Assembly (NCBI GenBank): GCA_038065315.1
Contig: JBBTRF010000001.1
Span: 464,458-528,457, forward strand
Length of the DNA stretch: 64,000 nt
Direction of reading: 5' to 3'
Source of the DNA: Patescibacteria group bacterium
Lineage (GTDB): Bacteria; Patescibacteriota; Minisyncoccia; Phycocordibacterales; JBBTRF01
In this document: one piece after another, positions 1 to 64,000 of the stretch
Layout: every line of letters begins with the position of its first letter
How positions within the stretch are numbered: position 1 is the stretch's first letter
The notes under the pieces: generated by a model
Database searches by the model: none
The model's input: only the letters and a program-made list of their open reading frames with translations
What the model was told of the DNA's origin: nothing
Program-made: the position numbers and the translations under genes

Positions 1-205
1 CCATCATCTTGCCCTTCATCTTGAGAGAGGTAGCGGCCGCGAGGGTCTTCCCTGCCTCATCGTTGATGAGCTGAGCATACACGTACTTGTTTGATCGATA
101 CACAGCGAGACGAGGGCATGATGCGGTGCCAGAAATCTTCGCGCGAATTCGCTTCTGGCGTCGTGCTCGGGTGATCTGTGCAAGTTGTGTTTTGGTAGTA
201 GCCAT
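1..205 (-). CDS. rplR: 50S ribosomal protein L18 (N-terminal part; gene continues beyond window start)
   Basis: Reverse-complement translation starting at 205 reads [27 protein letters not shown]...[25 protein letters not shown], a typical L18 N-terminus. The frame differs from the listed 16..333 ORF. Confidence 0.8.
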
Positions 206-226
206 GTGAGTGTGAATATGAAGGGA

Positions 227-760
227 TTATGCAGTCTTCTTGCCTTCCTTGCGTCGGATGGTCTCGTCGTCATATCGGATACCTTTGCCCTTGTATGGCT
301 CAGGAACCTTGTTGGCGCGGACCTGCGCGGCAAACTGGCCGACGAGCTCTTTGTCCTGGCCGGTGATAGTGATGAGGTTTTTCTCGGCAGTGACCTTGAG
401 GCCCTTTGGGAGCTTCATGTTCACCGGATGAGAAAAGCCGAGAGACATTGCGAGAGTGTCCCCCTTTACATCAGACTTGTAACCAATGCCTTCGACAATG
501 AGCTTCTTGGTGTAGCCCTTGGTGACGCCTTCCATCATGTTCATGATATGTGAAGACCAAGTGCCCCAAAGCATTTTTGCTTCAGCAGTGGTGTTTTGTG
601 CAGAAACATTCACATGACCATCGGCCACAGCAACGTTGATCAAAGAGTGTATCTCACGAGCAAGCTCACCAAGAGGACCCTTTACGGTCACGACTCGGCC
701 AGCCACAGTAACAGTGGTATTTTCTGGGATAGCGAGAGGTTTTTTGCCGATTCGTGACAT
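227..760 (-). CDS. rplF: 50S ribosomal protein L6
   Basis: 177-aa protein beginning MSRIGKKPLAIPENTTVTVAGRVVTVKGPLGEL, a canonical L6; its position is the conserved L18-L6-S8 order. Confidence 0.95.
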   Translation of the reverse strand: MSRIGKKPLAIPENTTVTVAGRVVTVKGPLGELAREIHSLINVAVADGHVNVSAQNTTAEAKMLWGTWSSHIMNMMEGVTKGYTKKLIVEGIGYKSDVKGDTLAMSLGFSHPVNMKLPKGLKVTAEKNLITITGQDKELVGQFAAQVRANKVPEPYKGKGIRYDDETIRRKEGKKTA

Positions 761-778
761 GTGAGTATGATTAAATAA

Positions 779-1171
779 TTACCAGATCTTAAAGAGAAGC
801 TCGCCGCCAAGGCCGTCCTTTCGAGCTTGCACGTCGGTCATGACTCCCTTTGAGGTAGAGACAACGAGAGTACCGAAGCCATTCTTCACTCGAGGCAGGT
901 CGGTGGCACCAGCATAGATGCGCTTAGAAGGCTTTGAGATCCGCTCAGCACCGTGCATTCGAGCGAGGTTGCCTGTGTAGACGAGCTTGATCTCGACACT
1001 CCTGATTCCTTTCTTGCCTTTCTTCGTGGCATTCTTCACGTAGCCTTCCTTCTCGAGGAGGTCAGTGACGGCCATCAAAAGATTTGAGTATGGCAAAGTG
1101 ACGAGCTCTTTCTGTGAAGCAGCTGCGTTTTTGATATTTGAAATGTAGTCGCTGAGAGTATCCTTTACCAT
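779..1171 (-). CDS. rpsH: 30S ribosomal protein S8
   Basis: 130 aa; S8 signature (...LLEKEGYV...GIRSVEIKL...); lies between the S14 and L6 genes as in the spc operon. Confidence 0.95.
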
Positions 1172-1350
1172 GATGATTTTTTAATGCCTGGGATCATGCC
1201 TTCGTTCGCGAACTCTCGGAAGCAGATACGGCAGAGACCGAAATCTCGCATAAAGCCTCGCTTTCGACCACAGCGGAAACAGCGTCGAACAATCCGAGTA
1301 GAAAACTTCGGTTTCTTCTGAGATCGTGCGATGACTGATGTTTTCGCCAT
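1165..1350 (-). CDS. rpsZ: 30S ribosomal protein S14 type Z (zinc-binding)
   Basis: 61 aa starting at the internal Met [32 protein letters not shown]...CRIC; contains the CxxC...CxxC zinc ribbon. The listed ORF has a non-homologous 5' extension. Confidence 0.9.
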
Positions 1351-1445
1351 TGTGGATTGATAATTAAAAAAATGAGGCTCTTTGGGAGCGTGGAGACATA
1401 CTAGCAATACGGACTGCCGATGTCAAACCACGCTTCCCTGCTTGA

Positions 1446-2027
1446 TTATTCCTTGGCTTTCCGACCCTTCGCGGCCAGCTTCTTCTCCTCCTCCGGCTTC
1501 ATGAAAGGGATGCCGAGGTATTCGAAGAAGATCTCCGCCGACTTTGCATCCTTCGCCGTGGTGACGATGGTCGCCGCGAAGCCGAAGACGTCCTTGAGCT
1601 CTTCGTCTGAAGTCTCAGGGAAGATGGTGTGCTCGCGGATACCGATGTTGATGTTACCCATCTCATCGATGGCCTTGCGCGCAATACCACGGAAGTCCTT
1701 GGTTCGAGGGAGGGCGATGTTGATGAGCTTGTTGAGGAAGTTCACCATTCGATCGCCTCGGAGGGTCACCTGGTAGCCGGCTGGGTCGCCCTGTCGAGAC
1801 TTGAAGGTCGCGATCGACTTTTTCGCTGTCTTCACCACTACTTTCTGGCCCGCGATGCGGTTCATGCGGTCGGCGATGAGCTCGATCTTCTTCTTGTCCT
1901 TTACAGAACCAATGCCAGACGAAAGCACCACCTTTACGAGCTTTGGTGTTTCCATGATATTCGTAATACCAAGAGCTCCCTTGAGGGTCTCGAATGTCTT
2001 ATTCTGCTTTTCTTTTACTCCGTTCAT
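1446..2027 (-). CDS. rplE: 50S ribosomal protein L5
   Basis: 193 aa with L5 motifs and the conserved operon position. Carries a Lys-rich C-terminal tail. Confidence 0.95.
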   Translation of the reverse strand: MNGVKEKQNKTFETLKGALGITNIMETPKLVKVVLSSGIGSVKDKKKIELIADRMNRIAGQKVVVKTAKKSIATFKSRQGDPAGYQVTLRGDRMVNFLNKLINIALPRTKDFRGIARKAIDEMGNINIGIREHTIFPETSDEELKDVFGFAATIVTTAKDAKSAEIFFEYLGIPFMKPEEEKKLAAKGRKAKE

Positions 2028-2038
2028 GATAGTTATGA

Positions 2039-2269
2039 TTATTTCTTACGAGCTTCGACGAGCTTAACGTTTGAGACGTGAATCGGCATCGCCTTCTCGA
2101 CAATTTCACCCTTTTTGCCATTTCGCTGAGCCTTGATGTGTCGCTTGTGGACATTGACGCCGTCAACCAATACCAAATTCTCCTTTGGCATCGCCTTGAG
2201 GATCTTGCCTTTCTTGCCCTTGTCCTTGCCGGCAATCACTATTACGTTTTCGTCTTTTTTTACGTGCAT
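2039..2269 (-). CDS. rplX: 50S ribosomal protein L24
   Basis: 76 aa with a KOW-like motif (MHVKKDENVIVIAGKDKGKKGKIL); sits between the L14 and L5 genes. Confidence 0.9.
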   Translation of the reverse strand: MHVKKDENVIVIAGKDKGKKGKILKAMPKENLVLVDGVNVHKRHIKAQRNGKKGEIVEKAMPIHVSNVKLVEARKK

Positions 2270-2290
2270 TGGAGTATGGTTATGGTCTCG

Positions 2291-2662
2291 TTATACGATT
2301 TCTGGGGCCAAAGAAGCGATCTTCTGGAAACCCTTTTCCGCGATTTCTCGAGGGATAGGACCGAAGACACGGCCGCCGATTGGCTCCATCTTTTCTCGCT
2401 CGATGATCACCACAGCGTTCTCATCGAATCGGATGTATGAACCGTCCTTGCGTCGGAATGGGTTGCGCTGTCGCACGACCACTGCTCGAAGAACATCCTT
2501 CTTCTTGATCGCCTTTCGAGGCTCTGCCTTCTGCACAGAGAGGATCACGAGCTCACCGATCTGGGCGTATCGCTTCCCCGCGCTGCCGAGCACTTTGAAG
2601 ATACGGCCGATCTTCGCGCCGGTGTTGTCTGCAATAGTTACGATTGAGCGTGGTTGGATCAT
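2291..2662 (-). CDS. rplN: 50S ribosomal protein L14
   Basis: 123 aa beginning MIQPRSIVTIADNTGAK, a canonical L14. Confidence 0.95.
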   Translation of the reverse strand: MIQPRSIVTIADNTGAKIGRIFKVLGSAGKRYAQIGELVILSVQKAEPRKAIKKKDVLRAVVVRQRNPFRRKDGSYIRFDENAVVIIEREKMEPIGGRVFGPIPREIAEKGFQKIASLAPEIV

Positions 2663-2671
2663 GGAAGTGTA

Positions 2672-2965
2672 TTAAATAACGCGGAAATGCTTATTCTTCG
2701 AGATCGGTCGAGTCTCGATGATAGTGACAGTATCGCCGATCTTCTTGGTGTTGCCTGCATCGTGTGCCTGGAATCGCTTGGTGCTCTTCATGTACTTGCC
2801 GTACTTTGGCATTTTGTTGAAGGTATCGACAGCGACGACAATAGTGTCCTTCATTTTGTCAGACACGACCTTGCCGGTGAGAGTCTTCGGCTTCGATACA
2901 ACCGCAGCCGCAGGAGCGGTGCCCTGGGAGACTTTGGTTGCTTTGATTTTAGTGTTCTTTTCCAT
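2672..2965 (-). CDS. rpsQ: 30S ribosomal protein S17
   Basis: 97 aa; S17 core (...GKVVSDKMKDTIVVAV...HDAGNTKKIGDTVTIIETRPISKNKHFRV). Confidence 0.9.
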   Translation of the reverse strand: MEKNTKIKATKVSQGTAPAAAVVSKPKTLTGKVVSDKMKDTIVVAVDTFNKMPKYGKYMKSTKRFQAHDAGNTKKIGDTVTIIETRPISKNKHFRVI

Positions 2966-2970
2966 GAAAA

Positions 2971-3240
2971 TTATTTAACGGTAACTTTAGCAACCTTGGC
3001 CTTCGCCGCCTTCTTTGACGCAGCAACTGCCTTTGGAGCAACTGGGACGACAGGCGTAGCATTGTTTCGCGCAGAGACCTCGGTGAGAAGTCGAGCAATG
3101 TCCTTTCGGAGATTTCGGCCAGCCTTCACATCCTTGAGCTTGCTACCAGAAGAGCCAAGTCGAAACTCCTTCAAAGCCACTCGCTTCTCATCGATGGTCT
3201 TCAAAATTTCTTTGTCGCTGATTTTCTTGATTTCTTTCAT
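2971..3240 (-). CDS. rpmC: 50S ribosomal protein L29 (with Ala/Lys-rich C-terminal extension)
   Basis: 89 aa; L29 pattern (...LKEFRLG...LRKDIARLLT...); lies between the L16 and S17 genes. Confidence 0.85.
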   Translation of the reverse strand: MKEIKKISDKEILKTIDEKRVALKEFRLGSSGSKLKDVKAGRNLRKDIARLLTEVSARNNATPVVPVAPKAVAASKKAAKAKVAKVTVK

Positions 3241-3245
3241 GGGAG

Positions 3246-3662
3246 TTATCGTGAAATGACCTTAGACTTCAATGGGAGCTTGGTGCCTGCCTTTCGAAGA
3301 GCCTCCTTTGCTTCGGTGTCGACAACACCGTCCACCTCAAAGATGATACGACCTGCCTTCACTTCTGCACAGTATCCCTGTGGCTCACCCTTTCCGGAAC
3401 CCATCGGCACTTCAGCGGCCTTTGCGGTATATGGCATGTCTGGGAAAATGCGAATCCACACCTTTCCTGACTTTCCAGCAAATCGAGAGATCACCTTTCG
3501 TGCTGCTTCGATCTGGTTTGAGGTTACTCGCGCAGGGGTCATCGCCTTGAGGCCAAATGATCCAAATGCCAAAGCAATGCCTCGAGTCTCGATGAAAGGC
3601 TTAGCGTAGTTTCGGCGCATTCGGTGCCACTTGCGATGTTTTACTTTCTTTGGGAGTAACAT
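3246..3662 (-). CDS. rplP: 50S ribosomal protein L16
   Basis: 138 aa beginning MLLPKKVKHRKWHRMRR, a canonical L16. Confidence 0.95.
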   Translation of the reverse strand: MLLPKKVKHRKWHRMRRNYAKPFIETRGIALAFGSFGLKAMTPARVTSNQIEAARKVISRFAGKSGKVWIRIFPDMPYTAKAAEVPMGSGKGEPQGYCAEVKAGRIIFEVDGVVDTEAKEALRKAGTKLPLKSKVISR

Positions 3663-3673
3663 GGGAGTGTTGG

Positions 3674-4369
3674 TTAGTTCTGATTGTGGTTAGGCTTCGC
3701 CGCCTTTGCCTTCTCAGCAAAGATCTCACCTCGGTAGATCCACACCTTGATGCCGATGTCGCCATAGGTCATGTGCGCCTTTTCACGCTTGAAATCTACA
3801 TCGGCTCGCAAGGTCTGGAGAGGAACTCGGCCACGCTTGAGCTCTTCCTGTCGGGCCATATCGGCACCGCCAAGTCGGCCAGTGAGATAGATCTTCACTC
3901 CCAAGACGTCTCGGTTTGCCATCACCTTCTCAATGGTCTGCTTCATGACGCGTCGGAATGGGAGGCGCTTCTCGAGGCCTTCTGCCACAGTGTAGGCAAC
4001 GATGGCTGCATTAGACTCAGGAGATCGGACCTCTTCGATGTCGAGCTTGAGCTCTGGAGGCATTGCAAGCTTGTTCTTCTTGATGAAATTGAGGATGTCG
4101 TTTCGCAACGCGGTGGCACCTTCTCCACTCTTGCCGATGAGCATACCTGGTCGAGAAGTCTTGATGACCACGCGAAGGTTTTTAGAATTTCGCTCGATAT
4201 CTACGCCAGCAGTATAAAAACCACGGAGTTTCTTGTCCAAATATTCACGAAGAGTGACGTCGCACTTGAGGTACGATACGTACTTTGTCTTGTCCGCGCC
4301 GAACCAGCGAGACTTCCAGTCTCGGATGATTCCCAATCGATGTGCATATGGATGGACGACGTGTGACAT
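3674..4369 (-). CDS. rpsC: 30S ribosomal protein S3
   Basis: 231 aa; S3 KH and C-terminal domains (MSHVVHPYAHRLGIIRDWKSRWF...). Confidence 0.95.
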   Translation of the reverse strand: MSHVVHPYAHRLGIIRDWKSRWFGADKTKYVSYLKCDVTLREYLDKKLRGFYTAGVDIERNSKNLRVVIKTSRPGMLIGKSGEGATALRNDILNFIKKNKLAMPPELKLDIEEVRSPESNAAIVAYTVAEGLEKRLPFRRVMKQTIEKVMANRDVLGVKIYLTGRLGGADMARQEELKRGRVPLQTLRADVDFKREKAHMTYGDIGIKVWIYRGEIFAEKAKAAKPNHNQN

Positions 4370-4373
4370 GTGA

Positions 4374-4787
4374 TTATTTGCTATCTTTGTTAGTTTTTGG
4401 AGCCGCTTTTACCGCGCTCGCTGTCTTCGCGGCCTTTGTCACCTTTTTTGGCTTCTCTGCCACGACATCCAAGACCAAAGTGACGTGGCTTGAGTGCTTG
4501 TGGATCGGGAAAGCGCTACCACGAGCTCGAGGCATGCTGCGCTTCATGATGGTGCCGCCATTGACCTGCACGTTTTTGATGAAAAGGTTCTCTGCAGAGA
4601 GATTGAAGTTGGTCTTCGCGTTGGCCACAGCAGAAGCAATGAGCTTCTTCATTGGACCAGAAGCTTCCTTCACGAGGAAATCAAGCATGGTCATCGCATC
4701 GCCTACTTTCTTGCCCTTTACGAGATTCGCCACGAGACGAACCTTTCGCGGAGCCTGTCGATAATCGTTGAGTGATGCGGTAACCAT
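4374..4787 (-). CDS. rplV: 50S ribosomal protein L22 (Lys/Ala-rich C-terminal extension)
   Basis: 137 aa; L22 core (...VRLVANLVKGKKVGDAMTMLDF...). Confidence 0.9.
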   Translation of the reverse strand: MVTASLNDYRQAPRKVRLVANLVKGKKVGDAMTMLDFLVKEASGPMKKLIASAVANAKTNFNLSAENLFIKNVQVNGGTIMKRSMPRARGSAFPIHKHSSHVTLVLDVVAEKPKKVTKAAKTASAVKAAPKTNKDSK

Positions 4788-4823
4788 TGGAGTATTGATA
4801 AAATGAAGGATGATTATGCTGGA

Positions 4824-5165
4824 TTATTTCTTTTCTGCCACGGTGGCCTTAGCGGTCTGGGCAGCTGCGATCTCAGCCTCCTTCTTCTTGGCCTCAAGCT
4901 CCTTCTGCATCTTACCTCCGTGTCGTACAAACTTTCGGGTAAGCGCAAATTCACCGAGGCGGTGACCTACCATTTCCTCGGTGACAAGCACTTCAATATG
5001 ATCTTTGCCATTGTGGACGCCAAACTTATATCCCACCATTTCCGGTGAAATCTGGCTGTCTCGAGCCCAGGTCTTAATAACCCCAGCTTGTTCTGGCTTC
5101 TTGCCGGCGATCTTCTTGAGAAGAATCTCCGCTACATATGGTCCTTTTGCGAGTGATCGGGTCAT
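4824..5165 (-). CDS. rpsS: 30S ribosomal protein S19
   Basis: S19 core [19 protein letters not shown]...[13 protein letters not shown] plus a Lys/Glu/Ala tail. The listed ORF extends 10 codons upstream (to 5195) without homology, so the internal Met start was chosen; no Shine-Dalgarno is visible for either start. Confidence 0.85.
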
Positions 5166-5228
5166 GAATGAATGAAAACAGCTCACCTGAGCCATGGCTT
5201 AGTATCTTAGCAGAAGCATATATAATGT

Positions 5229-5339
5229 CAACCCGCCGCCCCGCTCCCTTCGGGCACGCGTCAAAACTCTGCTGAGTTTTGCACTCACTCTCAGGCCGTC
5301 GCCTTCCGAGAGACCCTCAGGGAGCGAGGCGGCGGGTTG
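5229..5339. repeat. Nested-hairpin intergenic repeat, copy A (20-bp outer inverted repeat with 1 mismatch; internal hairpin caaaactc-tgct-gagttttg; GC block ctctcaggccgtcgccttccgagag)
   Basis: Outer arms are caacccgccgccccgctccc (5229-5248) and gggagcgaggcggcgggttg (5320-5339). The core is homologous to copies at 11909, 16773, 25249 and 39297. Confidence 0.7.
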
Positions 5340-5445
5340 TTCATTGTGCAACAATTAGTGTCGTTTTACCGAGAGCGGAATGAAATTGTTATGAAGATTT
5401 TGCTTGTAAGTAGCCGTACTGGTTATATATAGTTACGGGTGCTAG

Positions 5446-5940
5446 ATGATGAAGAAACCCGCAAATAACTATGCTTTTATAGATAGCCAGAATCTGAATT
5501 TGGGTGTACTTGGTCTTGGTTGGAGGCTTGATTTTTCGCGCTTTCGAGTCTATCTGAAAGATAAGTATGATGTGTCTAGTGCCTTTATTTTTATAGGATA
5601 CGTACCCGGGAATGAGAGGTTGTACTCTTACCTCCAAAAATCTGGCTATATTTGTATTTTTAAACCCACCCTGGAATTACCTGATGGGGCAGTGAAAGGC
5701 AATGTCGACGCCGAACTCGTACTGAACACCATGATTGAGCTTCCAAATTTCGACAAAGCAGTGGTCGTTTCTGGGGACGGTGACTTCTACTGCCTGGCAC
5801 GACACCTTATTTCGAATAGAAAATGTGAAGCGATCATTGTACCGAACAAATACAAATACTCTGCTCTCTTGAGATTCAAAGACATTAAGCCCTACCTCCG
5901 TTTCATAAACGACCTGCAAAACAAGCTTGAGAAAAAATAA
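5446..5940 (+). CDS. NYN-domain (LabA/PIN-like) ribonuclease family protein
   Basis: 164 aa; NYN hallmarks include the N-terminal AFIDSQNL motif, acidic residues (D..E) and the SGDGDF motif. Transcribed divergently from rpsS. Confidence 0.8.
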   Translation: MMKKPANNYAFIDSQNLNLGVLGLGWRLDFSRFRVYLKDKYDVSSAFIFIGYVPGNERLYSYLQKSGYICIFKPTLELPDGAVKGNVDAELVLNTMIELPNFDKAVVVSGDGDFYCLARHLISNRKCEAIIVPNKYKYSALLRFKDIKPYLRFINDLQNKLEKK

Positions 5941-6039
5941 AAGAAAAGGCCCCGCAAGGACGGAACCTTGAAGGGTGATCTTTTCCATTCGTGATATTGA
6001 TAATTCTATCAAACTCAAGAAAGGAGTCAAGGCGATGAA

Positions 6040-6166
6040 GTAGCCCAAGTATCTACCCCCAGAGAGACCCCTATTCCGACTTTCGCCAGAGATACTCTCA
6101 TCGTTTCCCTTTCGAGAAACCGCAGTGGACGGGGATTTTCTGACCTTTAGAAGTAGATACTTGGGC
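6040..6166. other. 16-bp perfect inverted repeat (tagcccaagtatctac / gtagatacttgggcta) flanking a 94-nt spacer
   Basis: Read directly from the sequence between the NYN gene and the DinJ-like gene. Confidence 0.6.
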
Positions 6167-6232
6167 TATTTCAATTCGCTTTTCTATACCTAAGGCATAT
6201 ACCAAAAGTAGCCGAGCGGTCAAGTGTCGCGA

Positions 6233-6502
6233 TTAGGAAAGTAGGTGTTTTGTTAATTCCTCAGCATTCTTGTACCGCTTCCCATGCTTCTCCGCCCATT
6301 CGGTCTCCTTGATCATTCGCGCTTCCTGGCCAGGAGTAAAACCATTAACAGTCCTGATCTCAAAAGGAATCGACTTGGTGCGAGATACCGTACGAAGAAA
6401 CAACTTCATCGCGGAAGACATGTCCAAACCAAGCTCGGCAAGCACCTTTTGAGCGCTTACTTTGGTCGCCTTATCGATACGAAGTTGAATAGTGGTGTTC
6501 AT
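6233..6502 (-). CDS. DinJ/RelB-family antitoxin-like protein (orphan; no RelE/YafQ partner adjacent)
   Basis: 89 aa starting at the second Met, MNTTIQLRIDKATKVSAQKVLAELGLDMSSAMKLFLRTV...IPFEI, a DinJ ribbon-helix-helix pattern. Paralogous to the DinJ gene at 24890. Confidence 0.75.
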   Translation of the reverse strand: MNTTIQLRIDKATKVSAQKVLAELGLDMSSAMKLFLRTVSRTKSIPFEIRTVNGFTPGQEARMIKETEWAEKHGKRYKNAEELTKHLLS

Positions 6503-6540
6503 CACTCTAGTATAGACAATGTCACTACTTTGTCAATACG

Positions 6541-7461
6541 TTAGATATTCTTTGAAAAAAGGATCTTTGAGTCGAAATCTGCTATCTCATTTACTGCCTT
6601 CGATGTAGACCGGACAAACTCCGTCTCATCTTTTCTCGAATGTCCTTCCATCTTCCAGCGTAGGGAGACAAGAAGTCTGATTAGCACGAGGGTCTGGATA
6701 TCACGCATGGCCCCGGCCAACTCACTTTCGCCATACTCATATCCCTTAAGAAAAATGGCGATGTTCTCTTTGCCGGTATTCCAAGTAAATAGATCCGTAA
6801 GTTCCCCATGAGGCGCCCGGTGCCCACAAGAAGTTCCCCAATCCACAAGATAAATGGCTCCTGAAGGATGCACAACAACATTACTCAAATGAAGATTGCC
6901 ATGACACAATGTTGGGGCATATTGCCAAGAGCGGACTTCATTCACCCTCTTTTTAATACTCAAGAGTTTCTCACTGGAAAACACGCCTGCACTTTGGAAA
7001 AAGTTGTCTCCAAAAAGCTTGTCGTCAACATAATCAAGATCAAACTTGCAATCCGGTGCTGGGATGGCATTGAATTTCTTGGCATACTGACCTAAAGTAA
7101 GCCAAATTCTCCCTGCCTCCTTTGGCAAATCCCTACCATCAACACCCTCAATGAATTCTTGGAACGAGAATGAGTGCCCTACCTCCTCCCCTATCGCAAT
7201 ACACTTCGGGGTCGGAATATTTATCTTGGAAACCTCATCCATGCACCACTTCTCTCTTTGGTAGGTTTTGAGGGCCTTTCCACCTTTCTGCATCCGCAAG
7301 ATATAATCCACACCATTTACAGTAACCTTGCAGACAAGATTCACCACCCCCTTACCCCTAATCTCCTCGATCGATGAGGGTAGCACCCCGAAGACCTTCT
7401 TGGTAATTTGATCAACGACTTCTTTCATATATTTCTCTTTTATTTGCACTAATCGTATCAC
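6541..7461 (-). CDS. Aminoglycoside/choline-kinase-like phosphotransferase (APH family) with a non-canonical catalytic motif HGN instead of HGD
   Basis: 306 aa. It has an N-lobe Lys motif, the Brenner-type loop CHGNLHLSNVVV and the metal-binding motif VDWGTS, giving the APH/kinase-like fold. The catalytic Asp is replaced by Asn. Confidence 0.75.
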   Translation of the reverse strand: MIRLVQIKEKYMKEVVDQITKKVFGVLPSSIEEIRGKGVVNLVCKVTVNGVDYILRMQKGGKALKTYQREKWCMDEVSKINIPTPKCIAIGEEVGHSFSFQEFIEGVDGRDLPKEAGRIWLTLGQYAKKFNAIPAPDCKFDLDYVDDKLFGDNFFQSAGVFSSEKLLSIKKRVNEVRSWQYAPTLCHGNLHLSNVVVHPSGAIYLVDWGTSCGHRAPHGELTDLFTWNTGKENIAIFLKGYEYGESELAGAMRDIQTLVLIRLLVSLRWKMEGHSRKDETEFVRSTSKAVNEIADFDSKILFSKNI

Positions 7462-7484
7462 AAAGTGTTAACGCCAGGGCTGTG

Positions 7485-7528
7485 TAGCCAAAAGAAAAAT
7501 CCCCTCTCGGGGATTTTTCTTTTGGCTA
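7485..7528. terminator. Perfect 20-bp palindromic hairpin (tagccaaaagaaaaatcccc tctc ggggatttttcttttggcta), a bidirectional intrinsic terminator immediately after the rplB stop
   Basis: The stem contains A/T runs on both sides and ends 1 nt before the rplB stop codon at 7529. Confidence 0.7.
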
Positions 7529-8377
7529 CTAAGCCTCCTTCTTCTTCCCAACCTTTCGTCGAGAGACGATAAACTGATTTGAGTATCGCTTTGGAGTTCG
7601 AGTCTTCTGACCCTTACCTGAAGGCTTACCCCACATGGTCTTCGCTCGGCGGAGACCTCGGCCCTGCTTACCTTCTCCTCCTCCGTATGGGTGGTCTACT
7701 GGGTTCATCACCATACCTCGGACAGTCGGTCGAATACCCATCCATCGAGATCGTCCTGCCTTGCCAATGTTCACGAGCCAATTTTCATCATTTGAAACAG
7801 TACCGATAGAACCCCAAGCGGTGTCGAGCACCTTTCGTACTTCGGTAGAAGGCATCTTGAGGTGAGTCATGCCAGCATCCTGTGCGATCACCTGGATAAA
7901 GTTGCCGGCTGATCGTCCGAGCTGTGCGACGCCACTTGGCTGGATAGACACGCTGTGCACAAAGGCGCCAACAGGAATGTTCTTCAAAAGAGTTCGGTTG
8001 CCAGTCTTGAGCTCCGCCTTTTCTGAGACAATAATGCTGTCCCCCACCTTGAGATCCTTTGGAGAAAGGATGTAGCGCTTCTCGCCATCCTTGTAACACA
8101 CGAGCGCAATGAAACCGGTGCGGTTTGGATCGTACTCAATGGTCTGCACTACAGCAGGAATATCTTTCTTATCGAAAACAAAGTCAACGTGTCGATAGAG
8201 TCGCTTGTGTCCACCGCCCTTATGTCGCACAGTGATGCGGCCGTCGGAGTTGCGCCCGACTCGATGCTTGAAACCAGAGACGAGCGCCTTATGAGGAGTG
8301 TCAGTGGTCAAGTGCTCGCTGTATGACACAGTGGTCATACCTCGGCGAGATTTGGTGAATGGTTTATAGTGTTTCAT
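7529..8377 (-). CDS. rplB: 50S ribosomal protein L2
   Basis: 282 aa beginning MKHYKPFTKSRRGMT, with the ...GGGHKRLYR... L2 signature. Confidence 0.95.
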   Translation of the reverse strand: MKHYKPFTKSRRGMTTVSYSEHLTTDTPHKALVSGFKHRVGRNSDGRITVRHKGGGHKRLYRHVDFVFDKKDIPAVVQTIEYDPNRTGFIALVCYKDGEKRYILSPKDLKVGDSIIVSEKAELKTGNRTLLKNIPVGAFVHSVSIQPSGVAQLGRSAGNFIQVIAQDAGMTHLKMPSTEVRKVLDTAWGSIGTVSNDENWLVNIGKAGRSRWMGIRPTVRGMVMNPVDHPYGGGEGKQGRGLRRAKTMWGKPSGKGQKTRTPKRYSNQFIVSRRKVGKKKEA

Positions 8378-8400
8378 TGGAGTATTTGGTGGTGCGACGA

Positions 8401-8697
8401 TTATACAAATTCAATGGTCTCCTTCTTGCCGAGGGTGACGTAGGCCTTCTTGCCTCCCTGCTTTACGCCTGCCTTGCCTCGGACAAAAGATCGCTTTGAA
8501 GGTACCGCGAGGATCTTTACGTCGATCGGAGTCACCTTGTACAAGGTCTTGATCGCAGCCTTGATAGATGCCACGTTGGCACTCTGGGTCACGTTGAAGG
8601 TGTAGACCTTCTTCTCGGCCAAGCGAGCGGCCTTCTCGGTGATGCGTGGGCCGAGGATGACAGATACTGGGTCGTGTTTTACGGTAATGGTAGTCAT
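8401..8697 (-). CDS. rplW: 50S ribosomal protein L23
   Basis: 98 aa; L23 pattern and the conserved order L4-L23-L2. Confidence 0.9.
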   Translation of the reverse strand: MTTITVKHDPVSVILGPRITEKAARLAEKKVYTFNVTQSANVASIKAAIKTLYKVTPIDVKILAVPSKRSFVRGKAGVKQGGKKAYVTLGKKETIEFV

Positions 8698-8698
8698 G

Positions 8699-9421
8699 TT
8701 ATTTCTTTGCAGTCTTAGCTACTTTCTTTGGCTCACTCGCTGCGGTTCGCGCCGGAAGTCGGCTTGCAAGAGATGCGACACTCACCTTTGGATTCTCGAT
8801 CACGACGTACTTGTACTTCATGAGGTCGAGGACGTTGAGATTTCGTACTTCGTTGACCGAGATATTGCTCATGTTGCCGAAGCTTCGGTCTGCTGAAGCG
8901 CTCTTTGCAGACATCGCAATGAAAGCGGCGTTGTTCTTCTTGGTAGCGAGCATCTCGTAGCCCTTTACGCCAGCGAGTGCAGCGATGAGAGACTTTGCGT
9001 GCTTGGTCTTGGCCTCCTTGAGAGCAATAGACTCAACAAACAACACTTCGCCGTCTCGCATCTTCTTTGAGAGCAGGGTGAAAAGCGCCTTCGCCTTCAT
9101 CTTCTGGTTGACCTTTCGGTCGAAGTTCTTGTCATTTCGAGGACCATGAGACACACCTCCACCTGGCCACAACGGTGATCGGATAGAACCGTGTCGGGCA
9201 CGACCAGTACCCTTCTGCTGCCATGGCTTCTTACCGCCTCCTCGTACATCACCTCGAGTCTGAGTGTGAGCGACTGGATTGCGCTTTGAAGTCATCATTG
9301 AGGTCATGACCTGGTGTACCAAGTCGGCGTTCCAGTTCAAACCAAAGACATTCTCTGGGAGCTCGAAAGCGCCAGCAGCCTTGCCGTCCTGAGTGTAGAT
9401 TTTTGCTTCTAGAGTATTCAT
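8699..9421 (-). CDS. rplD: 50S ribosomal protein L4
   Basis: 240 aa; L4 family features (...RGGGKKPWQQKGTGRARHGS...). Confidence 0.9.
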   Translation of the reverse strand: MNTLEAKIYTQDGKAAGAFELPENVFGLNWNADLVHQVMTSMMTSKRNPVAHTQTRGDVRGGGKKPWQQKGTGRARHGSIRSPLWPGGGVSHGPRNDKNFDRKVNQKMKAKALFTLLSKKMRDGEVLFVESIALKEAKTKHAKSLIAALAGVKGYEMLATKKNNAAFIAMSAKSASADRSFGNMSNISVNEVRNLNVLDLMKYKYVVIENPKVSVASLASRLPARTAASEPKKVAKTAKK

Positions 9422-9442
9422 GGGTTCAGGGTTATTTCAGGA

Positions 9443-10057
9443 TTACTGTGCGATCACTTCTACCAAAGTACCTCGTCGGCCTGGAATTGCTCCAGAAACA
9501 AGAAGAAGGTTCTCTGTGGCGTTGATCTGCACGACCTTGAGGTTCTTGACAGTAACACGATCACCACCCATTCGTCCAGCCATTCGCATACCGGGAGCCA
9601 CACGGCCGCCGGCTCGTCCTGCACCAGAGATGGTACCGACTTCTCGCTCAGAGTGCTTCTGACCGTGGGTTCGGGAACCTCCCTTGAAGCCGTGTCGCTT
9701 CACTGCACCCTGGAAACCCTTGCCCTTGCTGATCGAAGACACTTCGATCTCATCGCCTTCCTTGAAGACAGAGACGTCGAATTTGTCTCCCAGCTTCTGG
9801 GTAGGAGCGGCCACGCGGAACTCCTTGAGGGTTCGGAAAAGACCGAGCGCCTTGGTGTGTCCCTTTTGAGGCTTCGAGACGAGCTTCTCGCGAATCTCGC
9901 CAAATCCAATCTGAACAGCTGAATAGCCATCCTTTCCGGACTCTTTAACCTGGGTTACAGTCACCGGACCGGCCTTGAGGACGGTCACTGGGTGAACATT
10001 TCCCTCTTGGTCGAAGACCTGGGTCATATTCAGTTTTGTTCCGATAATGAATTTCAT
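9443..10057 (-). CDS. rplC: 50S ribosomal protein L3
   Basis: 204 aa beginning MKFIIGTKLNMTQVFDQEGNVHPVTVL, a canonical L3. Confidence 0.95.
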   Translation of the reverse strand: MKFIIGTKLNMTQVFDQEGNVHPVTVLKAGPVTVTQVKESGKDGYSAVQIGFGEIREKLVSKPQKGHTKALGLFRTLKEFRVAAPTQKLGDKFDVSVFKEGDEIEVSSISKGKGFQGAVKRHGFKGGSRTHGQKHSEREVGTISGAGRAGGRVAPGMRMAGRMGGDRVTVKNLKVVQINATENLLLVSGAIPGRRGTLVEVIAQ

Positions 10058-10097
10058 GTGGGTTAGGTGAGGCGGTTAGTGGGGTGAATACTGGTGG

Positions 10098-10487
10098 TTA
10101 GATCATCTTGACGTCGATGTTGACTCCTGAAGGCAGGCTCAGGTTGGTGAGTGCCTCAATTGTCTTTGGATTTGGGTTCACAATGTCAATCAATCGCTTG
10201 TGCACTCGCATCTCAAACTGCTCTCGCGCGTCTTTGTAGACAAAGGCAGCTCGGTTTACGGTGTACTTCTTGATCTCTGTAGGGAGCGGAATCGGTCCGA
10301 GGATAGTGGCATCGTATCGAAGCGCAGTGTCCATGATCTGCTTCACGGAAGCATCGAGGATCTTGTGTTCGTACGCTCGCACACGAATGCGGAGCTTGTG
10401 GCTCACCTCCTGGCCCTTTACCGTAGCCTTGGCGACTTTCGTCTTGCCCTTGGCCTTATCGGCCGTCTTTGTTTCTTTTGTGGTCAT
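10098..10487 (-). CDS. rpsJ: 30S ribosomal protein S10 (with ~28-aa Lys-rich N-terminal extension)
   Basis: S10 core ...[42 protein letters not shown]... Confidence 0.9.
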
Positions 10488-10531
10488 GTTGAGTATGTGG
10501 CTCCTCTTGAATTGGTCGCGGAGCCGGCGAT

Positions 10532-11728
10532 TTACTTAGTGATCTTGGTGACCACTCCTGCACCGACGGTTCGTCCGCCTTCTCGCACAGCAAATCGCAT
10601 CTTTTCCTCGAGTGCAATCGGCGCTACGAGCTTGACGATGAACTTCACGGTGTCTCCTGGCATAACCATTTCAGTGCCCGCAGCGAGGGTTACCTCACCG
10701 GTGACGTCTGTGGTTCGGATGTAGAACTGTGGCTTGTACCCATTGAAGAATGGAGTGTGTCGGCCACCTTCTTCCTTCTTGAGAACGTAGATTTCACCCT
10801 CGAAGTCGGTGTGAGGAGTGGTAGTACCTGGCTTTGCAAGTACCTGACCTCGGGTAACGTCTTCCTTTCGAGTACCTCGGAGGAGAACACCCGCGTTGTC
10901 ACCTGCCATACCTTCGCTGAGCTGCTTGTTGAACATTTCGATACCAGTGATGGTAGACTTTGCAGTCGGCTTGAGACCAATGATCTCAACTTCCTCGCCA
11001 ACCTTTGCGATTCCTCGCTCGATTCGGCCAGTAACCACAGTACCTCGTCCTTCAATAGAGAAGATGTCTTCGATTGGCATCAAGAATGGCTTGTCGATCT
11101 CACGCACTGGCATAGGGATATAGGTGTCGAGTGAGTTCAAAAGCTCATCGATCTTTGCAACCCATGCTGCATCGCCTTCGATCGCCTTCAAAGCTGAACC
11201 TCGAATCACTGGAGTACCCTTTCCGTCGAAACCATACTTCTCGAGAAGGTCTCGGATTTCTGCCTCAACGAGGTCGAGCATGTCCTTGTCATCCACCATG
11301 TCGCACTTGTTCAAGAAGACCACGATCTTTGGAACACCCACCTGCTTTGCGAGGAGAATGTGCTCTCGAGTCTGTGGCATTGGACCGTCTACCGCAGATA
11401 CCACGAGGATAGCGCCGTCCATCTGAGCGGCACCAGTGATCATGTTCTTGACGTAGTCAGCGTGACCTGGACAGTCGACGTGAGCGTAGTGTCGAGCCAC
11501 AGTTGAATACTCAACGTGTGAAATCGCAATGGTAATAATCTTTGAAGGGTCGCGTCGGCCGTCCTTTTCAGATGCCTTCGCTACCTGGTCGTATGCAATA
11601 GGATTTGCAAGACCTTTCTTTGACTGAACAACAGTAAGAGCCGCGGTAAGAGTAGTCTTGCCGTGGTCGACGTGTCCAATAGTACCGACGTTTACGTGAG
11701 GCTTTGATCGATCAAATGCTTCTGCCAT
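10532..11728 (-). CDS. tuf: Elongation factor Tu
   Basis: 398 aa with the [10 protein letters not shown] and DCPGHADY motifs; full-length EF-Tu. Confidence 0.97.
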
Positions 11729-11908
11729 ATATTTAATGAGTCCCTAATTCTCAAAGCTCAACGCGCGAGAGTGGCTGAGCCTTGTAACTTAAGAACAAAA
11801 ATTAATGATAATAAATCGTGTTAATACCAGGACGTTTCTTTTGATTCGAAACGGCCAAAGACGCAAAAAATGCGACAATGGGTATAGTAACAAATTGGCC
11901 GATAAAGT

Positions 11909-12022
11909 CAACCTTGGCGCACTGGCCGCCTCAGACACGCCGTAAATTTCTCCTGAAATTTCGGCTCCTCTCGGCGCCGTCGCGCCTGCGAGAGGTCTTC
12001 GTCAGCCAGTGCGCCAAGGTTG
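11909..12022. repeat. Nested-hairpin intergenic repeat, copy D (18-bp perfect outer inverted repeat caaccttggcgcactggc / gccagtgcgccaaggttg)
   Basis: Core: acgccgt + aaatttc-tcct-gaaattt + cggctcc + tctcggcgccgtcgcgcctgcgagag. Lies between the Phd-ParE toxin-antitoxin pair and tuf. Confidence 0.75.
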
Positions 12023-12056
12023 GTTTGATAGACATTTGTTGCTAGACCCGATTGTC

Positions 12057-12296
12057 TTAGAGGTGGTAGGTGGTGTCGTCGCGATTGGTGACATCGAGTA
12101 GAAAGATGTCGTCGTTGGTGAGGTGAAAGAGTATTCTGTATTGACCGGAACGCACTCTATAGATATCAAGGCCTCCTTTGAGCTTTTTCAGGTCGAGACC
12201 AACGAAGTTGCGCGATTTGATTTGAGCAATGATCAGCAGGATCCGTCCTCTTTGCTTTTCTTCCAGCTTGGCGAGGAATTTATCAATTTTGTGCAT
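12057..12296 (-). CDS. ParE/RelE-family type II toxin
   Basis: 79 aa with a RelE/ParE pattern (...YRVRSGQYRILFHLTNDDIFLLDVTNRDD.Y). Overlaps the upstream antitoxin gene by 14 nt. Confidence 0.8.
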   Translation of the reverse strand: MHKIDKFLAKLEEKQRGRILLIIAQIKSRNFVGLDLKKLKGGLDIYRVRSGQYRILFHLTNDDIFLLDVTNRDDTTYHL

Positions 12297-12531
12297 CGAG
12301 ACGCTTCAGGGAGGCAAGCACTTCATCGATATGCACCCCCTTTGGATCAATTTGAGTAAAATCCACCAATGTCTTCCACACCCCTTCGTCTCCCCACTCG
12401 TCGACGGGCACCATTTTGAATGCCGGTTTCGACTTTTTCACCACGACGAAAGACCGCCCTTTTTCTACTTCAGAAATATATTTTTCCATGTTCTCTCGCA
12501 GCTCTTTTAGGCCGATAATATTGGTTTTCAT
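12283..12531 (-). CDS. Phd/YefM-family type II antitoxin
   Basis: 82 aa beginning MKTNIIGLKELRENMEKYISEVEKGRSFVVVKKSKPAFKMVPV, a YefM/Phd fold pattern. Confidence 0.8.
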   Translation of the reverse strand: MKTNIIGLKELRENMEKYISEVEKGRSFVVVKKSKPAFKMVPVDEWGDEGVWKTLVDFTQIDPKGVHIDEVLASLKRLDAQN

Positions 12532-12534
12532 AGC

Positions 12535-12562
12535 ACAAGTTTATCTTAAGATAAACTTGTGT
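12535..12562. promoter_or_regulatory. 12-bp perfect palindrome (cacaagtttatc tta gataaacttgtg) 3 nt upstream of the Phd start codon; candidate toxin-antitoxin autoregulatory operator
   Basis: Read directly. Type II toxin-antitoxin promoters are classically repressed through palindromic operators. Confidence 0.5.
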
Positions 12563-12610
12563 CAACCAAGCCTGCCGTCGACAAAACAGACAAAGAAAGC
12601 ATATCAGAGT

Positions 12611-12665
12611 GGCGATAAAGAAACTGCTAAGAAATGTTCAAGAAAAAGCTAATTTTTGATAAAGA
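12611..12665. repeat. Bipartite A-rich repeat, copy 1: AGAAACTGCTAAGAAA-N18-TTTTTGATAAAGA
   Basis: The same two blocks with the same 18-nt spacing recur at 32986-33045. Confidence 0.55.
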
Positions 12666-12687
12666 TTCAACAAAGAAAGTCTAGGGG

Positions 12688-13431
12688 CTACTCCGCTGCA
12701 ACACCGCCCAAAAACACTTTGCTGAGCGTATCGCCCTTGATAATCTCGGCAGCAGGACCGGCAGCCACTACCCTACCCTTGTCGAGTACATAGGCACGAT
12801 GAGCAACTTCGAGAAGAGATTTGATATTGTGCTCCACCACCACGACAGCCATCTTGCGGCGCTGGTTGATCTCGAGGATCTTGGCGAACATTTCCTTCAC
12901 GATCTTCGGAGCAAGACCGAGCGACGGCTCATCGAGCAGGAGGATCTTTGGGTCGGTCATGAGGCCGCGGGCGATCGCGAGCATTTGCTGTTGGCCGCCG
13001 GAGAGATTGGAGGATTTTTCCGAGAGTCGGCTACGTAGTGCCGGGAACAGATCAAGCACCTGCTCGAGACGCTCGGCACGAATCTTTGCAGAAGCGACGG
13101 TCCAGCCGCCGAGTTCGATATTCTCACGGACGCTCAGATGTTTAAACACGCGGCGGCCTTGAGGGACAAATGAAATCCCTCGATGGATCACCTCATGCGA
13201 CACCGGCAAGAAGGTCTGCCCTTCCCAAGAGACCGATCCAGAGCTGATCGGCGCCAAGCCGAAGATCGCCTTGAGTACCGTTGACTTGCCGGCACCGTTT
13301 GGACCCATGAGCGCCACGATCTCGCCTTCATCTATAGACACCGAGGCACCATCAAGAGCCTTCACGCCACCGTAATGGACGTGTAGGTCGCGGGTTTCGA
13401 GAAGGATCTCTCTTTTTACATTATCGGCCAT
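12688..13431 (-). CDS. livF: Branched-chain amino acid ABC transporter ATP-binding protein LivF-like
   Basis: Walker A GPNGAGKST, the ABC signature LSGGQQQ and the Walker B motif LLLDEP. Start set at MADNVK. Confidence 0.85.
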   Translation of the reverse strand: MADNVKREILLETRDLHVHYGGVKALDGASVSIDEGEIVALMGPNGAGKSTVLKAIFGLAPISSGSVSWEGQTFLPVSHEVIHRGISFVPQGRRVFKHLSVRENIELGGWTVASAKIRAERLEQVLDLFPALRSRLSEKSSNLSGGQQQMLAIARGLMTDPKILLLDEPSLGLAPKIVKEMFAKILEINQRRKMAVVVVEHNIKSLLEVAHRAYVLDKGRVVAAGPAAEIIKGDTLSKVFLGGVAAE

Positions 13432-13488
13432 TACGCCTTCAATTCTATCATCGCGGGAGGATGAGGGCGAGCTACTAAACACCGAGCG

Positions 13489-14397
13489 TTAATTCACAGC
13501 CACAGGTTGACCATTCTTGACTTGCTTCAAGATCATTTCCCGCTTCGCCACACCGTTCTCATCAAAGAGACCGGATTTTGAGAGGCTGGATTGGACACAG
13601 ATAGTATCTGCTTTACATTCATCCACTGCTGAAGAGAGAATCTCTGCTGCTTGCTCAGAAAGACCGAACACGGCTCCTTCTCCCTCAGCAATATCTTTCG
13701 GGAAAGAATAAAAAACGTCCGGAACCAAAGTACGGACAACGGGAAGCTCAGCTACGTAAGTAGAGAAGACGGGTGCGACGACACCAAACTGCCTGAGCTT
13801 CGCGACCCCGCCAGCAAAGAAGAATGAAATATCTGGTGAGTAGATCACATCGGGCCTCGAAGCCTTGATCTTCGCCACTTCAGTGGAAATGTCGCCAGTA
13901 TCAGCACCAATCGCAACATGATAGACGATGTCACCCTTAAAATGAGCTCGGAAACTATCGACGTGCGTCTTCGAGAAGGCATTTTGATAGGAGACGAGAG
14001 CAACCCGCTTGTAGCCGCGACGGGTAAGCTCTTCCGCAATGAACTTTGATTCGTCTTCCAGAGAATACTGCACGTTGTAGAGGTTACCCCCGCTCGCTTC
14101 ATAGAGCGTCTTCGAAGCCGCCGATGGTACGAGCGCGAAGTAGTCACCCGCAAACTTCGACAACACTGCACCAATAAGGAAGCTCGCCGCCGCCGTGACC
14201 AGCGCCCCGACGAGCAGTGACAGGAAGAAATTCATCCCCGTGGTCGTGAGCAGGATGCCTGTCGCATAGGCACCGAGGCCGTAGAAGGCCGCGTGTGTCA
14301 CCGAGAGTAGGCCGGTATACCCCACCACCAAGTTGAGCGACAAACCCAAGATCCCGTAGATGCCGATGAGAATGAGGAGGTGAATGAGGTAGTCCAT
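13489..14397 (-). CDS. Chimeric ORF joining a LivM-like permease N-terminus (3 TM helices, through GDYFALV) to the C-terminal two-thirds of a LivK-like periplasmic binding protein
   Basis: N-terminal ~95 aa match the LivM family (MDYLIHLLILIGIYGILGLSLNLVVGYTGLLS...LSKFAGDYFALV). The remainder matches type-I periplasmic binding proteins (...YKRVALVSYQNAF...IKASRPDVIY...FDENG...). No livG gene is present. Confidence 0.6.
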   Translation of the reverse strand: MDYLIHLLILIGIYGILGLSLNLVVGYTGLLSVTHAAFYGLGAYATGILLTTTGMNFFLSLLVGALVTAAASFLIGAVLSKFAGDYFALVPSAASKTLYEASGGNLYNVQYSLEDESKFIAEELTRRGYKRVALVSYQNAFSKTHVDSFRAHFKGDIVYHVAIGADTGDISTEVAKIKASRPDVIYSPDISFFFAGGVAKLRQFGVVAPVFSTYVAELPVVRTLVPDVFYSFPKDIAEGEGAVFGLSEQAAEILSSAVDECKADTICVQSSLSKSGLFDENGVAKREMILKQVKNGQPVAVN

Positions 14398-14628
14398 GAT
14401 ATGCAGGCGCTTGTGCGCCTTTAATCATACCAAAAAAGGCGCTTGACTCATATTTTCGATTTTGCTAACATACTAACTGTGGTACCTCAGGGGCTTCCGG
14501 AAACGGGAGCCCCTTGAAGCTTCTAGTTGGGAAGATAATGTAGAGGCATAAAAAGACCCACCCGCCATTGCTGGCGGGTGGTAACATCTAACACTCTAAG
14601 TATCGCAAAACTGAATTGAAGTGTCAAT

Positions 14629-15496
14629 TTACTTCTTCAAAATCCCCTGCGGCCGGAAGAGCAGGAACAGGATAAGCACAGTGAAGGCAATCGCATCCTT
14701 CCACTCGCCGGAGATGTGCCAAATACCGAAGTTTTCGACAAAGCCGAGGAAAAAAGCGCCGAGTACGCCGCCGTAGATGTTGCCGATGCCGCCGATGATA
14801 CAGGCGATCACGCCTTTGAGGAGTAGCGACATGCCCATGGTCGGCTCAATGCCCGTATCGAAGCCGATGAGAATGCCGGCGAGGCCAGCGATCGCCGAAC
14901 CGATGAGAAACACCTTGCCGATGACTTTGTCAGTGTTGATGCCGACAATCTTGGAAACATCTTCATCGTCGCCCACAGCTCGTACCGCGCGGCCGAACAT
15001 TGTCTTTTTTGAGCACCAGCGCCAATCCGCTCATGATGACCAGTCCCGTCACGAGGATGACGAGCTGGATCTCCGTAATCACTCCCCCGAAGATGTCATA
15101 CACCCGCTGCGCTGAGGAGTTTTGCGAGAGCGTCTGGAATTGGCTGGTGAAGAGGATGGCGATAATGGCCTGCACTGCAGTGAAAGCCCCGAGCGAAGCC
15201 ACCATGAGCACCATGCTGGAGGATTTGCGAGCACGGAGGGGACGATAAACAAAGTGATTGATGAGTCCGCCCACCGCCGCCGCAATGACCACGCCAAGCA
15301 GCACCGCCAGCCACAGATCGAGGCCAAGCATTTTGTAGAAATAGAACACCGCGTAGCCGCCCACCGCAGTGAGCGCACCATAGCCGAGATCGAAGAACTT
15401 CACCGTCCCGAAGATGATATTGAATCCGAGCGCCAGCAGCGAATAGATCGCGCCGGCAATGATGCTGTTCAGGATGAGTTGTGGGAGGATGTCCAT
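14629..15496 (-). pseudogene. livH: livH-like permease disrupted by a frameshift near 14963-15000 at an A6/T6 run
   Basis: Two adjacent ORFs, 14963..15496 and 14629..15000, encode the N- and C-halves of LivH in different frames. The junction is ...VLKK/D... versus ...MFGRAVRAV... at the homopolymer ttttttga. Confidence 0.65.
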
Positions 15497-15511
15497 GTCT
15501 CAATAGTATAG

Positions 15512-15545
15512 CAAAAAACCGCTCGGAGGGAGCGGTTTTTTGCTC
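15512..15545. terminator. Hairpin aaaaaaccgctc-ggaggg-agcggtttttt, a bidirectional intrinsic terminator
   Basis: GC stem flanked by A and T runs, between the liv fragments. Confidence 0.55.
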
Positions 15546-15557
15546 ATTGAGGAAAAA

Positions 15558-16082
15558 TTACTTCGCGTCAACAAGTGCACCATCCTTGACCTGCATCATT
15601 CGCATACCGATACCGGTAACGTCACCATTCTCATCGAATCCAAAAGTTCCAGTAATCCCTGGAAAATCTTTAGTAGCATAGAGAGCCTGCTTGATCTTTT
15701 CAGTATCACTAGCCCCTACTTTTTCAAAGATGGTCGCTAGGAGATAGACCTCGTCATAAGCGTTTGCAGAAAAGAACGGATAGGTTGGTTCAGAGCTGTA
15801 ACGCTTCTTACTTTCCTGCAAGAAAGCGTTGGCTCGGGAGTTTTCAGAGCCAAGTGCCGGAGCATCCACAATATACGCACCTTCCACAGCCATGCCTGTC
15901 TTCACAAACTCAGGACCTGAGAAATATGCTGTGTAGAACTGAGACTTGATACCGAGTGTTCGAGCCTGTTCAGCCAGACGAGCACCGTCTGAACCAGTCT
16001 GGGTATCGATCAGGATCGCCTCATGGCGCGAGAAGCTCGGTATCATCATCGAGAGCCACGAGATCGCCGATGCCATGCGCAA
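15558..16082 (-). pseudogene. Truncated LivK-like substrate-binding protein (C-terminal ~150 aa only)
   Basis: ...ARLAEQARTLGIKSQFYTAYFSGPEF...TGTFGFDENGDVTG... matches the C-terminus of branched-chain amino-acid binding proteins. The N-terminal two-thirds and the signal peptide are absent. Confidence 0.6.
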
Positions 16083-16234
16083 AATCTACGAACTCGCCTG
16101 GGCCGAAGCAAAACGGCTTGACGCCGACCTACGCCTGAAACCATAGCCCTCATTGACACCCATCTCTTAAAAGAATAGGCTTTAAGGCGGATTTGAATCT
16201 GCACTGTTTTGAATCCAGAAAGGAGGCCGAAACT

Positions 16235-16636
16235 ATGTATCTGAATATTCGAGGAATCGAGAACGATCTCTACCCCGAGATTCCCTACTACCGCTTTGTT
16301 TGGGGGCCAGTGATAGAAAAAATGTTGGACTTCAAAGACGAAAAAACTCCCTTCCGCCTCAGAATGGCCAGCACTCACTATCGCGGTGCTTCGGAAAATA
16401 TCCCAGACGACACAGATATAAAGGTGCTTGTCTTTGCGGTTCGAGTTCTGATTGGCACTCCTGACCACTTCTGCTTCGGAGCCCACGTCATCAGCGGCTG
16501 GCCACCATACGAAGGCCGTGTGATTGAGGGCGGCATCATGGACGACGGAAGTGGACTGTTTGTCCTGACTACTCCAGATATCTACCTTCTCGCCGGCTTC
16601 GACCGGACCATAAATAGAGCCGTTTACACGGCCTGA
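16235..16636 (+). CDS. Hypothetical protein (133 aa), no recognisable domain
   Basis: GGAGG Shine-Dalgarno sequence 7 nt upstream of the ATG at 16235; followed by a hairpin plus T-run terminator. Convergent with the liv remnants and fusA. Confidence 0.5.
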   Translation: MYLNIRGIENDLYPEIPYYRFVWGPVIEKMLDFKDEKTPFRLRMASTHYRGASENIPDDTDIKVLVFAVRVLIGTPDHFCFGAHVISGWPPYEGRVIEGGIMDDGSGLFVLTTPDIYLLAGFDRTINRAVYTA

Positions 16637-16653
16637 TACATGGAGTTTTATCG

Positions 16654-16690
16654 CCCCGCAGCTCAGCCGCGGGGTTTTCTTTTGCAGTTT
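16654..16690 (+). terminator. Intrinsic terminator (ccccgcag...cgcgggg followed by ttttctttt)
   Basis: GC hairpin followed by a T-tract immediately after the 16235..16636 ORF. Confidence 0.6.
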
Positions 16691-16772
16691 CGTAATTCAG
16701 GAAAGGCAAAACCGCCTGTTGGCGAAGACCTCGCGCAACTGCAACGGCTCGATATTGACCGAGATATGTAAA

Positions 16773-16884
16773 GAAAACAAAAACACCTTCGGTGAAGACC
16801 TCTCGCAGCCACGTCGGTGGCGAGAGGAGCCAAAATCCTAGCAAGGATTTATGGCGTGTCTTCGACGAAGGTGTTTTTGTTTTC
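16773..16884. repeat. Nested-hairpin intergenic repeat, copy E (27-bp outer stem with 1 mismatch; opposite orientation to A and D); ends 2 nt before the fusA stop codon
   Basis: Arms gaaaacaaaaacaccttcggtgaagac and gtcttcgacgaaggtgtttttgttttc. The reverse complement of the core aligns with copy D (gacacgccat + aaaatcc-ttgcta-ggatttt + ggctcctctcgc...gcgagag). Confidence 0.75.
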
Positions 16885-16885
16885 T

Positions 16886-19030
16886 CTACTTCCTCGCTTC
16901 AATAATCTGCTGCTCCACAAACTTCGGCACCGGCGCGTAATGGTCGAATTCCATCGTCGCTGAACCCTGTCCTGAAGTCATAGATCGGAGCTGAGTAGTG
17001 TAACCGAACATTTCGGACAACGGCACCTTTGCGTGCATTACCTTGGCCTGACCGCGCTCGGTCATTTCTTCGATCGTACCTCGCTTTGAAGAAATGCTGC
17101 CGGTGATATCACCCATAAACTTCTCTGGGAACAATACCTCCACCTTCATGATTGGTTCCAAAATAACCGGCTTCGCACGCTTTGAGGCGCTCTGGAAGGC
17201 CAATGAACCGGCGATCTTGTACGCGATTTCAGATGAGTCGACATCGTGGTAGCTACCGAACGTCAATTCACAAGACACGTTCACCATGCGGTATCCGGCG
17301 ATAACACCTCGGTCCATCGCTTCGTGCACACCCTTCTCCACTGCAGGGATGAATTCGCCAGGGATCGCACCGCCCTTGATAGAGTTAATGAATTCGAAGT
17401 CGGCAAATCGGCTGACATTCTTCTTCACCTTCTCGCCTTCTTCCAACGGCTTCATCGGTCGGAGAGTGATGATAACGTGACCGTACTGACCCTTTCCTCC
17501 GGTCTGCTTGATGTACTTCTCTTCCGCCTCTGCCTCGCCCTGAATCGTCTCTCGATATGCCACCTGAGGCTTGCCGACGTTGGCCTCGACACCGAATTCT
17601 CGCTTCATACGATCCACCATGATTTCCAAGTGAAGTTCACCCATACCTGAGATGATCGTCTCGCCTGTTTCAGAGTTGGAACTGATCTTGAAAGTCGGAT
17701 CTTCATTTGCGAGCTTCTTCAAAGCCACGCCCATCTTTTCCTGGTCGGCCTTGGTCTTTGGCTCGACGCGCAACGACACCACTGGCTCCATGAACTTGAT
17801 CGCTTCGAGGATAACTGGATTTTCTTCGTCACAAAAGGTGTGCGAAGTAAGGGCGTCTTTGAGACCCACCGCAGCGGCAATCTCTCCGGCGTACACTTTC
17901 TTCACTTCCTCGCGCTCGTTGGCCTGGAGGCGCACGATACGACCCAATCGCTCGCGCTTGCCGGTGGTTGAGTTATACAAATACGTACCAGACTCCACAG
18001 TACCCGAGTACACGCGGAAGAAAGTCAGTTGCCCAACAAAAGGATCGTTCTGGAGTTTGAAGGCCAAGGCACAGAAAGGTTCCTCATCTGAAGGCTTGCG
18101 GAAGATGTGGTCACCCGTGTTTGGATCAATGCCTCGTACCGGGGGAAGGTCAAGGGGAGATGGAAGATAATCAACGACGGCGTCCAATACGAGCTGCACA
18201 CCCACATTCTTGAGCGCAGAACCAGTAAACACTGGGAAGATCTTTCCAGCAAGCACCGCCTTTCGGACCACTCGCTTGATCTCATCGATCGAGATCTCCT
18301 TCCCTTCCAAATATGCCGACATGGTCGCCTCATCGTATTCTGCCACTCGGTCAATGAGTTCAGCTCGATACTTCTTTGCATCTTCGAGCATGTCTGCAGG
18401 AATCTCCTGTTCAATAATCTTAATACCCTTCTCACCTTCGAAGGTGTAGGCCTTCATCTTCACGAGGTCGACAACACCACGATGATCACCCTCCAAGCCA
18501 ATAGGCAGCTGGAATCGGATCGCATTTTTGTTCAATCGCTCGAGAATAGAGGCATATGAGCGCTCAAAAGACGCGCCGGTTCGGTCCATTTTGTTGATGA
18601 AGCAAAGTCGAGGAACATTGCTTTCGTCGGCATAGCGCCAGTTGGTCTCAGACTGTGGCTCTACTCCCGCCACGCCGTCGAATACCACCACAGCACCGTC
18701 GAGTACTCTGAGAGAACGCTTCACTTCTACGGTAAAGTCGATGTGCCCTGGAGTGTCAATGATGTTGAAACGCACCTTCTTTGAAACATCCTCCTTTGGC
18801 ATGTAGGTAGGGTTCCAGAAACAGGTGATCGCCGCGGCGGTAATAGTAATACCTCGCTCTCGCTCCTGCTCCATCCAGTCGGTAGTGGTCTCGCCCTCGT
18901 GCACCTCGCCGATCTTGTGGATCATACCTGTGTAGTACAGGATTCGCTCTGATGTGGTGGTTTTTCCCGCATCAATGTGCGCGATAATGCCGAAATTACG
19001 TACTTTTTCGAGTGGATAGTCTCTGTTCAT
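16886..19030 (-). CDS. fusA: Elongation factor G
   Basis: 714 aa with AHIDAGKTT, DTPGHIDF and the EF-G domains IV and V; full length. Confidence 0.97.
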   Translation of the reverse strand: MNRDYPLEKVRNFGIIAHIDAGKTTTSERILYYTGMIHKIGEVHEGETTTDWMEQERERGITITAAAITCFWNPTYMPKEDVSKKVRFNIIDTPGHIDFTVEVKRSLRVLDGAVVVFDGVAGVEPQSETNWRYADESNVPRLCFINKMDRTGASFERSYASILERLNKNAIRFQLPIGLEGDHRGVVDLVKMKAYTFEGEKGIKIIEQEIPADMLEDAKKYRAELIDRVAEYDEATMSAYLEGKEISIDEIKRVVRKAVLAGKIFPVFTGSALKNVGVQLVLDAVVDYLPSPLDLPPVRGIDPNTGDHIFRKPSDEEPFCALAFKLQNDPFVGQLTFFRVYSGTVESGTYLYNSTTGKRERLGRIVRLQANEREEVKKVYAGEIAAAVGLKDALTSHTFCDEENPVILEAIKFMEPVVSLRVEPKTKADQEKMGVALKKLANEDPTFKISSNSETGETIISGMGELHLEIMVDRMKREFGVEANVGKPQVAYRETIQGEAEAEEKYIKQTGGKGQYGHVIITLRPMKPLEEGEKVKKNVSRFADFEFINSIKGGAIPGEFIPAVEKGVHEAMDRGVIAGYRMVNVSCELTFGSYHDVDSSEIAYKIAGSLAFQSASKRAKPVILEPIMKVEVLFPEKFMGDITGSISSKRGTIEEMTERGQAKVMHAKVPLSEMFGYTTQLRSMTSGQGSATMEFDHYAPVPKFVEQQIIEARK

Positions 19031-19102
19031 ATATGTTTAGTGATAGGCGTTAGACTACAGGAAAAGGGCGAAAAATGCAACGCTATCGGGCGATTGGGGC
19101 CC

Positions 19103-19915
19103 TTATTTCCCCATAGTATAAAGGCGCTTAACCTCGGCTGAGGAGAGAGTGCGATTATAGATCCGGACCTCATCAATTTCACCCAAGTAGTCATTGTTAC
19201 AAACACTGTCACCGATGCGCAATGGCGCCGCATTGACGAGATCGAGGATATCCACACCTGATGCACTATTGTCGAACACGCCATCAACATAGGCGCTGAG
19301 CGTTACACCATCCCGGACAGCCACTCCATGATGCCACTCCCCGTCATTTACGACGGCATTACTTGCTACGCAGGTCAAATTACCTAGAGCATCATCTATG
19401 CAGGCCGAAAATGTACCGGCTGCAATATCGACCTCCCAGAAACTATCATTGAGGCAGACATCGCGAACAGAAACAAGACGCACGCCGCCACCAGCAAAGG
19501 TCGTTTTGAACCAAACTGAGACTGAAAATGGACCTGTGCCGAAATCGTAGGAAGAAACATTCTCTCCTTCTAAATAATCAATTGCGCCGTCTTCAAAGTT
19601 GAGACCTTGTCCGATCCTTCCAGGCACTAGTGCGGTAGTGGTCGGCATATCGATCATAAAGAGATTATTACCAATACCACTGCGATCGTACACCGTCCCG
19701 CCAATCATGTCCGGGCCATTGAAAGACCAGTATCCCGTCAATCCACCTCTAAGGGTCGCGTCAGGGGTAGTATTCACTTTCAATCGGGTCAGGGAAGCCA
19801 TCACCTTCGATGTCCACGAATTAGAAAGGAACGTCCAGCTAGCCTCTACCGTAATCGGCAGAAACCAGCAAGAGAGACTGAGAAGAAGGACGCTGATCGC
19901 GGAGTGGTACTTCAT
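19103..19915 (-). CDS. Secreted LamG-like (concanavalin A-like lectin/glucanase) domain protein
   Basis: Signal peptide followed by a LamG pattern (GYWSFNG...DRSG.GNN...FSVSVWFK...WHHGVAVRDG...LSAYVDGV...IDEVRIYNRTLSSAEVKRLY). Confidence 0.75.
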   Translation of the reverse strand: MKYHSAISVLLLSLSCWFLPITVEASWTFLSNSWTSKVMASLTRLKVNTTPDATLRGGLTGYWSFNGPDMIGGTVYDRSGIGNNLFMIDMPTTTALVPGRIGQGLNFEDGAIDYLEGENVSSYDFGTGPFSVSVWFKTTFAGGGVRLVSVRDVCLNDSFWEVDIAAGTFSACIDDALGNLTCVASNAVVNDGEWHHGVAVRDGVTLSAYVDGVFDNSASGVDILDLVNAAPLRIGDSVCNNDYLGEIDEVRIYNRTLSSAEVKRLYTMGK

Positions 19916-19917
19916 AG

Positions 19918-21720
19918 CTATTGTTGTGGATCAGAAGGGCTGAAAGGATTCGCGACGATTACCGTGCGCGTCGAGGTTGCGGCATTGCCAGATAGATCAG
20001 TCGCTACGTAGGTAATGATGTAGTTTCCGACGGCGGCGGTGTCGATTTGATCACCCGAAACAACAACGGAGAGATTGTTGTCCCGATTGTCGGCCACGAG
20101 TGCACCAAGATCGGAATACACTGCACCGACCAGAAGGTTGGCTGGATTGTTTCCTTGGATGGTGATTGTCGGGGGCTCAATATCGGGTGCCAAGACCAGC
20201 GCAGGAGCGTCAACTACAGCAGGAGAGGTCGAGGAGATACTCGTACCGCCATAGCTTCGGAGAAGTGCCTTGAGCTGCTCTTTCTCTATGCACACATCAT
20301 CGACACATAGACGCTGGCTGACACGAAGTGTATCGGAAGTTGGGACAGAGACGGAAGATAGGGTGTTGTTTCGGATCGAATTGATCTGCGCTTGCTGCTC
20401 TTGGATTGCCCTTACGAGAACTGGGGTTAATTCTTCATACCGAACACCTCGAGGGGTAATGCCGTCAATTTCAGTAAATATCAGTCTTGAATCGACGCGT
20501 GCCACCTCTTCCGCAATGAAACCGAAGCGGGACTCATTGTTGCTATTTGAATTAAACGTGATCGGCCGCAGCTGGCCGATGAGAGTAAGAGCTGGACCAT
20601 CAAACGTCTCTATGTTGTGTTTGAAGCGAGCAGAAGAAACAGTGCAATTGGTGGCACCCGTGTTCACTAAAATTTCCTTTGTCGACGCATTAATACAGAC
20701 CGCGTCCGAAGTCGCACTTGCTAGAGTCAAGCCATCTACGGCCATCGACCCCACCACTGAAAGTGTCTTCCAAGGAGAAGTGCTGGCAACGCCCACTCTT
20801 CGGCTCCAGGACGGCACCGCGCCGGCGCCATCTGACTCTGCATACACGGTGAAAAGCGAGTTGCCGTCGATCCTAGCCGAGTAACTCTCGACCGTGCTGG
20901 AAGCGGCAGTGGCAGTGATGGGCATATCGATCCAGGCAACAATCCCGGCGTTGGTATCAAAGGTCATTGGACCAACCTGAAGATCGTCCACCGAGGTGAC
21001 GCCGCTCGAAAAATCATACTGAAAGGATCCGCCGCCAACAGAGAGACCTCCCGATAACGTGGAAGTAGCGGTAGTTGAAGTGGCGCTTAAATTGCGGAAA
21101 ACTCCCTCGCCTATCACAGAGAGCTTCGCGTAGGGAGAGGTGGTGCCAATGCCAATATTTCCCGCCTGACTCACAAACAGACTCGAAGTCGCCGTCAGCG
21201 TCGTCCCCGAGCCGTTGTAGAAAGGAAACTGACCTTGGGTGCCTGAATTCACCGTCCCAGACCCACCGCTTCCGGAAATACAAGTACCTCCCACAGCGAA
21301 GCAACCGGCAGCCAGATTAATGCCGCCAGTTCCGTAAAAAGTCGTGGTAGCAGTAGTAAAATTAGCCAAGCTCCCGATGGAAAGAATGCTCCCAGGCGTG
21401 GTGGTACCGATACCGACGTATCCACCGGAATTAACAATGAAATCGGTCTGCGTGGAAGATCCAATCGCAAAAGATGGCCCGCTGATGCCACTCGGATTGA
21501 TAGAAAACAAACCCCACGGCGAGGTGGTAGAGACACCGAAATTCCCAGACGCAGTTGAAGCATTCACCTGGAGCACAATACAACTAGCATTAGTCGGCGC
21601 ACAGCCTGGATCCAGTGTTTCGCCCGGCGCAAATGAGGCGGAAACGCTCGATGGGAGGGCGAAAAAAGAAACAGATGCACTGAAACAAACAAACGCGCTT
21701 GTGAAAAGAAAGCGTCTCAT
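19918..21720 (-). CDS. Secreted Gly/Thr/Ser-rich fibre-like protein with an internal peptidase-S74 intramolecular-chaperone domain followed by a C-terminal DUF5011-type Ig-like domain
   Basis: Signal peptide and (G.IGIGTT.P...L.V.G)-type repeats. The S74 motif is ...ARFKHNIETFDGPALTLIGQLRPITFNSN...GFIAEEVARVDSRLIFTEIDGITPRGVRYEELTPVLVRAIQEQQAQIN, and the C-terminal ~130 aa match DUF5011 (...VVSGDQIDTAAVGNYIITYVATDLSGNAATSTRTVIV). Confidence 0.7.
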   Translation of the reverse strand: MRRFLFTSAFVCFSASVSFFALPSSVSASFAPGETLDPGCAPTNASCIVLQVNASTASGNFGVSTTSPWGLFSINPSGISGPSFAIGSSTQTDFIVNSGGYVGIGTTTPGSILSIGSLANFTTATTTFYGTGGINLAAGCFAVGGTCISGSGGSGTVNSGTQGQFPFYNGSGTTLTATSSLFVSQAGNIGIGTTSPYAKLSVIGEGVFRNLSATSTTATSTLSGGLSVGGGSFQYDFSSGVTSVDDLQVGPMTFDTNAGIVAWIDMPITATAASSTVESYSARIDGNSLFTVYAESDGAGAVPSWSRRVGVASTSPWKTLSVVGSMAVDGLTLASATSDAVCINASTKEILVNTGATNCTVSSARFKHNIETFDGPALTLIGQLRPITFNSNSNNESRFGFIAEEVARVDSRLIFTEIDGITPRGVRYEELTPVLVRAIQEQQAQINSIRNNTLSSVSVPTSDTLRVSQRLCVDDVCIEKEQLKALLRSYGGTSISSTSPAVVDAPALVLAPDIEPPTITIQGNNPANLLVGAVYSDLGALVADNRDNNLSVVVSGDQIDTAAVGNYIITYVATDLSGNAATSTRTVIVANPFSPSDPQQ

Positions 21721-21732
21721 GGATGCGGTTAA

Positions 21733-23679
21733 TTATAGCACGACCTTTTCTTCGATCACGCCGTTTTTTGCCAAAAATACGGGCGATGTGTGGACAAGAG
21801 TATATGTCTCGTCGGGATTTTTCTTCTCCACCGTGAGGTAGTACTCGCCCGGCGGCACCAAGGCATAGAAATGGCCGAGACGGTCTGTCACTTTGTGTAG
21901 TAACTCTTGGTTTGGGCCGGCAATATATACGCGGATGATCGCAAAGGCAATTGGCAAATCCGTGGAGCTATCCATCACGCTGGCAAATGCCTTTTTCTTG
22001 GCACCAAAGATTCTCAAGAGGAGTAGGCAAACATAGAGAGCGAAGATGGCGATGTTGTATGGAGCCGGTGCTGCCCAGAATGCAAGGACGGCCACGAAAA
22101 AGCCGACGGAGAAGGAAGCGTCGGTGATGCGCTTTTTGATGAGGTCGCGCTTCGAGTAAAAACGCGAAATCTGCTGTTGTGATTTAGCAAATTCATTCCA
22201 ATCGAAATTCACGGGGTCCAGCGGGATGTTTTTGATGAGTACTCCGCCCGCTTCCAAGGCAGTGATCGGTTCACCGAAATAAAGGTCTGAGTAGAGCTCA
22301 TCCGCCATCTTTCCGGCCAATTTCTTCGAGGGAAATGTGTAGTTGGTCTTGTTGGCGACCATGGTGTATGTGCCGGACGCGAGCAAGAAGCCATAGCGGC
22401 CATCGAGGTCGGTAATCGACGTATTGACCTCGTTCCCCTTCTCATCTTGCAAGACCACGTACGCGGGGTCGAGCGGCTGCTTGGTAACGCTGTCATACAC
22501 AGTACCCCACGGACGAGAACGTTTTTTCAGGCCAAAAGCCCCGAGCAAGATTCCCCACAATCGGAGTGGGATGAGAAACAGCTCGGAAAATGACAGCGGG
22601 TTCAAGAAAAGCGATGAAACGCTGGCCGCACCCGCGCCGACCACGCCCGCCGTCGACACCGTCTTGGTCACCACCGAGCCAGTTGGACTCTGGATCACTT
22701 CTTTTGTCTCCTCCGCCACAACCTTTACCGTCTCTTGGGCGAATTCATAGCTTTGCTTTACCTGCTCGACAGCACCGGAGACGATTTGCGTGACCGCACC
22801 TCCTCCGCCGCCACCGCCACTCGAACCGGAGCCTGAACCTGAAGAGCCGCTACTACCGCTATCACCACCAAAAAAGTTGGCGATGCTCGAAAAGACACTA
22901 TCGACAGTCGCGGCCACGGACTCGACGGCCGACTCAACCACCGATGGAGTTTCTGCCTCGGCCGGAGGGGCTTCAGATGGAGTATCTTCTGGTGGCGCCA
23001 CATCGGGAGCTGGCGCCGGAGACTCTGCCGGAGCTTCAGATGGTGCCGGTGAGGACTCCGCCGCTGGCGCAGACGACTCTGAAGAAGAGCTACTAGATTC
23101 TCCGCTACTGCTCGAGCTTGAACTCGAACCTGATCCGGAACCACCACCCCCTCCGCCGCCACCACCACCGCCGCCACCTGAAGAAGCACCGCGAACGCTC
23201 GCAGGGCGCCAATCTGTGGCCACATTAAATGAACCCGAGCCGCAGGTGCTGTTTGTGCTGCAATTAAACACGATCCAGCCAGTGTTTTGACCCCAAGCGT
23301 AGCCGGAAAAGACTCCCGAAGAGCTGATCACGACTCGAACACCGCTGGCGGATGGATGGAAATTAATCCAGCCAGTGTTTTGGCCCCAAGCGTAGCCGGA
23401 AAGATTGCCGCTACCGTCATTTACCACCCCGTAGCCAGTCGGATTAAGGTTGATCCAGCCATAGTAGTCGCTCCACACGTAGCCGGTCATCGCGCTGTCG
23501 GTGACGTGCACATCTCCTTCCGTCGTGCCGAAATTGAACGTACCGAAATTGGTATCAACGGCCTTGGCATAGAAATTTCCTGGCTCAATGATGCCGTTGG
23601 TGTCTGAGGCGTGCACAGAAATCGAGCCAGACGAAAGGATAGACAGCACAACCAAAAGAAAGAGGGCGACTCTTGTCAT
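21733..23679 (-). CDS. Secreted/membrane-anchored repeat protein: three GYAWGQNTGWINF-type repeats, a Gly13/Ser-rich low-complexity linker, two TM helices each followed by a carboxypeptidase-regulatory-like beta-sandwich
   Basis: Repeats GYVWSDYYGWINLNP, GYAWGQNTGWINFHP and GYAWGQNTGWIVFNC; a (GGN)13 codon run at 23137-23176; two hydrophobic helices; CarboxypepD_reg-like segments (...GTVYDSVTKQPLDPAYVVLQDEKGNEV...DLDGRYGF...). Confidence 0.65.
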   Translation of the reverse strand: MTRVALFLLVVLSILSSGSISVHASDTNGIIEPGNFYAKAVDTNFGTFNFGTTEGDVHVTDSAMTGYVWSDYYGWINLNPTGYGVVNDGSGNLSGYAWGQNTGWINFHPSASGVRVVISSSGVFSGYAWGQNTGWIVFNCSTNSTCGSGSFNVATDWRPASVRGASSGGGGGGGGGGGGGSGSGSSSSSSSSGESSSSSSESSAPAAESSPAPSEAPAESPAPAPDVAPPEDTPSEAPPAEAETPSVVESAVESVAATVDSVFSSIANFFGGDSGSSGSSGSGSGSSGGGGGGGAVTQIVSGAVEQVKQSYEFAQETVKVVAEETKEVIQSPTGSVVTKTVSTAGVVGAGAASVSSLFLNPLSFSELFLIPLRLWGILLGAFGLKKRSRPWGTVYDSVTKQPLDPAYVVLQDEKGNEVNTSITDLDGRYGFLLASGTYTMVANKTNYTFPSKKLAGKMADELYSDLYFGEPITALEAGGVLIKNIPLDPVNFDWNEFAKSQQQISRFYSKRDLIKKRITDASFSVGFFVAVLAFWAAPAPYNIAIFALYVCLLLLRIFGAKKKAFASVMDSSTDLPIAFAIIRVYIAGPNQELLHKVTDRLGHFYALVPPGEYYLTVEKKNPDETYTLVHTSPVFLAKNGVIEEKVVL

Positions 23680-23741
23680 ACTTCCCTATTCTACCGCGCT
23701 ACTGCAAAATGCGGAACGGATATCTCGCTAGCAGCAAAAAA

Positions 23742-24272
23742 CTAGAACCCACTGAACATTGCCATCATCATCCACATAAACAAAATGACGCAGAGGATGA
23801 TCACCCCTGGAGAAAGTCGGCCGCCGCGCTTCAAAAGTGGGCTGTTCTCACGCTCGAGGCAAGTGAGTACGATTACAAATGAAGAGAATGCGATGACCGC
23901 GAGAGAGCTGAGTGATTTATAGAGAATTGCTTTATCGGTAATAATCTCCCAAATGCTACAGACCCCGAGAAATGCGAGAAGAACGGCCGAAACGATGAGA
24001 GCGCCGAGAGTGGCAATGCGCACAATCCTGAAGGTCGGATTTGGCACCGCGGGAACAGGAGGGTTCAGAGGATCTACCGCCTCTCCGCCGCCAACAAAAC
24101 GCCCGGCCACCATCACTACCACTGCAACAACGGCCAAAATACCGAGGGTCGCAAATGATTTCGAAATAACCTCTTTGTTAAAAACGTCCCAAACCCCAAG
24201 AATAGAAATGAGGGACAGGACACTCACGGCTCCAATAAAGATTCCCGAAGCGATATTTTGAATGGTTTTCAT
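23742..24272 (-). CDS. Small integral membrane protein with an internal tandem duplication (2 x 2 TM)
   Basis: The two halves align (IASGIFIGAVSVLSLISILGVWDVFNKEVISKSF... versus IATLGALIVSAVLLAFLGVCSIWEIITDKAILYKSL...). Start set at MKTIQN. Confidence 0.55.
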   Translation of the reverse strand: MKTIQNIASGIFIGAVSVLSLISILGVWDVFNKEVISKSFATLGILAVVAVVVMVAGRFVGGGEAVDPLNPPVPAVPNPTFRIVRIATLGALIVSAVLLAFLGVCSIWEIITDKAILYKSLSSLAVIAFSSFVIVLTCLERENSPLLKRGGRLSPGVIILCVILFMWMMMAMFSGF

Positions 24273-24607
24273 AAAGGAAATTGTACGTCGGTACCCGGAA
24301 ATTGGCAATGGAAAGAAAAACGGACACCTTTCGGCGTAATGTGGGGATACGCAGGTGTCCGTCGGTTAGAAGAAAGAAGAAACAGTAGGGTTGGTTTCGT
24401 CGGGTTCCTTTTTTCTGTTAACTCTCAAGTCGTCGCCCGAGCGCAAAAGCATCAGGTCCGACCTGCCTATAGGTGTACAAGGCCTCGGAAGATATTCCGC
24501 CACGTCGGCCACATCACAACCAAAGGTTGTGGCCTTTTTCTCCCTTGCCATCTTGCAACCCACTCAATCTTGGCCTTTCAGCGCCGATTTGTCAAAATTT
24601 CTGACAA

Positions 24608-24874
24608 CTAGCCCCACAAGTCGCTATGCGTACCCACGTCGACAAGCAAGTAGAAGGAGTTTTCAATCTCCCTGTATAGTATTCGATAGTCGCCAGTTGC
24701 GTTGATACTGCGACAATCCTTGTTTCTGCCTAATAATTTATGATTGTTGAGAATCGGACTGAATTCATCTTGCACGAAAATTCTGAGCCGATCCGAGACC
24801 TTCTCCCGGATCTTGAGTGGCAGTTTTCTGAAGTGCCGTTCGAATTCCGATGATCTAATAATAGTAACTGCCAT
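24608..24874 (-). CDS. YafQ/RelE-family type II toxin (mRNA interferase)
   Basis: 88 aa ending ...GRNKDCRSINATGDYRILYREIENSFYLLVDVGTHSDLWG, a YafQ-like C-terminal catalytic region. Confidence 0.8.
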   Translation of the reverse strand: MAVTIIRSSEFERHFRKLPLKIREKVSDRLRIFVQDEFSPILNNHKLLGRNKDCRSINATGDYRILYREIENSFYLLVDVGTHSDLWG

Positions 24875-24889
24875 TTCGAAAGAACAGAA

Positions 24890-25162
24890 TTAGGAGTTAA
24901 GATCAGCCAAAAGGTCTTCGATATCGGTGAACTTCTTCAACTTTCCTGAAGCGAGCTCCTTTTCCGCAATCTCGATAGACCGAAGAAGTCTTCGTGTCGG
25001 TCGAAGATTCATCGAGAAAGACACCTCCTTCGTGCGCACAAATTGCCTCAAATACGCATTTACGATCGTACCAAGCTGAAAACCGAGCTCCTCAGCTGTT
25101 TTTTGAGCAGCTACCTTCAATCTTTTATCTACTTTTGTTGTCATAAGCGTAGTAGTATTCAT
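24890..25162 (-). CDS. DinJ/RelB-family antitoxin
   Basis: 90 aa starting at the internal Met MNTTTLMTTKVDKRLKVAAQKTAEELGFQLGTIVNAYLRQFV..., a DinJ pattern. The listed ORF's 5' extension, which overlaps a repeat and a terminator, was rejected. Confidence 0.8.
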   Translation of the reverse strand: MNTTTLMTTKVDKRLKVAAQKTAEELGFQLGTIVNAYLRQFVRTKEVSFSMNLRPTRRLLRSIEIAEKELASGKLKKFTDIEDLLADLNS

Positions 25163-25176
25163 ATACCAAAGTATAT

Positions 25177-25190
25177 ACCTAGGTATAGTA
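25177..25190. promoter_or_regulatory. 14-bp perfect palindrome tatacctaggtata upstream of the DinJ-YafQ operon; candidate operator
   Basis: Read directly; lies 15 nt upstream of the antitoxin start. Confidence 0.45.
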
Positions 25191-25204
25191 TCTGTCAACA
25201 AAGA

Positions 25205-25230
25205 AAAAACCGCTTCCCAGCGGTTTTTTC
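25205..25230. terminator. Bidirectional intrinsic terminator aaaaaaccgc-ttccca-gcggtttttt
   Basis: GC stem with an A-run on one side and a T-run on the other, downstream of rpsG. Confidence 0.7.
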
Positions 25231-25248
25231 TAATCGCGGAGAGGAGCT

Positions 25249-25328
25249 TTTTCAAAGGGACTGCGGAGCGCGACTGGCGCGAGCCGGAGCAAAATTTCAC
25301 CAGAAATTTATGCGTACCCTTTGAAAAA
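25249..25328. repeat. Nested-hairpin intergenic repeat, copy B (12-bp outer stem tttttcaaaggg / ccctttgaaaaa; same orientation as C and E)
   Basis: Core actgcggagcgcgactggcgcgagccggagc + aaatttc-acca-gaaattt + atgcgtaccc, near-identical to copy C at 39297 apart from compensatory hairpin changes. Confidence 0.75.
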
Positions 25329-25340
25329 CTCCTTGTAGCG

Positions 25341-25811
25341 CTACCAAGCGAAGTGCGCAAACGCCTTGTTGGCCTCTGCCATCTTGTGAGTGTTCTCACG
25401 CTTCTTCACGGCCTCGCCTTCGTTCTTCATGGCGAGCATGATCTCTTCCGCGAGCTTCAAGTGCATTGGCTTGCCCTTCTTCGCTCGAGCAGCATCAACA
25501 ATCCACTTGATCGAGAGCGCCTGTCGTCGGTCTGGTCGGACTTCGATTGGTACCTGATAGTTGGCGCCTCCCACACGACGAGATTTCACCTCCACCATCG
25601 GTGCAGTGTTCTTCAGCGCGTTCTCAAAATACTCCAAAGGATTTTCTACCTTAGCAGTCTCCTTGATAGTGTCGAATGCTCCGTACACAATCTTTCGAGC
25701 GGCATTCTTCTTACCTCGCTCCATACAATAGTTGATCAACTTCCCTACTTTCTGGGAGCTGTACACGCTGTCAGGGGATACGATATTACGATTTTTGGCT
25801 TTTCGTCTCAT
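25341..25811 (-). CDS. rpsG: 30S ribosomal protein S7
   Basis: 156 aa; canonical S7 ([35 protein letters not shown]...). Confidence 0.95.
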
Positions 25812-25822
25812 TGGAGTATGGA

Positions 25823-26239
25823 TTATTTAGCGGCTTTTGGCTTCTTCATACCGTATTGGCTTCGACCCTTTCGTCGTGTTTCTACACCACCTGAGTCGAG
25901 CACGCCTCGAACAATAGTGTATCGGAGACCGACATCCTTTACTCGTCCGCCTCGGAGAAGTACCACTGAGTGTTCCTGGAGGTTGTGGCCGATACCTGGG
26001 ATGTATGCGGTGACTTCCATACCGTTGGTAAGTCGCACTCGGGCGATCTTGCGGATCGCTGAGTTTGGCTTCTTTGGAGTCTTGGTCGTAACCTTGACGC
26101 ATACTCCTCGCTTAAATGGCGAGTAGAAGAATCGAGGCTTGTTCTTGAGCGTATTGAAGCTCTTGGTCAAGGCGATCGCCTTTGACTTTCGGTAGAGCTT
26201 GACTCGCTTGCGGCGCACCAATTGATTGATGGTTGGCAT
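25823..26239 (-). CDS. rpsL: 30S ribosomal protein S12
   Basis: Start set at [12 protein letters not shown]; motifs ...[10 protein letters not shown]... and ...[17 protein letters not shown]... Confidence 0.95.
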
Positions 26240-26552
26240 AGTGAAATGCAAATAAATAAACCGATTTTAATAATGACGATGATTAAATTCTGCTTCGCCG
26301 CGCGGAGATCTGTGTGGCTTCACCCTTTGCTTCCGAGGATTACTCACAGATTCCTGATGGTTGTGGCTGAATTATGAAGCTTTTTGGAGCTTGGCGAGCT
26401 CAGGCGAACCTGTTGGGCCGCGCTTTGCTCCGAGAAAAGCGTCCCCGTACTCTACTATAGAGAGGGGTTTTGCGCAAATATAACGCCTTGAACCCCCCTG
26501 AAACACGGCAAGAGCGTTACGCGAGGAGGCGCGCGGTGTTTTTGAGTAGGTG

Positions 26553-26604
26553 CGGATTTTTCATACTTTCTCATACACATTCATACAAAGTATGAAAAAT
26601 CCGC
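26553..26604. terminator. 18-bp perfect-stem hairpin (gcggatttttcatacttt ... aaagtatgaaaaatccgc) with a 16-nt loop, downstream of folD
   Basis: Read directly; sits between the folD stop and the rpsL upstream region. Confidence 0.5.
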
Positions 26605-26687
26605 AGGTACTCTTTTTCACTCCACCACCCCCCTCCAAAATGAAAGCCGCAGGATGTTGCACCTGCGGCGAGCTTTCGCTACCAAAC

Positions 26688-27560
26688 CTACTTCGCCATA
26701 GCGGCGTCCAACGTGTTCTGAAGAAGCATGGCAATAGTCATCGGACCGACTCCACCAGGGACCGGAGTAATGGCCGAAGCGATCAAGCAGACAGGACCGA
26801 AGTCCACATCTCCCGATGTTACGCCGTCGACGCGACTGATCCCAACATCAACGACCACCGCGCCAGGCTTCACAAACCCAAGCTTCACGAAACCCGACTT
26901 GCCAAGAGCGGTGACCAAAATATCGGCCTCCTTGCACACAGTCGCTAGGTCAGGTGTCTGCGAGTGCGCCACAGTGACCGTCGCATCACCCATCTCGCCC
27001 TTCATGAGAAACGCTGCGGCGAGCGGCTTGCCGACAATGGAGCTGCGACCGACGATGACCACACGCTTCCCTTTCGCGGTGATGCCGTTGCGGCGGAGCA
27101 ATTCGATAATCCCTCGCGGCGTGGCCGGAACAAAGCGCGGCGTGCCTCTCAAGAGCAAGCCTTGATTCTCCGGATGGAAGCCGTCAACATCCTTCAGCGG
27201 ATCGATAGCGGCGACCACCGCCTCGACATCAATGTGCGCCGGCAGGGGCAACTGAACGATGTAGCCGTGGATCTTTGGGTCGGCATTGTATTGCGCGATG
27301 AGCTTGAGTAACTCAGCTTGCGTGGTGGTCGCGGGACGAATATCCACGACGCTGTGGAAACCGGCGTTGCGAGCAGCTTCGCCCTTACTCTTCACATACA
27401 TTCGGCTGGCAGCGTCATTACCAAGCAAGATCACGGCCAGCCCGGGCTTGAAGCCAAGGGTACGCACGCCGTCGGCTATCTCGGCACGGATGTGCTGGGC
27501 GCAGGCCTTGCCGTCGAGAATGAGCGGTTTGTTCAGCGGTTGGGTAAATTCATATTGCAT
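26688..27560 (-). CDS. folD: Bifunctional methylenetetrahydrofolate dehydrogenase/cyclohydrolase
   Basis: 290 aa; the FolD family pattern runs throughout (...GKRVVIVGRSSIVGKP...PGGVGPMTIAML...). Confidence 0.9.
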   Translation of the reverse strand: MQYEFTQPLNKPLILDGKACAQHIRAEIADGVRTLGFKPGLAVILLGNDAASRMYVKSKGEAARNAGFHSVVDIRPATTTQAELLKLIAQYNADPKIHGYIVQLPLPAHIDVEAVVAAIDPLKDVDGFHPENQGLLLRGTPRFVPATPRGIIELLRRNGITAKGKRVVIVGRSSIVGKPLAAAFLMKGEMGDATVTVAHSQTPDLATVCKEADILVTALGKSGFVKLGFVKPGAVVVDVGISRVDGVTSGDVDFGPVCLIASAITPVPGGVGPMTIAMLLQNTLDAAMAK

Positions 27561-27627
27561 AATAGAGAGTGCTCCAATCCCATACTAGACCGTCGGGCGG
27601 AATAGTCAATGCGAGAAGCAACGAAAA

Positions 27628-28239
27628 TTAAAGTGTCAGTGGCACACCCATCAATAGAGCGAAGAGCTTGAACACGATCGGCTCAAAAAATTGCCAGAGG
27701 AAAAAGATGAAAAAGAGTGCCAGCATGAGCGAGTGACGCTCCAATTGCACTCGAACATGGCTGTATCGCTGCGGGATCAGGGCGAACAACAGCTTTGAAC
27801 CATCGAGTGGTGGCACAGGAGCGAGATTGAAAATGCCGAGCGTGATATTCACCAGCACGATCAGCCCAAACAAGGAGAAAGCTGCCTGATTGGCCACAAA
27901 ATGCGCCGCAACACCAAAGACCGCGGCCACAATAAAGTTCGACATTGGCCCGGCCAGTGCCACGAGAGCCTCACCCCAGCGAACATTAAAGGCACTTTTG
28001 CGGAAGTTATCCGGATTGAACGGCACTGGCTTCGCCCACCCAAAAGACACCCCCATGAGCGTCGTGATGATGGGGATAATGACTGAACCGATTGGATCGA
28101 GGTGTTTGATTGGATTCAGCGTGAGGCGGCCAGCATATTTCGCTGTTGGGTCACCCAAACGCAGCGCCATATAGCCATGAGATACCTCGTGGATTACGAC
28201 AGATAGTATGAGGACGGCCAGAGAAAAGAGGTTTAGCAT
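27628..28239 (-). CDS. Site-2 protease family (M50) zinc metalloprotease, membrane-embedded
   Basis: 203 aa; HEVSHG (HExxH) within the first TM region, multiple TM helices, small M50B-type architecture. Confidence 0.8.
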   Translation of the reverse strand: MLNLFSLAVLILSVVIHEVSHGYMALRLGDPTAKYAGRLTLNPIKHLDPIGSVIIPIITTLMGVSFGWAKPVPFNPDNFRKSAFNVRWGEALVALAGPMSNFIVAAVFGVAAHFVANQAAFSLFGLIVLVNITLGIFNLAPVPPLDGSKLLFALIPQRYSHVRVQLERHSLMLALFFIFFLWQFFEPIVFKLFALLMGVPLTL

Positions 28240-28315
28240 GAAATTGGCGCTATAAAGCCTTGGAAACTTGCGCTTTTGTCAATGTATGATAGCATAACTG
28301 AACTAAATCACCCCC

Positions 28316-28558
28316 ATGGCGAAAATCTGCCCAATCACCAAGAAAACCTCAATCGTCGCTGGCGGCTATTCAAACCGTACTCGAGCTACTCAATACAACC
28401 CTACCGGTATGGTGCGAAAGTACCCAAACCTCCAGAAGAAGACTATTTACATCCCTGAATTGAAGAAGTCGATTCGACTCACCATTTCTACCAAGGCAAT
28501 CAAGACCATCAATAAGAACGGTGCGTACGCAACACTGAAGAAAGCGGGGTTGATTTAA
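28316..28558 (+). CDS. rpmB: 50S ribosomal protein L28
   Basis: 80 aa beginning MAKICPITKKTSIVAGGYSNRTRATQYNP, an L28 pattern. Confidence 0.8.
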   Translation: MAKICPITKKTSIVAGGYSNRTRATQYNPTGMVRKYPNLQKKTIYIPELKKSIRLTISTKAIKTINKNGAYATLKKAGLI

Positions 28559-28627
28559 TCGGCCCGCAGGATTAGGATAGTCTCCAGACGGTCAACGAAG
28601 GCAAAACTTCACAGGAGAAAACAACGT

Positions 28628-29089
28628 ATGAGAACTTACTACGTGGTGGGCGGCTCTGTCTGCCTAATGATCCTTGCGGTGTTTACTGACAACGGGGGGT
28701 TGTTCCCTCGCTGGATCATCGGCTCCCTTTGGATCACACTGGCCTATTGTTTTAGCAAGCTCGCACTTCCCCCAGAAACGACGCCATCTCTGAAACCGAA
28801 AAAAACCCGTGAGGTGTATCACAACAGTCCGAGACCTTCGGCTGCCAGGAGCGCTTCCAATTCGACGGAGTTCTCCCGCAATTTTTGTCGGCAGCTCTAC
28901 CAAGGCGTCCAAGCCTGGAAGAAAGAAAATGCTTTCAAAAGCTGGGGCCACGTTGAGGCGGTAGAGATTTTCGATGAATTCTCAGCGGCGCTGGACAAAC
29001 ACCTCGATGAATTCCCGGATGAAGCCTACGAATCCGAGGTGCAACAATGGATCGCCTACGCCACCGAGATTCGCCGGAATCGGGACTGA
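28628..29089 (+). CDS. Hypothetical membrane protein (2 N-terminal TM helices)
   Basis: AGGAG Shine-Dalgarno sequence 9 nt upstream; terminator hairpin plus T6 downstream; no recognisable domain. Confidence 0.45.
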   Translation: MRTYYVVGGSVCLMILAVFTDNGGLFPRWIIGSLWITLAYCFSKLALPPETTPSLKPKKTREVYHNSPRPSAARSASNSTEFSRNFCRQLYQGVQAWKKENAFKSWGHVEAVEIFDEFSAALDKHLDEFPDEAYESEVQQWIAYATEIRRNRD

Positions 29090-29192
29090 TCACGTGGGCT
29101 CCGTGACTCGCTCGCCGAACCCCCACCACGATGGCCCGCCTTGCGCGAGCCATCTTTTTTATTTCTCTCTCCAATAATGATACAATCATCGT

Positions 29193-29798
29193 ATGAAAAA
29201 ATTTGAAGAAACAAAATTCAATATCCCCGCTCTGAGGGGTATTTCGGCAAAGACGATCGAGGAACACTTGAAGCTCTATGCCGGCTATGTGAAGTTCAGC
29301 AATCTCATCCTCGAAAAAATCGACGAGCTCTCGAAGGATGCGGAAAAGAATGCCTATGCTCTGGGCGAGCTCCAGCGGCGTTTTGGCTTTGAGTTCGATG
29401 GCATGCGCAATCACGAATATTATTTCCGGTCTTTTGAAGGCGGGGCAAAGGCAATCGACTCTGCGGCCGGCGCCAGTTCTTTAAAAAAGGCCGTCGAGGA
29501 AGAGTGGGGGTCTTGGGACGGCTGGCTCGCACGATTCAAAGCAATCGCTCTCACTCGAGGCATTGGCTGGGCAATGATGTATTACGACCCTGTCACCAAG
29601 CGTCTTTTGAATGCATGGGTGGATGAGCAGCATCTCGGACACCTCACCGGCCTCTCCCCTGTTCTAGCACTTGATATGTGGGAACACTCTTTCGTCGCCG
29701 ACTATCAGCCGAGCGGCAAAAAGCAGTATGTTGAAGATTTCTTTGCAAACCTGAATTGGGAAGTGATCGAGGAGAATTTCCAGAAAGCGGCGAAGTAA
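29193..29798 (+). CDS. sod: Fe/Mn superoxide dismutase
   Basis: 201 aa; the C-terminal DMWEHSF (D-x-W-E-H) metal-ligand motif, NHEYYF, and N-terminal His in EEHLKLY. Confidence 0.8.
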   Translation: MKKFEETKFNIPALRGISAKTIEEHLKLYAGYVKFSNLILEKIDELSKDAEKNAYALGELQRRFGFEFDGMRNHEYYFRSFEGGAKAIDSAAGASSLKKAVEEEWGSWDGWLARFKAIALTRGIGWAMMYYDPVTKRLLNAWVDEQHLGHLTGLSPVLALDMWEHSFVADYQPSGKKQYVEDFFANLNWEVIEENFQKAAK

Positions 29799-29807
29799 CG
29801 AAAAGAT

Positions 29808-30542
29808 TTACTTTTCTTCTGCATGGGCAGAAAGAATTTGTAGATGTCTTTTAGTGGCTTCAACTATTTTCTCGTAAATACACTGAACATCGCCGAAGTC
29901 TTTGTAAGACTGTTGCTTGATAGGGTCAGCGAAGGCTACAAAATAATTGTAGTATCTATTACCCTTCCCACTGTTTTTTATTTTCTCAGAAAGTTTGGCC
30001 ATCTTCTGTACATCAAAAGGTTCACCTGGGAATTCTCTGCGGTACCGGTAAGCAAACTGTCTTCCATGGGCCTCGATCTCACCTGGATTCCCCAAGTACT
30101 CAATTGTCTCTGGAATATCGACGGGCTCCAGTCCAGAACCAGGATTATAGATATGTTCCGCCTCATGATAAACAGCCTCAATCACACCAAGAAGCACACC
30201 TTCCGATTCTTCAAGTGTGGTGGCCCGACGAAGATTACCAACAGCAATAGTCATCAGGCGTGCAGCGCTATCATATTCATTGCTCTCACCCTCAAAGCGA
30301 ACGGAAAAAACTTCATCGAGATGCGATACGGTGAAACGAGGTTTCCGTTGCCATGCAGCACCGTCATTTTCTGGCCAAACATTCTGTAGGCATTGGACAA
30401 TATCGATATCATTACCACTCTGCACAGCTTCCCACCTGAGGCGAACAGCCTGAATTAATTTATCTTCTATGAAACGAGAGACTCGGAACTTTATCCTTTC
30501 CTGTCTTTCCTGAGGAGTTTCGTGTTCAGAGATTTCTTCCAT
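29808..30542 (-). CDS. Hypothetical protein with an HEAEH (HExxH) motif; possible zinc-dependent hydrolase
   Basis: 244 aa; no family recognised. The motif is AVYHEAEHIYNPGSG. Confidence 0.4.
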   Translation of the reverse strand: MEEISEHETPQERQERIKFRVSRFIEDKLIQAVRLRWEAVQSGNDIDIVQCLQNVWPENDGAAWQRKPRFTVSHLDEVFSVRFEGESNEYDSAARLMTIAVGNLRRATTLEESEGVLLGVIEAVYHEAEHIYNPGSGLEPVDIPETIEYLGNPGEIEAHGRQFAYRYRREFPGEPFDVQKMAKLSEKIKNSGKGNRYYNYFVAFADPIKQQSYKDFGDVQCIYEKIVEATKRHLQILSAHAEEK

Positions 30543-30580
30543 GTATAAGAGTATACCCCTATATTCATAACCATGTAAAA

Positions 30581-31528
30581 CTAGTGCGGAAACGTGGGCT
30601 CCGAAAAGGCGCGGCCGTCCGAGGTGAAGACGATCGTGCCTTTTTCGTAGGTGATGAGCGTGGTTACGTCGAATTTTTTGAGTGTATTCAGCGTTTCTTC
30701 ATGCGGATGACCGTATTTGTTTTTGAAACCGGCAGAAATCACAGCCCACTTTGGCCGCAACATTGAGACCAGAGCCTCACCAGTGGAAGTGCGGGAGCCA
30801 TGATGGCCAACCTTCAGGATGTCGGTGGGTTCGACGCGACCAAGCAGTGACTCGGTCTTCTTCGTCGAATCTCCCGTGAGCAACACGGAGGTGCTCGCGA
30901 ACACCACTCGAGCAATAATGGAACCGTCGTTCGTTTTCCAATCAGATACGTCGCGATCCGGAAACAGAATATCGATTTCTGCTCCGGCGCCAATCGGGAA
31001 ACGCATTCCCTTTCGGGCGATGACCGTCCGCGTGCCATGTTCTTTTTGTGATTTTGCTATTTCTTCTTTCAGCGTGCGGTATGTTGCCGAGACAGACGAG
31101 GTGCCGGGCTCGAGCACTAGACCAACTTTCATGGTTTGTAGCAGCGGAATGAAGCCGCCGATGTGGTCTTTGTCTGGGTTTGTGATCACGATCATATCGA
31201 TAGAGTGTTGCCAAAATGGCAGGACTTCGCCCAGGCGCACGAGGAGTGTGCGATCGGGGCCGCCATCAAACAACACTGTGGTTCCGTTCGGTCCACGCAC
31301 TAAGATAGCGTCGCCTTGGCCGATATCCAGAAAAGCAATCATCAGCGTGTCCTCAACGTCACCACCAAACTCCCCACCGTTTGCAAGATTCGGTGCATTC
31401 AGTGCTGTTGACGGTACGGCTCGAAACACGAACGACAGCGCAAAGAAAGCAACAGCAAAAACAGTGGCGACACCGAGCGCGCCTGTCGCCCACTTTTTCC
31501 AATTGATTATGTTATGCTTCTCTTCCAT
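30581..31528 (-). CDS. ComEC C-terminal-type MBL-fold metallo-hydrolase with its own N-terminal TM helix
   Basis: 315 aa with DIGQGDAILV...DGGP...ITNPDKDHIGG...GDS...VGHHGS motifs typical of the ComEC/Rec2 beta-lactamase domain. The ATG overlaps the stop of the upstream comEC gene by 17 nt. Confidence 0.75.
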   Translation of the reverse strand: MEEKHNIINWKKWATGALGVATVFAVAFFALSFVFRAVPSTALNAPNLANGGEFGGDVEDTLMIAFLDIGQGDAILVRGPNGTTVLFDGGPDRTLLVRLGEVLPFWQHSIDMIVITNPDKDHIGGFIPLLQTMKVGLVLEPGTSSVSATYRTLKEEIAKSQKEHGTRTVIARKGMRFPIGAGAEIDILFPDRDVSDWKTNDGSIIARVVFASTSVLLTGDSTKKTESLLGRVEPTDILKVGHHGSRTSTGEALVSMLRPKWAVISAGFKNKYGHPHEETLNTLKKFDVTTLITYEKGTIVFTSDGRAFSEPTFPH

Positions 31529-32960
31529 ATTTCCACCACAATAATCCGCCGGTGATACCGTACCATCCTACCATCAGCCAAGCCGGAAAGTATGGAATGG
31601 CCACCGTGGCAAAAGACAGTTCCGCGAAGAATCGAACAATCAGAAAAATATATGCGAGCAGTGCATGGGCGATAGCCGCCGGGATGACAGCGATGCCGAG
31701 CGGCAAGATAGTCGCCACGAATCCAGATAGCATCGCAAATGGAATTGTCGGCAAAATGGCGAGGTTGGTGAAGATCGAGACCAACGAAATATCACCCATG
31801 CTGTACAACAAGTACGGTAGCACGAAGAGCTGCGTTGAGAGTGTCGCGACAAGTATTGTACGTAACGTCTCATGACACCACATAAGTCGGCGTTCGATCA
31901 TTGGAGAGAGATAGATCAGGCCAGCCGTCGCAAGAAACGAGAGTTGGAAAGATGGATCGAAGATGAGCACACCCGGCTGAAACAGTACCATCAGAAAAGC
32001 GGCAAGAAAGAGTGCGCGAGGTACGTCATAGGTTCGATAGAATAACGCGGCGAGGAGCGCGATGACGGCCATGATTGCCGAACGCACGACGGTGGCTGCC
32101 GCGCCGGTCATGATCGAAAACAGAGCAATGAACACGATTCCGGAAACGATACTGATCCGTCGCGGCAAGCCAGACAAGAGATACATTACGGCCACGCCAA
32201 TGATCGTGATATTGAACCCAGACAATACGACAATATGAATCACGCCCGCCTTCCGAAAGGCGTCTTCAAGTGGCTTTCCAAGTGAACTTTTTTCGCCAAG
32301 CAAAAGGCCCGCCAGCAACGCACTTTCCGGCACCGCAAAACGCTCGCCAATCCGCCGCAGAAACAGCTCGCGAAAGGTGAAGAGCTTGTCCTTTAGCCAG
32401 CCACCGCTACCGTGTCCGACGATCGTAGATCGAACGTTCTTTAATTGGTAATAGACATTGTCGAGAGCGAGGTAGCTTGGGTAGTCGAACATCCGACCAT
32501 TGTCGGAAAGGAACGCTTCTGGCTTCACGAGAACTCCAGAAATACGGAGACGGTCACCGTATCGCACCGGCGGATACAACGGAACCGACACACTGATATT
32601 CGACCGTCCCCCATCCGGATGAAACAGGGTACGCCAAACCTGCCCGCGTTCTTGTGGCGGCTGTATTACCGTGCCGACAAACTGCACTGAACGGCCTAGG
32701 TATTGGTCTAATTCTGTTTTTGGTGCGCGGAGATCCGCGACGTCACAGCGGATCACTCCAAGCGACCCCCCGACCAATACCATCGCGACCCAAAGCATGC
32801 GGGCACTGGTTGGGGTCGTTGGATGGTTTCGAATAACCAGAATCACGCAGCCAAAAACAAACAGACCAAGTAGTCCAAGCCACCATGGAGTGAAGACCAA
32901 TGAGCGAACCGCCACCCCTAGGAAAAAACCGAAGAGGCAACTGCGTAGCTTCAACTCCAT
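31512..32960 (-). CDS. comEC: ComEC/Rec2 N-terminal (DUF4131 OB-fold + competence channel domain) membrane protein
   Basis: 482 aa, polytopic, with a competence-domain pattern (...HIVVLSGFNITIIG...). Confidence 0.75.
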   Translation of the reverse strand: MELKLRSCLFGFFLGVAVRSLVFTPWWLGLLGLFVFGCVILVIRNHPTTPTSARMLWVAMVLVGGSLGVIRCDVADLRAPKTELDQYLGRSVQFVGTVIQPPQERGQVWRTLFHPDGGRSNISVSVPLYPPVRYGDRLRISGVLVKPEAFLSDNGRMFDYPSYLALDNVYYQLKNVRSTIVGHGSGGWLKDKLFTFRELFLRRIGERFAVPESALLAGLLLGEKSSLGKPLEDAFRKAGVIHIVVLSGFNITIIGVAVMYLLSGLPRRISIVSGIVFIALFSIMTGAAATVVRSAIMAVIALLAALFYRTYDVPRALFLAAFLMVLFQPGVLIFDPSFQLSFLATAGLIYLSPMIERRLMWCHETLRTILVATLSTQLFVLPYLLYSMGDISLVSIFTNLAILPTIPFAMLSGFVATILPLGIAVIPAAIAHALLAYIFLIVRFFAELSFATVAIPYFPAWLMVGWYGITGGLLWWKYGREA

Positions 32961-32985
32961 CCAAAAAGTATACCGAAACAGTAAT

Positions 32986-33045
32986 AGAGAAACTGCTAAG
33001 AAAGGGTAAAGAAACCACTCTTTTTTGATAAAGAAATTATGAAGA
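32986..33045. repeat. Bipartite A-rich repeat, copy 2: AGAAACTGCTAAGAAA-N18-TTTTTGATAAAGA
   Basis: Both blocks are identical and the 18-nt spacing is the same as copy 1 at 12611; lies immediately upstream (minus strand) of comEC. Confidence 0.55.
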
Positions 33046-33105
33046 AAAGATAAAATTAGAATAAAGAAATTCTAAAGAAAAAATGAAGACGAAAAAGGCA
33101 CCGTT

Positions 33106-33855
33106 TTACGCAGAAAATTCGCCAGAAATAATCGACTCTTCGGCTGCGGACAATGCCTTCCTGAACCGTGCACCGCGCTGTCCTTTAACGCGCGCTTCGC
33201 ACTCTTTCCATGTCTTATGTACTTGCACCACACCCTTCACCGCACTTACATATGAATATGCCACGGCCTTACTGCGCGACCGATCGGCACCCTTGTCCTT
33301 TTTCTTTTCCAAGCTGTGAGAGATATCAAGGACATCAGAAATAAAATATGCAGAAAATTTGCCGTCAAACAACGGCGGACGCAACACACCTCCAGTCGCC
33401 AAAGCTGTTGCGATCACATCGCAGCGCTCGTTCCCCTTCACACCGATATGTCCACCAACATACTGCCATCGAACCTGCATTCCATCTGCATTCAAATGTG
33501 TAATCACCATGTCTAAACCCTCCCACAATTCGCGATTTTCTACGGGAGTTTTAGTGGAAGTGATCCAGCCCTTCTTCTTCCAGCCAGCAACCCATTTAGT
33601 AATCCCGTTGATCATATAGCTCGAATCAGAGTGAACGAGAATGTCACCGGAAATCTTTTGTGCCGACACATATTCCAACGCTCGCAAGGCCGCAAGCAGC
33701 TCCATTTGATTGTTCGTCGCTGTTCGTTCGGCACCGCCACCCTCTTTTACGCGCCGCTCTCCTGAACCTTGCATTTCATACACAGCCACAAAAGCCCAGC
33801 CTCCTGGACCAGGATTGCCTCGCGATGCTCCGTCGGTAAAAATAGTGGTGCTCAT
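33106..33855 (-). CDS. rnhA: Ribonuclease HI with a C-terminal (rather than N-terminal) hybrid-binding-domain-like module
   Basis: Start set at MSTTIFTDGASRGNPGPGGWAFV; motifs ...TNNQMELLAALRALE... and ...HSDSSYMINGITKWVAGWKKKGW.... The C-terminal ...AVAYSYVSAVKGVVQVHKTWKECEARVKGQRGARFRKALSAAEE resembles the RNase H1 hybrid-binding-domain (Cauli_VI) fold. Confidence 0.8.
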   Translation of the reverse strand: MSTTIFTDGASRGNPGPGGWAFVAVYEMQGSGERRVKEGGGAERTATNNQMELLAALRALEYVSAQKISGDILVHSDSSYMINGITKWVAGWKKKGWITSTKTPVENRELWEGLDMVITHLNADGMQVRWQYVGGHIGVKGNERCDVIATALATGGVLRPPLFDGKFSAYFISDVLDISHSLEKKKDKGADRSRSKAVAYSYVSAVKGVVQVHKTWKECEARVKGQRGARFRKALSAAEESIISGEFSA

Positions 33856-33872
33856 CAAAAGATTATACTGCT

Positions 33873-35723
33873 TCAAAATATATCCACAATCCTCAATCTC
33901 AATTCGGGAAAGTTGCGAAAGGTGGACTTTTCCAGTGTTGCCACCAGATGCACTTTTTCTCCGACGGCCAACTTTCGCCCTGCCCCAAGCTGGGCCTGCC
34001 AATCTTCGGGCGTGCTGAAAAAACCGATAGCGGAAACCTTGCTGCCATTCGTCTTGCCGAAGCCGAGTTCGATGTGATTTCGCTCTTTACCAAACGCTTT
34101 CACCTCACGCAGCAATGCATGCTCAAACAAAAACAAAGGTTTAGGATTTCCCGTGCCAAATGGCGCCAGCTTTTCGAGCATGCCGTACGTCTGCCAGTTG
34201 ACATCATCAAGGGTGATCGAGGCATCGACAAAAAGACCTTCCCCTGCCTCGCCCCCACTATCACCACCCGCAGATTCCGTCGCAGCCGAATCCGAGGCCA
34301 CCTCATACGCGGCCATCAGATCCGCCTCGAGCTTGTGCACTTCTTCATTCGTCACGGCAAAACCGCCGGCCAGCGTGTGGCCACCGTATGCCGACAGAGT
34401 CGCACCGGGCACCTTGCACATCAAAGCCTGCAAGCTCATCCCATTGGAACGGCACGAACCCTTCAGAACATCCTCACCGTCGCGTCCCCAGAGAAAAACA
34501 GGGCAAGAATAGGCCTCCATGAGGGTATTGGCCGCCAAACCAAGCAGTGCGGGCTTCCATTTTGGATTGCCGAGGACGATGAGTTTGGGTTTTTCTGTCT
34601 GGTTCGCCCACCGCGCCTCAAGCGCATGCTTCATTTCCTTCACCATGGCGGCCACAATACCCTTGCGCTCGTCATTTATGCGATTCAAATGGTCACTGAG
34701 CTGGTCGGCCTCAGTCTCATCGGTCGTAGAGAGCAAGCGAAAGGCGTCGTGCGGCACCCCCATGCGCGAAGCGGCGTTGATACGAGGCGAAATCGTGAAG
34801 CCGATGTCATCTTCGGTGAGATTACGCTGGTCCGTCTTGATCTTCCGCAGGAGCTTCATGAGGCCCACTCGAGGCGATTTGCGCAATACCTTGAGGCCAT
34901 AGTAGGCAAATACGCGGTTTTCGCCGGTGAGGGGTACCATGTCGGACAATGTTGCCATCCCCACCATGTCGAGCAGCCATTTTTCCCATCCATCCTTTAT
35001 TTCCGGCTTTTTTGACACCAGTGCCTGCACCAGCTTGAAAATCACCCCTGAACCACAGAGCATCTTCTCCGGATACGCACAATCGGCTTGTTTTGGGTTC
35101 AAAATAGCAAAAGCAGGCGGCAATACCGGCACTTCCTGGCCCTTTTTGTTCTTTTCCGTAATCGGCAGGTGGTGATCCGTGACGATCATATCCATTCCAA
35201 GCTCCTGACCACGCTTCACCTCGGCAATATCGGCAATGCCGCAATCGATCGTGATCACCAATTTTGCTCCATCCTTCGCAAAACCCTCGACCGCCTCCAT
35301 GTTGAGACCAAAACCTTCGTCGTGACGATGTGGAATGTAGTTTGAAAAGTTTGCATAACCGATCTTCTTGAAGAAATCGTGCAATACGACACCGCCAGGG
35401 ATACCATCGGCATCATAATCACTAAAAATGACGATCTTTTCGCCTTTTTCCACCGCCCCGAGCACTCGCTTCACCGCCTTTGCCATGTCTTTCAGCAAAA
35501 ATGGATCGTGAGTATGCGTTTCGTAGCTGGGATTGAGAAAGGCTTCGGCCGATACCACGTCCGTAATGCCTCGATGGAACATCAAATGTTGTAGAAAGTC
35601 GGGATATGCCGCGAGCGCCTTTTTCGCCTCCGCGGGCACGGCCGATCGGAGAGCGTATTTCGCCTTTGTGGCGGAAGCGGTCCTGGCAGTCATAGCGGAA
35701 AGTATATCACGCACATTTAGCAC
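33873..35723 (-). CDS. recJ: Single-stranded-DNA-specific exonuclease RecJ
   Basis: 616 aa; DHH motifs (IFSDYDADGI, ITIDCGI, IVTDHHLP) and the DHHA1 region. Confidence 0.9.
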   Translation of the reverse strand: MLNVRDILSAMTARTASATKAKYALRSAVPAEAKKALAAYPDFLQHLMFHRGITDVVSAEAFLNPSYETHTHDPFLLKDMAKAVKRVLGAVEKGEKIVIFSDYDADGIPGGVVLHDFFKKIGYANFSNYIPHRHDEGFGLNMEAVEGFAKDGAKLVITIDCGIADIAEVKRGQELGMDMIVTDHHLPITEKNKKGQEVPVLPPAFAILNPKQADCAYPEKMLCGSGVIFKLVQALVSKKPEIKDGWEKWLLDMVGMATLSDMVPLTGENRVFAYYGLKVLRKSPRVGLMKLLRKIKTDQRNLTEDDIGFTISPRINAASRMGVPHDAFRLLSTTDETEADQLSDHLNRINDERKGIVAAMVKEMKHALEARWANQTEKPKLIVLGNPKWKPALLGLAANTLMEAYSCPVFLWGRDGEDVLKGSCRSNGMSLQALMCKVPGATLSAYGGHTLAGGFAVTNEEVHKLEADLMAAYEVASDSAATESAGGDSGGEAGEGLFVDASITLDDVNWQTYGMLEKLAPFGTGNPKPLFLFEHALLREVKAFGKERNHIELGFGKTNGSKVSAIGFFSTPEDWQAQLGAGRKLAVGEKVHLVATLEKSTFRNFPELRLRIVDIF

Positions 35724-35765
35724 TCAACGCCGCACACCAAGAATAAAAATGGTATACTTTTTCGC

Positions 35766-36134
35766 ATGAGTGCTTGTATTTTCTGCAAAATCGTCGCCAA
35801 AGAAGTGCCTGCGGAGATAGTGTATGAAGACGCTGATTTTCTCGCCTTTCTGGACATCCGCCCACTCTCGCCTGGCCATGCCCTAGTGATCCCGAAGCAG
35901 CACTATCGCTGGGTCTGGGACGTGCCGAATGCCGGGGCATATTTTGAAGTGGCGAAAAAGGTGGCGAACGCGCAGAAAAAAGCCTTCGAGGTGGAGATGG
36001 TACTCTCAAAGATTGTTGGCGAAGAGGTTCCACATGCCCACATCTGGATATACCCCGATAACGCAGCTAGTGCAAAATTTAAAAAGAGTGACATTGTCGG
36101 AAATGCAGCGAAGTTGCGTTCGCAGATTTTATAA
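35766..36134 (+). CDS. HIT-family (histidine triad) nucleotide hydrolase
   Basis: 122 aa with a CIFCKI N-terminus and the histidine triad VPHAHIWIYP. Confidence 0.85.
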   Translation: MSACIFCKIVAKEVPAEIVYEDADFLAFLDIRPLSPGHALVIPKQHYRWVWDVPNAGAYFEVAKKVANAQKKAFEVEMVLSKIVGEEVPHAHIWIYPDNAASAKFKKSDIVGNAAKLRSQIL

Positions 36135-36190
36135 AGAAAACCGCACACGTCGAGCGTGGCGGCTTGTGATCCTGGAGAGGAGGGGCTCGA

Positions 36191-36862
36191 TTACTTGGCT
36201 TGGCGAGCGTTGTGTTTGAACTTCCCCGTCCGTTCAACCCCAATGGTGAGGAGTAGGAAATGTCTGGCGAGATTCGCAAACGCCCATTTCCACGGACCCC
36301 TCTGCATGTCGACAGGGTGGTCTGGCTGGTATTCGAAATGATGCGGGATACAGCAGATGAAGACTGTCGCCTCCGGGAAGTAGTGTTCCCAAATAAGCCG
36401 GGCGCTGCGTGAATGCATCTCGCCGGTCACTACCAGAATCGAGTAGGGTGAACCCTTTCTGATCCCTGCGACACTAGCGCGAGAATCGAGAGCCGCTCTG
36501 ATCTGCTGCGCTTCCTGAACCGTGTTGTCCATGGAACCAGCAGAGAAGTATTTGCAGCCATCAGAGATCTGGGCAACACGCAAAACGAGTTCGACCTCTT
36601 CGGCTCCGGGGAATGGGTAGCGGCAGGGACTGAAAGCCAGCCACGCTTGTGGAAACCGCTTGAGGTATTCAAGACCAACCCTCAGTGTCTCTTGTGTGGC
36701 ATCCGTGAGACGATCACGACGTGTGACATATGAGGTCGAAATAACGAGTCGCAAATCTGGACTTCCCAAGTGGTCACCTGGGAGGCTTTCGACCTTCCAA
36801 AGGTCGACCAGTAGATTGAGGAAACGCTGCAAGAAACCGAGCGACGGAACGTGGGGCTTCAT
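36191..36862 (-). CDS. DUF218 (YdcF/SanA/ElyC-like) domain protein
   Basis: 223 aa; the ...ILVVTGEMHSRSARLIWEHYFPEA... pattern typical of DUF218. Confidence 0.55.
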   Translation of the reverse strand: MKPHVPSLGFLQRFLNLLVDLWKVESLPGDHLGSPDLRLVISTSYVTRRDRLTDATQETLRVGLEYLKRFPQAWLAFSPCRYPFPGAEEVELVLRVAQISDGCKYFSAGSMDNTVQEAQQIRAALDSRASVAGIRKGSPYSILVVTGEMHSRSARLIWEHYFPEATVFICCIPHHFEYQPDHPVDMQRGPWKWAFANLARHFLLLTIGVERTGKFKHNARQAK

Positions 36863-37328
36863 AGTTGACTCCTAGGGGTATTCGGGTTGAGACTGAATGG
36901 AAAAGTTCGTATTTAGGCCTTTCGTATTATATAACAAGTGGTGCCTATATGTCAAATATCTGCTGGTAAAAAAAGACCCTCCAGATTGCTCTGTGGGCTT
37001 GCAAGACTGACCGATGTTCCTGAAGAGTCCCTTACAGGTGACATGGGCCGTCAGAAGTGAAATTAGCCGACACCACAGGGGCGTCGCTAGAAAAAGGGCT
37101 TTTGTTTCATGGAGCGGGAGGGGCTACTTCGCCGGCGGGCCGATGGTTTGATTGCGGAGGCGGAGCTGCTGAACTTTCATCGTTTTGGTCCTTCCACTTG
37201 TTGTCGAAGAGTTGCCACTGCCTTGAATGTTAGCACTTCACACGCGTACGACGGGATGAATCCCGCTCGCGTGGACCAACACCAGGTGCATACTCTTCCC
37301 GCTTCTGAATATATACCCGCCCTCGATT

Positions 37329-38483
37329 TTACGCAAGTGCCTCAATCCCCACCAGCGTACCGTTCGCCAAAAAGTCGAGCATCGCACCGCCGCCAGTAGA
37401 GACGAAAATATGTTCGTTATTCAAACATGCATCAAGCAGACCTGCCTTCGAGAGCACGGCGATGGTATCTCCTCCGCCGAGCACCGCCTTGGTCGGGCTA
37501 GCGAGGAGCGCTTTCGCCAAATCGATCGTCGACTGCTCAAAACCTTTTTCATAATCGCCGAGCGGCCCATTCCACAACACAAACTTTGCTGTCTGTAACG
37601 TGCGGCTCAAATAATCGACAGTTTCGGGGCCGCAATCGAGGATCCGATCAGTCGCGGACACTTCGGTCGGGAGTTTTGGGTACGAATCAGGCGTATTCAC
37701 TAATACATCGATCGGTGTAGCGCAGCGCGGATGCGCAGCGAGGGCTGAGAGGTCGATACTGCCCTTCGCCCGAAGCGACTTTCCCACTTCGAGGCCACGC
37801 TGAGCAAACATATCATTGGCTAAGGCCCCACCAACAAATACAAGGTCAGCTTTAGTGAGAAACTTCTGCACGAGCGGAAGCTTCGTCTCGAACTTCGCAC
37901 CGCCAAGGATGAAAATGAAAGGGTGGAGCGGCTGGAAGGCTTGAGAAAGATGCTTCACTTCGCTATCAAACAACGGCCCGGCAAAATGCGGAAGGAGTTT
38001 TGGCAGGCCGACGATGGAAGCATGCGGTCGATGCGACACAGAAAACGCTTCGTTCACGTATACATCACCCAATTGCGCCACTTTTTTTGCAAAATCCGGA
38101 GAATTTTCCTTCTCACCGGCGTCGAGCGAGCGTAGGTTCTCTAAGATTGCCACATCACCGTCCCTCATCTGTGCAACATGTACGGAAAGAGTGTCGAAAG
38201 ATTCGACAAAAGTCACCGGCGTCTTCGCATTCACATATTCCGCCACGGCGCGGAGCGACTGCGTCTCCACACTTTCGATATGCGCGAGCACGATGGTCTT
38301 TGCGCCAGCCTTTTTGAGCCACTCAATAGTCGGCAACAGCTTCTCGATGCGAAAATCATCTCGCACCTCCAACCGCCCCGCCTCCCCCTTCACGATCGGC
38401 ACATTGAGATCGACGCGCAACAGAACTCGCTTCCCCGCAAGCGGACCGGCTTGGTCGAGTGTTTTGTAGCTATTTGAGCTCAT
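37329..38483 (-). CDS. pgk: Phosphoglycerate kinase
   Basis: Start set at MSSNSYKTL (14-nt overlap with the tpiA stop); motifs RVDLNVP, GGGA and ...VLWNGPLG... Confidence 0.9.
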   Translation of the reverse strand: MSSNSYKTLDQAGPLAGKRVLLRVDLNVPIVKGEAGRLEVRDDFRIEKLLPTIEWLKKAGAKTIVLAHIESVETQSLRAVAEYVNAKTPVTFVESFDTLSVHVAQMRDGDVAILENLRSLDAGEKENSPDFAKKVAQLGDVYVNEAFSVSHRPHASIVGLPKLLPHFAGPLFDSEVKHLSQAFQPLHPFIFILGGAKFETKLPLVQKFLTKADLVFVGGALANDMFAQRGLEVGKSLRAKGSIDLSALAAHPRCATPIDVLVNTPDSYPKLPTEVSATDRILDCGPETVDYLSRTLQTAKFVLWNGPLGDYEKGFEQSTIDLAKALLASPTKAVLGGGDTIAVLSKAGLLDACLNNEHIFVSTGGGAMLDFLANGTLVGIEALA

Positions 38484-39243
38484 TGGCAATCTTGGCAATA
38501 GCAATAAAGTCCGCAGGAACAAGACTTTCTCGGCCGATAAGCAGACCATCGACCTCTCCATCCTTTAAAATAGCCTGCGCATTCGATACATTCACCGAAC
38601 CGCCATACAAAATCGGCATTTTGGAAACCAATTCTGGAGTGTAGAGATCGGAAAGTACTTTTCGGATATAGATACTGGTTTCATGAATCTGTCCTGGAGA
38701 CATTGCGGCGCTAGCGCCAATCTCCCACACCGGCTCGTAGGCAATAACCAGCTTTTTCAGCTCTGCTGCCGAAACAGTGGCCAAAGAACGTGCGAGCTGA
38801 TCTTTCAGGAAGGCGAGATACTTTCCATGTGCGTCTCGTTCTGCTTCACCAACACACACAATCGCCACGAGGCCATTGCGAATCGCTAAAAGTGCTTTTT
38901 TGGCGACAATTTCGTCGGTTTCCCCTATTTTTCTGCGTTCGGAGTGGCCAACGACAGCATATTCAGCGCCACAAGAGGCTGCCTGCACTGCTGATATATC
39001 GCCAGTATGCGAACCGGCTTCCTCACTAGAGATATTCTGCACACCGATCGCGATATTCGTCCGGCCAATGATTGTCTTAACCTCTGGCACATACAAAAAA
39101 GGAGGACAAACAACCATTTTCGTCTTCGAAAGGCCCCTCGCTCCCTTCTTTATCTTCTTCGCAATATCTTTCGCCTCCGCCAACGTATCCGGATGCATCT
39201 TCCAGTTTCCAACAATCAGTGGCATCATTCGCTTCTTTTTCAT
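38470..39243 (-). CDS. tpiA: Triosephosphate isomerase
   Basis: 257 aa with GNWKMH, VVGHSERR and AYEPVWEIG. Confidence 0.95.
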   Translation of the reverse strand: MKKKRMMPLIVGNWKMHPDTLAEAKDIAKKIKKGARGLSKTKMVVCPPFLYVPEVKTIIGRTNIAIGVQNISSEEAGSHTGDISAVQAASCGAEYAVVGHSERRKIGETDEIVAKKALLAIRNGLVAIVCVGEAERDAHGKYLAFLKDQLARSLATVSAAELKKLVIAYEPVWEIGASAAMSPGQIHETSIYIRKVLSDLYTPELVSKMPILYGGSVNVSNAQAILKDGEVDGLLIGRESLVPADFIAIAKIANELK

Positions 39244-39296
39244 CCCGACAGTATATCATTTCACCGCGTGCGTTGTTAGATAGTGTGTAGGACTAG

Positions 39297-39391
39297 GCGG
39301 GGGAAAGAAAAAGGGACTACGGAGCGCGACGGCGCGAGTCGGAGCAAAAAGCCACCAGGCTTTTATGCGTACCCTTTTTCTTTCCCCCGCC
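39297..39391. repeat. Nested-hairpin intergenic repeat, copy C (20-bp perfect outer stem ggcgggggaaagaaaaaggg / ccctttttctttcccccgcc); ends 8 nt before the pilC stop
   Basis: Core actacggagcgcgacggcgcgagtcggagc + aaaagcc-acca-ggctttt + atgcgtaccc. Compared with copy B, the hairpin stem shows covariation while the loop is conserved. Confidence 0.75.
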
Positions 39392-39398
39392 TCGTCCT

Positions 39399-40616
39399 CT
39401 ATATATTATCCAACAAAGAGTATGTTGGACTAATCATCGAAACCGCAAAAAACCCCACCGCACAACCAATCATCACCATGAGCAGTGGCTCAATAATCGT
39501 CGACATATCCTTGGTCTTCTGTTCCACCTCGCCTTCGTAGAAAGTGGCAATACCGAGCATCATTTCGGCCAATTGACCCGTCTCTTCCCCCACGCTGGTC
39601 ATTTCCCCCACAAAAGCGGGATACAAATGTTCATTTTCGATAAACACACTGGAGATCGGATCCCCTTTCTGCACATTCAAACGCGCCTTCTCGAGCACTT
39701 CTTTGTAAAATCCATTCTGCACCACATCACGAGTGATCTCCATCGCTGCCAAAAAAGAAACACCAGCAGACAGCAGCGAGGAAAGTGTTCGAGCGGTGCG
39801 CGCCGAGTTGGCCTCTTTCACCAACACACCAATGATCGGCAATTTCAACATGGTTCGCTCGATCATCTTCTTTCCAACAACACTGCGCTTGAACAAAATC
39901 AGTCCGGACACCACAGCGACGATCGCAGCGACAAATGCGAACGTATGATATCGCAAAAAGTCACTGGTTGAGACGATGAGTTGCGTACTCCACGGCAATT
40001 CCACATTCAGCTCCTTAAACGTATTAGTCAGCGTCGGCACCACGTAGATAAACATCAGCACACCGATCACCGCGATGAGACAGATTACGATCGCCGGATA
40101 GATAAGAGCACCGCGCAAGCGCTTTTGCAGCAAATAGCTCTTCTCCATTTGGCCGCTGAGGGTCTTCAACGAGCCCGCGAGATTGCCGGATTCTTCGCCG
40201 GAACGTACCATGGCGATAAAGAGTGGCGAAAACGCCTTTGGGAATGCGGCCATCGCCTCATTGAGTGTTTTTCCAGCTCGAATTTCGTTGTTGATCGTCG
40301 AAACAGTCTTTTTAAACTTGTCATTTCTCGACTGACGATCGATCACCGACAAAATACGTGAGAGAGTGAGTCCGGCTTCGAGCATCGAGCCCATATTGCG
40401 AGCAAACATGATCTTCTCACGCATGCTGATGCGGCCAAAGAGCTGTCGCACCTTCTCGTCGATCACCGAGTGCTTCTCCAAGGTCTCCTCGGCGCTCACC
40501 AACATGAGTCCGCGGTCCTTCAGATTGCGGGAGACGACAAAACGGTCCGGCGCGTCATTGGTACCGGTGGTAGTGACTCCATTCACATCGATCGCTTTGT
40601 ATGAAAAAAGTGGCAT
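39399..40616 (-). CDS. pilC: Type IV pilus / type II secretion platform protein (PilC/GspF family)
   Basis: 405 aa with two T2SSF repeats and 3 TM helices. Confidence 0.85.
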   Translation of the reverse strand: MPLFSYKAIDVNGVTTTGTNDAPDRFVVSRNLKDRGLMLVSAEETLEKHSVIDEKVRQLFGRISMREKIMFARNMGSMLEAGLTLSRILSVIDRQSRNDKFKKTVSTINNEIRAGKTLNEAMAAFPKAFSPLFIAMVRSGEESGNLAGSLKTLSGQMEKSYLLQKRLRGALIYPAIVICLIAVIGVLMFIYVVPTLTNTFKELNVELPWSTQLIVSTSDFLRYHTFAFVAAIVAVVSGLILFKRSVVGKKMIERTMLKLPIIGVLVKEANSARTARTLSSLLSAGVSFLAAMEITRDVVQNGFYKEVLEKARLNVQKGDPISSVFIENEHLYPAFVGEMTSVGEETGQLAEMMLGIATFYEGEVEQKTKDMSTIIEPLLMVMIGCAVGFFAVSMISPTYSLLDNI

Positions 40617-40646
40617 GGTGTTTTTTACAGCAAAACCTATCTGCGA

Positions 40647-42401
40647 CTACTCCGAAATCACTCGCAAGACCTCTTCGATCGTCGTCATTCCCTCCACCGC
40701 TTTGAAAATACCGTCTTCAAGCATGGTCATCATGCCCTCTTTGCGCGCTTGAGCTTCGATCTCGGACGCGCTCTTCTCCTGCATCACCAATTCGCGGATG
40801 GTGTTCGTCACTTTGAGCACCTCATGGATGCCAAGACGACCATGGAAACCGTCTTCCGATTCCTTCGAGGCCTTTGGCTTGTAGAAAGGGATCTTTTCCC
40901 ACGTCGCGGCTTTGTCGATAATCTTTTCCTCCTTCAGCAACGCCAACACATGATCAAGGTCCACCTTTTTGCCGAGCGAATCGAGCTGGGCCTTGGTCAA
41001 AAAGTATTTTTCCTTCGCCTCGGTGAGTTTGCGGATGAGGCGTTGGCCAATGATGACATTCACGGTCGACACCACGAGGAATGGCTCGACCTTCATATCG
41101 AGCAATCGTGGAATGGCGCCAGAAGCGCTATTGGTGTGCAGCGTAGAGAGCACCAAGTGTCCAGTGAGCGAAGCGTTGATCGCCAAAGAAGCCGTTTCGT
41201 TGTCGCGAATTTCACCAACCATGATGATATCCGGATCTTGTCGCACCAAGGTACGCAGCCCGCTCGAAAAAGTGAAGCCGATCTCCGGTCGCACCTGGGT
41301 CTGGTTGATGCGCTTCATCTGATATTCGATCGGATCCTCAATCGTCGAAATATTCACGTCGGCAGTGTTCACAATGTCGAGCATGGTATAGAGTGTCGTC
41401 GTCTTTCCGGAACCAGTCGGACCAGAAGTGAGGATCATGCCTGTTGTCTGCTTGAGCGCCTGGTGCACAAACTCCAAGCCGCGACCATGGAAGCCCATTC
41501 CCTCGAGGGTAAAGCCGGAAACGCTCTCTCGGAGGAGTCGCATTACGGTCTTTTCGCCGTAGTAGGTTGGGAGCATGGACACACGGAAAGACACCCGCTC
41601 GTTATTGATATCCACCTTGAAACGGCCGTCCTGTGGCAGACGCTTCTCGTCGAGCTTTAGATTGGCAAGCACTTTGAGACGCGCCGTCACACTGCTAATG
41701 GCATTTTTCGGCAGCACCATGGCGTCGTGGAGCATGCCGTCGATGCGATAGCGCACGAGCATCTGCTCTTCCATCGGCTCAATGTGAATATCGGATGCAT
41801 TCTGCAAGATCGCGTGCTTCAAAAGGGTCTCGACGATACGCACCACTGGCAATTCCTCCGCCATCTTTTTCAAATCCCCTTCCGAAGCCGCGTCGCCACC
41901 CACTTGGTCGGCCAACGTCTTCAAACTTGCGGTGTCTTTTTGGATAATATCGCCGAATTCGGCCTTCAAGCTCTTTTGGTACTGCAACACGCCCGACTTT
42001 ATCGAGTCCGCATCCGTGAGACGCGCCAAAATCTTCAATTTCGTCTTCTTTTTGATGAAATCGATCGCCCCGAGGTCGTCGATATCGGTCATCGCCACCT
42101 CGAGCGAGTCCTCGCTCTTCTTGAAGGCGATCACATTGTGATTGCGAGCGATCGGCTCCGGAATCATCGACAGCACTTCGAAGTCAATCTTCTGGCCTTT
42201 TAGGTCGACGAAAGGAATACCGAGCACATATGCCTGCATTCGGCGCAAATCGTCTTCAGAAAGCTTGCCCGCGGTCACCAAAAGCTGGCCGACGCTGACG
42301 CCTTTCTCAGCGCCCTCGGTCTCCGCAACCTCAAAATCCTTTTTAGACACCAATCCGGAGTCGAGAATAAGCTCCTTGAGCTGTTTCGGTTCGATGAACA
42401 T
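40647..42401 (-). CDS. pilB: Type IV pilus assembly ATPase (PilB/GspE family)
   Basis: 584 aa; an N-terminal GSPII_E_N-like domain, Walker A GPTGSGKTTTLY, and Asp and His boxes. Confidence 0.9.
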   Translation of the reverse strand: MFIEPKQLKELILDSGLVSKKDFEVAETEGAEKGVSVGQLLVTAGKLSEDDLRRMQAYVLGIPFVDLKGQKIDFEVLSMIPEPIARNHNVIAFKKSEDSLEVAMTDIDDLGAIDFIKKKTKLKILARLTDADSIKSGVLQYQKSLKAEFGDIIQKDTASLKTLADQVGGDAASEGDLKKMAEELPVVRIVETLLKHAILQNASDIHIEPMEEQMLVRYRIDGMLHDAMVLPKNAISSVTARLKVLANLKLDEKRLPQDGRFKVDINNERVSFRVSMLPTYYGEKTVMRLLRESVSGFTLEGMGFHGRGLEFVHQALKQTTGMILTSGPTGSGKTTTLYTMLDIVNTADVNISTIEDPIEYQMKRINQTQVRPEIGFTFSSGLRTLVRQDPDIIMVGEIRDNETASLAINASLTGHLVLSTLHTNSASGAIPRLLDMKVEPFLVVSTVNVIIGQRLIRKLTEAKEKYFLTKAQLDSLGKKVDLDHVLALLKEEKIIDKAATWEKIPFYKPKASKESEDGFHGRLGIHEVLKVTNTIRELVMQEKSASEIEAQARKEGMMTMLEDGIFKAVEGMTTIEEVLRVISE

Positions 42402-42688
42402 TGCTGTGTATTATATCATCGACGGGCGTGGTGCATATCCACACGAAATCAGATAAAATCGACTTAGTATATACTTTGCATATGTTAAAAAACATTCAAT
42501 CTAAGGTTGGGGAGGGATTGCAGTTCAGCAAGAAAGAAATTGGTGAACTTCTACGCACCATCCGTCAGGTGAAAAAAGGAGAAGGTGTCGCCGGCCCATT
42601 TAAAAATTCGAAGATGGTCTTAGACTACCTGCACAATGAGGGTTCTCATCGGCAATAGCTTCAAGAAATCGTGTGATTGACCAGCACA

Positions 42689-42717
42689 TTGACCTCCCTC
42701 CCCATTTCCGCTATAGT
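42689..42717 (+). promoter_or_regulatory. Near-consensus sigma70-type promoter TTGACC-N17-TATAGT upstream of nusA
   Basis: Read directly; lies ~105 nt upstream of the nusA ATG. Confidence 0.55.
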
Positions 42718-42821
42718 ATAGGGGTCTAAGTTCGCCTCCCGGCGGGCTTTATTTTTTAACAGCGCGGCAGCGCCGACAAGACACGGCCTTTCCGCACCAT
42801 TATTCGCCCAACAACAAAGAT

Positions 42822-43994
42822 ATGTTCGACTTAAAAGTAATCAACTCGGTCCTCGCCCAGCTCGAAGAAGAGCGCGGCATTCCGAAGGAAAAGATCATCG
42901 AGGCCATCGAAATGGCCCTCGCGACTGCGTACAAAAAAGAGTACGGCAAGAAAGGCCAGATCGTCCGAGCGAAATTCGACCTCAACACCGGCAAAACTGA
43001 GTTCTCTCAGGTGAAGGTGGTGGTGGACGATACACGTGTGATTATCGAAGATCCTGCGACGACCGAGAATGCCGCAGACATTGACGAGACCACCGACGGC
43101 GTAGTGGATGAGCGTGCCCGATTCAACCCGGAGCACCACATCATGATCGAAGACGCGCAGAAGATGCGCAAGGGTGTCGCCCTCGATGATGAAGTGGTCT
43201 TCCCTCTTGATGCAAAGGATGACTACGGCCGCATCGCTGCTCAAACAGCGAAGCAGGTGATCATCCAGAAGATCCGCGAGGCAGAAAAAGAGTCTGTGCT
43301 CCGAGAATACGGCAAGCGCCAGGGAGAAGTGATCTCCGGCACCGTGCAGCGTATTGAACGAGGCAATATCTTTGTTGATTTGGGACGAACAGTGGCGATC
43401 TTGCCATACGAAGAGCAGATTCCGGGAGAGCGATACAAGCAGGGAGAGCGCGTGCGAGGCTATCTCGCCTCGGTAGAGGACGGCGCAAAGGGTGTCTTTT
43501 TGCGAATGTCTCGAGCGCATCCAAAATTCCTCGAGAAGTTGTTTGCGGTGGAAGCGCCTGAAATTGCTTCCGGCACTGTAGAAATCAAGGCGATTGCCCG
43601 TGAAGCGGGTTCTCGTTCGAAGGTTGCGGTCATGTCTCACGACAGTCACATCGACCCTATCGGTTCAATGGTGGGCCAGCGAGGTGTGCGAGTGAACACT
43701 GTCACCAGCGAGCTCGGCGGTGAGAAAATTGATATTATTGAATGGTCAGCAGAAGCGAAGAAGTTTATTGAGGATGCCCTCTCTCCTGCCAAGGTGGTGA
43801 GTGTCACTCTAGACGAGCGCGACACCAAGGCTGTCGTGAAGGTAGCGGAGGATCAGCAGTCATTAGCGATCGGCAAGGGCGGACAAAATGTCCGACTCGC
43901 TGCAAAGCTCACTGGCTGGAAGATCGACATTCAGTCAGACGGTCCGGCGAAGCCAGCGGAAGGTGAAGGCGCAGCAGTTGCGGAGGAGAAGTAA
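42822..43994 (+). CDS. nusA: Transcription termination/antitermination factor NusA
   Basis: 390 aa with the NusA N-terminal domain, S1 domain and two KH domains. Confidence 0.9.
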   Translation: MFDLKVINSVLAQLEEERGIPKEKIIEAIEMALATAYKKEYGKKGQIVRAKFDLNTGKTEFSQVKVVVDDTRVIIEDPATTENAADIDETTDGVVDERARFNPEHHIMIEDAQKMRKGVALDDEVVFPLDAKDDYGRIAAQTAKQVIIQKIREAEKESVLREYGKRQGEVISGTVQRIERGNIFVDLGRTVAILPYEEQIPGERYKQGERVRGYLASVEDGAKGVFLRMSRAHPKFLEKLFAVEAPEIASGTVEIKAIAREAGSRSKVAVMSHDSHIDPIGSMVGQRGVRVNTVTSELGGEKIDIIEWSAEAKKFIEDALSPAKVVSVTLDERDTKAVVKVAEDQQSLAIGKGGQNVRLAAKLTGWKIDIQSDGPAKPAEGEGAAVAEEK

Positions 43995-44021
43995 TTATTA
44001 AAAAACAATAATCACAAACCC

Positions 44022-44570
44022 ATGAGCATGAATTTGTGGCATGACATCGAGCCGGGCAGCGTCGAGTCGATCAACACGATCGTCGAGATCAACCGCGGTT
44101 CGAAAAATAAATATGAGATCGACAAAGCGACTGGCCTCATCGCCCTCGACCGCGTCTCTCACACTGCGCAGGACTTTCCTTTCGACTATGGCTTCGTCCC
44201 TCGCACCCTGTGGGAAGACGGCGACGCGCTCGACGTGATCGTCCTCACGACCCACCCTCTGTTCCCCGGCCTTTTGGTCCGAGTGCGGCCGGTAGCAGTG
44301 ATGGAAATGATCGATGGCGGCGACTCAGACGCGAAACTCATCGCTGTCCCGGTAGACGACCCACGCTGGGCCAATGTGAAGGATCTGAAGGATGTGAACC
44401 CTCACACCCTCAAAGAGATCGAGCATTTCTACTCGACCTACAAGCAGCTCCAGAAGAAAGAGGTGAAAGTCCTCGGTTTCAAGGGCCGAAGCGACGCGGA
44501 GAAGGCGTTTGCGCGAGGTATTGAGATCTACAACGCCAAGTTTGGGACCCCGAAGGCCAAGAAAGCTTAA
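44022..44570 (+). CDS. ppa: Inorganic pyrophosphatase (family I)
   Basis: 182 aa with ...NKYEIDKATG... and the DGDALDV signature. Confidence 0.9.
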   Translation: MSMNLWHDIEPGSVESINTIVEINRGSKNKYEIDKATGLIALDRVSHTAQDFPFDYGFVPRTLWEDGDALDVIVLTTHPLFPGLLVRVRPVAVMEMIDGGDSDAKLIAVPVDDPRWANVKDLKDVNPHTLKEIEHFYSTYKQLQKKEVKVLGFKGRSDAEKAFARGIEIYNAKFGTPKAKKA

Positions 44571-44717
44571 AAGGGTGCTTAGGCGTGTCGGAGGTGGATA
44601 AGTCGGTTTGAAGCGAAAATGGCCCTGTTGATGGCTTTTTTCGTGCTTTTTGGCCGCTAAAACCCTCCAAAAGCTCGATTTTCTGCCCGAAATATGCTAT
44701 AGTATCTACCTACCCAT

Positions 44718-45350
44718 ATGAACACAAAACCAACAACAACTGCCGCCAAAGTAGTTTCTGCCGGGATTGCGCTCACCCTTCTCCTTTCGGCTACCACTGC
44801 TTTTGCGCAGAGCACCTCAGCATCTGCTACTACGGCCCAAAATCAGCCTTTTTCCAACAAATTAGCTCTTTTTGAGGGATTTTCCTCTTGGTTCAGCCAG
44901 CTCAAAAGGAACATGTCACCGGCTCCAGCCCCTACCCCAAGCGTCTTCATTGCCCCTGCAGCAACAGACCCAGACGAAGATCCTCTCAAAAACATTCGCC
45001 ACGGCCAGAACATCCTCAACCGACTCCAAGACAAACACGACGATTTGAAGACGGTAGCAGACCAACTCAGCAAGCAGGTGGACGATTTTACCGCGCGAGG
45101 CTTTGACACTTCGAAGGTAAAGGTGTTTACTGACCTCGCCCAGGACAAATTGGCAGTGGCCGGGTACGATATCAAGATCGCCGCATCAGCTATGGTGACG
45201 ATCGCGGAAGACGAACAGTCAACCAACGAAGACATTCGTATCACCCTGAAGGCCGCAGACGAAAGCGTCCGCACTGCCAGCCAAACAGTGGCGACAGCGA
45301 AGACCAAGGTTCGCGACTTTTCTTTGAAGGTTCGCAAGGAGGCGCGGTAA
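44718..45350 (+). CDS. Hypothetical secreted protein
   Basis: Signal-peptide-like N-terminus (…ALTLLLSATTAFAQS); the remainder is predicted helical; no domain recognised. Confidence 0.45.
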   Translation: MNTKPTTTAAKVVSAGIALTLLLSATTAFAQSTSASATTAQNQPFSNKLALFEGFSSWFSQLKRNMSPAPAPTPSVFIAPAATDPDEDPLKNIRHGQNILNRLQDKHDDLKTVADQLSKQVDDFTARGFDTSKVKVFTDLAQDKLAVAGYDIKIAASAMVTIAEDEQSTNEDIRITLKAADESVRTASQTVATAKTKVRDFSLKVRKEAR

Positions 45351-45404
45351 GCAGCGCAGCGTCGAGCAGTGCCGATTCAATTTAATTCATTTTTTCTTTT
45401 TTCA

Positions 45405-46481
45405 ATGAGCAACACCACCCACACCCATGGCCACAGCCACGGGGAGCATCCGCGACATTACTCGAACATCAAGACCAAGAAGATTGCTGGGTCTCAAGTA
45501 GAGATCACCGGAGAGATCAGTGCCGCGGAGATGAAGCGCGCTTTTAAAGAATCGTTGAAGGCGTTTTCTGAACAGGCTTCTGTACCCGGCTTTCGAAAAG
45601 GTCATGTTCCTGAGGATGTCATTTTGAATAAAATGGGCGAGATGGCCGTGCTCGAGCATGCTGCCGAGGGTGTGTTGTCGCATGAATACATGCATATTGT
45701 CGTCGACCACAAAATCGAAGCGATCAGCCGCCCACAGATCGAGCTCACCAAGATCGCGAAGGATGCGCCGCTGGAATTTAAGATCACGGTTGCTGTCTTC
45801 CCCGAGGTGAAGATGCCAGACTACAAGAAGATCGCAAAGACCGAGATGAAAAAGGAGGAGAAGATCGAGATCACCGACAAGGAATTCGACGGCGCGATCG
45901 ACGAGATCCACAAGACATACGGAAAGAAGGAGGGTGCAGAAGGGGACGCGAAAGACGCTGCTCTCGCCCCGCTCGATAACGCACTCGTGCAGACTCTCGG
46001 CGATTTCAAAGACCTCGCTGATTTCAAGAAAAAAGTGAAGGAAAATATGCTCAAGGAGAAGGAGTATCGAGCAAAGGAAAAGAAGCGTCTCCAAATCGGC
46101 GAAAATATCGTCGCAGAAATGAAGGCGGAGCTGCCGGAAGTGCTCGTCTCAAGCGAGCTCGCAAAGATGTGGGGCGAATTTGAACACAACATCTCCCGCA
46201 TGGGTCTGAAGATCGAGGATTATTTGAAACATATCAAAAAGACTCGCGAGGAACTCAACAAAGAGTGGCGAAAGGACGCGGAGAAGCGCGTGAGCCTGCA
46301 GATCGCCCTCAACCGCATCGTCAGTGAAGAAAAGCTCTTGCCAAGCGACGCCGAAGTGACTACGGAAGTTGAAAAGATTCTCGCCGAACACAAAGATGCC
46401 GACGCCGAACGCGCTCGCGCCTACGTGGAAATGGTCCTGGGCAACGAAAAGGCGTTTCGCTTTTTGGAGGAGCAGAAGTAA
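45405..46481 (+). CDS. tig: Trigger factor lacking the central PPIase domain (N-terminal ribosome-binding + C-terminal chaperone domains), with a His-rich N-terminus
   Basis: ...VPGFRKGHVPEDVILNKMGEMAVLEHAAEGVL matches the trigger-factor GFRxGxxP signature. The length (358 aa) and absence of an FKBP motif indicate a PPIase-less form. The start is uncertain (45369 or 45405). Confidence 0.7.
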   Translation: MSNTTHTHGHSHGEHPRHYSNIKTKKIAGSQVEITGEISAAEMKRAFKESLKAFSEQASVPGFRKGHVPEDVILNKMGEMAVLEHAAEGVLSHEYMHIVVDHKIEAISRPQIELTKIAKDAPLEFKITVAVFPEVKMPDYKKIAKTEMKKEEKIEITDKEFDGAIDEIHKTYGKKEGAEGDAKDAALAPLDNALVQTLGDFKDLADFKKKVKENMLKEKEYRAKEKKRLQIGENIVAEMKAELPEVLVSSELAKMWGEFEHNISRMGLKIEDYLKHIKKTREELNKEWRKDAEKRVSLQIALNRIVSEEKLLPSDAEVTTEVEKILAEHKDADAERARAYVEMVLGNEKAFRFLEEQK

Positions 46482-46490
46482 CTATACTTT

Positions 46491-46904
46491 TTGTTGTATA
46501 ATGACGACATGAAACGAACTACTTACTACATCTTGTCTGGCATTCTTTTGGGTGTCGCGACGGATTTTCCTTTAGGATTATTATTTATGTCGTGCGGACT
46601 AGGAGGCGGTTGCCCAAATGTAGTCAATCTGGCCACCTTGATAATGCTATGGCTATCGCCAATAATAGGTGGTGTTATTGGGTTTTTTATCGCTCATAGA
46701 AATCCACAAGGTACCCCGTCCTCAGATATGGAACAGAAAATAGGTGAGGGTGTTATCGCTGAGCATGACAGAAAACCAAAGAAGGTGTTATTTTTTTCCA
46801 GCCTGCCCGTTATCATTATTCTAGCTTGGTATGTATTTGGCACGATACTATCTATCATCATTTTTCTAGCTTGGTATCTGTTTGTCATGCGAAAAACTAA
46901 ATAG
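46491..46904 (+). CDS. Hypothetical small membrane protein (4 predicted TM segments)
   Basis: Hydrophobic throughout; no homology recognised. Confidence 0.4.
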   Translation: MLYNDDMKRTTYYILSGILLGVATDFPLGLLFMSCGLGGGCPNVVNLATLIMLWLSPIIGGVIGFFIAHRNPQGTPSSDMEQKIGEGVIAEHDRKPKKVLFFSSLPVIIILAWYVFGTILSIIIFLAWYLFVMRKTK

Positions 46905-46931
46905 CTAGCCGCTACCGAGAGCACTTTGCAC

Positions 46932-47690
46932 CTACCCCATCACCACTAACGCTGCCGCCACGATTGCTGCTGTCTCTGTGCGCAGCACCTGCGAGCCGAC
47001 GGTCACAATCTGCGCACCTTTCTCGCGAAACAACCCGAGCTCTCGATCGGTCCAGCCGCCTTCGGGACCAACAAGAATACCGAGGCCTCCACGCTTCCCT
47101 GCTTTTGCCGCTTGGCCGAAAAGCTCGCCTCGCAACTCCACTGACCACTGCTTACCCGTGAGATGAAAAGCGACAAATTCTGTATCGGCGCTGTATTTTT
47201 CAAACAATTCATCAATCGGACAGATCGCCGCAAGCGTCGGCACCGTAGTGCGCTCCGATTGCTCGGAAGCCTCGACAAGAATCTTCTGGCAGCGCTCTTC
47301 GTTGATCGCCAGCTTCTCCGAACGGTCCGACAGCACGGGCACAAAACCGCTCACACCGATCTCGGTCCCCTTTTCAAGCACATATTCGAATTTATCTTTT
47401 TTTGGAAGCGATTGAAAGAGGGTCACGGGCATCTGGCGTGCCGCTTCTTTGACTTTCTGTGGCTCGTGTTTCTCGAGCACGCGGAACACCCCCTCGGTTT
47501 TCTCAAGAGAAACGATTTCTGCCGTGTATTGAAAGCCAGTATTGTCGAGCAGCATCACCGAATCACCCGCATGCAGGCGAAAGACGCGCTTGAGCTGGTG
47601 AACGAGAGCCTCGTCGTGTAGGTGTACCTCGCGGCGGTCGCCGATCGGCTCATTCAGCAACTTGTGGATGAAAAAACGCTGGAGTTTCAT
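46932..47690 (-). CDS. rsmE: 16S rRNA (uracil1498-N3)-methyltransferase RsmE family
   Basis: 252 aa with the N-terminal PUA-like domain and a C-terminal SPOUT pattern (...GILVGPEGGWTDRE...). Confidence 0.8.
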   Translation of the reverse strand: MKLQRFFIHKLLNEPIGDRREVHLHDEALVHQLKRVFRLHAGDSVMLLDNTGFQYTAEIVSLEKTEGVFRVLEKHEPQKVKEAARQMPVTLFQSLPKKDKFEYVLEKGTEIGVSGFVPVLSDRSEKLAINEERCQKILVEASEQSERTTVPTLAAICPIDELFEKYSADTEFVAFHLTGKQWSVELRGELFGQAAKAGKRGGLGILVGPEGGWTDRELGLFREKGAQIVTVGSQVLRTETAAIVAAALVVMG

Positions 47691-47755
47691 GGGTGTTGGA
47701 TGTTTCGTGTTTAGTGTATGGCAAAGCGCGTGAAAAAGAAAGCGCCGCCCGAAAG

Positions 47756-47784
47756 TTGCGAAATATCCCCGTTTTCATTATAGT
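47756..47784 (+). promoter_or_regulatory. Promoter TTGCGA-N17-TATAGT whose -10 element ends 6 nt before the clpP ATG (predicted leaderless or near-leaderless transcript)
   Basis: Read directly. Confidence 0.45.
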
Positions 47785-47790
47785 AGGCAC

Positions 47791-48372
47791 ATGTTAATCC
47801 CAACCGTTATCGAAAAGTCGCAGTTTGGCGAGCGAGCGTATGATATCTATTCGCGCCTGCTTCGTGATCGCATCATCTTCCTCGGCGGCCCAGTGGACGA
47901 CCACATGGCCAACATCATCATCGCCCAACTCCTTTTCCTCGAATCTGAGGATGCCAAGAAGGATATTTTTCTCTACGTAAACTCTCCGGGCGGCTCTGTG
48001 TCGGCCGGCCTCGCGATCATCGACACGATGCGACACATCAAGCCGGACATCTCGACTGTCGGCGTCGGCATCGCGGCTTCTATGGGCGCAATGATCCTCT
48101 CTTGCGGCAAAAAAGGCAAGCGTATGATCCTGCCAAACGCCGAAGTGATGATCCATCAGCCATCGGGCGGCACCGAGGGTATGGCTTCGGACATCGAGAT
48201 TTCCGCGAAGCATATTTTGAAGACCCGAGAGAACCTCAACAAAATGCTTTCCAAAAACACTGGCCAGTCTTTGGCTCAGATCGAAAAGGATGTCGATCGC
48301 GATTTCTTTATGTCAGCCGAGGAAGCAAAAAAGTACGGCATCGTCGACAAAGTCTTGCCAGCGAAAGAATAG
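47791..48372 (+). CDS. clpP: ATP-dependent Clp protease proteolytic subunit
   Basis: 193 aa with the Ser-His-Asp catalytic triad context (...[11 protein letters not shown]..., ...IHQPSGG...). Confidence 0.95.
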
Positions 48373-48555
48373 TGTTATACTATGACCTCGTTCCCTTTTA
48401 ATTGTTAATTCGCTTCCTTCGGACAGCCGACACGATAGACACGACCGACTTCCCGCTCTCCAGACACGCTTCGCACACCCATTTCCTGAACCCCACCATT
48501 CGATAAAAGTCACCTCACCTCCATCGCAGACACTGTTCGGAAAAGCCGCTAAAAT

Positions 48556-50085
48556 ATGTCATTAAAACTCGCCGCCCTGGCCGCTAGCATGGCCAGCTTG
48601 ATCAGTATTGCGCTTGGATACTATCTCCGAGTGCTCATTTCACTTGGCAAAAAGGGCTCTGTGGAGCTCCAGCTCAAGCAGCTCCACCTCGAAGCTGAGG
48701 AAAAGTCGCAGAAAGTACTTGGCGATGCCGAAGCCAAGGCTGCCGACATTCTTCGAGACGTCCGCGCTTCATCGAAAGAGAAGGAGGAGTCCCTCAAAAA
48801 GACCGAGGAGCGTCTCAACAAGAAGGAAGACTTGCTAGACCGCCGACAGGGCGACCTCGACAAGGAAGTCGAGTCGATCAAGCAAAAAATTGTTGAAGTT
48901 CGCACTATGAAGGACAAAGTGGAGGTGATGGAGAAGCAAAAACTCTCGGAATTGGAGAAAATCGCGAAATTGAGTAGCGAAGATGCGCGAAATCAGATCA
49001 TTTCGAGTGTGGAGAAGGCCAATGAAGATGACTTGATGAGCCGCATGCGCAAGCTTGAGCAATTTGGCGAAGAAAAGCTCGAGGACAAGGCCAAGGAGAT
49101 CCTCGGCGCCTGTATCCAGCGACTCGCCGGTGCTGTACCAGTCGACATGATGTCCACCACCGTCACCATCCCATCCGACGAGGTGAAGGGCAAGATCATC
49201 GGCAAAGAAGGCCGCAATATCAAGGCTTTTGAGCGAATCACTGGTGTGGAACTCATTGTGGATGATGCCCCAGGAGCGATCATCGTCTCGTCTTTCGACC
49301 CAGTGCGCCGCCAAGTGGCCAAAATCGCCCTCGAACGCCTCGTGGCCGACGGCCGTATTCAGCCGGCAAAGATCGAAAAGGAGGTGGAGCAGGTGCAGAG
49401 CGAATTGAACAAGATTATTAAGGATAAGGGCGTGGAAGCGGCTCAGGAGGTGGGCGTGATCAATATCGACCCTCGAGTGCTCCAGATATTGGGCCGTTTG
49501 CACTTCCGCACCAGCTACGGACAGAATGTGCTGGCCCACTCGGTGGAAATGGCACATGTCGCCGGCATGATCGCTGAGGAAATCGGCGCTAATGTGGCTG
49601 TAGCCAAGGCTGGTGCCCTCCTCCATGACATCGGCAAGGCCCTCGACCACGAGGTGGAAGGCACCCACGTGGAGATTGGCCGCCGAATTTTGCAGAAATT
49701 CGGCGTGAGCGAGCAGATCGTAAAGGCAATGGAGGCGCATCACGAGGAATATCCGTATGAAACCGTGGAATCGCGCATTGTGCAGACGGCAGACGCTATT
49801 TCCGGCGGCCGACCAGGCGCGCGACGTGACAGTATCGAGAATTATTTGAAGCGATTGGGCGATTTGGAGGCGATTGCGACGTCATTTAAGGGCGTGGAGA
49901 AGGCGTACGCCCTCCAGGCGGGCCGAGAAATAAGGGTTTTTGTGACTCCAGCCGATATCAACGACCTCGAAGCCAAGCGGATCGCCCGCGAGATCGCTTT
50001 GCGCATCGAAAAAGAGCTTCGCTACCCTGGCGAGATCAAAATTACCGTGATTCGTGAGACGAGAGTGATCGAAGTGGCGCGCTAG
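48556..50085 (+). CDS. rny: Ribonuclease Y
   Basis: 509 aa with an N-terminal TM helix, coiled coil, KH domain (GKEGRNIKAFERITGVELIVDD) and HD domain (...LLHDIGKA...). Confidence 0.9.
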   Translation: MSLKLAALAASMASLISIALGYYLRVLISLGKKGSVELQLKQLHLEAEEKSQKVLGDAEAKAADILRDVRASSKEKEESLKKTEERLNKKEDLLDRRQGDLDKEVESIKQKIVEVRTMKDKVEVMEKQKLSELEKIAKLSSEDARNQIISSVEKANEDDLMSRMRKLEQFGEEKLEDKAKEILGACIQRLAGAVPVDMMSTTVTIPSDEVKGKIIGKEGRNIKAFERITGVELIVDDAPGAIIVSSFDPVRRQVAKIALERLVADGRIQPAKIEKEVEQVQSELNKIIKDKGVEAAQEVGVINIDPRVLQILGRLHFRTSYGQNVLAHSVEMAHVAGMIAEEIGANVAVAKAGALLHDIGKALDHEVEGTHVEIGRRILQKFGVSEQIVKAMEAHHEEYPYETVESRIVQTADAISGGRPGARRDSIENYLKRLGDLEAIATSFKGVEKAYALQAGREIRVFVTPADINDLEAKRIAREIALRIEKELRYPGEIKITVIRETRVIEVAR

Positions 50086-50118
50086 GGCTAAAAAGCAACA
50101 CCCTCGGTTCTGTCTACT

Positions 50119-51156
50119 CTACCTATCGACTCTGTCGATCATGAATTTCACGTTCTCGTTCATGTCGACGGGAATAATTGAGATCTCTGGATGCTTTTTT
50201 CGGAACACTCGGAAGATTTCGTCCGCAAATGCCTGGCCGATTGTCTCCACCTTTGTGAAGTCAAGAGTAATCGAACGGAAATTATCCAGGCCGACAAGTA
50301 TCCTTCTGGCTTGTGACCTTGAGATATAGATCCCCTCTCTCGTGTACAGCTTTACCTTTACATCAGTCTTGTCGAATCCAAAATCACTACTCTCCCCCAT
50401 ATCCGAATACTTCTTGAACACATCGATAGTTTCTTTTTTTGAATCTAGCGAAACAGAGAAGCTTACCCTTGTCCCACTTTTACTTCTCTTGGGCTTTTTT
50501 AGGAAAATATCGTCGATCTTGTTGTTTACGATGAGCTGTTGAGAAAAACTCTCTAAATTAAAAATGTCTCCCATTTTCGAAGTAAAGAAAATGCCTTGCC
50601 CAGAATGATTTTCCGGAGCTGTCGTGGTTTTTCCCTTCAAAATATCCTGAATTGCCTCCAACTCAGAGTTTAGCTTCTTTACTTTCATGACATTACGAAA
50701 AACTCCTACGCCAGCGTCGGAAATAACAAATCGAAGCTCTCCATCCGCAACGGAAACCATCACCTCGATTGAATCAGTCTGCGAGTGCTCAATGGCATTG
50801 TTCATCATTTCCAAGAAACCGTAGCGCAATATCTGCAAAATATTCTTTGGCAGGGTTTTTATCCTCGGAAGTTTTTGCTCGATCTCATCCAAGACCGAAC
50901 CCTCCTCTAGGTCTTTATTTTTATAGACTTTCTTAAAAAAAGTCGGGTACACCTCGGAATGATCCTGAGCATACTCCGTCAAGATATAGGACGCCTTCTT
51001 CGTAGATCCAATTTTAACCAAAACACCCTGCTTCAATAAGTCTTTAACCAACAGAAAGGCAGTTTGCCTCGAAACAGCCAACAGCGTAGCGATATCAGCC
51101 GTTTTAAACTGTTTTTTATCCCTGATATGGCTTAAAATAAGGTTTTTATTTGACAT
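50119..51156 (-). CDS. Fusion protein: N-terminal winged HTH + GHKL (HATPase_c, RsbW/SpoIIAB-like) ATPase + C-terminal STAS-like DUF4325 domain
   Basis: wHTH ...KKQFKTADIATLLAVSRQTAFLLVKDLLKQGVLVKIG...; GHKL N-box EMMNNAIEHS, G1 box ISDAGVGV and G2 box HSGQGIFF; the C-terminus ...SRSQARRILVGLDNFRSITLDFTKVETIGQAFADEIFRVF... matches the STAS-like DUF4325 fold. Start set at MSNKN (alternative at 51186). Confidence 0.65.
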   Translation of the reverse strand: MSNKNLILSHIRDKKQFKTADIATLLAVSRQTAFLLVKDLLKQGVLVKIGSTKKASYILTEYAQDHSEVYPTFFKKVYKNKDLEEGSVLDEIEQKLPRIKTLPKNILQILRYGFLEMMNNAIEHSQTDSIEVMVSVADGELRFVISDAGVGVFRNVMKVKKLNSELEAIQDILKGKTTTAPENHSGQGIFFTSKMGDIFNLESFSQQLIVNNKIDDIFLKKPKRSKSGTRVSFSVSLDSKKETIDVFKKYSDMGESSDFGFDKTDVKVKLYTREGIYISRSQARRILVGLDNFRSITLDFTKVETIGQAFADEIFRVFRKKHPEISIIPVDMNENVKFMIDRVDR

Positions 51157-51171
51157 AATTTGATTACATAT

Positions 51172-51247
51172 CAATTGTAAACCCACTACAATTAATTGTC
51201 AAGTGATTGTAAACTTCCCAAATATAATTGTAAAGTAATTGTAAAAA
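51172..51247. promoter_or_regulatory. Five direct repeats of (A/G)ATTGTAAA at 51173, 51195, 51206, 51227 and 51238 (spacings 22, 11, 21, 11 bp, i.e. helically phased) in the divergent region between the HTH-GHKL-STAS gene and hup
   Basis: Read directly; constitutes an iteron-like or operator array. Confidence 0.6.
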
Positions 51248-51467
51248 CTAGTAAACTGGCCTCTTGGCAAGGATATGGCCGCCCAGGATTTGACATGCTA
51301 ATGCTTTTTCGTTGTAAACATCTGCGGGTTGCGTAAAAAATGGCCTACTATATAATTATCTTAGGTTAAACCAATTCCTTGTGAAAGCGAGTTGGAAAAT
51401 AAGTTGAGAATAAAAGCAGCGACAGCAGAAGTTCGGAGAATGTTTTTTATTTGTAATTTTCATTCCT

Positions 51468-51740
51468 ATGAATAAAGCATCAATTGTCGACGCGATTCAC
51501 GCGAAGATTGGAGGCACCAAGGTCCAGGCTGAGCAAGCTATGGATGTCGTGGTGGAATCCATCGTGAACACCATGAAGGGTGGCAACGAAGTATCTATCG
51601 CAGGCATCGGCATATTCTCAGTGAAGGCGCGAGCAGCGCGAGACGCACGAAACCCTCGAACCGGCGAGACTATCAAGGTCCCGGCGATGAAGGTTCCAAA
51701 GTTCCGAGCCGCAAAGGCGCTGAAGGACGCGGTGAGATAA
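51468..51740 (+). CDS. hup: DNA-binding protein HU
   Basis: 90 aa beginning MNKASIVDAIHAKIGGTKVQAEQAMDVVVESIV, with the ...RNPRTGETIKVPA... arm. Confidence 0.9.
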   Translation: MNKASIVDAIHAKIGGTKVQAEQAMDVVVESIVNTMKGGNEVSIAGIGIFSVKARAARDARNPRTGETIKVPAMKVPKFRAAKALKDAVR

Positions 51741-51798
51741 TCCGCCTCAGCCCAAGTCGTCGGTACCCTCCACAAGTACAGACATCTCTTCTCGAGAA

Positions 51799-51826
51799 GC
51801 AAAAACCGCCCAAGGGCGGTTTTTGC
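51799..51826. terminator. Bidirectional intrinsic terminator gcaaaaaccgccc-aag-ggcggtttttgc
   Basis: Perfect GC-rich stem with flanking A and T runs, downstream of hup. Confidence 0.7.
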
Positions 51827-51905
51827 TTTGCTATAAAATTTGAAGCATTAAAAAAAGCGCTGGTGAGGCGCTCGGTTGAGTATTTTACTAGCCTCCACTA
51901 GTTGA

Positions 51906-52130
51906 CTAAAACCACCTCGATTCACTTGAGGCAATAGCCCCGTCAGGAATGTCTAGGATCTCCCTGATCCACCGGACCTGCTGGGATCCAACACCTCGAC
52001 AGGCTTTAATTTCTGCAAAGGTCACCTTGCCTTCGAGAATGAGCCGCCGGAGAGCTTGGAGTTTCTTCTCCCCCGGCTTCATATCTGCTGCGTGCACTTC
52101 CAAGATTTTCTCGACGATATTAGGGTTCAT
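51906..52130 (-). CDS. Small HTH protein resembling sigma-70 region 4 (74 aa)
   Basis: ...LQALRRLILEGKVTFAEIKACRGVGSQQVRWIREIL fits the sigma region-4.2 HTH pattern. It may be the C-terminal part of a disrupted gene continuing from 52134..52682 (4-nt gap, different frame). Confidence 0.4.
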   Translation of the reverse strand: MNPNIVEKILEVHAADMKPGEKKLQALRRLILEGKVTFAEIKACRGVGSQQVRWIREILDIPDGAIASSESRWF

Positions 52131-52133
52131 GAA

Positions 52134-52682
52134 TCACAGGTAGAGGATGGCGTGTTTGCAGCCGAGCAAATCCCCGCAAGGAATAATCTTTTCCCCAACG
52201 AGAAAGTTTTTGAGCCCGCGTTCCCGCATGAACTCAATAACCTCCCGGCCAGGCAGACTCCCCATGAGAAACGGGGTGTTTGCAGGAATGACCCTGCCGC
52301 CAAATTGCACGACCCCACCATACTGCCAGCGGCGAGCCTTGATCCTGCAGCTCTCTTGACCCGGCATCCAGCCATACACCCCGGCACAGTGTGCGAGGTT
52401 TTTAGCTTCAGAAGATACCTTCTTCAGAGCAGTGCGTTTCTCGAGCACCTCTTTGGCAACCACTCGATTGATTCCTGCCCTAGCCACGAGAGCATAGGCC
52501 TGGCTCTTCCCGAAGCCGACGAGGTTCATCACACCAGCAATGCCGCTAGAACGGTAAACCCGCTCGAGTTCGCCACTATGGATGAAGTGGTCGTGACTGC
52601 TCGAGCTACGCACACCCTCATCGAAACGAGCACGACCACGAGGTGTCGAAACCGAGCCGCTCCAACATGCGAGAGTTTTCAT
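52134..52682 (-). CDS. Hypothetical protein (182 aa), unrecognised; possibly the 5' part of a frameshifted sigma-like or element-associated gene
   Basis: ORF of good length on the strand of its neighbours; no motif recognised. Confidence 0.3.
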   Translation of the reverse strand: MKTLACWSGSVSTPRGRARFDEGVRSSSSHDHFIHSGELERVYRSSGIAGVMNLVGFGKSQAYALVARAGINRVVAKEVLEKRTALKKVSSEAKNLAHCAGVYGWMPGQESCRIKARRWQYGGVVQFGGRVIPANTPFLMGSLPGREVIEFMRERGLKNFLVGEKIIPCGDLLGCKHAILYL

Positions 52683-53149
52683 TGTGTATCTTTCTACCGG
52701 TTATTCCGGCTTGTCAAAAAGCATTCTGTTTCATCCTTCACCCGATCGCCACACAGCATTCGAGGGACTCATCAGTCGAGATTTAATCTCGAGACAGAGA
52801 CCTGGACGACACGGAGAAGTGGATAAGAAGATTTTAACAGTACCGTCCACGGTACCACCCCCTATGCGAAGCAATTAGGTAATCTTTTGCTTATCTTTTT
52901 CTCCGTGTCATACCAGGGATACGACCAAGGTCCGTAGAGATATCAACCTCCACAAGACGATTCTTTTGGGTTTGGGAGCCCTTGTTACGAAACAAGAATC
53001 AAACGGGTTGTTTTCAGATACAACCAAACTCAAATCCAAAGCATTCTGTTTCGTCGTTTCCGACTCATCAGGCGAAGCACACACTTCGCAACAGACCCAG
53101 TCACTCACTGGGCAGAGGGAAGTTTTTAATGGTCTTCCAACCTCACGAT

Positions 53150-53533
53150 TCACACCGTGACCGAGAACAGCGCAAAGCTGAACTTCGCACCGTCAATTTC
53201 GGCCTGGGTATATTCGTGGCGACCTTCGAGCCGCGGCAAGCCACTCACCGCAAGGACGATCAGATCATCACCACCTTCGAGTGAGACAGTCGGTGCCTTG
53301 GCGGGAATTTCCACCTTCAACCCGAACCGTGACTCCATCACCGCGATTGTGGCCGTGTGGGACGGATTGAGGCAGGACACCACACCCGCCGCGAGCATCC
53401 CACGGACCTGCTCCAGCGTAAGCTGACGCTTACAGATGTTACAGAAGTCCGGGAACATGCTCGGGGCGATTCCGAAACCGAAATACGTTTTGCTCATAAC
53501 TGGATGGTTTTCTGGGGTGTATGGTTTTGGCAC
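53150..53533 (-). CDS. DUF1874 (STIV B116-like) family protein, typically associated with mobile elements and viruses
   Basis: 127 aa; ...TIAVMESRFGLKVEIPAKAPTVSLEGGDDLIVLAVSGLPRLEGRHEYTQAEIDGAKFSFALFSV resembles the B116/DUF1874 fold pattern (assignment from memory, moderate). Confidence 0.45.
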   Translation of the reverse strand: MPKPYTPENHPVMSKTYFGFGIAPSMFPDFCNICKRQLTLEQVRGMLAAGVVSCLNPSHTATIAVMESRFGLKVEIPAKAPTVSLEGGDDLIVLAVSGLPRLEGRHEYTQAEIDGAKFSFALFSVTV

Positions 53534-53713
53534 ACCTACCTAAGCCGTTTCAAAGACTGACAGTAAGGTCACTTGCCCTGCTGTCCTGTTTGTAATCATA
53601 GCACAGTAAATCTGTTTGTCAATCAAAATGCGGTAAATACCCTTAGAAAATCACCTATTTGTAAGGATATTCTAAAGTAGGCTTGATTTTATAGCTAAAT
53701 ATGTTACGATAGT

Positions 53714-54487
53714 GTGACAAACATGATATCAAAAAATATACTATCAGATGCTGGTCTTACAAATGAACAGTCTGTCGTTTATCTCTACCTTCTGGAAACC
53801 GGTTTTTCAACCGCCAAACATCTGGCTCAAAAGGCGGGAATCGGGCGGGCATTGACCTATAAAGTCCTCAAACAACTCGTTGACCTAAATTTAGTAGAGA
53901 AACGAGATGATATTGGCAAGATATCGAAGTTCTTCCCAAAGCACCCCAAGGTGATAAAGGAGCTACTTCACAGCAAAAAGGCCGAGCTAGATCGAGCTTC
54001 GGACACTTTGGGTCAGGTTTTTGGTGAATTGACCTCTGACTTCAACCTTCTGCTAGGGAAACCGAATGTTCAGTTCTTTGAGGGTCATGACGGCATCAAA
54101 AAAGTGTACGCTGATATTCTCGAGACAAATAAAGACATCAGCGTGATCAGTTCTGCTTCAGACAAGGGAGAGACGCTGCATTTGATCCGCGAGCAGATCA
54201 AAAAACAGGTGGCTCAAAACATCCGAACACGAGCCATCACCCCCATTGGTCATGAACATGAGCTATCCCACTCCCCAGAAGATGACGCGAAGCTCCTCGT
54301 GGAACGCAAAAAGGTCTCGGCAGAAAAATTAAATATCCCTGCGCAGATCATCATGTATGAAAACAAAGTAGCCATAACAAACTTCAAGGAGGAGTTTATC
54401 ACGGTAGTCATCGAGAGTGCCTACATATATCAGACGATGCAAACTCTATTTGACTACGTATGGAATCATACGGCGGAGAAGAGCTAG
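53714..54487 (+). CDS. TrmB-family transcriptional regulator
   Basis: N-terminal HTH (LTNEQSVVYLYLLETGFSTAKHLAQKAGIGRALTYKVLKQLVDLNLVEK) typical of TrmB, plus a C-terminal TrmB_C-like region. Confidence 0.7.
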   Translation: MTNMISKNILSDAGLTNEQSVVYLYLLETGFSTAKHLAQKAGIGRALTYKVLKQLVDLNLVEKRDDIGKISKFFPKHPKVIKELLHSKKAELDRASDTLGQVFGELTSDFNLLLGKPNVQFFEGHDGIKKVYADILETNKDISVISSASDKGETLHLIREQIKKQVAQNIRTRAITPIGHEHELSHSPEDDAKLLVERKKVSAEKLNIPAQIIMYENKVAITNFKEEFITVVIESAYIYQTMQTLFDYVWNHTAEKS

Positions 54488-55710
54488 GAGGTTTTAATCT
54501 TTCTTAATATCACAAGGCCGATGACGATAAGAACCATGAGAGAAAGCATTCCTGTTTGATAGCCGCGCGCGCCTTCGCCCATAGTGATGAGAGCGATGCT
54601 CCACACTGCAGGACCGACGAAAGTCGCAAAACGTTCAGCGACCACATAGTAACTAAAAGAAGACGCCACAAGATGCGTCGGCGCAAGCTCCCCCACCAAG
54701 GCGCGACTGATGCCCCACACTGGTCCATACAATATTCCGGCAAACAAAAAGACTGGGATCAGAGCCTTGAAACTCGTGATGAGGGCCATTGCTAAGAAAA
54801 TAAAACACCAAATGACGAGGATCCATTTCAATACCTTGAGCTTTCCTTTCTTGTCAGCGATCCTGCCGAAGACAACTGCACCAATAGCAGCGAGAATGAG
54901 GATACTTGCTGTGAGGAGAGATTTTGTCGTGTCGCTAGCGCCATGAACCATTTCCAGATATAGAGGAAAATTATTGGCAAAGGTCAGCATCGCATCACTG
55001 AAGAGGAAGTAAGCGAGCAGAAGGAACATAAGCGGCTTGTAGCTGAACACCTCCTTGCACAAGGAGAGGATACTTGGTTGTGGTCTAGCCTGATCCGTGG
55101 CTGGAGATACTTGAGAAGTCTCTTTTTCCTCTCGATACAGAAACAACATCGGCAGTGCAAGCAAGCCGAAGAGGATAGTCGCCGGAAACAGCGCCTGAGC
55201 ACGGCCAGGGTCACCAAAGAGCGTCAGACCGTTCACGAAAGGAAGGGTTACGAGCACTCCGACCACTAGACCAATCGAGTTGGCTCCCTGGCCGATACCA
55301 GATACCTGCGAACGGTTCCCTTCATTCGAAAGGTCATTTAGCATCGGTGTGAAGTAGGAAAAGCAGACCATGTAGGCATAGTTCGCGAGTGTATACAAGA
55401 CGGTGGCTAGAAGTTCTCGACCATCGGTGAGCATCGTTAGCAAAGAAACAACGATGAAGCCTGCAAAAGAAAGTGCTGTCCACCATCGAAGGCCCTTTAT
55501 TTTAACCTTGGTCGCATCAATCGCCCTGCTGATGACCGGTGCTGTGAGAATAAAAAGCCCTGAAGAAAGCGCGAGGGATAAGTTGTACCACCACGCAGGT
55601 TTCCCTTGATCAATCACGAGCCATTGCGAGAAATAGAAGAGGAACGCCATCAAGACGATGGAATTTGCGAAATCGTAGAGAGACCAGAGAAAAATGCGTT
55701 TCTTGTCCAT
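54484..55710 (-). CDS. MFS transporter (12 TM)
   Basis: 408 aa, highly hydrophobic, with the MFS loop 2-3 motif region (...GRIADKKGK...). Confidence 0.8.
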   Translation of the reverse strand: MDKKRIFLWSLYDFANSIVLMAFLFYFSQWLVIDQGKPAWWYNLSLALSSGLFILTAPVISRAIDATKVKIKGLRWWTALSFAGFIVVSLLTMLTDGRELLATVLYTLANYAYMVCFSYFTPMLNDLSNEGNRSQVSGIGQGANSIGLVVGVLVTLPFVNGLTLFGDPGRAQALFPATILFGLLALPMLFLYREEKETSQVSPATDQARPQPSILSLCKEVFSYKPLMFLLLAYFLFSDAMLTFANNFPLYLEMVHGASDTTKSLLTASILILAAIGAVVFGRIADKKGKLKVLKWILVIWCFIFLAMALITSFKALIPVFLFAGILYGPVWGISRALVGELAPTHLVASSFSYYVVAERFATFVGPAVWSIALITMGEGARGYQTGMLSLMVLIVIGLVILRKIKTS

Positions 55711-55761
55711 ACATCAATATTAGCGCACATACTAGACTTTGGAAACATCTACTGCTGTGAG

Positions 55762-55835
55762 TGGTGCGGGATGGGGGAATCGAACTCCCGACAACAGTTT
55801 GGAAAACTGTAGTTTTACCACTAAACTAATCCCGC
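55762..55835 (-). tRNA. tRNA-Trp (anticodon CCA), CCA 3' end encoded
   Basis: Reverse complement GCGGGATTAGTTTAGTGGTAAAACTACAGTTTTCCAAACTGTTGTCGGGAGTTCGATTCCCCCATCCCGCACCA forms a cloverleaf with anticodon loop TTCCAAA. Confidence 0.85.
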
Positions 55836-55927
55836 ATATACTGCGTGCTTTCTAAACGAATCGCGAACCGACCCTGATACTAGCAAAAAAAGAGGCGCAT
55901 GAAAAGGAGGTAGGATATAATGTCCCA

Positions 55928-57226
55928 ATGGAAGCTTTTATCGATCAGGCGGCCAAAGTGATCATGTCTCTCGTCTTCGGTGTGGTTACATTTGTCCAAA
56001 CGACGTTACCGATGGCAACCAGCACTCATCCCCCCTACCAACCAAAGACGCCGGCTGCGGTGGTGAAGGAAATGGAGAAGGCGACCACGACGACCGTCGT
56101 GAAAGCCGACACTGTTGTCGAAATTGTCGAGATCGCCGAACCTGTCGCGACATCGACAGAAACCATCGTCCCAAAAACTCACGAGACTGTCGTTGTTCCT
56201 GCGCCCACAGCTCCAAAACCTGCGGCGAAACCTGCAACACCGCCGAAGCCGACACCAGTAGTAACGCCTGCAGTCGTAGCGACTCCACCAAAAAACACCG
56301 CTCTCACCGATTCGGCAATAACCGCCCTCGCCACCACTTCGCTGAAAGCTGGCCCACTCACCTTCGACGACATCAACACCCTCACCCGCGAGGCGCTCGT
56401 AAATATTCTCTGCTACACGCAAACGAGCGGACCGATCAGTCCGATCACCGGCTCCGGTGTCATCATCGACCCGCGCGGTGTGATCCTCACCAACGCGCAC
56501 ATTGCGCAGTATTTTTTACTGAAAGATTATGGAATGAAAGACTACGTCTCTTGCAATATCCGCACCGGCAATCCGGCAGTGCCGAAATACAAAGCCACCC
56601 TTTTGTACATTTCGCCGCGCTGGGTGAAAAACAATTCTGACAACATCAAGCGGCAGGAGGCCAAGGGCACCGGCGAGGACGATTTTGCTTTCCTCATCAT
56701 CGACCGAGGTCTCAATGCCGAGCAGAAACTTCCCTCCTCCTTCCCCTACCTCCCCATTGATAGCATCGAACATGACTACGCCAACGAGTCGGTACTAGTG
56801 GCCGGATACGGAGCGGGCTTTTTGGGCGGTGAAGAAATCCAGCGCAACTTATACGGCATCTCTGCGATCGCGACAGTGAAGGAGATGCTCAGCTACAGCG
56901 GCAGCACCCTCGACTATCTCAATATCAACGGCAATGCCGTGGCGCAACGCGGCTCTTCCGGTGGCGCGGTGGTAGACAGCAAGGGCGCGCTGGTGGGAGT
57001 GATCAGCACTGTGTCTTCTGGCACGCAGACAGACACGCGCGAGCTTGGCAGCATCGGCCTTTCGCACATCAATGACAGTTTGTTGAAACAATCCGGCTCG
57101 GACATCCCATCATTTTTGAATACCAACCTCACAGAAAAAGCCGCGCAATTCAACTCGCTCATCGCACCGACACTGGTTAACGTCCTGTTAAAATCAATTG
57201 GCAGCGACACACCGGCGAGGTACTAG
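55928..57226 (+). CDS. Membrane-anchored trypsin-like (S1/S1C-fold) serine protease with a Pro/Thr/Ala-rich linker
   Basis: N-terminal TM helix and low-complexity linker; catalytic His (ILTNAHIAQY) and Ser (GSSGGAVVDSKGALVGVIS) regions. Confidence 0.75.
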   Translation: MEAFIDQAAKVIMSLVFGVVTFVQTTLPMATSTHPPYQPKTPAAVVKEMEKATTTTVVKADTVVEIVEIAEPVATSTETIVPKTHETVVVPAPTAPKPAAKPATPPKPTPVVTPAVVATPPKNTALTDSAITALATTSLKAGPLTFDDINTLTREALVNILCYTQTSGPISPITGSGVIIDPRGVILTNAHIAQYFLLKDYGMKDYVSCNIRTGNPAVPKYKATLLYISPRWVKNNSDNIKRQEAKGTGEDDFAFLIIDRGLNAEQKLPSSFPYLPIDSIEHDYANESVLVAGYGAGFLGGEEIQRNLYGISAIATVKEMLSYSGSTLDYLNINGNAVAQRGSSGGAVVDSKGALVGVISTVSSGTQTDTRELGSIGLSHINDSLLKQSGSDIPSFLNTNLTEKAAQFNSLIAPTLVNVLLKSIGSDTPARY

Positions 57227-57262
57227 CAAAAGCCCGCGAAGTGTAGGACGAAATCGTGCCGG

Positions 57263-57580
57263 CTATTTTTTCTGCGAGTCCACAAATTGCTTTTGAATCC
57301 GGAGAATTTCGTCAAAAGAATCGTTCGAAGAGGTGCGATTGCGGCGCTCGGTGCCGCAGCGAGTACAGACATGATAGAGGACGTACTCGCTTTTTTGCGT
57401 TTCAATGCGTGCTGGCTTCATCATGCCGAGACACGGATTCGCCCGATCGCCAGGCTGAATATCGACGTGCTTCGCCCAAAGACATGCTGGGCAGTGATTG
57501 GTGTAGCCATTCCCTTTCACTGCCGCGCCACAATGTTCACAGGTGAAGTCTTCGATCTTTCGGATAAAGATTTTTGCCAT
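57263..57580 (-). CDS. RNHCP-domain protein
   Basis: 105 aa; ...CEHCGAAVKGNGYTNHCPACLWAKHVD... is the RNHCP signature, with two further Cys pairs. Confidence 0.7.
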   Translation of the reverse strand: MAKIFIRKIEDFTCEHCGAAVKGNGYTNHCPACLWAKHVDIQPGDRANPCLGMMKPARIETQKSEYVLYHVCTRCGTERRNRTSSNDSFDEILRIQKQFVDSQKK

Positions 57581-57633
57581 ACAGCGAGCATACGCTAGTC
57601 AGACTTTTTTCTCAACTTTTTTGCCACTTCGCT

Positions 57634-58569
57634 CTATTTTTTCGCCAAGGAAACGGTCGCGCCGAGAATATGCAGGAAGCCTTCTTGTGCGAGCGTTGTG
57701 ATATTTGTATCAATGTCTCTTTGAGTGACCTTGAGAGTCTTCGGGGATTTTGGTGTCAAGATATTTTTTCGCACACCATTCAAAAGGACTTTCTTTGTGC
57801 AACCATTCACATATTCGGGCCTGGCAAGGACAGCCAAGATCGCTCCTCTCACCTGCCGATTCGAACCGACAAATGCTGATTGTCTTTTATACCCCTTGCC
57901 CTGGCGATTGGGATTCTCTACAACACCCTTCAACATAGAGCCGTAGTCCATAAGGGCGTAATACCATTCTCGCGGGCCACTTCGAGAAGTATTTTGCACC
58001 CGTCCCCTATCCGACTCTGGTAACATCCTCTCTACCAAAGCGAGAATGTCCATATCAGACACTTTCGTTTGACCTTTAAAAAAGCGGTGGATGAAGACTC
58101 GTCGAATATTTGTCTCGATAAAAGACACGCGAACATTCCAAGCGAAGGCGGAAATCGAACAAGCTGTGGCATAGCCGATGTGCGGCAGTGCATCAAGCTC
58201 TTCCACTGAAAGTTTCGGTAGGGTGTAGTGCCATTTCTCCCCGGCTAGTGCCGCAATCTTTTTCAGCGCGAGCGCACGACGATTGTAGCCGAGACCCCGC
58301 CAAACAGCGATCACCTCTGCGACTGAAGCCCTGTCGAGCGTCTCGAATGTCGGAAACTTCTCGATAAACTCTTGATACTTCCCCACCACCCAGCTCGCCT
58401 GCGTCTGCTGAAGCATCAGCTCGGAAACGAGAATTTTGTATGGATCTCCGTAATGTTCCGGACGACGCCATGGAAAATCCCGCTTGTTTCGAGCGTAATA
58501 CTGCCAAATCTCCTTCTGGAATTGCTGAATCTGCTTCTGCGATATGCTTTTTGGTCGCACTGGTCGCAT
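57634..58569 (-). CDS. HhH-GPD superfamily DNA glycosylase (MutY/Nth-like) lacking the Fe-S cluster cysteine motif
   Basis: 311 aa with ...YKILVSELMLQQTQ..., an HhH region (LPHIGYATACSI) and no C-x6-C-x2-C-x5-C motif. Confidence 0.7.
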   Translation of the reverse strand: MRPVRPKSISQKQIQQFQKEIWQYYARNKRDFPWRRPEHYGDPYKILVSELMLQQTQASWVVGKYQEFIEKFPTFETLDRASVAEVIAVWRGLGYNRRALALKKIAALAGEKWHYTLPKLSVEELDALPHIGYATACSISAFAWNVRVSFIETNIRRVFIHRFFKGQTKVSDMDILALVERMLPESDRGRVQNTSRSGPREWYYALMDYGSMLKGVVENPNRQGKGYKRQSAFVGSNRQVRGAILAVLARPEYVNGCTKKVLLNGVRKNILTPKSPKTLKVTQRDIDTNITTLAQEGFLHILGATVSLAKK

Positions 58570-58579
58570 TTGTTATCTG

Positions 58580-58652
58580 TCGGGGCGCAGGGATTCGAAC
58601 CCTGAGTCGCCTGTTCCCAAAACAGGAATGTTAGCCGTTACACCACGCCCCG
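58580..58652 (-). tRNA. tRNA-Pro (anticodon TGG), no encoded CCA
   Basis: Reverse complement CGGGGCGTGGTGTAACGGCTAACATTCCTGTTTTGGGAACAGGCGACTCAGGGTTCGAATCCCTGCGCCCCGA has a 7-bp acceptor stem and anticodon loop TTTGGGA. Confidence 0.85.
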
Positions 58653-58757
58653 ATATTTCTTTTTTACTGCCGAGCTTCACCATACTAGCACAGGAGTCTA
58701 GCAACTTCAATGGAATTGCGTGAATTCGGGACGCAGCCACGCATACTAAGAACAAAT

Positions 58758-59207
58758 CTACAGTACTGGGATAAAAGAAACCCTCGCGAGCCGTGTTTCG
58801 CTATTTAGCAGCACAGAGATCACTCCTAGTCGCCAAGGTGTTTCTTGTGAAACACCCTTCTGGTCCAGGTATATGGTGATTGTCCTATAGAGCTTCGCCA
58901 ACTTTCTTCGATCCACCTGTTCTTCTGGGCGAAATCCTCCAGAACCAAGTTCATTACCCCACTCAGCACAAGGAAAGGATCCCACGGATAAAGTCTTCAC
59001 TTCAAAGAACCAGAGGGTGCCGGTGGATGTTTCATGTGCAACAATGTCAATTTCCCCACACTTTTGACGAAAGTTAGCCTCAAAACGACTAAAACCACGT
59101 TTCACAAGGAACATTTTGGCGATTTTCTCACCTAATTGCCCTGTTTCTGAGGTATTTTTCTTTTTTTGTGGTATTTGCATATTTGGTTTCACGTGAAACG
59201 TTTTCAT
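58758..59207 (-). CDS. YraN/UPF0102-family predicted endonuclease
   Basis: ...GQLGEKIAKMFLVKRGFSRFEANFRQKCGEIDIVAHE...LWFFEVKT... pattern; the N-terminal start is uncertain. Confidence 0.6.
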   Translation of the reverse strand: MKTFHVKPNMQIPQKKKNTSETGQLGEKIAKMFLVKRGFSRFEANFRQKCGEIDIVAHETSTGTLWFFEVKTLSVGSFPCAEWGNELGSGGFRPEEQVDRRKLAKLYRTITIYLDQKGVSQETPWRLGVISVLLNSETRLARVSFIPVL

Positions 59208-59536
59208 TTTTACTCTCGGACATGCTCTTAAGCTCTGTAATTATCCTTTATACTAGCCATATTTCTGAGAAATTAAGCATAAAAATGTGTGCCTTATCGG
59301 ACTTTTATAGCCATATTTTGACCTCAAAAAGACTGTCCTTTATACACACTGTGCACATAGTTATCCACAGTTACGTCAATAGGGGCAGATTGAATACCCT
59401 TTGTTTTGATTGGACATTTTTGAGGAACAGACTCGGAATTCGCCGACGATCTACTACCTACCCACCGGCCTTCCATCAGCCATCTAAGGGACATTTCCTA
59501 CACCACCCTGTAGTCTTTACTAAGTCTTTTGCTTTG

Positions 59537-59607
59537 TGCGGTCAGAGAGAATCGAACTCTCATCTCAACCTTGGCAAGGTCGTGTTCTACCACTAAACCA
59601 TGACCGC
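59537..59607 (-). tRNA. tRNA-Gly (anticodon GCC), no encoded CCA
   Basis: Reverse complement GCGGTCATGGTTTAGTGGTAGAACACGACCTTGCCAAGGTTGAGATGAGAGTTCGATTCTCTCTGACCGCA; anticodon loop TTGCCAA. Confidence 0.85.
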
Positions 59608-59706
59608 AGTGCGACTATTTTACCTCACTTGCAGAAAAATTCAACAAGTCCGTGTGCGTCGAGCACATATCTCCTGCAAAAGGGGACATGGTCGACGCGC
59701 TACAGG

Positions 59707-59778
59707 TGCACCCATCAGGACTCGAACCTGAACTAACGGTTCCGAAGACCGTTGTGATATCCGTTTCACTATAGGTGC
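59707..59778 (-). tRNA. tRNA-Arg (anticodon TCG), no complete CCA (ACCT follows)
   Basis: Reverse complement GCACCTATAGTGAAACGGATATCACAACGGTCTTCGGAACCGTTAGTTCAGGTTCGAGTCCTGATGGGTGCA; anticodon loop CTTCGGA. Confidence 0.75.
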
Positions 59779-59860
59779 AAACAAATGCATCATACTCTAA
59801 AATTAGCTAAAACACAAAAGCTGTACTAAAATATAGCGACGAACAATCCTCTCAAGTAAC

Positions 59861-61333
59861 ATGAAAAAAGCGTCATTCTCAATACCAAAAGAAGTTTCAC
59901 GTGTCACCGAAACGCTAGAAAAGGCTAATTTAAAGGCTTTTTTGGTGGGTGGTTGCGTGCGTGACCTGCTCAGCGGAAAAAAACCGAAAGATTGGGATGT
60001 GACCACAGACGCGACTCCGGAGCAGATCATTGCGCTTTTCCCTGACACTTTCTACGAAAATACCTATGGCACCGTGGGGGTAGTGAACAAAGAAGAGGGG
60101 ATTGATGAGACTCTCAAGGTAATCGAAGTGACACCGTTCCGCCTCGAAGCCGACTACTCCGATGGTCGCCGCCCAGACCACGTCACCTTCAGCAAAAATA
60201 TCAAAGACGACCTCAAGCGCCGCGATTTCACCTTCAACGCTATCGCGCTCAGCTCGAAAGGGGAGATTGTGGATCTTTTTAAAGGACAGGACGATCTCAA
60301 AGCTCGCACCATTCGCGCTGTGGGCAACGCAGACGAACGTTTCAAGGAGGATGCACTCCGCATCCTGCGAGCAGTGCGAATTGCGACTGAGCACGATTTT
60401 AGCATCGTAAAGGACACGGAGAATGCGATCCGTGCTGATGTCCATATGCTGAAGAATATCTCCCAGGAGCGTATCCGCGACGAATTCAATCGTATTTTGA
60501 TGTCTTCGGAACCGATGAAGGGTCTCGTAATGGCTCAAAGCTTGGGTATTTTGAAATATATCGCTTCGGAACTTGAGCTTGCCATCGGCGTAGAGCAGAA
60601 TCAGGCACACGCCTATACCGTCTGGGAACATCTCTTGCGATCCATGCAGCACGCTGCCGACAAGAAATGGCCGCTGGAAATCCGTATCGCGGCTCTATTC
60701 CATGATATTTCTAAACCGGAGACGCGCCGCAAAGGCCCAAAAGGGGAGTGGACTTTCTATGGCCACGAGGTGGTTGGTTCACGTGTAACCAAGAAAATCC
60801 TTGAACGACTCAAGTATTCCAACGATATCATCGAAAAAGTCACCAAATTGGTACGCTGGCACATGTTTTTCAGTGACACCGAGCAGATCAGCCTGTCTGC
60901 AGTGCGTCGTATGGTGAATAACGTTGGTCAGGAAGACATCTGGAACCTCATGAACGTCCGTATTTGCGACCGTATCGGCACTGGGCGACCAAAAGAGAAC
61001 CCGTATCGACTGCGGAAGTATCACGCCATGATCGAAGAAGCCTTGCGCGATCCGATTTCTGTCGGGATGCTGAAGATAAATGGCGGCATTCTCATAAAAG
61101 AGCTCGATTTAGCGCCCGGACCGAAGATTGGCTTCATCTTGCATGCCCTACTCGAGGAAGTACTCGAAGATCCGAAGCTGAACACTGCAGAATATTTAAA
61201 AGAAAAGGCCCAAAAGCTCGCTCTTTTGCCTGAAGCCGACCTACAAAAGCTTGGTGCCGCTGGAAAAGATTCAAAAATGAAGGCGGACGAAGAGCTTGTA
61301 GCTGAAATACGCAAGAAACACTGGGTGGAATAG
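59861..61333 (+). CDS. cca: CCA-adding tRNA nucleotidyltransferase with a C-terminal HD domain
   Basis: 490 aa; N-terminal LVGGCVRDLL...DWD (polymerase-beta-type head); HD motif LFHDISKP. Confidence 0.85.
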   Translation: MKKASFSIPKEVSRVTETLEKANLKAFLVGGCVRDLLSGKKPKDWDVTTDATPEQIIALFPDTFYENTYGTVGVVNKEEGIDETLKVIEVTPFRLEADYSDGRRPDHVTFSKNIKDDLKRRDFTFNAIALSSKGEIVDLFKGQDDLKARTIRAVGNADERFKEDALRILRAVRIATEHDFSIVKDTENAIRADVHMLKNISQERIRDEFNRILMSSEPMKGLVMAQSLGILKYIASELELAIGVEQNQAHAYTVWEHLLRSMQHAADKKWPLEIRIAALFHDISKPETRRKGPKGEWTFYGHEVVGSRVTKKILERLKYSNDIIEKVTKLVRWHMFFSDTEQISLSAVRRMVNNVGQEDIWNLMNVRICDRIGTGRPKENPYRLRKYHAMIEEALRDPISVGMLKINGGILIKELDLAPGPKIGFILHALLEEVLEDPKLNTAEYLKEKAQKLALLPEADLQKLGAAGKDSKMKADEELVAEIRKKHWVE

Positions 61334-62003
61334 GGAATTCAACCAACAAAAAACCGCCACAGCGAGAGTACTGCGAGCGGTTCGAAGACCGCTACGAACA
61401 ATGGGTAGGACGACGAGTGAAGTTGATCTGCTGCGAAAGTGATTGCCTTCTTGGGTTAAAATAGTCCGTAAAGGACTTAAAAGGTTTGTGAAGGAATACT
61501 TTTACTACATTGACGACTCCAAAATGTCCACCGGAAAGTTCCGTTTGGCCTTCTAGATTACGAGCGTTGTTACTCGTGTGATTGTAGAAGAGCAGTTGCC
61601 AGTTGTGGGTAAGATTCGGACCTTGGTTCCCAATCTATTTTGTCCCGATCAATTTCTGGCCTGGAGTGATTGTATGTCCTTTATAAAATGCTGTAAAGGA
61701 CATGGTGTGGATAACTTACTTGTGATGTCCTTTATCAGGCGTACAATTACTATCAGTCGGTCAATCCTGGAGGACAATTATGGCGAAAAGATCTGTAAAT
61801 GTGAGGAAGCCAGCGAGAAGATTGCTGTGCATCCCTCGGAGTCCACTATGGGCAAGCGCTCTGCGAGTCGGTTCTCTCGAACCGTCGCGCGCACCCATTC
61901 ATTGCAGGGACTAGAAACCCCTGCCCAGACGAAACGAAAGCGGCGCCCCATGGACGCCGCTTTGTTTTTGTAAAAACTATTTTATTTTCTTTTTGCGAAA
62001 CAC

Positions 62004-62798
62004 CTACTCCACTTCCACCATCACTGGGCAATGATCCGAGCCCATCACTTCTGGGAGGATCGCAGCAGACTTCAGGCGCGGCAATAGAGCAGGGGAGATG
62101 AGTACGTAGTCAATACGCCAACCGACATTTCTCTCGCGGGCGTTGGCAAAATGAGACCACCAGGTGTAGAAGCCGTTGCCTTTGTGGAAGACGCGGAAGG
62201 TATCAATGAGACCAGCGTCGATGAAAGCCTGGAAGCCGGCCCGCTCTTCATCAGTGAAGCCTTTCAAGCCGACATTCTCCTTTGGTCGCGCCAAATCTTC
62301 TGGAGTGTGGGCGACATTGAGATCGCCGCAGAAGATCACGGGCTTTTTCTTCTCGAGCTGCTTGCAATATGCGAGAAAAGCGGGGTCCCACTGCTTGTGG
62401 CGCAAAGGAACGCGGCTCAGATCGTCCTTGGCGTTCGGCGTATAAACTGTGACGACATAAAAATCGGGGTATTCGGCAGCAATGACGCGGCCCTCAGTGA
62501 GCGGGTCGCCATACTCATCAGCGCAAAGCCCGTGCTTCTTCACGATCGCTTCAGGCAGGCCGTTCAAAACAGCGAGCGGCTTCTCTTTGGTGAAGATCGC
62601 CGTGCCAGAGTAGCCTTTTTTCTCAGCGGAGTTCCAATATTCGCTATATTCGGCCAGGTCCACCTCCGACTGGCTCTCCTGAGCCTTGGTTTCTTGCAAA
62701 CACAAAATATCCGGCTGATATTTTTCGACAAACGGCACAAACAAGCCCTTTTTGTGCACCGCGCGGATACCGTTCACATTCCAAGAGATGATTTTCAT
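62004..62798 (-). CDS. xth: Exodeoxyribonuclease III (AP endonuclease family)
   Basis: Start set at MKIISWNVNGIRA; motifs ...LCLQETK... and ...SDHCPVMVEVE at the C-terminus. Confidence 0.9.
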   Translation of the reverse strand: MKIISWNVNGIRAVHKKGLFVPFVEKYQPDILCLQETKAQESQSEVDLAEYSEYWNSAEKKGYSGTAIFTKEKPLAVLNGLPEAIVKKHGLCADEYGDPLTEGRVIAAEYPDFYVVTVYTPNAKDDLSRVPLRHKQWDPAFLAYCKQLEKKKPVIFCGDLNVAHTPEDLARPKENVGLKGFTDEERAGFQAFIDAGLIDTFRVFHKGNGFYTWWSHFANARERNVGWRIDYVLISPALLPRLKSAAILPEVMGSDHCPVMVEVE

Positions 62799-63201
62799 GG
62801 GGCAAATGATAGCATGAAACACTCGCACAAGGTTTTCACTATGCCTCATTGCGCCAATGTTCGATATTTGTCATAATTCTCACATGAACACACATGAATC
62901 AGTCGGCGACCAACCAAAATCAGCGCTTCAAGAAAAGCTCTCTGACTTGCCAAAAACTACCGCGGCCCTAGACGAAATATTCAACAGCGGCAAGATTGAA
63001 GGTTCTTTCGAGAACTTCGTGGCAAAAGTTTCCACTCCGGAAGATGTGAAATTGACGATGCAAATCGTCGAAAAATACCTCAATGCCTGCGAAGATAGCG
63101 ATGTGCGGATAAAAAATGCAGCAATCGCAGAAGTCGGGGCATTGATGGATCGTCTGTATAGCTAGTCCGGAGCCGAGAGAAAGTCGCCCTGCTCGCAGCG
63201 C

Positions 63202-63678
63202 CTATTTCATTCGCTCCAAAGAAGCGAGTGCGGCATCCTCCTTGGTCGTATCGAGACCGAGGCGTTCGAGATTGTCTCGAAAATCCTGGAGCTTCGCGAT
63301 CGCGGATGCCATATTCGACTCTTCGAGTGCCCTGTCACGCTTGCGCTCCTCAGCAGCAGCCTGAGCGGCCTGCTCCTCGCGAATGGAGCGCATGTCATTG
63401 GTGATGCCCTGAATTTCAACATCATCGGCGCACGCACGGCGGAGTGCTTCATTTAACAAATCGGTAAAAGCAAGAGAATCGTCTGCAGAAATCTCAGGGT
63501 CTGCAAGAAGGTCTTGCTTGAGCGCAGTTCTTCGCTTGTCCACAGCGGCGTCGAGATAACCTTTGAGAGTCTGATATGCGCCCTCTGGGTTATCTTCAAA
63601 CTTACCCGCGACCTCTGTGCGAATCGCATCGAGAGATGTCACATCGCTCTGTTCAAAACCTTTTCCTTCGGTTGCCAT
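63202..63678 (-). CDS. Hypothetical coiled-coil protein
   Basis: 158 aa, acidic, predicted helical; no family recognised. Confidence 0.4.
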   Translation of the reverse strand: MATEGKGFEQSDVTSLDAIRTEVAGKFEDNPEGAYQTLKGYLDAAVDKRRTALKQDLLADPEISADDSLAFTDLLNEALRRACADDVEIQGITNDMRSIREEQAAQAAAEERKRDRALEESNMASAIAKLQDFRDNLERLGLDTTKEDAALASLERMK

Positions 63679-63745
63679 GATGTTCGTGGATTATGTATGT
63701 AATGTAATAACGTATCCAAAGTATAGCGCGACGGGCGACTGTCCG

Positions 63746-64000
63746 CTACTTCCGATTATGAAACTTCTTGTGCACCTCGCGAAGCTGCTTGTCGGTGACG
63801 TGGGTGTAGATCTGGGTGGTTCCGATATTGGCATGGCCGAGCAGCATCTGCACGGAGCGGAGGTCGGCACCGTTTTGGAGGAGGTCGGTGGCGAAGCTGT
63901 GGCGGATGACGTGAGGCGTGACCTTCTTCGATATACCAGACTTCACACCGTAATGTTTGACGATGCGTTCCACCGAGCGGGCCGTAAGGCGGGTGGTGCT
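63746..64000 (-). CDS. Tyrosine site-specific recombinase XerC/XerD family (C-terminal catalytic part; gene continues beyond window end)
   Basis: ...[39 protein letters not shown]... contains the R-H-R-Y catalytic region consensus (HxxRHSFAT...LLGH...Y). Confidence 0.85.

Follow-up and report, generated by a model that had tools for sequence, protein, structure and literature searches.

The rplB-rpsS junction of a groundwater Patescibacteria genome: a probable old break in the S10 operon with variable gene content

Genes between rplB and rpsS

The S10 operon of Escherichia coli (rpsJ-rplC-rplD-rplW-rplB-rpsS-rplV-rpsC-rplP-rpmC-rpsQ) is one transcription unit, and the adjacency of its L2 and S19 genes is among the most stable gene orders. 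The stretch of 64,000 nucleotides analysed here (the window) belongs to a groundwater Patescibacteria (CPR) genome and contains all eleven genes on the same strand and in canonical order. In contrast to the canonical operon, however, the cluster is cut after rplB, both here and across a Paceibacteria clade: other DNA, from 0.1 to more than 6 kb in length, follows a terminator-like hairpin, and rpsS has a conserved predicted promoter and leader of its own. An earlier note on this DNA had reported 2.3 kb between rplB and rpsS; the gap measures 2,333 bp (positions 5196-7528), and all features listed in that note were found. According to the ORF map, the upstream unit tuf-rpsJ-rplC-rplD-rplW-rplB ends with rplB (7529-8377, minus strand; Pfam Ribosomal_L2_N and Ribosomal_L2_C). 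The downstream unit (rpsS-rplV-rpsC-rplP-rpmC-rpsQ-rplN-rplX-rplE-rpsN-rpsH-rplF and further genes) begins with rpsS (minus strand; PF00203 and ORF map), listed as an ORF at 4824-5195. Alignment to relatives suggests that the true start is the ATG at 5165 (gene 4824-5165); most relatives' alignments to S19 begin at residue 10-11.

Long perfect palindromes and repeats lie at both borders of the gap, and the loop of the hairpin behind rplB is flipped in orientation between two assemblies. Both points would fit an assembly chimera, raised in the earlier note, that joins unrelated contigs at hairpin or repeat. Such an artefact is nevertheless extremely improbable: three assemblies span the junctions and agree across them, and the order rplB...NYN...rpsS is common to five relatives (L082, L083, L084/85, L086). 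Contig CAYHFM010000005.1 (NCBI) is identical to window positions 1-10794 save for the hairpin loop, and a separate ENA contig of 1,538 bp (ERZ1292630) extends from the end of rplB through the hairpin, the kinase-like gene and relB to the inverted repeat, with a single mismatch.

Next to rplB lies a gene for a protein with the fold of aminoglycoside phosphotransferases (APH), listed at 6541-7461 on the minus strand and more likely extending over 6541-7428 (295 aa). The predicted APH-like kinase matches PF01636 at 4e-15 and, in PDB profile searches, hygromycin-B 4-O-kinase at 1.3e-7. As in the APH/choline kinase family, the metal-binding Asp (IDW) is kept. Unlike in APH enzymes, the catalytic loop reads HGNLHLSN (HGN, not HxD), so that the catalytic Asp of genuine APH is replaced by Asn178, which all 17 aligned homologues share and which corresponds in the alignment to the D of HADFGSNN in hygromycin-B 4-O-kinase. 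Scores are also far under the cutoffs of named families (best NCBIfam resistance or kinase family 21 bits, cutoffs 205-680), and the gene should not be named an aminoglycoside resistance gene. PADLOC assigned it to no known system; a very weak match to PD-T4-6 (5e-5) had no domain passing. Its 38 homologues, about 295 aa long and all metagenomic, occur in unrelated gene contexts; the nearest are 53-54% identical, and the sole named one is from Minisyncoccia. As the gene is absent from L082, L083, L084 and L086, it appears to be the only part of the insert specific to this genome. For this gene, no promoter matching 9 or more of the 12 consensus positions was detected, and its transcription may therefore depend on read-through of the rplB hairpin, in which case the upstream unit would not be cleanly terminated.

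The second gene (6233-6502, or 6505; minus strand) encodes an antitoxin of the RelB/DinJ family. The 89-aa product is a full-length family match (PF04221 at 9e-15; TIGR02384 at 6.8e-21, exceeding the family cutoff), and a promoter-like site, TTGACA-16-TATACT (6509-6536, minus strand; 11 of 12 consensus positions, 91% conserved in L083), lies directly upstream, both features being as in RelBE and DinJ-YafQ systems. The end of its -10 box lies 6 nt from the ATG, a spacing that points to a leaderless relB mRNA. Unlike in those systems there is no toxin: downstream of relB there is no toxin-like ORF, tblastn with the YafQ-like toxin encoded elsewhere in the window gave no match, and the translation in three frames is riddled with stop codons. 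No decayed toxin was thus found, and the description of the antitoxin as an orphan holds. Even without a partner the antitoxin is well conserved (89% aa identity in L083), and C-terminal remnants of 42 aa were found in L082, L084 and L086. A complete DinJ-like/YafQ-like pair is located elsewhere in the window (24608-25160).

The position expected for the toxin gene is occupied by a structured element of 140 nt (6036-6175, minus strand), which is closed by a 21-bp stem, bears two hairpins with GAAA loops and probably lies within the 3' UTR of relB. The inverted repeat reported here earlier is present, though its length is 21 bp (6036-6056 and 6153-6173, enclosing 96 nt), not 16 bp. The element is 91% identical in L083, against 75% for the NYN gene and 81% for relB; in alignment A4, one base pair changes in compensatory fashion from U-A to C-G, and G-U pairs are strand-specific. 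It was not found in L082, L084 or L086. The adjoining segment 5940-6030 (minus strand) is nearly invariant in five genomes and contains a promoter-like site (TTGACT-16-TAGAAT, 6030-6003) and a predicted intrinsic terminator (5969-5946 plus T-run). This terminator is predicted to end the relB unit, and the segment may be a small RNA gene of roughly 55 nt convergent with the NYN gene.

The third gene (5446-5940, plus strand) is divergent from rpsS, as described previously, and encodes an NYN/LabA-like protein (PF01936 at 4e-11) whose domain covers most of its length (residues 11-137). A promoter scan placed a weak promoter-like site, TTGTAA-18-TATAGT, at 5404-5433 (plus strand). Scoring of 8,000 candidates gave at least 7,986 family matches at E<=1e-5, with about 60-70% identity across CPR lineages; among the matches listed, homologues are 162-208 aa long and have the same domain. 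An exact look-up of the 100% NYN protein (P0039) returned no record. The gene occupies the same position between rplB and rpsS in L082, L083, L084/85 and L086. Given this position in all five closest relatives and the very high conservation of the family throughout CPR, the NYN gene is a resident of the locus in this genus-level lineage and not cargo.

The constancy of this arrangement could also mean that the location itself is functional, i.e., that ribosomes or r-protein mRNAs are the targets of NYN, and perhaps also of the kinase-like protein and RelB, and that the genes are kept in the cluster for co-regulation. In 6 of 6 genomes of the lineage NYN is divergent from rpsS and shares with rpsS a control region of 250 nt, and some NYN nucleases, e.g. 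Rae1/YacP of Bacillus subtilis, act on ribosome-bound mRNA. However, none of 80 metagenome loci with NYN homologues at 57-69% identity had the gene next to rplB, rpsS, rplW or rplV, so that these loci added no further variant of the slot; the gap genes of other relatives are unrelated, and the APH homologues lie in unrelated contexts. Functional co-location is thus considered unlikely.

Predicted signals and structured elements at the borders

A separate promoter for rpsS, as postulated in the earlier note, is predicted. The sequence scan revealed the promoter-like site TTGACA-16-(TG)CTAAGAT on the minus strand at 5204-5231 (read 5231-5204: TTGACA-16-TGCTAAGAT), which agrees with the consensus at 10 of 12 positions and is extended by a TG. 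It is followed by a leader (5166-5203, minus strand; scan and alignment) with a small hairpin and a U-run (5195-5178). Promoter and leader are conserved in five genomes, and the neighbouring stem sequences are variable. An equivalent site (TTGACW-16/17-TGCTAWTAT) precedes rpsS in relatives with short gaps that hold no inserted genes; rpsS would thus have its own sigma-70-like promoter, recognisable in more distant relatives too. The hairpin and U-run of the leader, comparable to those in L010, L025 and L042, look like an attenuator. Alternatively, 5166-5203 codes for a 10-aa N-terminal extension of S19.

At the opposite border, a hairpin extends over the stop codon of rplB (7478-7535, no strand assigned). 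Its arms (7478-7504 and 7509-7535) are 27 nt long and 93% complementary, with a perfect core of 21 bp, a 4-nt loop and a predicted dG of -43.7 kcal/mol (z = -8.8). The layout of A-tract, GC stem and T-tract (CCCC-GAGA-GGGG followed by ATTTTTCTTTT) looks like a bidirectional intrinsic terminator. The terminator scan did not list the hairpin, because the T-run is within the extended stem. What had been described as a perfect 20-bp palindromic terminator is a hairpin whose stem fits a terminator and whose perfect core measures 21 bp.

The repeat reported earlier directly upstream of rpsS (copy A) was located at 5229-5339 (minus strand; fold dG -79, z -9). It is built from a variable 21-bp outer stem and a conserved core with two hairpins, which together form a three-way junction, and the GGGTTG at the foot of its 3' arm runs into the -35 box of the predicted rpsS promoter. 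Four further copies of the family are present in the window, and orthologues of copy A lie upstream of rpsS in L082, L083, L084, L086 and L003. The outer stems have no sequence in common from copy to copy yet remain paired (covariation), and the asymmetric central three-way junction is the only conserved part. The stem of the rplB hairpin (CCAAAAGAAAA...) is homologous to the outer stem of a complete element in L082, and the same reduced, core-less form follows rplB in L086. The hairpin thus appears to be a core-less remnant of the boundary element found after rplB in relatives. Copy A and the rplB hairpin both belong to a three-way-junction element that is confined to this lineage and marks the boundaries of operons.

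At the gathering threshold, an Rfam search of the whole window returned four distant tRNAs and nothing for repeat A or the 6036-6175 element; a scan restricted to the insert (E<=5) and two short scans with lax filters (E<=10) gave chance-level hairpin matches only. The three-way-junction model R1 had no match in 500 kb of other CPR metagenome loci, and the improved model R2 yielded no new copies in 62 loci. A viral origin was rejected, the one viral-contig match being judged a chance hit because it scored 8.7 bits only and lay inside a phage structural gene. Known structured intergenic repeats such as REP/BIME, ERIC and the Neisseria Correia elements have terminal repeats as their conserved part. 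The elements described here resemble them in being multi-copy, hairpin-forming, roughly 85-130 nt long and located between transcription units; some copies abut or supply promoter boxes, and some resemble terminators. They differ in that the ends diverge between copies with pairing kept, the asymmetric centre is conserved, and Rfam holds no match. An assignment to MITE- or REP-type repeats was rejected, since outer stems are unlike between copies, only the centre is conserved, and no target-site duplication was seen.

Another function considered for the elements is that of recombination sites in a cassette system, in the manner of integron attC sites or of hairpins targeted by site-specific or HUH recombinases, with cargo gained and lost between them. 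Several properties are compatible with this: inverted, outward-facing elements flank variable segments (rplB-rpsS in L082, L083 and L084; fusA-tuf in the window), the fold is conserved while stem sequences vary, 13 of 15 copies fold better on one strand, and a homologous stem without core exists in the window and in L086. Yet no recombinase gene is present in or near the slots, both elements are also found where the slot of a relative has no cargo, the relB-side boundary of the cargo does not coincide with an element, orthologous copies stay at fixed positions, and searches of 500 kb of further CPR DNA and of viral contigs yielded no copies. A role as recombination sites is therefore improbable, and the integron-like attC reading in particular was rejected because there is no integrase, there are no R'/R'' core sites, and elements persist at empty slots.

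The junction in related genomes

The rplB-rpsS junction was compared in related genomes, as the earlier note had proposed, and gaps of variable content were found throughout the clade. The relatives are MAG contigs; gap sizes were read from tblastn coordinates and are accurate to about +/-30 nt, and the ORFs in the gaps are mechanical calls. Among 43 Patescibacteria loci with both genes, the gap ranged from 78 nt to 5.3 kb in 38, and at six further Patescibacteria loci rpsS was absent within 6 kb of rplB. The corresponding spacing is 3-64 nt in five deeper CPR loci and in 21 non-CPR loci. Tight junctions are highly exceptional among the roughly 50 Paceibacteria relatives (78 nt to more than 6 kb); L047, at 62% L2 identity, has one. 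Together with the conserved rpsS promoter, this rarity of tight junctions and the ranking by L2 identity suggest that the break is old and ancestral to the Paceibacteria clade. Neither a divided rplB-rpsS junction in CPR nor NYN in Patescibacteria turned up in a literature search. The contents vary between relatives, as 109 of 140 gap ORFs are singletons; recurring ones are dgkA (11), MazF (4), pyrE/pyrF and L10/L12. The str part is likewise broken, at rpsG-fusA and fusA-tuf.

In this group of close relatives, the sub-site bounded by the rplB hairpin and the predicted relB promoter holds the APH-like gene in the window, a type III restriction-modification (R-M) system in L083 (Mod and Res matches), and nothing in three others. 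The insert described here is thus shared with close relatives, an outcome named beforehand as a sign of ancestry, as far as NYN, repeat A and the promoter are concerned (present in 5 of 5), but not for the APH-like gene, for which a present/absent polymorphism is seen. Defence or addiction content, ascribed to the insert in the earlier note, is borne out in part: relB is an orphan antitoxin gene, L083 carries the R-M system, and PemK/MazF toxins lie in the gap of four other relatives, whereas NYN is resident, APH matches no known defence system, and PADLOC assembled no defence system from the insert proteins.

A wider interpretation is offered tentatively and is more doubtful than probable. 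The str-S10-spc super-operon would be cut into modules (rpsL-rpsG, fusA, tuf...rplB, rpsS...), each junction being guarded by the undescribed three-way-junction element, whose folding-competent strand would always point from the variable segment toward the conserved operon. The elements might then constitute a new class of structured insulators or terminators, acting as RNA or as extruded DNA, that allows safe parking and exchange of R-M, toxin-antitoxin (TA) and kinase-like genes.

Origin of the gap contents and significance

In the earlier note the gap was attributed to an inserted accessory cassette whose content (kinase, antitoxin, NYN) is typical of defence or addiction cargo. On this view, a single cassette would recently have entered a contiguous S10 operon by a mobile-element mechanism. 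The insert GC lies below that of the flanks, a TA-family gene is inside, NYN has one partial PADLOC match (2e-8, C-terminal half of a 310-position model), and APH is missing from close relatives. These points are outweighed by the position of NYN, rpsS promoter, repeat A and post-rplB element at the same place in five relatives, by the junction being open throughout the clade, by the sharing of relB with L083 and its remnants in three others, and by the NYN family being very conserved in CPR and not a sporadic defence gene. Searches of the insert ORFs (Pfam, NCBIfam, PADLOC) revealed no integrase, transposase or recombinase, the only hits being APH, RelB and NYN, and the neighbours are ribosomal. 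No target-site duplication or direct repeats flank the insert, apart from a 15-nt A-tract/GC similarity shared by the two terminators, and neither direct nor inverted repeats bracket APH. The low GC of the insert (0.447, against 0.507 in the whole window) would also fit a foreign origin, and this argument was rejected because the minimum (0.412) is that of the resident NYN gene. For its NYN, repeat and promoter part the cassette view is largely refuted, and a recent single acquisition is judged very unlikely.

Gene-by-gene identities are mosaic. Ribosomal genes are nearest to those of L086 (91-98% nt) and most distant from those of L082; NYN and the A-type three-way-junction core are nearest to L082 (NYN 91% aa, against 80% in L086), and intact relB and the inverted-repeat element are common only to L083. 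These discordant identities, observed among five genomes only, suggest that slot contents are swapped by homologous recombination via the conserved flanks.

Taken together, the comparisons point with fair probability to an old, lineage-wide operon break that has turned into a variable gene slot, with contents exchanged by recombination, and not to a fresh insertion. The upstream unit tuf-rpsJ...rplB would terminate at the hairpin, and the downstream unit, from rpsS into the spc genes, would begin at its own sigma-70-like promoter with a short hairpin leader. As the two halves would no longer need co-transcription, the slot would tolerate extra DNA. In this lineage it would consist of the resident NYN gene, three-way-junction elements at both borders, the relB module minus toxin and the variable sub-site, the rplB-side element having probably been reduced here to a simple hairpin. 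Homology arms would be supplied by the strongly conserved ribosomal genes, and no dedicated mobility enzyme would take part. Each slot gene presumably has its own promoter and terminator, by which the ribosomal units would be insulated from the slot.

Known chromosomal hotspots or islets likewise hold accessory genes between conserved core genes, exchanged by homologous recombination. The slot resembles them in its fixed site, its genome-dependent contents (kinase-like, type III R-M, TA, nothing), its lack of mobility genes and its mosaic signal. It differs from them in lying inside the most conserved gene cluster of bacteria, in its very small size (0.3-7 kb), and in having a resident housekeeping-like gene and structured border elements.

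For uncultivated bacteria, and CPR especially, a syntenic block of 16 ribosomal proteins serves as the standard marker in binning and phylogeny. Recovery of this block is affected in a whole Paceibacteria clade by the variable DNA at the L2-S19 junction, which measures from 0.1 to more than 6 kb and includes R-M and TA genes. The three-way-junction family, the relB 3' element and a perfectly conserved tuf leader, all of which lack an Rfam match, are candidates for new RNA or DNA functions. With regard to operon evolution, even S10 would be divisible given a second promoter, and the slot offers a compact, well-bounded model of gene exchange in tiny genomes with few recognisable mobile elements.

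Gene content of the rplB-rpsS interval

The S10 cluster is located on the minus strand and comprises tuf (10532-11728), rpsJ, rplC, rplD, rplW and rplB (7529-8377), followed by a gap of 2,333 bp (5196-7528; hereafter the slot) and then by rpsS, rplV, rpsC, rplP, rpmC, rpsQ and the spc genes down to rplF. The rpsS ORF extends over 4824-5195 (minus strand), with ATG 5165 as its likely start. GC content of the slot was 0.447 compared to 0.507 for the window. All features listed for this interval in the earlier note were found there: (i) a hairpin over the rplB stop codon (arms 7478-7504 and 7509-7535; 21-bp perfect core; dG -43.7 kcal/mol, z -8.8); (ii) an ORF with an APH-like kinase fold (6541-7428, minus strand; 295 aa from the ATG of the public annotation; PF01636, 4e-15); (iii) a RelB/DinJ antitoxin gene, relB (6233-6502, minus strand; PF04221, 9e-15; TIGR02384, 7e-21); (iv) an element with a 21-bp inverted repeat around 96 nt (6036-6175, minus strand); (v) a divergently oriented NYN gene (5446-5940, plus strand; PF01936, 4e-11); and (vi) repeat copy A before rpsS (5229-5339, minus strand).

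Misassembly, for which a check had been proposed, was ruled out as the origin of the rplB-rpsS split by two further contigs and by gene order in relatives. The NCBI MAG contig CAYHFM010000005.1 (GCA_964355935.1) is identical to window positions 1-10794 except for the four bases of the hairpin loop (7505-7508), which read TCTC in the window and in an ENA contig and GAGA, the reverse complement, in CAYHFM010000005.1. The flipped loop is either a genuine polymorphism by inversion or the product of an ambiguous assembly across a perfect inverted repeat. The ENA contig, ERZ1292630 (Hainich groundwater, 1,538 bp), covers 7560-6023 with one mismatch and reaches across the end of rplB, the hairpin, the APH-like gene, relB and the inverted repeat. 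The order rplB, NYN, rpsS was seen independently in related genomes.

The APH-like protein belongs to a small family of 38 matches of about 295 aa, all derived from metagenomes (nearest identity 53-54%), whose sole named member is from Minisyncoccia. A profile of 17 members matched hygromycin-B 4-O-kinase and choline kinase weakly (1e-7 to 1e-6). In the 17-member alignment the catalytic loop, HGN(L)xxxN, has an invariant Asn at the position of the kinase catalytic Asp, and the metal-binding Asp is retained. HGN and the Asn were observed family-wide, in the window protein and in homologues P0002-P0035, which apparently stem from CPR bacteria. As the catalytic Asp is replaced and every NCBIfam cutoff was missed, a role as antibiotic-resistance gene was rejected; a PADLOC search with the protein matched no defence system. 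Homologues occur in unrelated gene contexts, and one is encoded beside a type I restriction-modification system; P0002 and P0009 share a neighbourhood with genes for a glyoxalase, OmdA and a ribosome hibernation factor. We regard the protein as an accessory kinase-fold protein, possibly a pseudokinase, to which no activity is assigned.

RelB is a genuine homologue of the RelB/DinJ antitoxins that has no toxin partner; a search for a toxin gene beside relB was negative. The place of the missing toxin gene is taken by the 140-nt inverted-repeat element, which is closed by a 21-bp stem and has two hairpins with GAAA loops. In the related contig L083 it is 91% identical, exceeding the neighbouring coding genes, and shows one compensatory change; three other relatives lack it. 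A structured 3' UTR is one possible reading of the element, a small RNA connected with RelB another.

The junction across the clade

L2 assigns the organism to Patescibacteria, class Paceibacteria, and the nearest species representatives by L2 (59-72% identity) are labelled Taylor-, Zambryski- or Nomurabacteria or Paceibacterota. The positions of rplB and rpsS were mapped across the 80 fetched loci. Among the 43 Patescibacteria loci with both genes, the gap exceeded 1 kb in 20, measured 151-1000 nt in ten, 78-150 nt in eight and at most 30 nt in five, the 100-nt size for L048 being unreliable because this gap (~6718-6816) is a masked run of N. Four of the five loci with the shortest gaps are from the most distant CPR genomes. 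In six more loci rpsS was absent from the 6 kb downstream of rplB, and in all non-CPR genomes (21/21) the gap was 3-64 nt.

What the gaps contain is unrelated from one genome to the next. Of 140 mechanically called gap ORFs, 109 had no homologue in any other gap. Pfam matches included diacylglycerol kinase (11 loci), MazF/PemK toxins (four), C-5 DNA methylase and nucleotidyltransferase substrate-binding protein, along with ordinary genes (pyrE, pyrF, pyrD, SHMT, L10/L12, L19 and an aminoacyl-tRNA synthetase). In relatives whose gap is short and free of inserted genes, rplB is still followed by a terminator, and rpsS is preceded by a promoter-like sequence (TTGACW-16/17-TGCTAWTAT) with a small hairpin and a U-run after it. 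From the distributions of gap sizes and of promoters and terminators across relatives, we infer that the split into two transcription units is probably ancestral to the clade and that insertions came later. The observation made in the earlier note is confirmed and its interpretation supported in part only: a cassette that recently split the S10 operon is at odds with a junction that is open across the whole clade and holds unrelated contents. No description of the rplB-rpsS split in CPR bacteria turned up in literature searches.

The NYN gene, likewise proposed as cargo of the cassette, turned out to be a resident of the slot in all closest relatives examined. At least 7,986 homologues (E<=1e-5; 8,000 candidates scored), typically with 60-70% identity, were found across many CPR groups, which puts its conservation at the level of a core gene; no role is assigned to the protein. 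The five closest homologues among the matches listed (77-91% aa identity) are on contigs L082, L083, L084/L085 and L086, in all of which the gene is divergent and situated between rplB and rpsS. It appears to have entered the slot in the ancestor of a narrow lineage and to have stayed there, because none of 80 metagenome loci with NYN homologues of 57-69% identity had the gene near rplB, rpsS, rplW or rplV.

Comparison of the junction in these relatives showed that NYN and repeat A are kept while the APH-like gene is replaced in L083. This contig has a relB orthologue (89% aa), the inverted-repeat element and, in place of the APH-like gene, a 7-kb segment that encodes two type III enzymes, a methyltransferase (PADLOC, 1e-117) and a restriction enzyme (3e-21), besides three small ORFs. 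The homology of the window with L083 breaks off precisely at two points, the APH stop codon (6543) and the rplB-proximal hairpin, and the truly variable sub-site is therefore 6544-7477. Beyond NYN, the gaps of L082, L084 and L086 contain solely a remnant of the relB 3' end (L082 4764-4886, L084 8670-8758, L086 3542-3670) with a predicted promoter of its own, in which the last ~42 codons form an intact mini-ORF. In L082 and L086 a TATAAT box precedes its ATG by 6 nt, a leaderless-type spacing, and the mini-ORF may encode a retained micro-protein rather than reflect simple decay.

No integrase, transposase or recombinase was detected among the slot ORFs (Pfam, NCBIfam, PADLOC), and a search for direct repeats around the APH-like gene found none. 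Across eight ribosomal genes L086 is the relative nearest to the window (89-98% nt) and L082 the most distant (83-88%; rpsS 93%), whereas NYN is nearest to L082 (80.2% nt, 91% aa) as opposed to L086 (74% nt, 80% aa). The window and L082 also have the same repeat-A core subtype, and relB and the inverted-repeat element are shared with L083 only. Discordant pairwise identities of this kind are the expected product of homologous recombination between related genomes, by which slot content would have been swapped; the strongly conserved ribosomal genes, together with the invariant promoter and leader of rpsS, are evident candidates for homology arms.

Proposed boundary elements and predicted transcription signals

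Repeat A is one of five copies of an element in the window whose common core of ~60-70 nt is predicted to fold as a three-way junction (3WJ). The others are copies B (11902-12029, minus strand, before tuf), C (16768-16889, plus strand, after fusA), D (25246-25330, plus strand, after rpsG) and E (39289-39398, plus strand, between pilC-like and tpiA genes). The long outer stem varies in sequence by copy and its pairing is always kept (predicted dG -34 to -79 kcal/mol; z -4.8 to -11.7). Exactly these five were recovered from the window by a covariance model, which also detected another ten in relatives. In an alignment of the 15 copies, which was itself fitted to the covariance model, 87.7% of cells pair and 20 of 29 pairs show double changes; this covariation was reached in none of 500 shuffles, and pairing fell to 36-48% in slid controls.

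A copy upstream of rpsS occupies the orthologous position in L082, L083, L084, L086 and L003, and the base of the 3' arm of the rpsS-side element (GGTTG) overlaps the -35 box. Directly after rplB, an inverted copy is present in L082, L083, L084 and L014, shrunk to a plain hairpin in the window and L086. The presumed palindromic terminator of the earlier note does exist as a hairpin with a perfect core; since its stem (CCAAAAGAAAA...) shares homology with the outer stem of the full copy in L082, it is reinterpreted as a core-less relic of the 3WJ element. The core-sense strand folds more stably in 13 of 15 copies (by ~6 kcal/mol on average) and is always directed from the variable segment outward, to the conserved operon next to it. 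No copies were found in >1 Mb of other CPR loci, and there was no real viral match and no Rfam match; the family is narrow, comprising this lineage plus L003 and L014. The best-supported role is that of a structured boundary element, which at 3' ends (A/T-rich arms) would function as terminator or insulator and at 5' ends would directly adjoin promoters, acting either as RNA or as extruded DNA.

A scan of the minus strand of the slot predicted three promoter-like sites. The first (TTGACA-16-TAAGAT with TG extension, 5231-5204) is located 8 nt upstream of the first ATG in the rpsS ORF and 38 nt upstream of the usual S19 ATG of relatives; a new promoter for rpsS, as anticipated in the earlier note, is hence predicted from sequence and has parallels in short-gap relatives. 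Between this site and ATG 5165, a small hairpin is followed by a U-run (5166-5203, minus strand). The hairpin recurs in the gaps of distant relatives (L010, L025, L042) as AAGCTCG-loop-CGAGCTT-TTTT; it could be an attenuator or autoregulatory leader of a new rpsS-led operon, and casts doubt on the N-terminal extension of 10 aa annotated for S19.

The second site (TTGACA-16-TATACT, 6536-6509) has its -10 box 6 nt from the relB ATG, a spacing typical of leaderless mRNAs, which the relB transcript is predicted to be. The third (TTGACT-16-TAGAAT, 6030-6003) precedes a predicted intrinsic terminator (5969-5946) by only ~35 nt. Both are nearly invariant in five genomes, and the NYN genes beside them differ by 20-30% at the nucleotide level. 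The terminator is predicted to stop the relB unit before it runs antisense into NYN. The segment 5940-6030 (minus strand) is a candidate for a ~55-nt small RNA convergent with NYN or for a strongly constrained bidirectional terminator. On the plus strand, a weaker NYN promoter is predicted (TTGTAA-18-TATAGT, 5404-5433). Ahead of the APH-like gene the slot scan found no promoter comparable to the other sites; as this region shows homology to the sequence predicted as promoter for the relB remnant of L082 and L086, expression of the gene may depend on a degraded promoter or on transcripts that read through from rplB.

Further breaks and comparison with known systems

The str operon is broken as well, with ~5.1 kb between fusA and tuf (11729-16885). 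This gap holds fragmented Liv-type ABC transporter genes, possibly pseudogenes, with permease and binding-protein domains spread over several ORFs. The 156 nt directly upstream of the tuf start codon (11729-11884, minus strand) are 100% identical in the window and L082, compared to 92% for tuf and 83-93% for the remaining ribosomal-protein genes in the comparison. The identity points to a leader under strong constraint, a candidate cis-regulatory RNA, that had no Rfam or tRNA match. A further ~6.3 kb separate rpsG and fusA (19031-25340). There, directly after 3WJ copy D, lies a complete pair (24608-25160, minus strand) of a DinJ-like antitoxin of ~90 aa, which shares 32% identity with the orphan RelB, and an 88-aa YafQ/ParE-like toxin. 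Another gap in the ribosomal cluster thus hosts a toxin-antitoxin module.

The locus shares its gene order with the canonical S10 operon but is not a single contiguous operon. It differs from a mobile island in having no recombinase, att or TSD, its relB from a complete toxin-antitoxin system in having no toxin, and its APH-like gene from a functional APH in having no catalytic Asp; the slot matched none of the PADLOC systems. It behaves like a hotspot of accessory genes flanked by core genes, here unusually within a ribosomal cluster. Its interest lies in a near-universal adjacency that is broken throughout a clade, and in the uncharacterised structured elements at its borders.

Follow-up and report, generated by a model that had tools for sequence, protein, structure and literature searches.

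Interspersed palindromic repeats with a conserved branched core and locus-specific arms in Patescibacteria

Five intergenic palindromes in a 64-kb stretch of Patescibacteria DNA (the whole of the sequence analyzed here, called the window) have similar centers and dissimilar arms, raising the question of whether they are mobile DNA, RNA structures or simple transcription terminators. The original prediction, made from the letters of the window alone, described five such elements. Reading the sequence confirmed them, and a covariance model (R1) run on both strands with filters off recovered exactly these five and no more, with E-values from 3.7e-10 to 7.6e-18; the next-best match in the window had an E-value of 4.4. 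A sequence pattern equivalent to ~19.5 fixed bases matched four of the five copies, compared to 0.00 matches expected in shuffles. Folding z-scores were -7 to -11 in four window copies and -2.9 in the short copy B. In order along the window, the copies are:

Copy A, 5229..5339, plus strand: palindrome arms at 5229-5254 and 5314-5339, core at ~5252-5316; model match 5240-5328 (46.5 bits, E 3.7e-10).
Copy D, 11909..12022, plus strand: model match 11921-12010 (73.9 bits).
Copy E, 16768..16889, minus strand: model match 16784-16873 (75.1 bits).
Copy B, 25249..25328, minus strand: model match 25245-25331 (73.5 bits).
Copy C, 39289..39398, minus strand: model match 39300-39386 (60.2 bits).

Pfam or database protein names supported the proposed gene context, both for the core genes (rpsS, EF-Tu, EF-G, rpsG and the T2SSF protein PilC) and for the neighboring ParE/Phd and YafQ/RelB toxin-antitoxin pairs. 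Copy A lies between the rpsS promoter (minus strand) and an NYN-domain gene (plus strand), and is flanked by two divergent promoters. Copy D follows a ParE-like toxin gene (minus strand) at 35 nt from its stop codon, with the core antisense to this gene, and immediately precedes the tuf promoter (-35 box at 11911-11906). The other three copies are each sense to the gene that ends beside them: the palindrome of copy E overlaps the fusA stop codon (16886-16888), copy B begins 13 nt past the rpsG stop, and the palindrome of copy C adjoins the pilC stop codon (39399-39401), with the tpiA promoter next. On the 3' side of copy B there is an ordinary terminator-like hairpin (an inverted repeat plus a T run), followed by the promoter of the RelB/YafQ pair. 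The window copies sit where core genes give way to inserted ones, namely toxin-antitoxin, NYN, APH and surface-protein genes.

Several nearby features were set apart from the family. The left edges of copies A and D have GTCAAC in common, and an attC-like reading of GTCAAC...GTTG at these copies was rejected because GTCAAC is the -35 box of the minus-strand rpsS and tuf promoters and lies outside the element. A degenerate sixth copy had been suggested at 24590-24635, but this stretch gave no covariance-model match even at E<=10, and it has in common with copy B only CAAAATTTC and TATGCGTACCC (a 9-mer and an 11-mer). A hairpin at 6036-6173 is unique and falls outside the family.

Each copy has the common fold that had been described, consisting of an outer stem, a short closing stem and two hairpins. 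The outer inverted repeats (arms of 12-35 nt, 80-100% complementary) are indeed unshared in sequence between copies. The conserved core of 56-60 nt is a three-way junction of the closing stem, an A/T-rich hairpin (H1) and a G+C-rich hairpin (H2). In the forward direction the consensus runs from the closing stem (4-7 bp) through C-ACGC, a helix of 3-4 bp, a bulged T, H1, GCTCC and H2 back to the closing stem. The 7-bp stem of H1 is composed of AAA and four variable pairs with a TGCT or TGGT loop, and is extended by 3-4 bp past the bulged T. The H1 stems had been listed as they occur except in copy E, where the string was one base off and the stem is AAATCCT/AGGATTT. The base of H2 is CTCG...CGAG in most subfamilies. 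Conservation of the unpaired ACGC, the bulged T, the TGCT loop, GCTCC and CTCG extends to distant genomes. Long variants (L007, L020, L049 and L056) are rare and have an extra conserved non-coding module of 100-180 nt that extends H2 into a rod, and no ORF was found in the extra bases.

The family reaches far beyond the window. Among 185,579 species, each represented by one genome, a strict pattern matched 78 stretches, and 76 of these fell in the genomes of ~30 Patescibacteria species, often with several matches per genome. These genomes are labeled Parcubacteria, Paceibacterota, Minisyncoccia, Vogelbacteria or similar, and the carriers are some of the ultra-small Patescibacteria of groundwater and lakes. 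The remaining two matches, in Sulfurimonas, were attributed to chance, and the covariance model rejects both. A viral origin was also rejected, as IMG/VR contained only two pattern matches, both due to chance and neither with a hairpin. In 619 kb of fetched sequence the covariance model found 96 copies, with the best E-values across the family reaching 1e-22; further copies do exist in relatives. The multi-copy, interspersed occurrence in ~30 species genomes, at terminator positions, agrees with the proposed REP/MITE-like or terminator/insulator-like behavior. No copies were found in 78 pilC loci from distant relatives (256 kb, ~50% PilC identity), which were picked regardless of the element; the metagenome scan by pilC yielded mostly distant relatives (50% identity), and EF-G was too conserved to single out close ones.

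Independent sequence data are available for copy C. The PilC protein beside it also occurs on Hainich groundwater contigs (well H52, 0.1 µm fraction) and in the Patescibacteria genome assembly GCA_964355935.1, and the copy C sequence is identical in five independent assemblies from one population. One contig ends within copy C; the element breaks assemblies.

Searches of known families returned nothing similar. Rfam 15 at the gathering threshold reported four tRNAs and nothing else across the whole window, and its E-value mode, applied to copy A and the long variants, gave no match overlapping an element. Small ribozymes (hammerhead or other) and retron non-coding RNA were rejected, with conserved cores absent, no adjacent reverse transcriptase gene and no Rfam match. 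No paper describing this repeat family was found in the literature. As far as the literature and Rfam searches reach, the family is apparently undescribed, as had been thought when it was first noticed.

Alignment of the 96 copies revealed strong covariation, extending to the whole family the compensatory stems first noted in five copies. Standard pairs fill 93% of stem cells compared to 70% in shuffles, and pairing drops to 63% or less once the stem partners are slid. Two-sided changes number 449 compared to 126 in shuffles, and 18 of the 19 pairs have changed on both sides. In H1, 98% of cells are paired, and every variable position shows three or four types of pair. Single loci show the same behavior, since the orthologs of copy D in ELA631 and CAZRTH (L043) have compensatory changes in all stems.

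Cores and arms have different histories. The fetched part of genome JBCLGW contains ~20 copies with one common core, mostly an identical 55-nt sequence, and their arms (17-55 bp, one of them perfect at 55/55) are mutually unrelated. The dominant core variant is specific to each genome. The arms match their own orthologs, a few segmental or paralogous duplicates, or nothing, and they were therefore rejected as captured foreign or distant genomic sequence. A special diversifying mechanism for the arms was also rejected, because the genomes compared are just ~80-85% identical in coding DNA and unconstrained arms would be expected to be randomized at this distance.

The borders of the elements were inspected for traces of insertion. 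When the flanks were compared, no target-site duplication was seen where the palindromes end: direct repeats of at least 3 nt are absent from these borders in 79 of 94 copies, and the remaining copies are at chance level. At the inner border, TC/TC flanks the closing stem in 15 of 95 copies where ~0.4 are expected, and any identical dinucleotide does so in 20 where 5.9 are expected; as a duplication signal, the TC/TC pair is only a hint. A tblastn search for Y1/RAYT proteins gave no match in 708 kb of sampled genomes, a weak test with approximate queries. Genes lying between two elements are ordinary ones, such as those for a TruB-like protein and secreted proteins. Adjacent inverted pairs of elements occur at L040, L055, L065 and L075.

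Comparison of orthologous sites showed that elements turn over in place. The spacer between pilC and tpiA was compared in six genomes that are ~78-83% identical in DNA. The core is forward in the window, L086 and L087 and reversed in ELA631 (L085), and the site is empty in L084 and L088; empty sites also occur in more distant genomes. The arms in the window and L086 are homologous and three two-sided substitutions apart. In the empty L084, a single-copy sequence comes after the stop codon; the right arm in ELA631 is its homolog, and the left arm in ELA631 repeats this flank sequence in inverted form. At the 3' end of fusA, compared in four genomes of one 90% EF-G cluster, homologous arms enclose two different core subfamilies, the 3' half of an older core is found ~45 nt further downstream, and ELA631 has retained an orphan older 3' arm. 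At the 3' end of rplB the window has a coreless hairpin, and the ortholog in L069 (4952-5039) has a core at its tip. Two features of the window belong to these comparisons:

7478..7535, no strand assigned: coreless terminator-shaped hairpin overlapping the rplB stop codon, with 27-nt arms (27 bp when paired) and the loop TCTC.
16712..16745, minus strand: relic spotted by eye ~45 nt downstream of copy E, preserving the 3' half (GCGCGAGGTCTTCGCC) of an older core.

The relic scores below the covariance-model threshold and has a clearer counterpart, TCGCGCCTGCGCGAGGTCTTCG, in the relative L092. Copy A and its ortholog in L069 have cores that are ~95% identical, with one compensatory change in H1, and unrelated arms. 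This arm divergence is expected if arms are unconstrained, because the two genomes are ~85% identical even in ribosomal-protein genes. Closer pairs (~91% identical) also differ: L030 and L033 have the same arms around an inverted core, and the entire H1 stem has been swapped between L074 and L047 and between L051 and L006.

The mismatches that remain in the stems bear on the level at which pairing is maintained. A structure selected on one RNA strand is expected to tolerate G.U pairs and not A.C pairs. Core helices contain 37 G.T and 31 A.C combinations. In the arms, 15 G.T and 27 A.C were counted among 1563 pairs, 95% of which are Watson-Crick, and H1 is nearly all Watson-Crick with 3 G.T and 6 A.C cells. 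G.T and A.C are thus equally rare, which indicates that complementarity is kept on both DNA strands. Despite strong covariation, the wobble counts are symmetric and do not follow the pattern of a generic structured non-coding RNA, where G.U is tolerated on the functional strand only. Selection on secondary structure, either as RNA or as a DNA cruciform, had been proposed from the five copies; the family-wide covariation upholds the selection, and the missing G.U excess points to pairing at the DNA level over selection on one RNA strand. The reverse strand folds slightly better in 59 of 72 copies. This difference probably comes from constant loop terms, and folding energies were rejected as a guide to the acting strand because wobble and A.C counts show no real strand bias.

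With moderate confidence, we consider these elements to be lineage-restricted, non-coding interspersed palindromic repeats of Patescibacteria of the Parcubacteria/Paceibacteria type, which behave like selfish REP/MITE-type DNA at the tips of gene-terminal hairpins. A selfish nature is suggested because the core evolves in concert, arms are unique, sites turn over, the spread is patchy and the elements have no coding capacity. The copied unit would be the asymmetric core of ~56-60 nt together with its short closing stem, and the long outer arms would be local DNA that is not part of this unit. Cores may be exchanged at hairpin tips, as seems to have happened at the fusA and rplB loci. The arms would be kept, and sometimes apparently made, perfectly complementary through copying at the DNA level, an idea suggested by the scarcity of wobbles, the two-sided changes, the ELA631 pilC arms, the orphan arm at fusA and the palindromes that contain stop codons.

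Arm copying could occur by intrastrand template switching (fold-back synthesis) primed by the closing stem of the core itself. We infer this step from established knowledge of quasipalindrome correction, a mutational process that acts at isolated sites and is known from mutagenesis in E. coli and yeast. Such a process would explain the Watson-Crick arms, the few wobbles, the two-sided changes in H1 and arms, and the arms derived from one flank. We know of no description of fold-back template switching as a routine source of arms for a repeat family.

A more far-reaching account, which we regard as tentative, is that the elements are mobile DNA without fixed ends. Such an element would land past a stop codon and build its inverted repeat from the host flank by copy-back synthesis primed by the closing stem. 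It would in this way create, replace and flip terminator-like hairpins, driven by a group-specific enzyme or by the replication machinery alone. A fold-back origin of arms is suggested by comparisons at three loci between genomes that are just ~80% identical, and an "empty" genome that had lost one arm plus the core by deletion would give the same picture. The fusA and rplB data fit insertion of a core into the tip of a pre-existing hairpin equally well.

For 64 of the 96 palindromes (67%), no more than 40 nt separate the palindrome end from a stop codon, counting ORFs of at least 100 aa, compared to 35% for random same-length intergenic placement. The median distance between palindrome and stop is ~20 nt, and several palindromes include the stop codon. 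On both strands, A is abundant in the 5' arm and T in the 3' arm, which is the shape of bidirectional intrinsic terminators. T makes up 53-77% in the five positions past the point where the core closes and 50-69% further out. The elements thus have in their sequence the marks of an intrinsic terminator, namely a stable G+C-rich hairpin with a T-rich stretch directly after it, downstream of a gene. The same genomes also contain coreless terminator-shaped hairpins, whose arms measure 14-30 nt. A simple terminator scanner, which cannot score branched loops, flagged no element.

Orientation had first appeared free of the direction of transcription. Both orientations do occur, but among copies with an abutting stop-codon gene on one side only, 42 cores are sense and 15 are antisense. 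A transcript entering an element would fold into a very stable hairpin with a U-rich stretch behind it. A sense bias that survives frequent flips, and the T-rich stretch beyond H2, suggest that the element, once transcribed, acts as a strong terminator or 3'-end hairpin for which one orientation is the more effective. Most likely, the element either acts as a bidirectional terminator or as a hairpin that protects 3' ends, or is tolerated as such, and the sense orientation is favored. The position of copy A between two divergent promoters, where a terminator is unneeded, counts against this role.

The 3:1 sense bias suggests that an RNA-level property matters, and it leads to an alternative that we consider unlikely, in which the core is a functional RNA module of the 3' UTR (a terminator, an RNase III site or a protein-binding three-way junction) and not selfish DNA. 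A host factor would then read the conserved unpaired bases, selection would act locus by locus, and spread would be limited to occasional duplication. This view accommodates the placement immediately 3' of stop codons, a sense excess that persists despite frequent inversions, the T-rich stretch after H2 in the sense orientation, and covariation in all stems. The unpaired bases are kept in distant genomes and in orthologs with fully randomized arms, which could reflect selection at each locus instead of selfish spread. However, G.U does not exceed A.C in any helix, which would be unusual if a single RNA strand were under selection. Antisense copies make up a quarter of the total, and neither copy A nor copy D is sense to an adjacent 3' end. 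Concerted evolution of cores within genomes, relics and swaps at single loci, and a patchy distribution with no copy in the 78 distant pilC loci also speak against it, as does the lack of a matching Rfam family.

It is more doubtful still that the core is a folded single-strand site for a transposase or recombinase, in the manner of IS200/IS605, REP-RAYT or attC, that inserts specifically into the loops of terminator hairpins already in place and may flag the points at which conserved operons take in accessory genes. Consistent with this idea, the core has two unlike hairpins with a conserved bulged T and flanking bases, its pairing is needed at the DNA level, and core subfamilies have been swapped in place with homologous arms undisturbed. 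At rplB a coreless and a core-bearing hairpin occupy one orthologous site, and the coreless form has the loop TCTC. TC/TC stands around the closing stem in 15 of 95 copies. The window copies lie where core genes meet inserted toxin-antitoxin, NYN, APH and surface-protein genes. Against this, neither the surroundings of the elements nor the 708 kb searched yielded a Y1, integrase or other candidate gene (a weak test), the copies have no array arrangement, and empty relatives show no pre-existing hairpin at the ELA631 pilC site.

Comparison with elements that target hairpins also separates them from this family. Group IIC introns, which target terminators, IS1397/ISKpn1, which target the loops of REPs, and attC sites associate with stem-loops at gene ends, where structure and not stem sequence matters. 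They differ from the elements described here in being coding or ribozyme elements or in having conserved outer boxes (R''/R' in attC), whereas here there is no ORF and no intron signature, and the variable part is outermost. An integron attC has R''/R' boxes (RYYYAAC ... GTTRRRY) on the outside, a variable center, cassette arrays and IntI; the layout here is the reverse, with a conserved center, variable outside and dispersed copies. The left-end and right-end hairpins of IS200/IS605 are alike, whereas H1 and H2 are unlike; no constant tetranucleotide flanks the elements, and no TnpA match was found in what was a weak test.

Ordinary intrinsic terminators that happen to resemble one another, or an artefact of assembly or chance, would fit the terminator-like position and arm composition but are refuted by model E-values down to 1e-22, a pattern expected 0.00 times by chance, long unpaired blocks that are identical across unrelated loci and genomes, and identical sequence in five independent assemblies.

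Among described systems, the preferred interpretation as selfish-like palindromic repeats places the family closest in kind to bacterial interspersed palindromic repeats. Like the REP and BIME sequences of enterobacteria and pseudomonads, including REPINs mobilized by RAYT, the elements are short, non-coding, extragenic, multi-copy and hairpin-forming, and they occur in either orientation. They are also mostly just after genes, where 3' ends may be stabilized or transcription terminated, are homogeneous within a genome and different between genomes, and can form adjacent inverted pairs. A REP, however, is one imperfect hairpin (~20-40 nt in REPs and REPINs) with a conserved stem sequence and a conserved 5' tetranucleotide, GTAG. 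Here there is a conserved two-hairpin junction of 56-60 nt within a long, copy-specific outer stem, and no RAYT-like gene was found, which is again a weak test.

Bacterial MITEs (Correia/NEMIS, ERIC, RUP and BOX) resemble the family in their size of ~80-160 bp, their non-autonomous and intergenic nature, the long hairpin that forms when they are transcribed, and their presence or absence between relatives. They differ in having terminal inverted repeats that are conserved among copies and a flanking direct target-site duplication; here arms are unrelated save for orthologs and a few segmental duplicates, and the flanks lack such a duplication. Bidirectional Rho-independent terminators have the same succession of A-tract, stem, loop, stem and T-tract, lie near stop codons and have a G+C-rich apex. 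They are not a sequence family, whereas the elements here have a conserved branched apex of 56-60 nt that evolves in concert within each genome. The family is thus a bacterial interspersed palindromic repeat in kind, without conserved terminal repeats, target duplication, a single conserved palindrome or a found cognate transposase.

Patescibacteria (CPR) have tiny, streamlined genomes, and to our knowledge next to nothing is known of their non-coding DNA, transcription termination or small mobile elements. In such genomes the repeats are abundant, with five copies in 64 kb of the window and ~20 in the fetched part of another genome, and their layout, a conserved branched center between locus-specific arms, is the reverse of that in classical MITEs and REPs. 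If the elements terminate or stabilize transcripts, they would mark the 3' ends of genes and aid operon annotation in organisms that cannot be grown alone. If their arms truly arise by copy-back synthesis, the family would offer a natural system in which to follow the perfect palindromes of bacterial chromosomes as they arise, grow, flip and persist.

The two-hairpin core also occurs in longer forms among the sequence stretches from related genomes that were compared with the window. In four long variants (L007 1207-1470, L020 2330-2543, L049 2796-2945 and L056 7815-7920), the G+C-rich hairpin H2 is lengthened into a rod by a conserved 100-180-nt non-coding module containing ATCAAGAAAAYAATC, GGCGAACTC, a covarying hairpin, TCAAACAGYGCC and TTGTTTTCTAA. 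No match to these long variants was found in Rfam. Elements also occur as pairs in opposite orientation, spaced only ~40-55 nt apart (L040 3351-3556, L055 4369-4601, L065 4672-4881 and L075 2426-2649), an arrangement reminiscent of REP doublets. At copy C, the window element that abuts the pilC stop codon, a contig assembled independently from the same population (L004, Logan ERR3858120_107003) ends mid-element, and the element hairpins appear to fragment short-read assemblies.

Other inverted repeats were coreless or of a different kind. A separate hairpin element lies at 6036-6173, just 3' of the NYN-domain gene, its 21-nt arms (95% complementary) enclosing a 96-nt centre. This centre had no match elsewhere among the sequences compared, and the syntenic relative L069 lacks the entire ~200-nt stretch that holds the element. 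The inverted repeat at 26544-26612 (26-nt arms, 17-nt loop) has no core and is kept in part in the relative ELA631 (stretches L026 and L050). Upstream of the Phd/ParE pair, a perfect 28-bp palindrome at 12534-12561 (CACAAGTTTATCTT/AAGATAAACTTGTG) overlaps a promoter-like site and is probably the antitoxin operator. A perfect coreless palindrome with 30-nt arms and the loop TCCGTACC was also seen in a related stretch (L033 3843-3910), ~40 nt from a core-bearing element, and could be either an ordinary terminator or a site whose core has been lost.

Gene content differed between the window and its relatives. A 3.5-kb stretch at 12664-16148, not present in the close relative ELA631, codes for an ABC ATPase and also holds fragmented ORFs for a branched-chain amino-acid permease and binding protein; together they resemble a transporter operon in decay. 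Downstream of fusA, in the regions L091 4289-6314 and L092 3709-5757, two close relatives carry a reverse transcriptase gene, adjoined in L092 by a bAvd gene in an arrangement like that of a diversity-generating retroelement; the matching window position is occupied by other genes.

Within the window, accessory genes interrupt both the conserved S10 operon (rplB...rpsS, at 5400-7540) and the conserved str operon (rpsG-fusA-tuf, at 12030-25340). The genes that split these operons are those for an APH phosphotransferase and RelB, the NYN-domain gene, two toxin-antitoxin pairs and genes for large surface proteins with Laminin_G_3, Ig-like and CarboxypepD_reg domains. The hairpin elements lie where core genes meet accessory ones in these regions.

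Follow-up and report, generated by a model that had tools for sequence, protein, structure and literature searches.

The str-S10-spc superoperon of a Paceibacteria genome is interrupted three times by accessory DNA, and it is probable that permissive junctions between conserved gene blocks were opened and filled stepwise, with the blocks serving as transcription units of their own and with repeats at their boundaries. The genome is a MAG of a tiny bacterium of the candidate phyla radiation (CPR) from Hainich groundwater, and the window is the whole 64,000-nt stretch of DNA that was analysed. The cluster keeps the gene set, order and strand of the superoperon in E. coli and B. subtilis (rpsL-rpsG-fusA-tuf-rpsJ-rplCDWB-rpsS and onwards), but unlike the canonical superoperon it is broken into four conserved blocks.

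Gene organization of the interrupted superoperon

Genes were identified with NCBIfam equivalog models and Pfam. The conserved genes and blocks are as follows.

25823-26239, minus strand: rpsL (ribosomal protein S12); TIGR00981, 185 bits; start codon according to the gene call on an identical contig
25341-25811, minus strand: rpsG (ribosomal protein S7), end of conserved block 1; TIGR01029, 198 bits
16886-19030, minus strand: fusA (canonical EF-G), conserved block 2; TIGR00484, 1062 bits against a cut-off of 659
7529-11728, minus strand: conserved block 3 (tuf, rpsJ, rplC, rplD, rplW, rplB), with spacers of 20-122 nt
10532-11728, minus strand: tuf (EF-Tu); NCBIfam equivalog
10098-10487, minus strand: rpsJ; NCBIfam equivalog
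227-5195, minus strand: conserved block 4 (rpsS, rplV, rpsC, rplP, rpmC, rpsQ, rplN, rplX, rplE, rpsN, rpsH, rplF), uninterrupted

The spacer between rpsL and rpsG is 11 nt, and fusA shares 60-85% identity with fusA of 80 Paceibacteria loci. The split into rpsL-rpsG, fusA and tuf-rpsJ, all on the minus strand, had been proposed in the initial annotation and was confirmed by the equivalog models and the measured gaps, which are 6,310 bp between rpsG and fusA (19031-25340, island I) and 5,157 bp between fusA and tuf (11729-16885, island II). These coordinates had been given correctly, but the length of 4.7 kb quoted for the second gap was incorrect; 4,793 bp separates the two repeat arms. The three-segment description was real but incomplete, since it overlooked island III, a third break, in which 2,333 bp separate rplB (7529-8377) from rpsS (4824-5195).

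The interruption of the superoperon is not an assembly artefact. The window derives from a co-assembled MAG, and assemblers can be misled by long palindromes, so that a chimera of assembly or binning might have produced the split layout. However, at least four single-sample assemblies, made independently from the Hainich wells H52 and H41, match the window colinearly with 99.8-100% identity over the junctions that they span, and they cross all island edges but two, namely the fusA-proximal edge of island I and the rpsS-proximal end of island III, which are present only on an NCBI MAG contig or the window itself. That contig, CAYHFM010000002.1, is likewise colinear over the junctions spanned (99.8-100%). 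In addition, two other species, assembled by other groups, jointly show all three junctions together with the same repeats. These results leave a chimera practically no probability.

Content of the three islands

Island I carries a toxin-antitoxin pair followed by a compact run of genes for surface or membrane proteins.

24890-25162, minus strand: relB of a type II toxin-antitoxin pair, start of island I; TIGR02384, 35.7, below the cut-off
24608-24874, minus strand: relE; TIGR02385, 28.8 against a cut-off of 27.9
23742-24272, minus strand: multi-pass membrane protein, 176 aa
21733-23679, minus strand: CarboxypepD_reg surface protein (p648), 648 aa; Pfam
19918-21720, minus strand: Peptidase_S74 and Ig-like protein, 600 aa; Pfam
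19103-19915, minus strand: Laminin_G_3 protein (p270), 270 aa; Pfam

The last four genes (19103-24272, minus strand) are separated by -4 to 72 nt and encode secreted or membrane proteins with signal-peptide-like N-termini. No terminator was predicted between this cargo and fusA.

Island II contains liv remnants, toxin-antitoxin genes and repeats, as had been claimed; the first two were identified by profile matches.

16235-16636, plus strand (opposite to the operon): conserved gene without assigned function, called on identical contigs
about 16640-16682, plus strand: terminator-like hairpin of this opposite-strand gene, seen in the alignment
12688-16082, minus strand: decayed liv-type ABC transporter cluster; profile matches
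15558-16082, minus strand: liv substrate-binding protein, C-terminal fragment
14963-15496 and 14629-15000, minus strand: liv permease, frameshifted
13489-14397, minus strand: chimeric gene joining permease residues 1-89 to a fragment of a binding protein
12688-13431, minus strand: livF-like ATPase, intact
12538-12565, minus strand: promoter-like site of the Phd/ParE-like pair; consensus match
12283-12531, minus strand: Phd antitoxin; TIGR01552, 29.3 against a cut-off of 20.8
12057-12296, minus strand: ParE-like toxin, end of island II; weak match, E=0.006

In the liv series of the genus, the window retains just permease residues 1-89 and fragments. Island III is the smallest.

6541-7461, minus strand: APH-family kinase
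6233-6505, minus strand: orphan relB
6036-6173: large hairpin of a second kind, unrelated to the 110-nt element described below
5446-5940, plus strand (opposite to the operon): NYN-domain gene

Junction positions and turnover of the cargo

The islands were compared with those of the congeneric genomes L213, L215 and L209, whose tuf genes share about 91-92% nucleotide identity with that of the window. The breakpoints of islands I-III are common to two of these congeners jointly: L213 has the first two, and L209 has the third and, of the second, the tuf side. Homologues of the island I cargo genes adjoin rpsG in L213 and L215; the opposite-strand gene of island II is kept at the same place in L213 as a 104-aa protein; and L209 and L213 likewise have the Phd/ParE-like pair upstream of tuf. 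Such observations would be expected if the split had arisen once in an ancestor and been inherited without insertion now. Among the congeners L213, L215 and L209, islands I, II and III recur at the same junctions, with orthologues of the Phd/ParE pair, the p648-family gene, the opposite-strand ORF and the four boundary repeats. The positions of open junctions also coincide class-wide, and no presence/absence polymorphism of islands was seen among the population contigs.

However, the contents differ within the genus. In the same slot the liv cluster is absent from L213, reduced to 3.5 kb of fragments in the window, and intact over more than 11 kb in L209. RelBE and p270 are present in island I of the window but missing from that of L213, the S74 protein measures either 600 or 1659 aa, and island III of L209 is reduced to NYN and a 123-nt relB remnant, where the window has the APH kinase and a full RelB. 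The window genome, L209 and L213 form a trio without resolved branching, in which both a gain of the liv cluster and its loss from L213 fit. The three states of this cluster in three congeners indicate that gain and decay recur at permissive junctions.

A wider survey covered the junctions of 80 Paceibacteria species. Four junctions were recurrently open, with gaps above 1 kb at rpsG-fusA in 14 of 64 loci, at fusA-tuf in 30 of 51 (in 8 further loci tuf was not reached within 10 kb), at rpsJ-rplC in 11 of 47 and at rplB-rpsS in 9 of 27. Among thirteen other junctions, including tuf-rpsJ and rpsQ-rplN, none exceeded 1 kb in the 80 species; rplE-rpsN (2/4) and rpsH-rplF (1/9) did exceed this length, on few loci. 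Gaps measured between 9 bp and over 10 kb, and the cargo was largely non-homologous between species, also by tblastn outside the genus: 285 ORFs formed 258 clusters, of which 237 were singletons. Most cargo ORFs (71%) are co-directional with the operon. Their Pfam content is mixed, with many toxin-antitoxin families, and defence models gave weak matches only.

Because 237 of the 258 cargo clusters are singletons, the arrangement reflects old permissiveness and ongoing turnover, not a frozen layout, and a single inherited split is unlikely. In the synteny comparison the split was general in the clade as to positions, but not as to contents. Repeated insertion into a conserved superoperon, as first suggested for this locus, is still the best reading, with the amendment that insertion is neither recent nor unique to this genome: the islands are common to L213, L215 and L209, their content is still changing by nested gain and decay, and their positions recur class-wide.

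The blocks might instead have been moved by translocation or inversion beside pre-existing genes, with no foreign insertion at all. The liv cluster and p648-family genes are clade-native and located elsewhere in other genomes: liv clusters homologous to that of island II were found elsewhere in Taylorbacteria, livF homologues are common in the clade, and L044 and L046 carry p648 homologues upstream of rpsL. A real rearrangement is seen in L079, where fusA is followed by rpsN-rpsH-rplF. With exceptions such as this, however, canonical block order and strand are kept in the window and the great majority of relatives, and spacing alone varies; in the congeneric genomes the flanking sequence is colinear, and what differs are clean indels confined to the slots. 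The data show an ancestral block order in which slot content alone changes, which makes fission by rearrangement very unlikely.

A structured palindromic repeat at the island boundaries

A palindrome of about 110 nt, in which a closing stem of 15-43 bp encloses a conserved two-hairpin core, is present at four of the six island boundaries, and a fifth boundary has a remnant without the core. No match to the palindrome was found in Rfam, and the repeat is previously undescribed. A model built solely from copies in other genomes (R2) detected all five copies in the window, with E-values from 2e-21 to 7.5e-12.

25234-25341, plus strand: copy E, abutting and overlapping the rpsG stop codon, antisense to rpsG; R2 60.5 bits, E=7.5e-12; three-way junction fold, -49.6 kcal/mol, z -4.7
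16772-16885, plus strand: copy A, beginning at the fusA stop codon, antisense to fusA; R2 99.8 bits; -71 to -73 kcal/mol, z -10 to -13
11909-12022, minus strand: copy B, sense, upstream of tuf, its last 3 nt starting the -35 box; R2 101.3 bits; -75.9 kcal/mol
5228-5340, minus strand: copy C, sense, upstream of rpsS; R2 78.6 bits; -81.1 kcal/mol, z -11
39289-39398, plus strand: copy D, outside the superoperon, filling the gap from a 135-aa ORF to the stop codon of pilC (Pfam T2SSF); R2 76.5 bits; -73.4 kcal/mol
7478-7535: element remnant, a simple hairpin of 27 bp that covers the stop codon of rplB (inverted repeat I4) that lacks the core of about 71 nt

In L209, the same outer arms as those of the remnant surround a full element. 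Orthologous copies keep their position and orientation in the congeners (copy E in L213 and L215, copy A in L213, copy B in L209 and L213, copy C in L209) and their arms have diverged; in copy C of L209 the core is 93% conserved and the arms about 60%. Family copies also occupy the corresponding places in other genomes, directly after rpsG and antisense to it in L005, L069 and L154, after fusA in L002, upstream of tuf in L047 and upstream of rpsS in L003. The core of copy A is 95% identical to that of the L209 copy upstream of tuf, and core conversion between copies was seen. The core signatures TTGCGCAG...CGAGCAGAGCA are common to several genera.

The closing stem and two hairpins were found in 99 of 108 distinct copies (median z -7.1). 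In an alignment of 25 copies, 89.9% of cells were paired, compared with 52% in shuffles and 44-52% in slid controls, and compensatory changes occurred at all 41 modelled pairs. The sense strand folds more stably in 99 of 101 copies (p=5e-18). Copies are usually located between convergent genes or just downstream of a stop codon, at 0-15 nt, and they are antisense to the gene that they follow in a ratio of 31:9. The structure under selection is nevertheless that of the antisense strand, which a simple role as 3'-UTR stabiliser or terminator does not explain.

The palindrome is a dispersed repeat and not specific to the str operon. It also separates housekeeping genes (dnaX, dus, ftsQ, serS, pilC), and of 76 element-bearing loci in an unbiased metagenome sample, just 5 were near ribosomal genes. 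No enrichment in superoperon slots over other spacers of at least 100 nt was detected in 79 species loci (10/246 vs 7/315, p=0.22), and the presence of copies at island boundaries may simply reflect the space available. No target-site duplication was seen at the copies.

If the palindrome were a folded single-strand recombination site like the attC of integrons, the islands would be captured cassettes. The element has the size of attC, sits 0-15 nt after stop codons, folds by preference in antisense to the ORF that it follows, and keeps its structure while the arm sequences vary. Its copies recombine with each other, inverted copies flank islands II and III with their 3' ends outward, and the cargo resembles integron cassettes in being variable, rich in orphans and toxin-antitoxin genes, and mostly co-directional. 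In contrast to integrons, neither an IntI integrase nor another recombinase was found in the window or islands, the outer ends and flanks carry no conserved R''/R'-type motif, and the conserved part is the centre and not the ends, the reverse of attC. Moreover, there is no regular array of ORFs and sites, some cargo genes have no copy after them, copies lie between core and ordinary housekeeping genes, and the element is not enriched in the slots. Element-mediated cassette capture therefore appears quite unlikely.

Predicted transcription units and a model of island formation

Promoter-like and terminator-like sites were found at the block boundaries. All are consensus matches only, the fourth being read from the sequence.

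25202-25231, minus strand: canonical terminator-like hairpin beside copy E
25170-25198, minus strand: promoter-like site for relBE, near-consensus (TTGACA-17-TATACT), following the terminator-like hairpin
11884-11911, minus strand: promoter-like site for tuf (TTGACT-16-TACTAT)
5204-5231, minus strand: promoter-like site for rpsS (TTGACA-16-TAAGAT), its -35 box overlapping the 3' end of the element

The promoter-like boxes directly 3' of the sense copies at tuf and rpsS are conserved between species: the tuf -35 box and the rpsS site are conserved in L209, and L047 has the same layout of element and promoter at tuf. These findings suggest that each conserved block is its own transcription unit and that a long hairpin element marks its end, once accompanied by a canonical terminator. 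Transcription of the tuf and rpsS blocks would restart at a sigma-70-like promoter directly after the element, and fusA would instead be fused to the surface-protein operon of island I.

In our proposed model, the Paceibacteria superoperon would be a chain of tightly coupled blocks (rpsL-rpsG; fusA; tuf-rpsJ; rplC-rplD-rplW-rplB; rpsS onwards) with few permissive junctions between them. Three of these would have opened in this genus and been filled stepwise with DNA mostly from the same clade, comprising toxin-antitoxin pairs, the surface-protein operon, the native liv transporter cluster, a kinase and a nuclease, which would afterwards decay by deletion. Addiction to toxin-antitoxin pairs may help to retain arriving cargo. 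The repeat family colonises intergenic spacers throughout these genomes, and its copies exchange sequence; the repeats are plausibly insulators or RNA 3'-end structures, and they are possibly substrates for illegitimate or ectopic recombination that help cargo in and out.

Comparison with known systems

The open junctions lie inside the str and S10 operons of E. coli and not at its operon boundaries, and in contrast to E. coli, tuf-rpsJ and rpsQ-rplN are always closed in the Paceibacteria set. In Archaea, S10 is grouped with EF-1alpha, and L3 opens the following unit, a layout that the blocks described here resemble. Like integration hot spots (genomic islets and defence islands), the slots are fixed positions between core genes with accessory genes that differ by lineage; unlike these, they are located within the cell's most conserved and highly expressed gene cluster, and integrases and tRNA targets are absent from them. 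The island edges showed neither an integrase or transposase nor an att-type direct repeat or target-site duplication.

The palindrome is similar to the REP/BIME, ERIC, Correia (Neisseria) and Rickettsia palindromic elements (RPE) in its many dispersed intergenic copies of about 100 nt that form long hairpins, usually between convergent genes or directly behind stop codons. It differs from these repeats in that no target-site duplication was seen and that the fold is strongly strand-asymmetric. MITE-type elements have conserved terminal repeats, whereas here the arms are not conserved between copies and the internal two-hairpin core is; to our knowledge, no partner transposase exists for the ~110-nt element. 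As in Correia elements, promoter boxes occur at the ends of some copies. RPE copies are also known in frame within genes, and one candidate in-frame copy inside a gene was observed here.

Organization of the split str operon

The ribosomal-protein superoperon is a textbook case of conserved gene order, and the 16-protein marker sets used for binning and placing CPR genomes assume its contiguity. The nearest genomes to the window are Paceibacteria/Parcubacteria of the candidate phyla radiation, and its operon genes were located as follows, the first five with curated family models.

25823-26239, minus strand: rpsL
25341-25811, minus strand: rpsG
16886-19030, minus strand: fusA, encoding a canonical EF-G
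10532-11728, minus strand: tuf, encoding EF-Tu
10098-10487, minus strand: rpsJ
7529-10057: rplC, rplD, rplW and rplB, downstream of rpsJ
227-5195: rpsS through rplF, further downstream

As the initial annotation had described, rpsL, rpsG, fusA and tuf are all four present in canonical order on a single strand. They are not contiguous, with spacers of 6,310 bp (rpsG-fusA, island I) and 5,157 bp (fusA-tuf, island II) versus the tens to few hundred bases expected of a contiguous operon. The size first given for island I was correct, but the 4.7 kb assigned to island II proved by repeat search to be the spacing of two repeat arms. A third gap, which had been overlooked, separates rplB from rpsS by 2,333 bp (island III) and contains genes for an APH-family kinase and an NYN protein, the latter on the opposite strand, as well as an orphan relB.

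Contigs assembled separately from Hainich groundwater (wells H52 and H41), as well as the NCBI MAG contig CAYHFM010000002.1, encode EF-G, EF-Tu and S7 proteins identical to those of the window. These contigs were colinear with the window at 99.8-100% over every junction spanned; island I at its fusA-proximal edge and island III at its rpsS-proximal end were covered only by the MAG contig or the window itself. All population contigs were colinear, and no strain-level presence or absence of islands was seen among them. The split of the operon is real. No description of a split operon in CPR bacteria was found in the literature.

The rpsJ ORF carries 26 extra codons upstream of the S10 domain (window 10487-10410), giving 129 aa versus the usual ~103; this long form was also chosen by gene callers on related contigs.

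Contents of the islands

Island I comprises relB/relE, a gene for a 176-aa membrane protein and genes for three secreted proteins with CarboxypepD_reg, Peptidase_S74 plus Ig-like, and Laminin_G_3 domains, respectively. Island II comprises a conserved ORF on the opposite strand, the remains of liv genes and a Phd/ParE-like pair, with palindromes at both ends, which bears out the liv remnants, toxin-antitoxin genes and repeats originally reported there. The toxin-antitoxin genes are small, adjacent and match curated models, as in type II systems. The scores of RelE (28.8 vs 27.9) and Phd (29.3 vs 20.8) were above the cut-off, and those of RelB (35.7 vs 45.65) and ParE (Pfam E=0.006) were below it; the pair architecture is kept in two congeneric genomes (loci L209 and L213). 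The RelB of island III has no toxin partner.

A full Liv/HAAT-type importer consists of a binding protein, two permeases and two ATPases. In the window, livF is the sole intact gene, livG is absent, the permeases are frameshifted or truncated, and the binding proteins are reduced to fragments. One permease retains residues 1-89 fused to a binding-protein fragment, with >7 kb deleted.

No distinct compositional signature was detected in the G+C content of the islands. No tRNAs lie near their edges, and no flanking direct repeats, att repeats or target duplications were found there. Integrase and transposase domains were absent from the island ORFs, and no recombinase domain was found in the subset of window ORFs scanned. 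A defence-island reading was rejected, since PADLOC yielded only weak matches to the NYN and kinase genes.

A second, different large hairpin lies in island III downstream of the orphan relB (6036-6173), with 21-bp arms, 95% complementary, around 96 nt in which there are about three small hairpins (fold energy -61.7 kcal/mol, z -6.7) and preceded by promoter-like TTGACC...TATATG boxes. It scored 17 bits with the model of the boundary repeat described below and may be another repeat or small-RNA family.

Islands in congeneric genomes

The comparison with relatives that had been proposed initially was carried out on three congeneric genomes (loci L209, L213 and L215). They share the breakpoints with the window, their tuf genes are 91-92% identical in nucleotide sequence, and no branching order was supported among them. 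The gene order in L213 is rpsL-rpsG, a 173-aa gene, a homologue of the 648-aa CarboxypepD_reg protein, a Peptidase_S74/Ig protein of 1,659 aa (vs 600 aa in the window) and fusA, followed by the opposite-strand ORF, a Phd-toxin pair and tuf; folD is absent upstream of rpsL. RelBE, the 270-aa Laminin_G_3 protein and liv DNA are missing from L213, and the window has 3.5 kb extra placed exactly between the opposite-strand ORF and phd. At the same place, L209 carries an intact liv cluster of >11 kb with four binding proteins, permeases, TrmB, livG, DUF5343 and livF. In the rplB-rpsS gap of L209 only NYN and a 123-nt relB remnant are present, and in L215 the CarboxypepD_reg homologue also follows rpsG.

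A foreign origin of the liv genes was ruled out, as livF homologues are 70-78% identical throughout Paceibacteria and a sister species carries an intact orthologous cluster in the same slot. The cluster is native to the clade, and in Taylorbacteria genomes it is found at other positions.

The differing contents of the congeners indicate that each lineage independently gains and loses DNA in its slots, i.e., the open superoperon junctions. These findings support the repeated insertion into a conserved superoperon proposed in the initial annotation, with the modification that it occurs at old breakpoints shared by the congeners. The split is old at the genus level, and remodelling of the cargo is still under way.

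Permissive junctions across the class

Regions around fusA were fetched from 80 species-level genomes (EF-G 60-85% identical), and ribosomal genes were placed by tblastn. Four junctions were open repeatedly. The rpsG-fusA junction had a median of 244 bp and a maximum of 7.4 kb, exceeding 1 kb in 14 of 64 loci. The fusA-tuf junction had a median of 1.7 kb and exceeded 1 kb in 30 of 51; in 8 more, tuf was not reached within 10 kb. The other two were rpsJ-rplC and rplB-rpsS, with spacers of >1 kb in 11/47 and 9/27, respectively. Two further junctions also exceeded this length, on few loci (rplE-rpsN, 2/4; rpsH-rplF, 1/9). Thirteen other junctions, including rpsL-rpsG, tuf-rpsJ, rplC-rplD, rplW-rplB, rpsS-rplV and rpsQ-rplN, were always ≤1 kb. 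The split in the window is one case of a class-wide set of permissive junctions. These differ from the operon boundaries of E. coli; the block structure resembles that of archaea, in which S10 is linked to EF-1alpha.

The cargo is hardly ever common to two species: 285 ORFs fell into 258 clusters, of which 237 were singletons, and 71% of cargo ORFs were co-directional with the operon. Pfam assignments comprised toxin-antitoxin families (HepT/MNT, YafQ, HicA, PIN, RelB, ParE and DUF4258/DUF2283), metabolic enzymes, and pilin-like and Ig-domain proteins. The 216 slot ORFs of loci L002-L081 included two ORF6N proteins and single examples of an IS200-type Y1 transposase, a reverse transcriptase and a PD-(D/E)XK nuclease. 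Single giant ORFs were observed in the fusA-tuf slot of L017 (12317-20806, 2,829 aa) and the rpsG-fusA slot of L047 (3750-9782, 2,010 aa), and the two cluster together by BLAST. In the Taylorbacteria locus L079 (7527-14167), fusA is followed by 3.3 kb and then rpsN-rpsH-rplF, with tuf and the whole S10 block missing between them, a case of genuine superoperon rearrangement and not of insertion.

That a whole class tolerates kilobases of unrelated, fast-turnover cargo at four fixed junctions marks where the true coupling constraints lie. In streamlined genomes of <1 Mb, the slots may be a main route for trying surface-protein and toxin-antitoxin genes near strong promoters.

A structured repeat at the island boundaries

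Repeat search revealed a pair of similar palindromes in inverted orientation at the two ends of island II, and a further one resembling them upstream of rpsS. Each copy of this ~110-nt element consists of a long closing stem, wholly different in sequence between copies, around a conserved hairpin pair. With a covariance model of these three copies, a fourth was retrieved beside pilC and a fifth immediately downstream of rpsG, together with 12 in other genomes. The model R2, built from those 12 foreign copies only, recovered all five window copies (E 2e-21 to 7.5e-12) and gave 20 copies in 15 of the 80 species loci.

In the alignment of 25 copies, 89.9% of cells pair, versus 52% for shuffled and 44-52% for slid partners, and double changes were found at all 41 pairs. 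Alignment-free folding gave a closing stem (median 24 bp) with exactly two hairpins in 99 of 108 distinct copies (median z -7.1). In 99 of 101 copies, the modelled strand gave the more stable fold (p=5e-18; G-U pairs, 256 vs 66). An exact-pattern scan of metagenomes detected at least 120 stretches matching one core subtype, and 80 metagenomic loci among the matches listed yielded 83 full elements.

Searched with Rfam 15, the window contained only tRNAs that reached the gathering score; at E up to 10, nothing overlapped copies A or B except a sub-threshold PreQ1-III match lying partly over copy A (17 bits, E = 6, gathering score 63). A known RNA family, ribozyme or riboswitch was rejected on this basis. 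Carriage by phage was rejected, as viral contigs gave no match to the element. An independent small-RNA gene with its own promoter was likewise rejected, since 99 copies had no conserved 5'-flank motif or promoter at a fixed distance. The boundary repeat, which is missing from Rfam, is a new structured element with good support: 108 distinct copies, covariation at each modelled pair, folding specific to one strand, and sequence exchange among copies. No description of it in CPR bacteria was found in the literature.

Location and divergence of the repeat

Four of the five window copies lie at island boundaries: E and A follow rpsG and fusA, and B and C precede tuf and rpsS, respectively. The plain hairpin that spans the rplB stop codon represents a fifth copy at a boundary, now without its core; in L209 the corresponding arms enclose a complete element. 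Copy D abuts the stop codon of pilC in a type IV pilus pilB-pilC pair (39399-42401); ComEC-type competence genes (31512-32960) also flank the region. In the folD-rpsL spacer, a hairpin with 26-bp arms and a 17-nt loop (26544-26612) might be another core-less remnant like that after rplB; 26646-26669 forms a separate terminator-like hairpin.

In L209, L213 and L215, orthologous copies are found at the same position and in the same orientation, with arms 59-82% and cores 69-94% identical. Hypermutation of the arms was considered, since they diverge to this extent while the cores and adjoining promoters are conserved, and was set aside, as neutral divergence with selection or arm-to-arm conversion for pairing is a sufficient explanation. 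The arms of copy A are orthologous to those of the L213 copy (82%), but its core is of another subtype and is 95% identical to that of the L209 copy upstream of tuf. This mismatch indicates conversion between copies.

In other genera, the element occupies the same junctions after rpsG (L005, L069 and L154), after fusA (L002), before tuf (L047), and after rplB or before rpsS (L003, L038, L050, L069 and L132). Specificity for ribosomal junctions was nevertheless rejected, as only 5 of 76 metagenomic loci among the matches listed lie near ribosomal genes. Across 79 species loci, superoperon slots did not carry the element more often than did other spacers of ≥100 nt (p=0.22). It is a general intergenic repeat whose copies separate housekeeping genes. 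Most copies begin 0-15 nt past a stop codon, antisense to that gene (31:9 in tandem contexts), and the folding strand was the C-rich strand in 45 of 59 cases. One copy in L096 (1983-2092, in ORF 1772-2827) is probably in-frame within a dihydrouridine synthase gene (dus), the Dus domain match spanning 332 residues over 306 profile positions; Rickettsia palindromic elements also sit inside genes. Two further copies at this locus separate dus, ftsQ and serS.

Comparison with known repeat systems

Dispersal resembles that of MITE-type repeats (Correia, RPE and ERIC), with many copies, patchy among relatives, and five in the 64-kb window. In MITEs, however, the terminal inverted repeats are conserved, whereas the arms of copies A-E are unrelated within one genome. 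A target-site duplication would also be expected, but the flanks of 25 copies are inverted stem extensions with no direct repeats, and no conserved flank motif was found in 99 copies. REP/BIME sequences with a cognate Y1 (RAYT) gene are palindromes of 20-40 nt with a GTAG or CGTC head, unlike the ~110-nt element, which has no conserved head motif. A single IS200-like Y1 gene was found among the slot ORFs of other genomes, with no apparent link to element copies.

An integron-like site fits several features. Like attC, the element is an imperfect palindrome within the range of 57-141 nt, folds antisense to the ORF and lies next to a stop codon. In attC, however, the R'' (RYYYAAC) and R' (GTTRRRY) boxes are outermost and the centre is variable, whereas the element has no such motif in its ends or flanks and has a conserved centre. 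Integrons further possess an integrase and arrays of same-orientation sites between cassettes, and loci with several element copies instead separate housekeeping genes. The integron-like reading thus fails on integrase, end motifs and array structure. We know of no transposase, integrase or function for the boundary repeat.

An intrinsic terminator has a short G+C-rich stem and then a U-tract, on the strand of the transcript that it ends. Many arms of the element are A-rich at the 5' side and U-rich at the 3' side. Canonical terminators, however, adjoin copies E, L069b and L069c, and the better-folding strand is usually antisense to the upstream gene. Selection of structure on that strand argues against a simple terminator or 3'-UTR role and is compatible with a single-stranded-DNA or antisense-RNA function.

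Predicted transcription and possible role of the repeat

Consensus matches to TTGAC[AT]-N16-TAnnAT lie directly 3' of copies B and C and are kept in L209; L047 and L003 have the same layout of element followed by promoter boxes. After copy E come a canonical terminator and a near-consensus relBE promoter. Each conserved block would accordingly form a separate transcription unit, with the islands insulated from the blocks.

Given the observed conversion of cores, cargo could plausibly enter by ectopic or illegitimate recombination at the palindromes, and toxin-antitoxin addiction could plausibly help to retain it. A bolder reading, which we consider rather improbable, is that the 110-nt three-way-junction palindrome is the working part of an undescribed CPR system, either a site of single-strand recombination or a mobile module of insulator and promoter, plugging in and swapping out toxin-antitoxin pairs, surface proteins and transporters in defined slots of the most highly expressed operon.

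The genes of island I are tightly spaced, and no terminator was predicted between the Laminin_G_3 gene and fusA; fusA is thus probably co-transcribed with them. Promoter-like TTGCCA-17-TACAAT boxes (window 24272-24308) end 8 nt upstream of the ATG of the gene for the 176-aa membrane protein, and the sequence suggests that the island-I/fusA transcript would be leaderless or nearly so.
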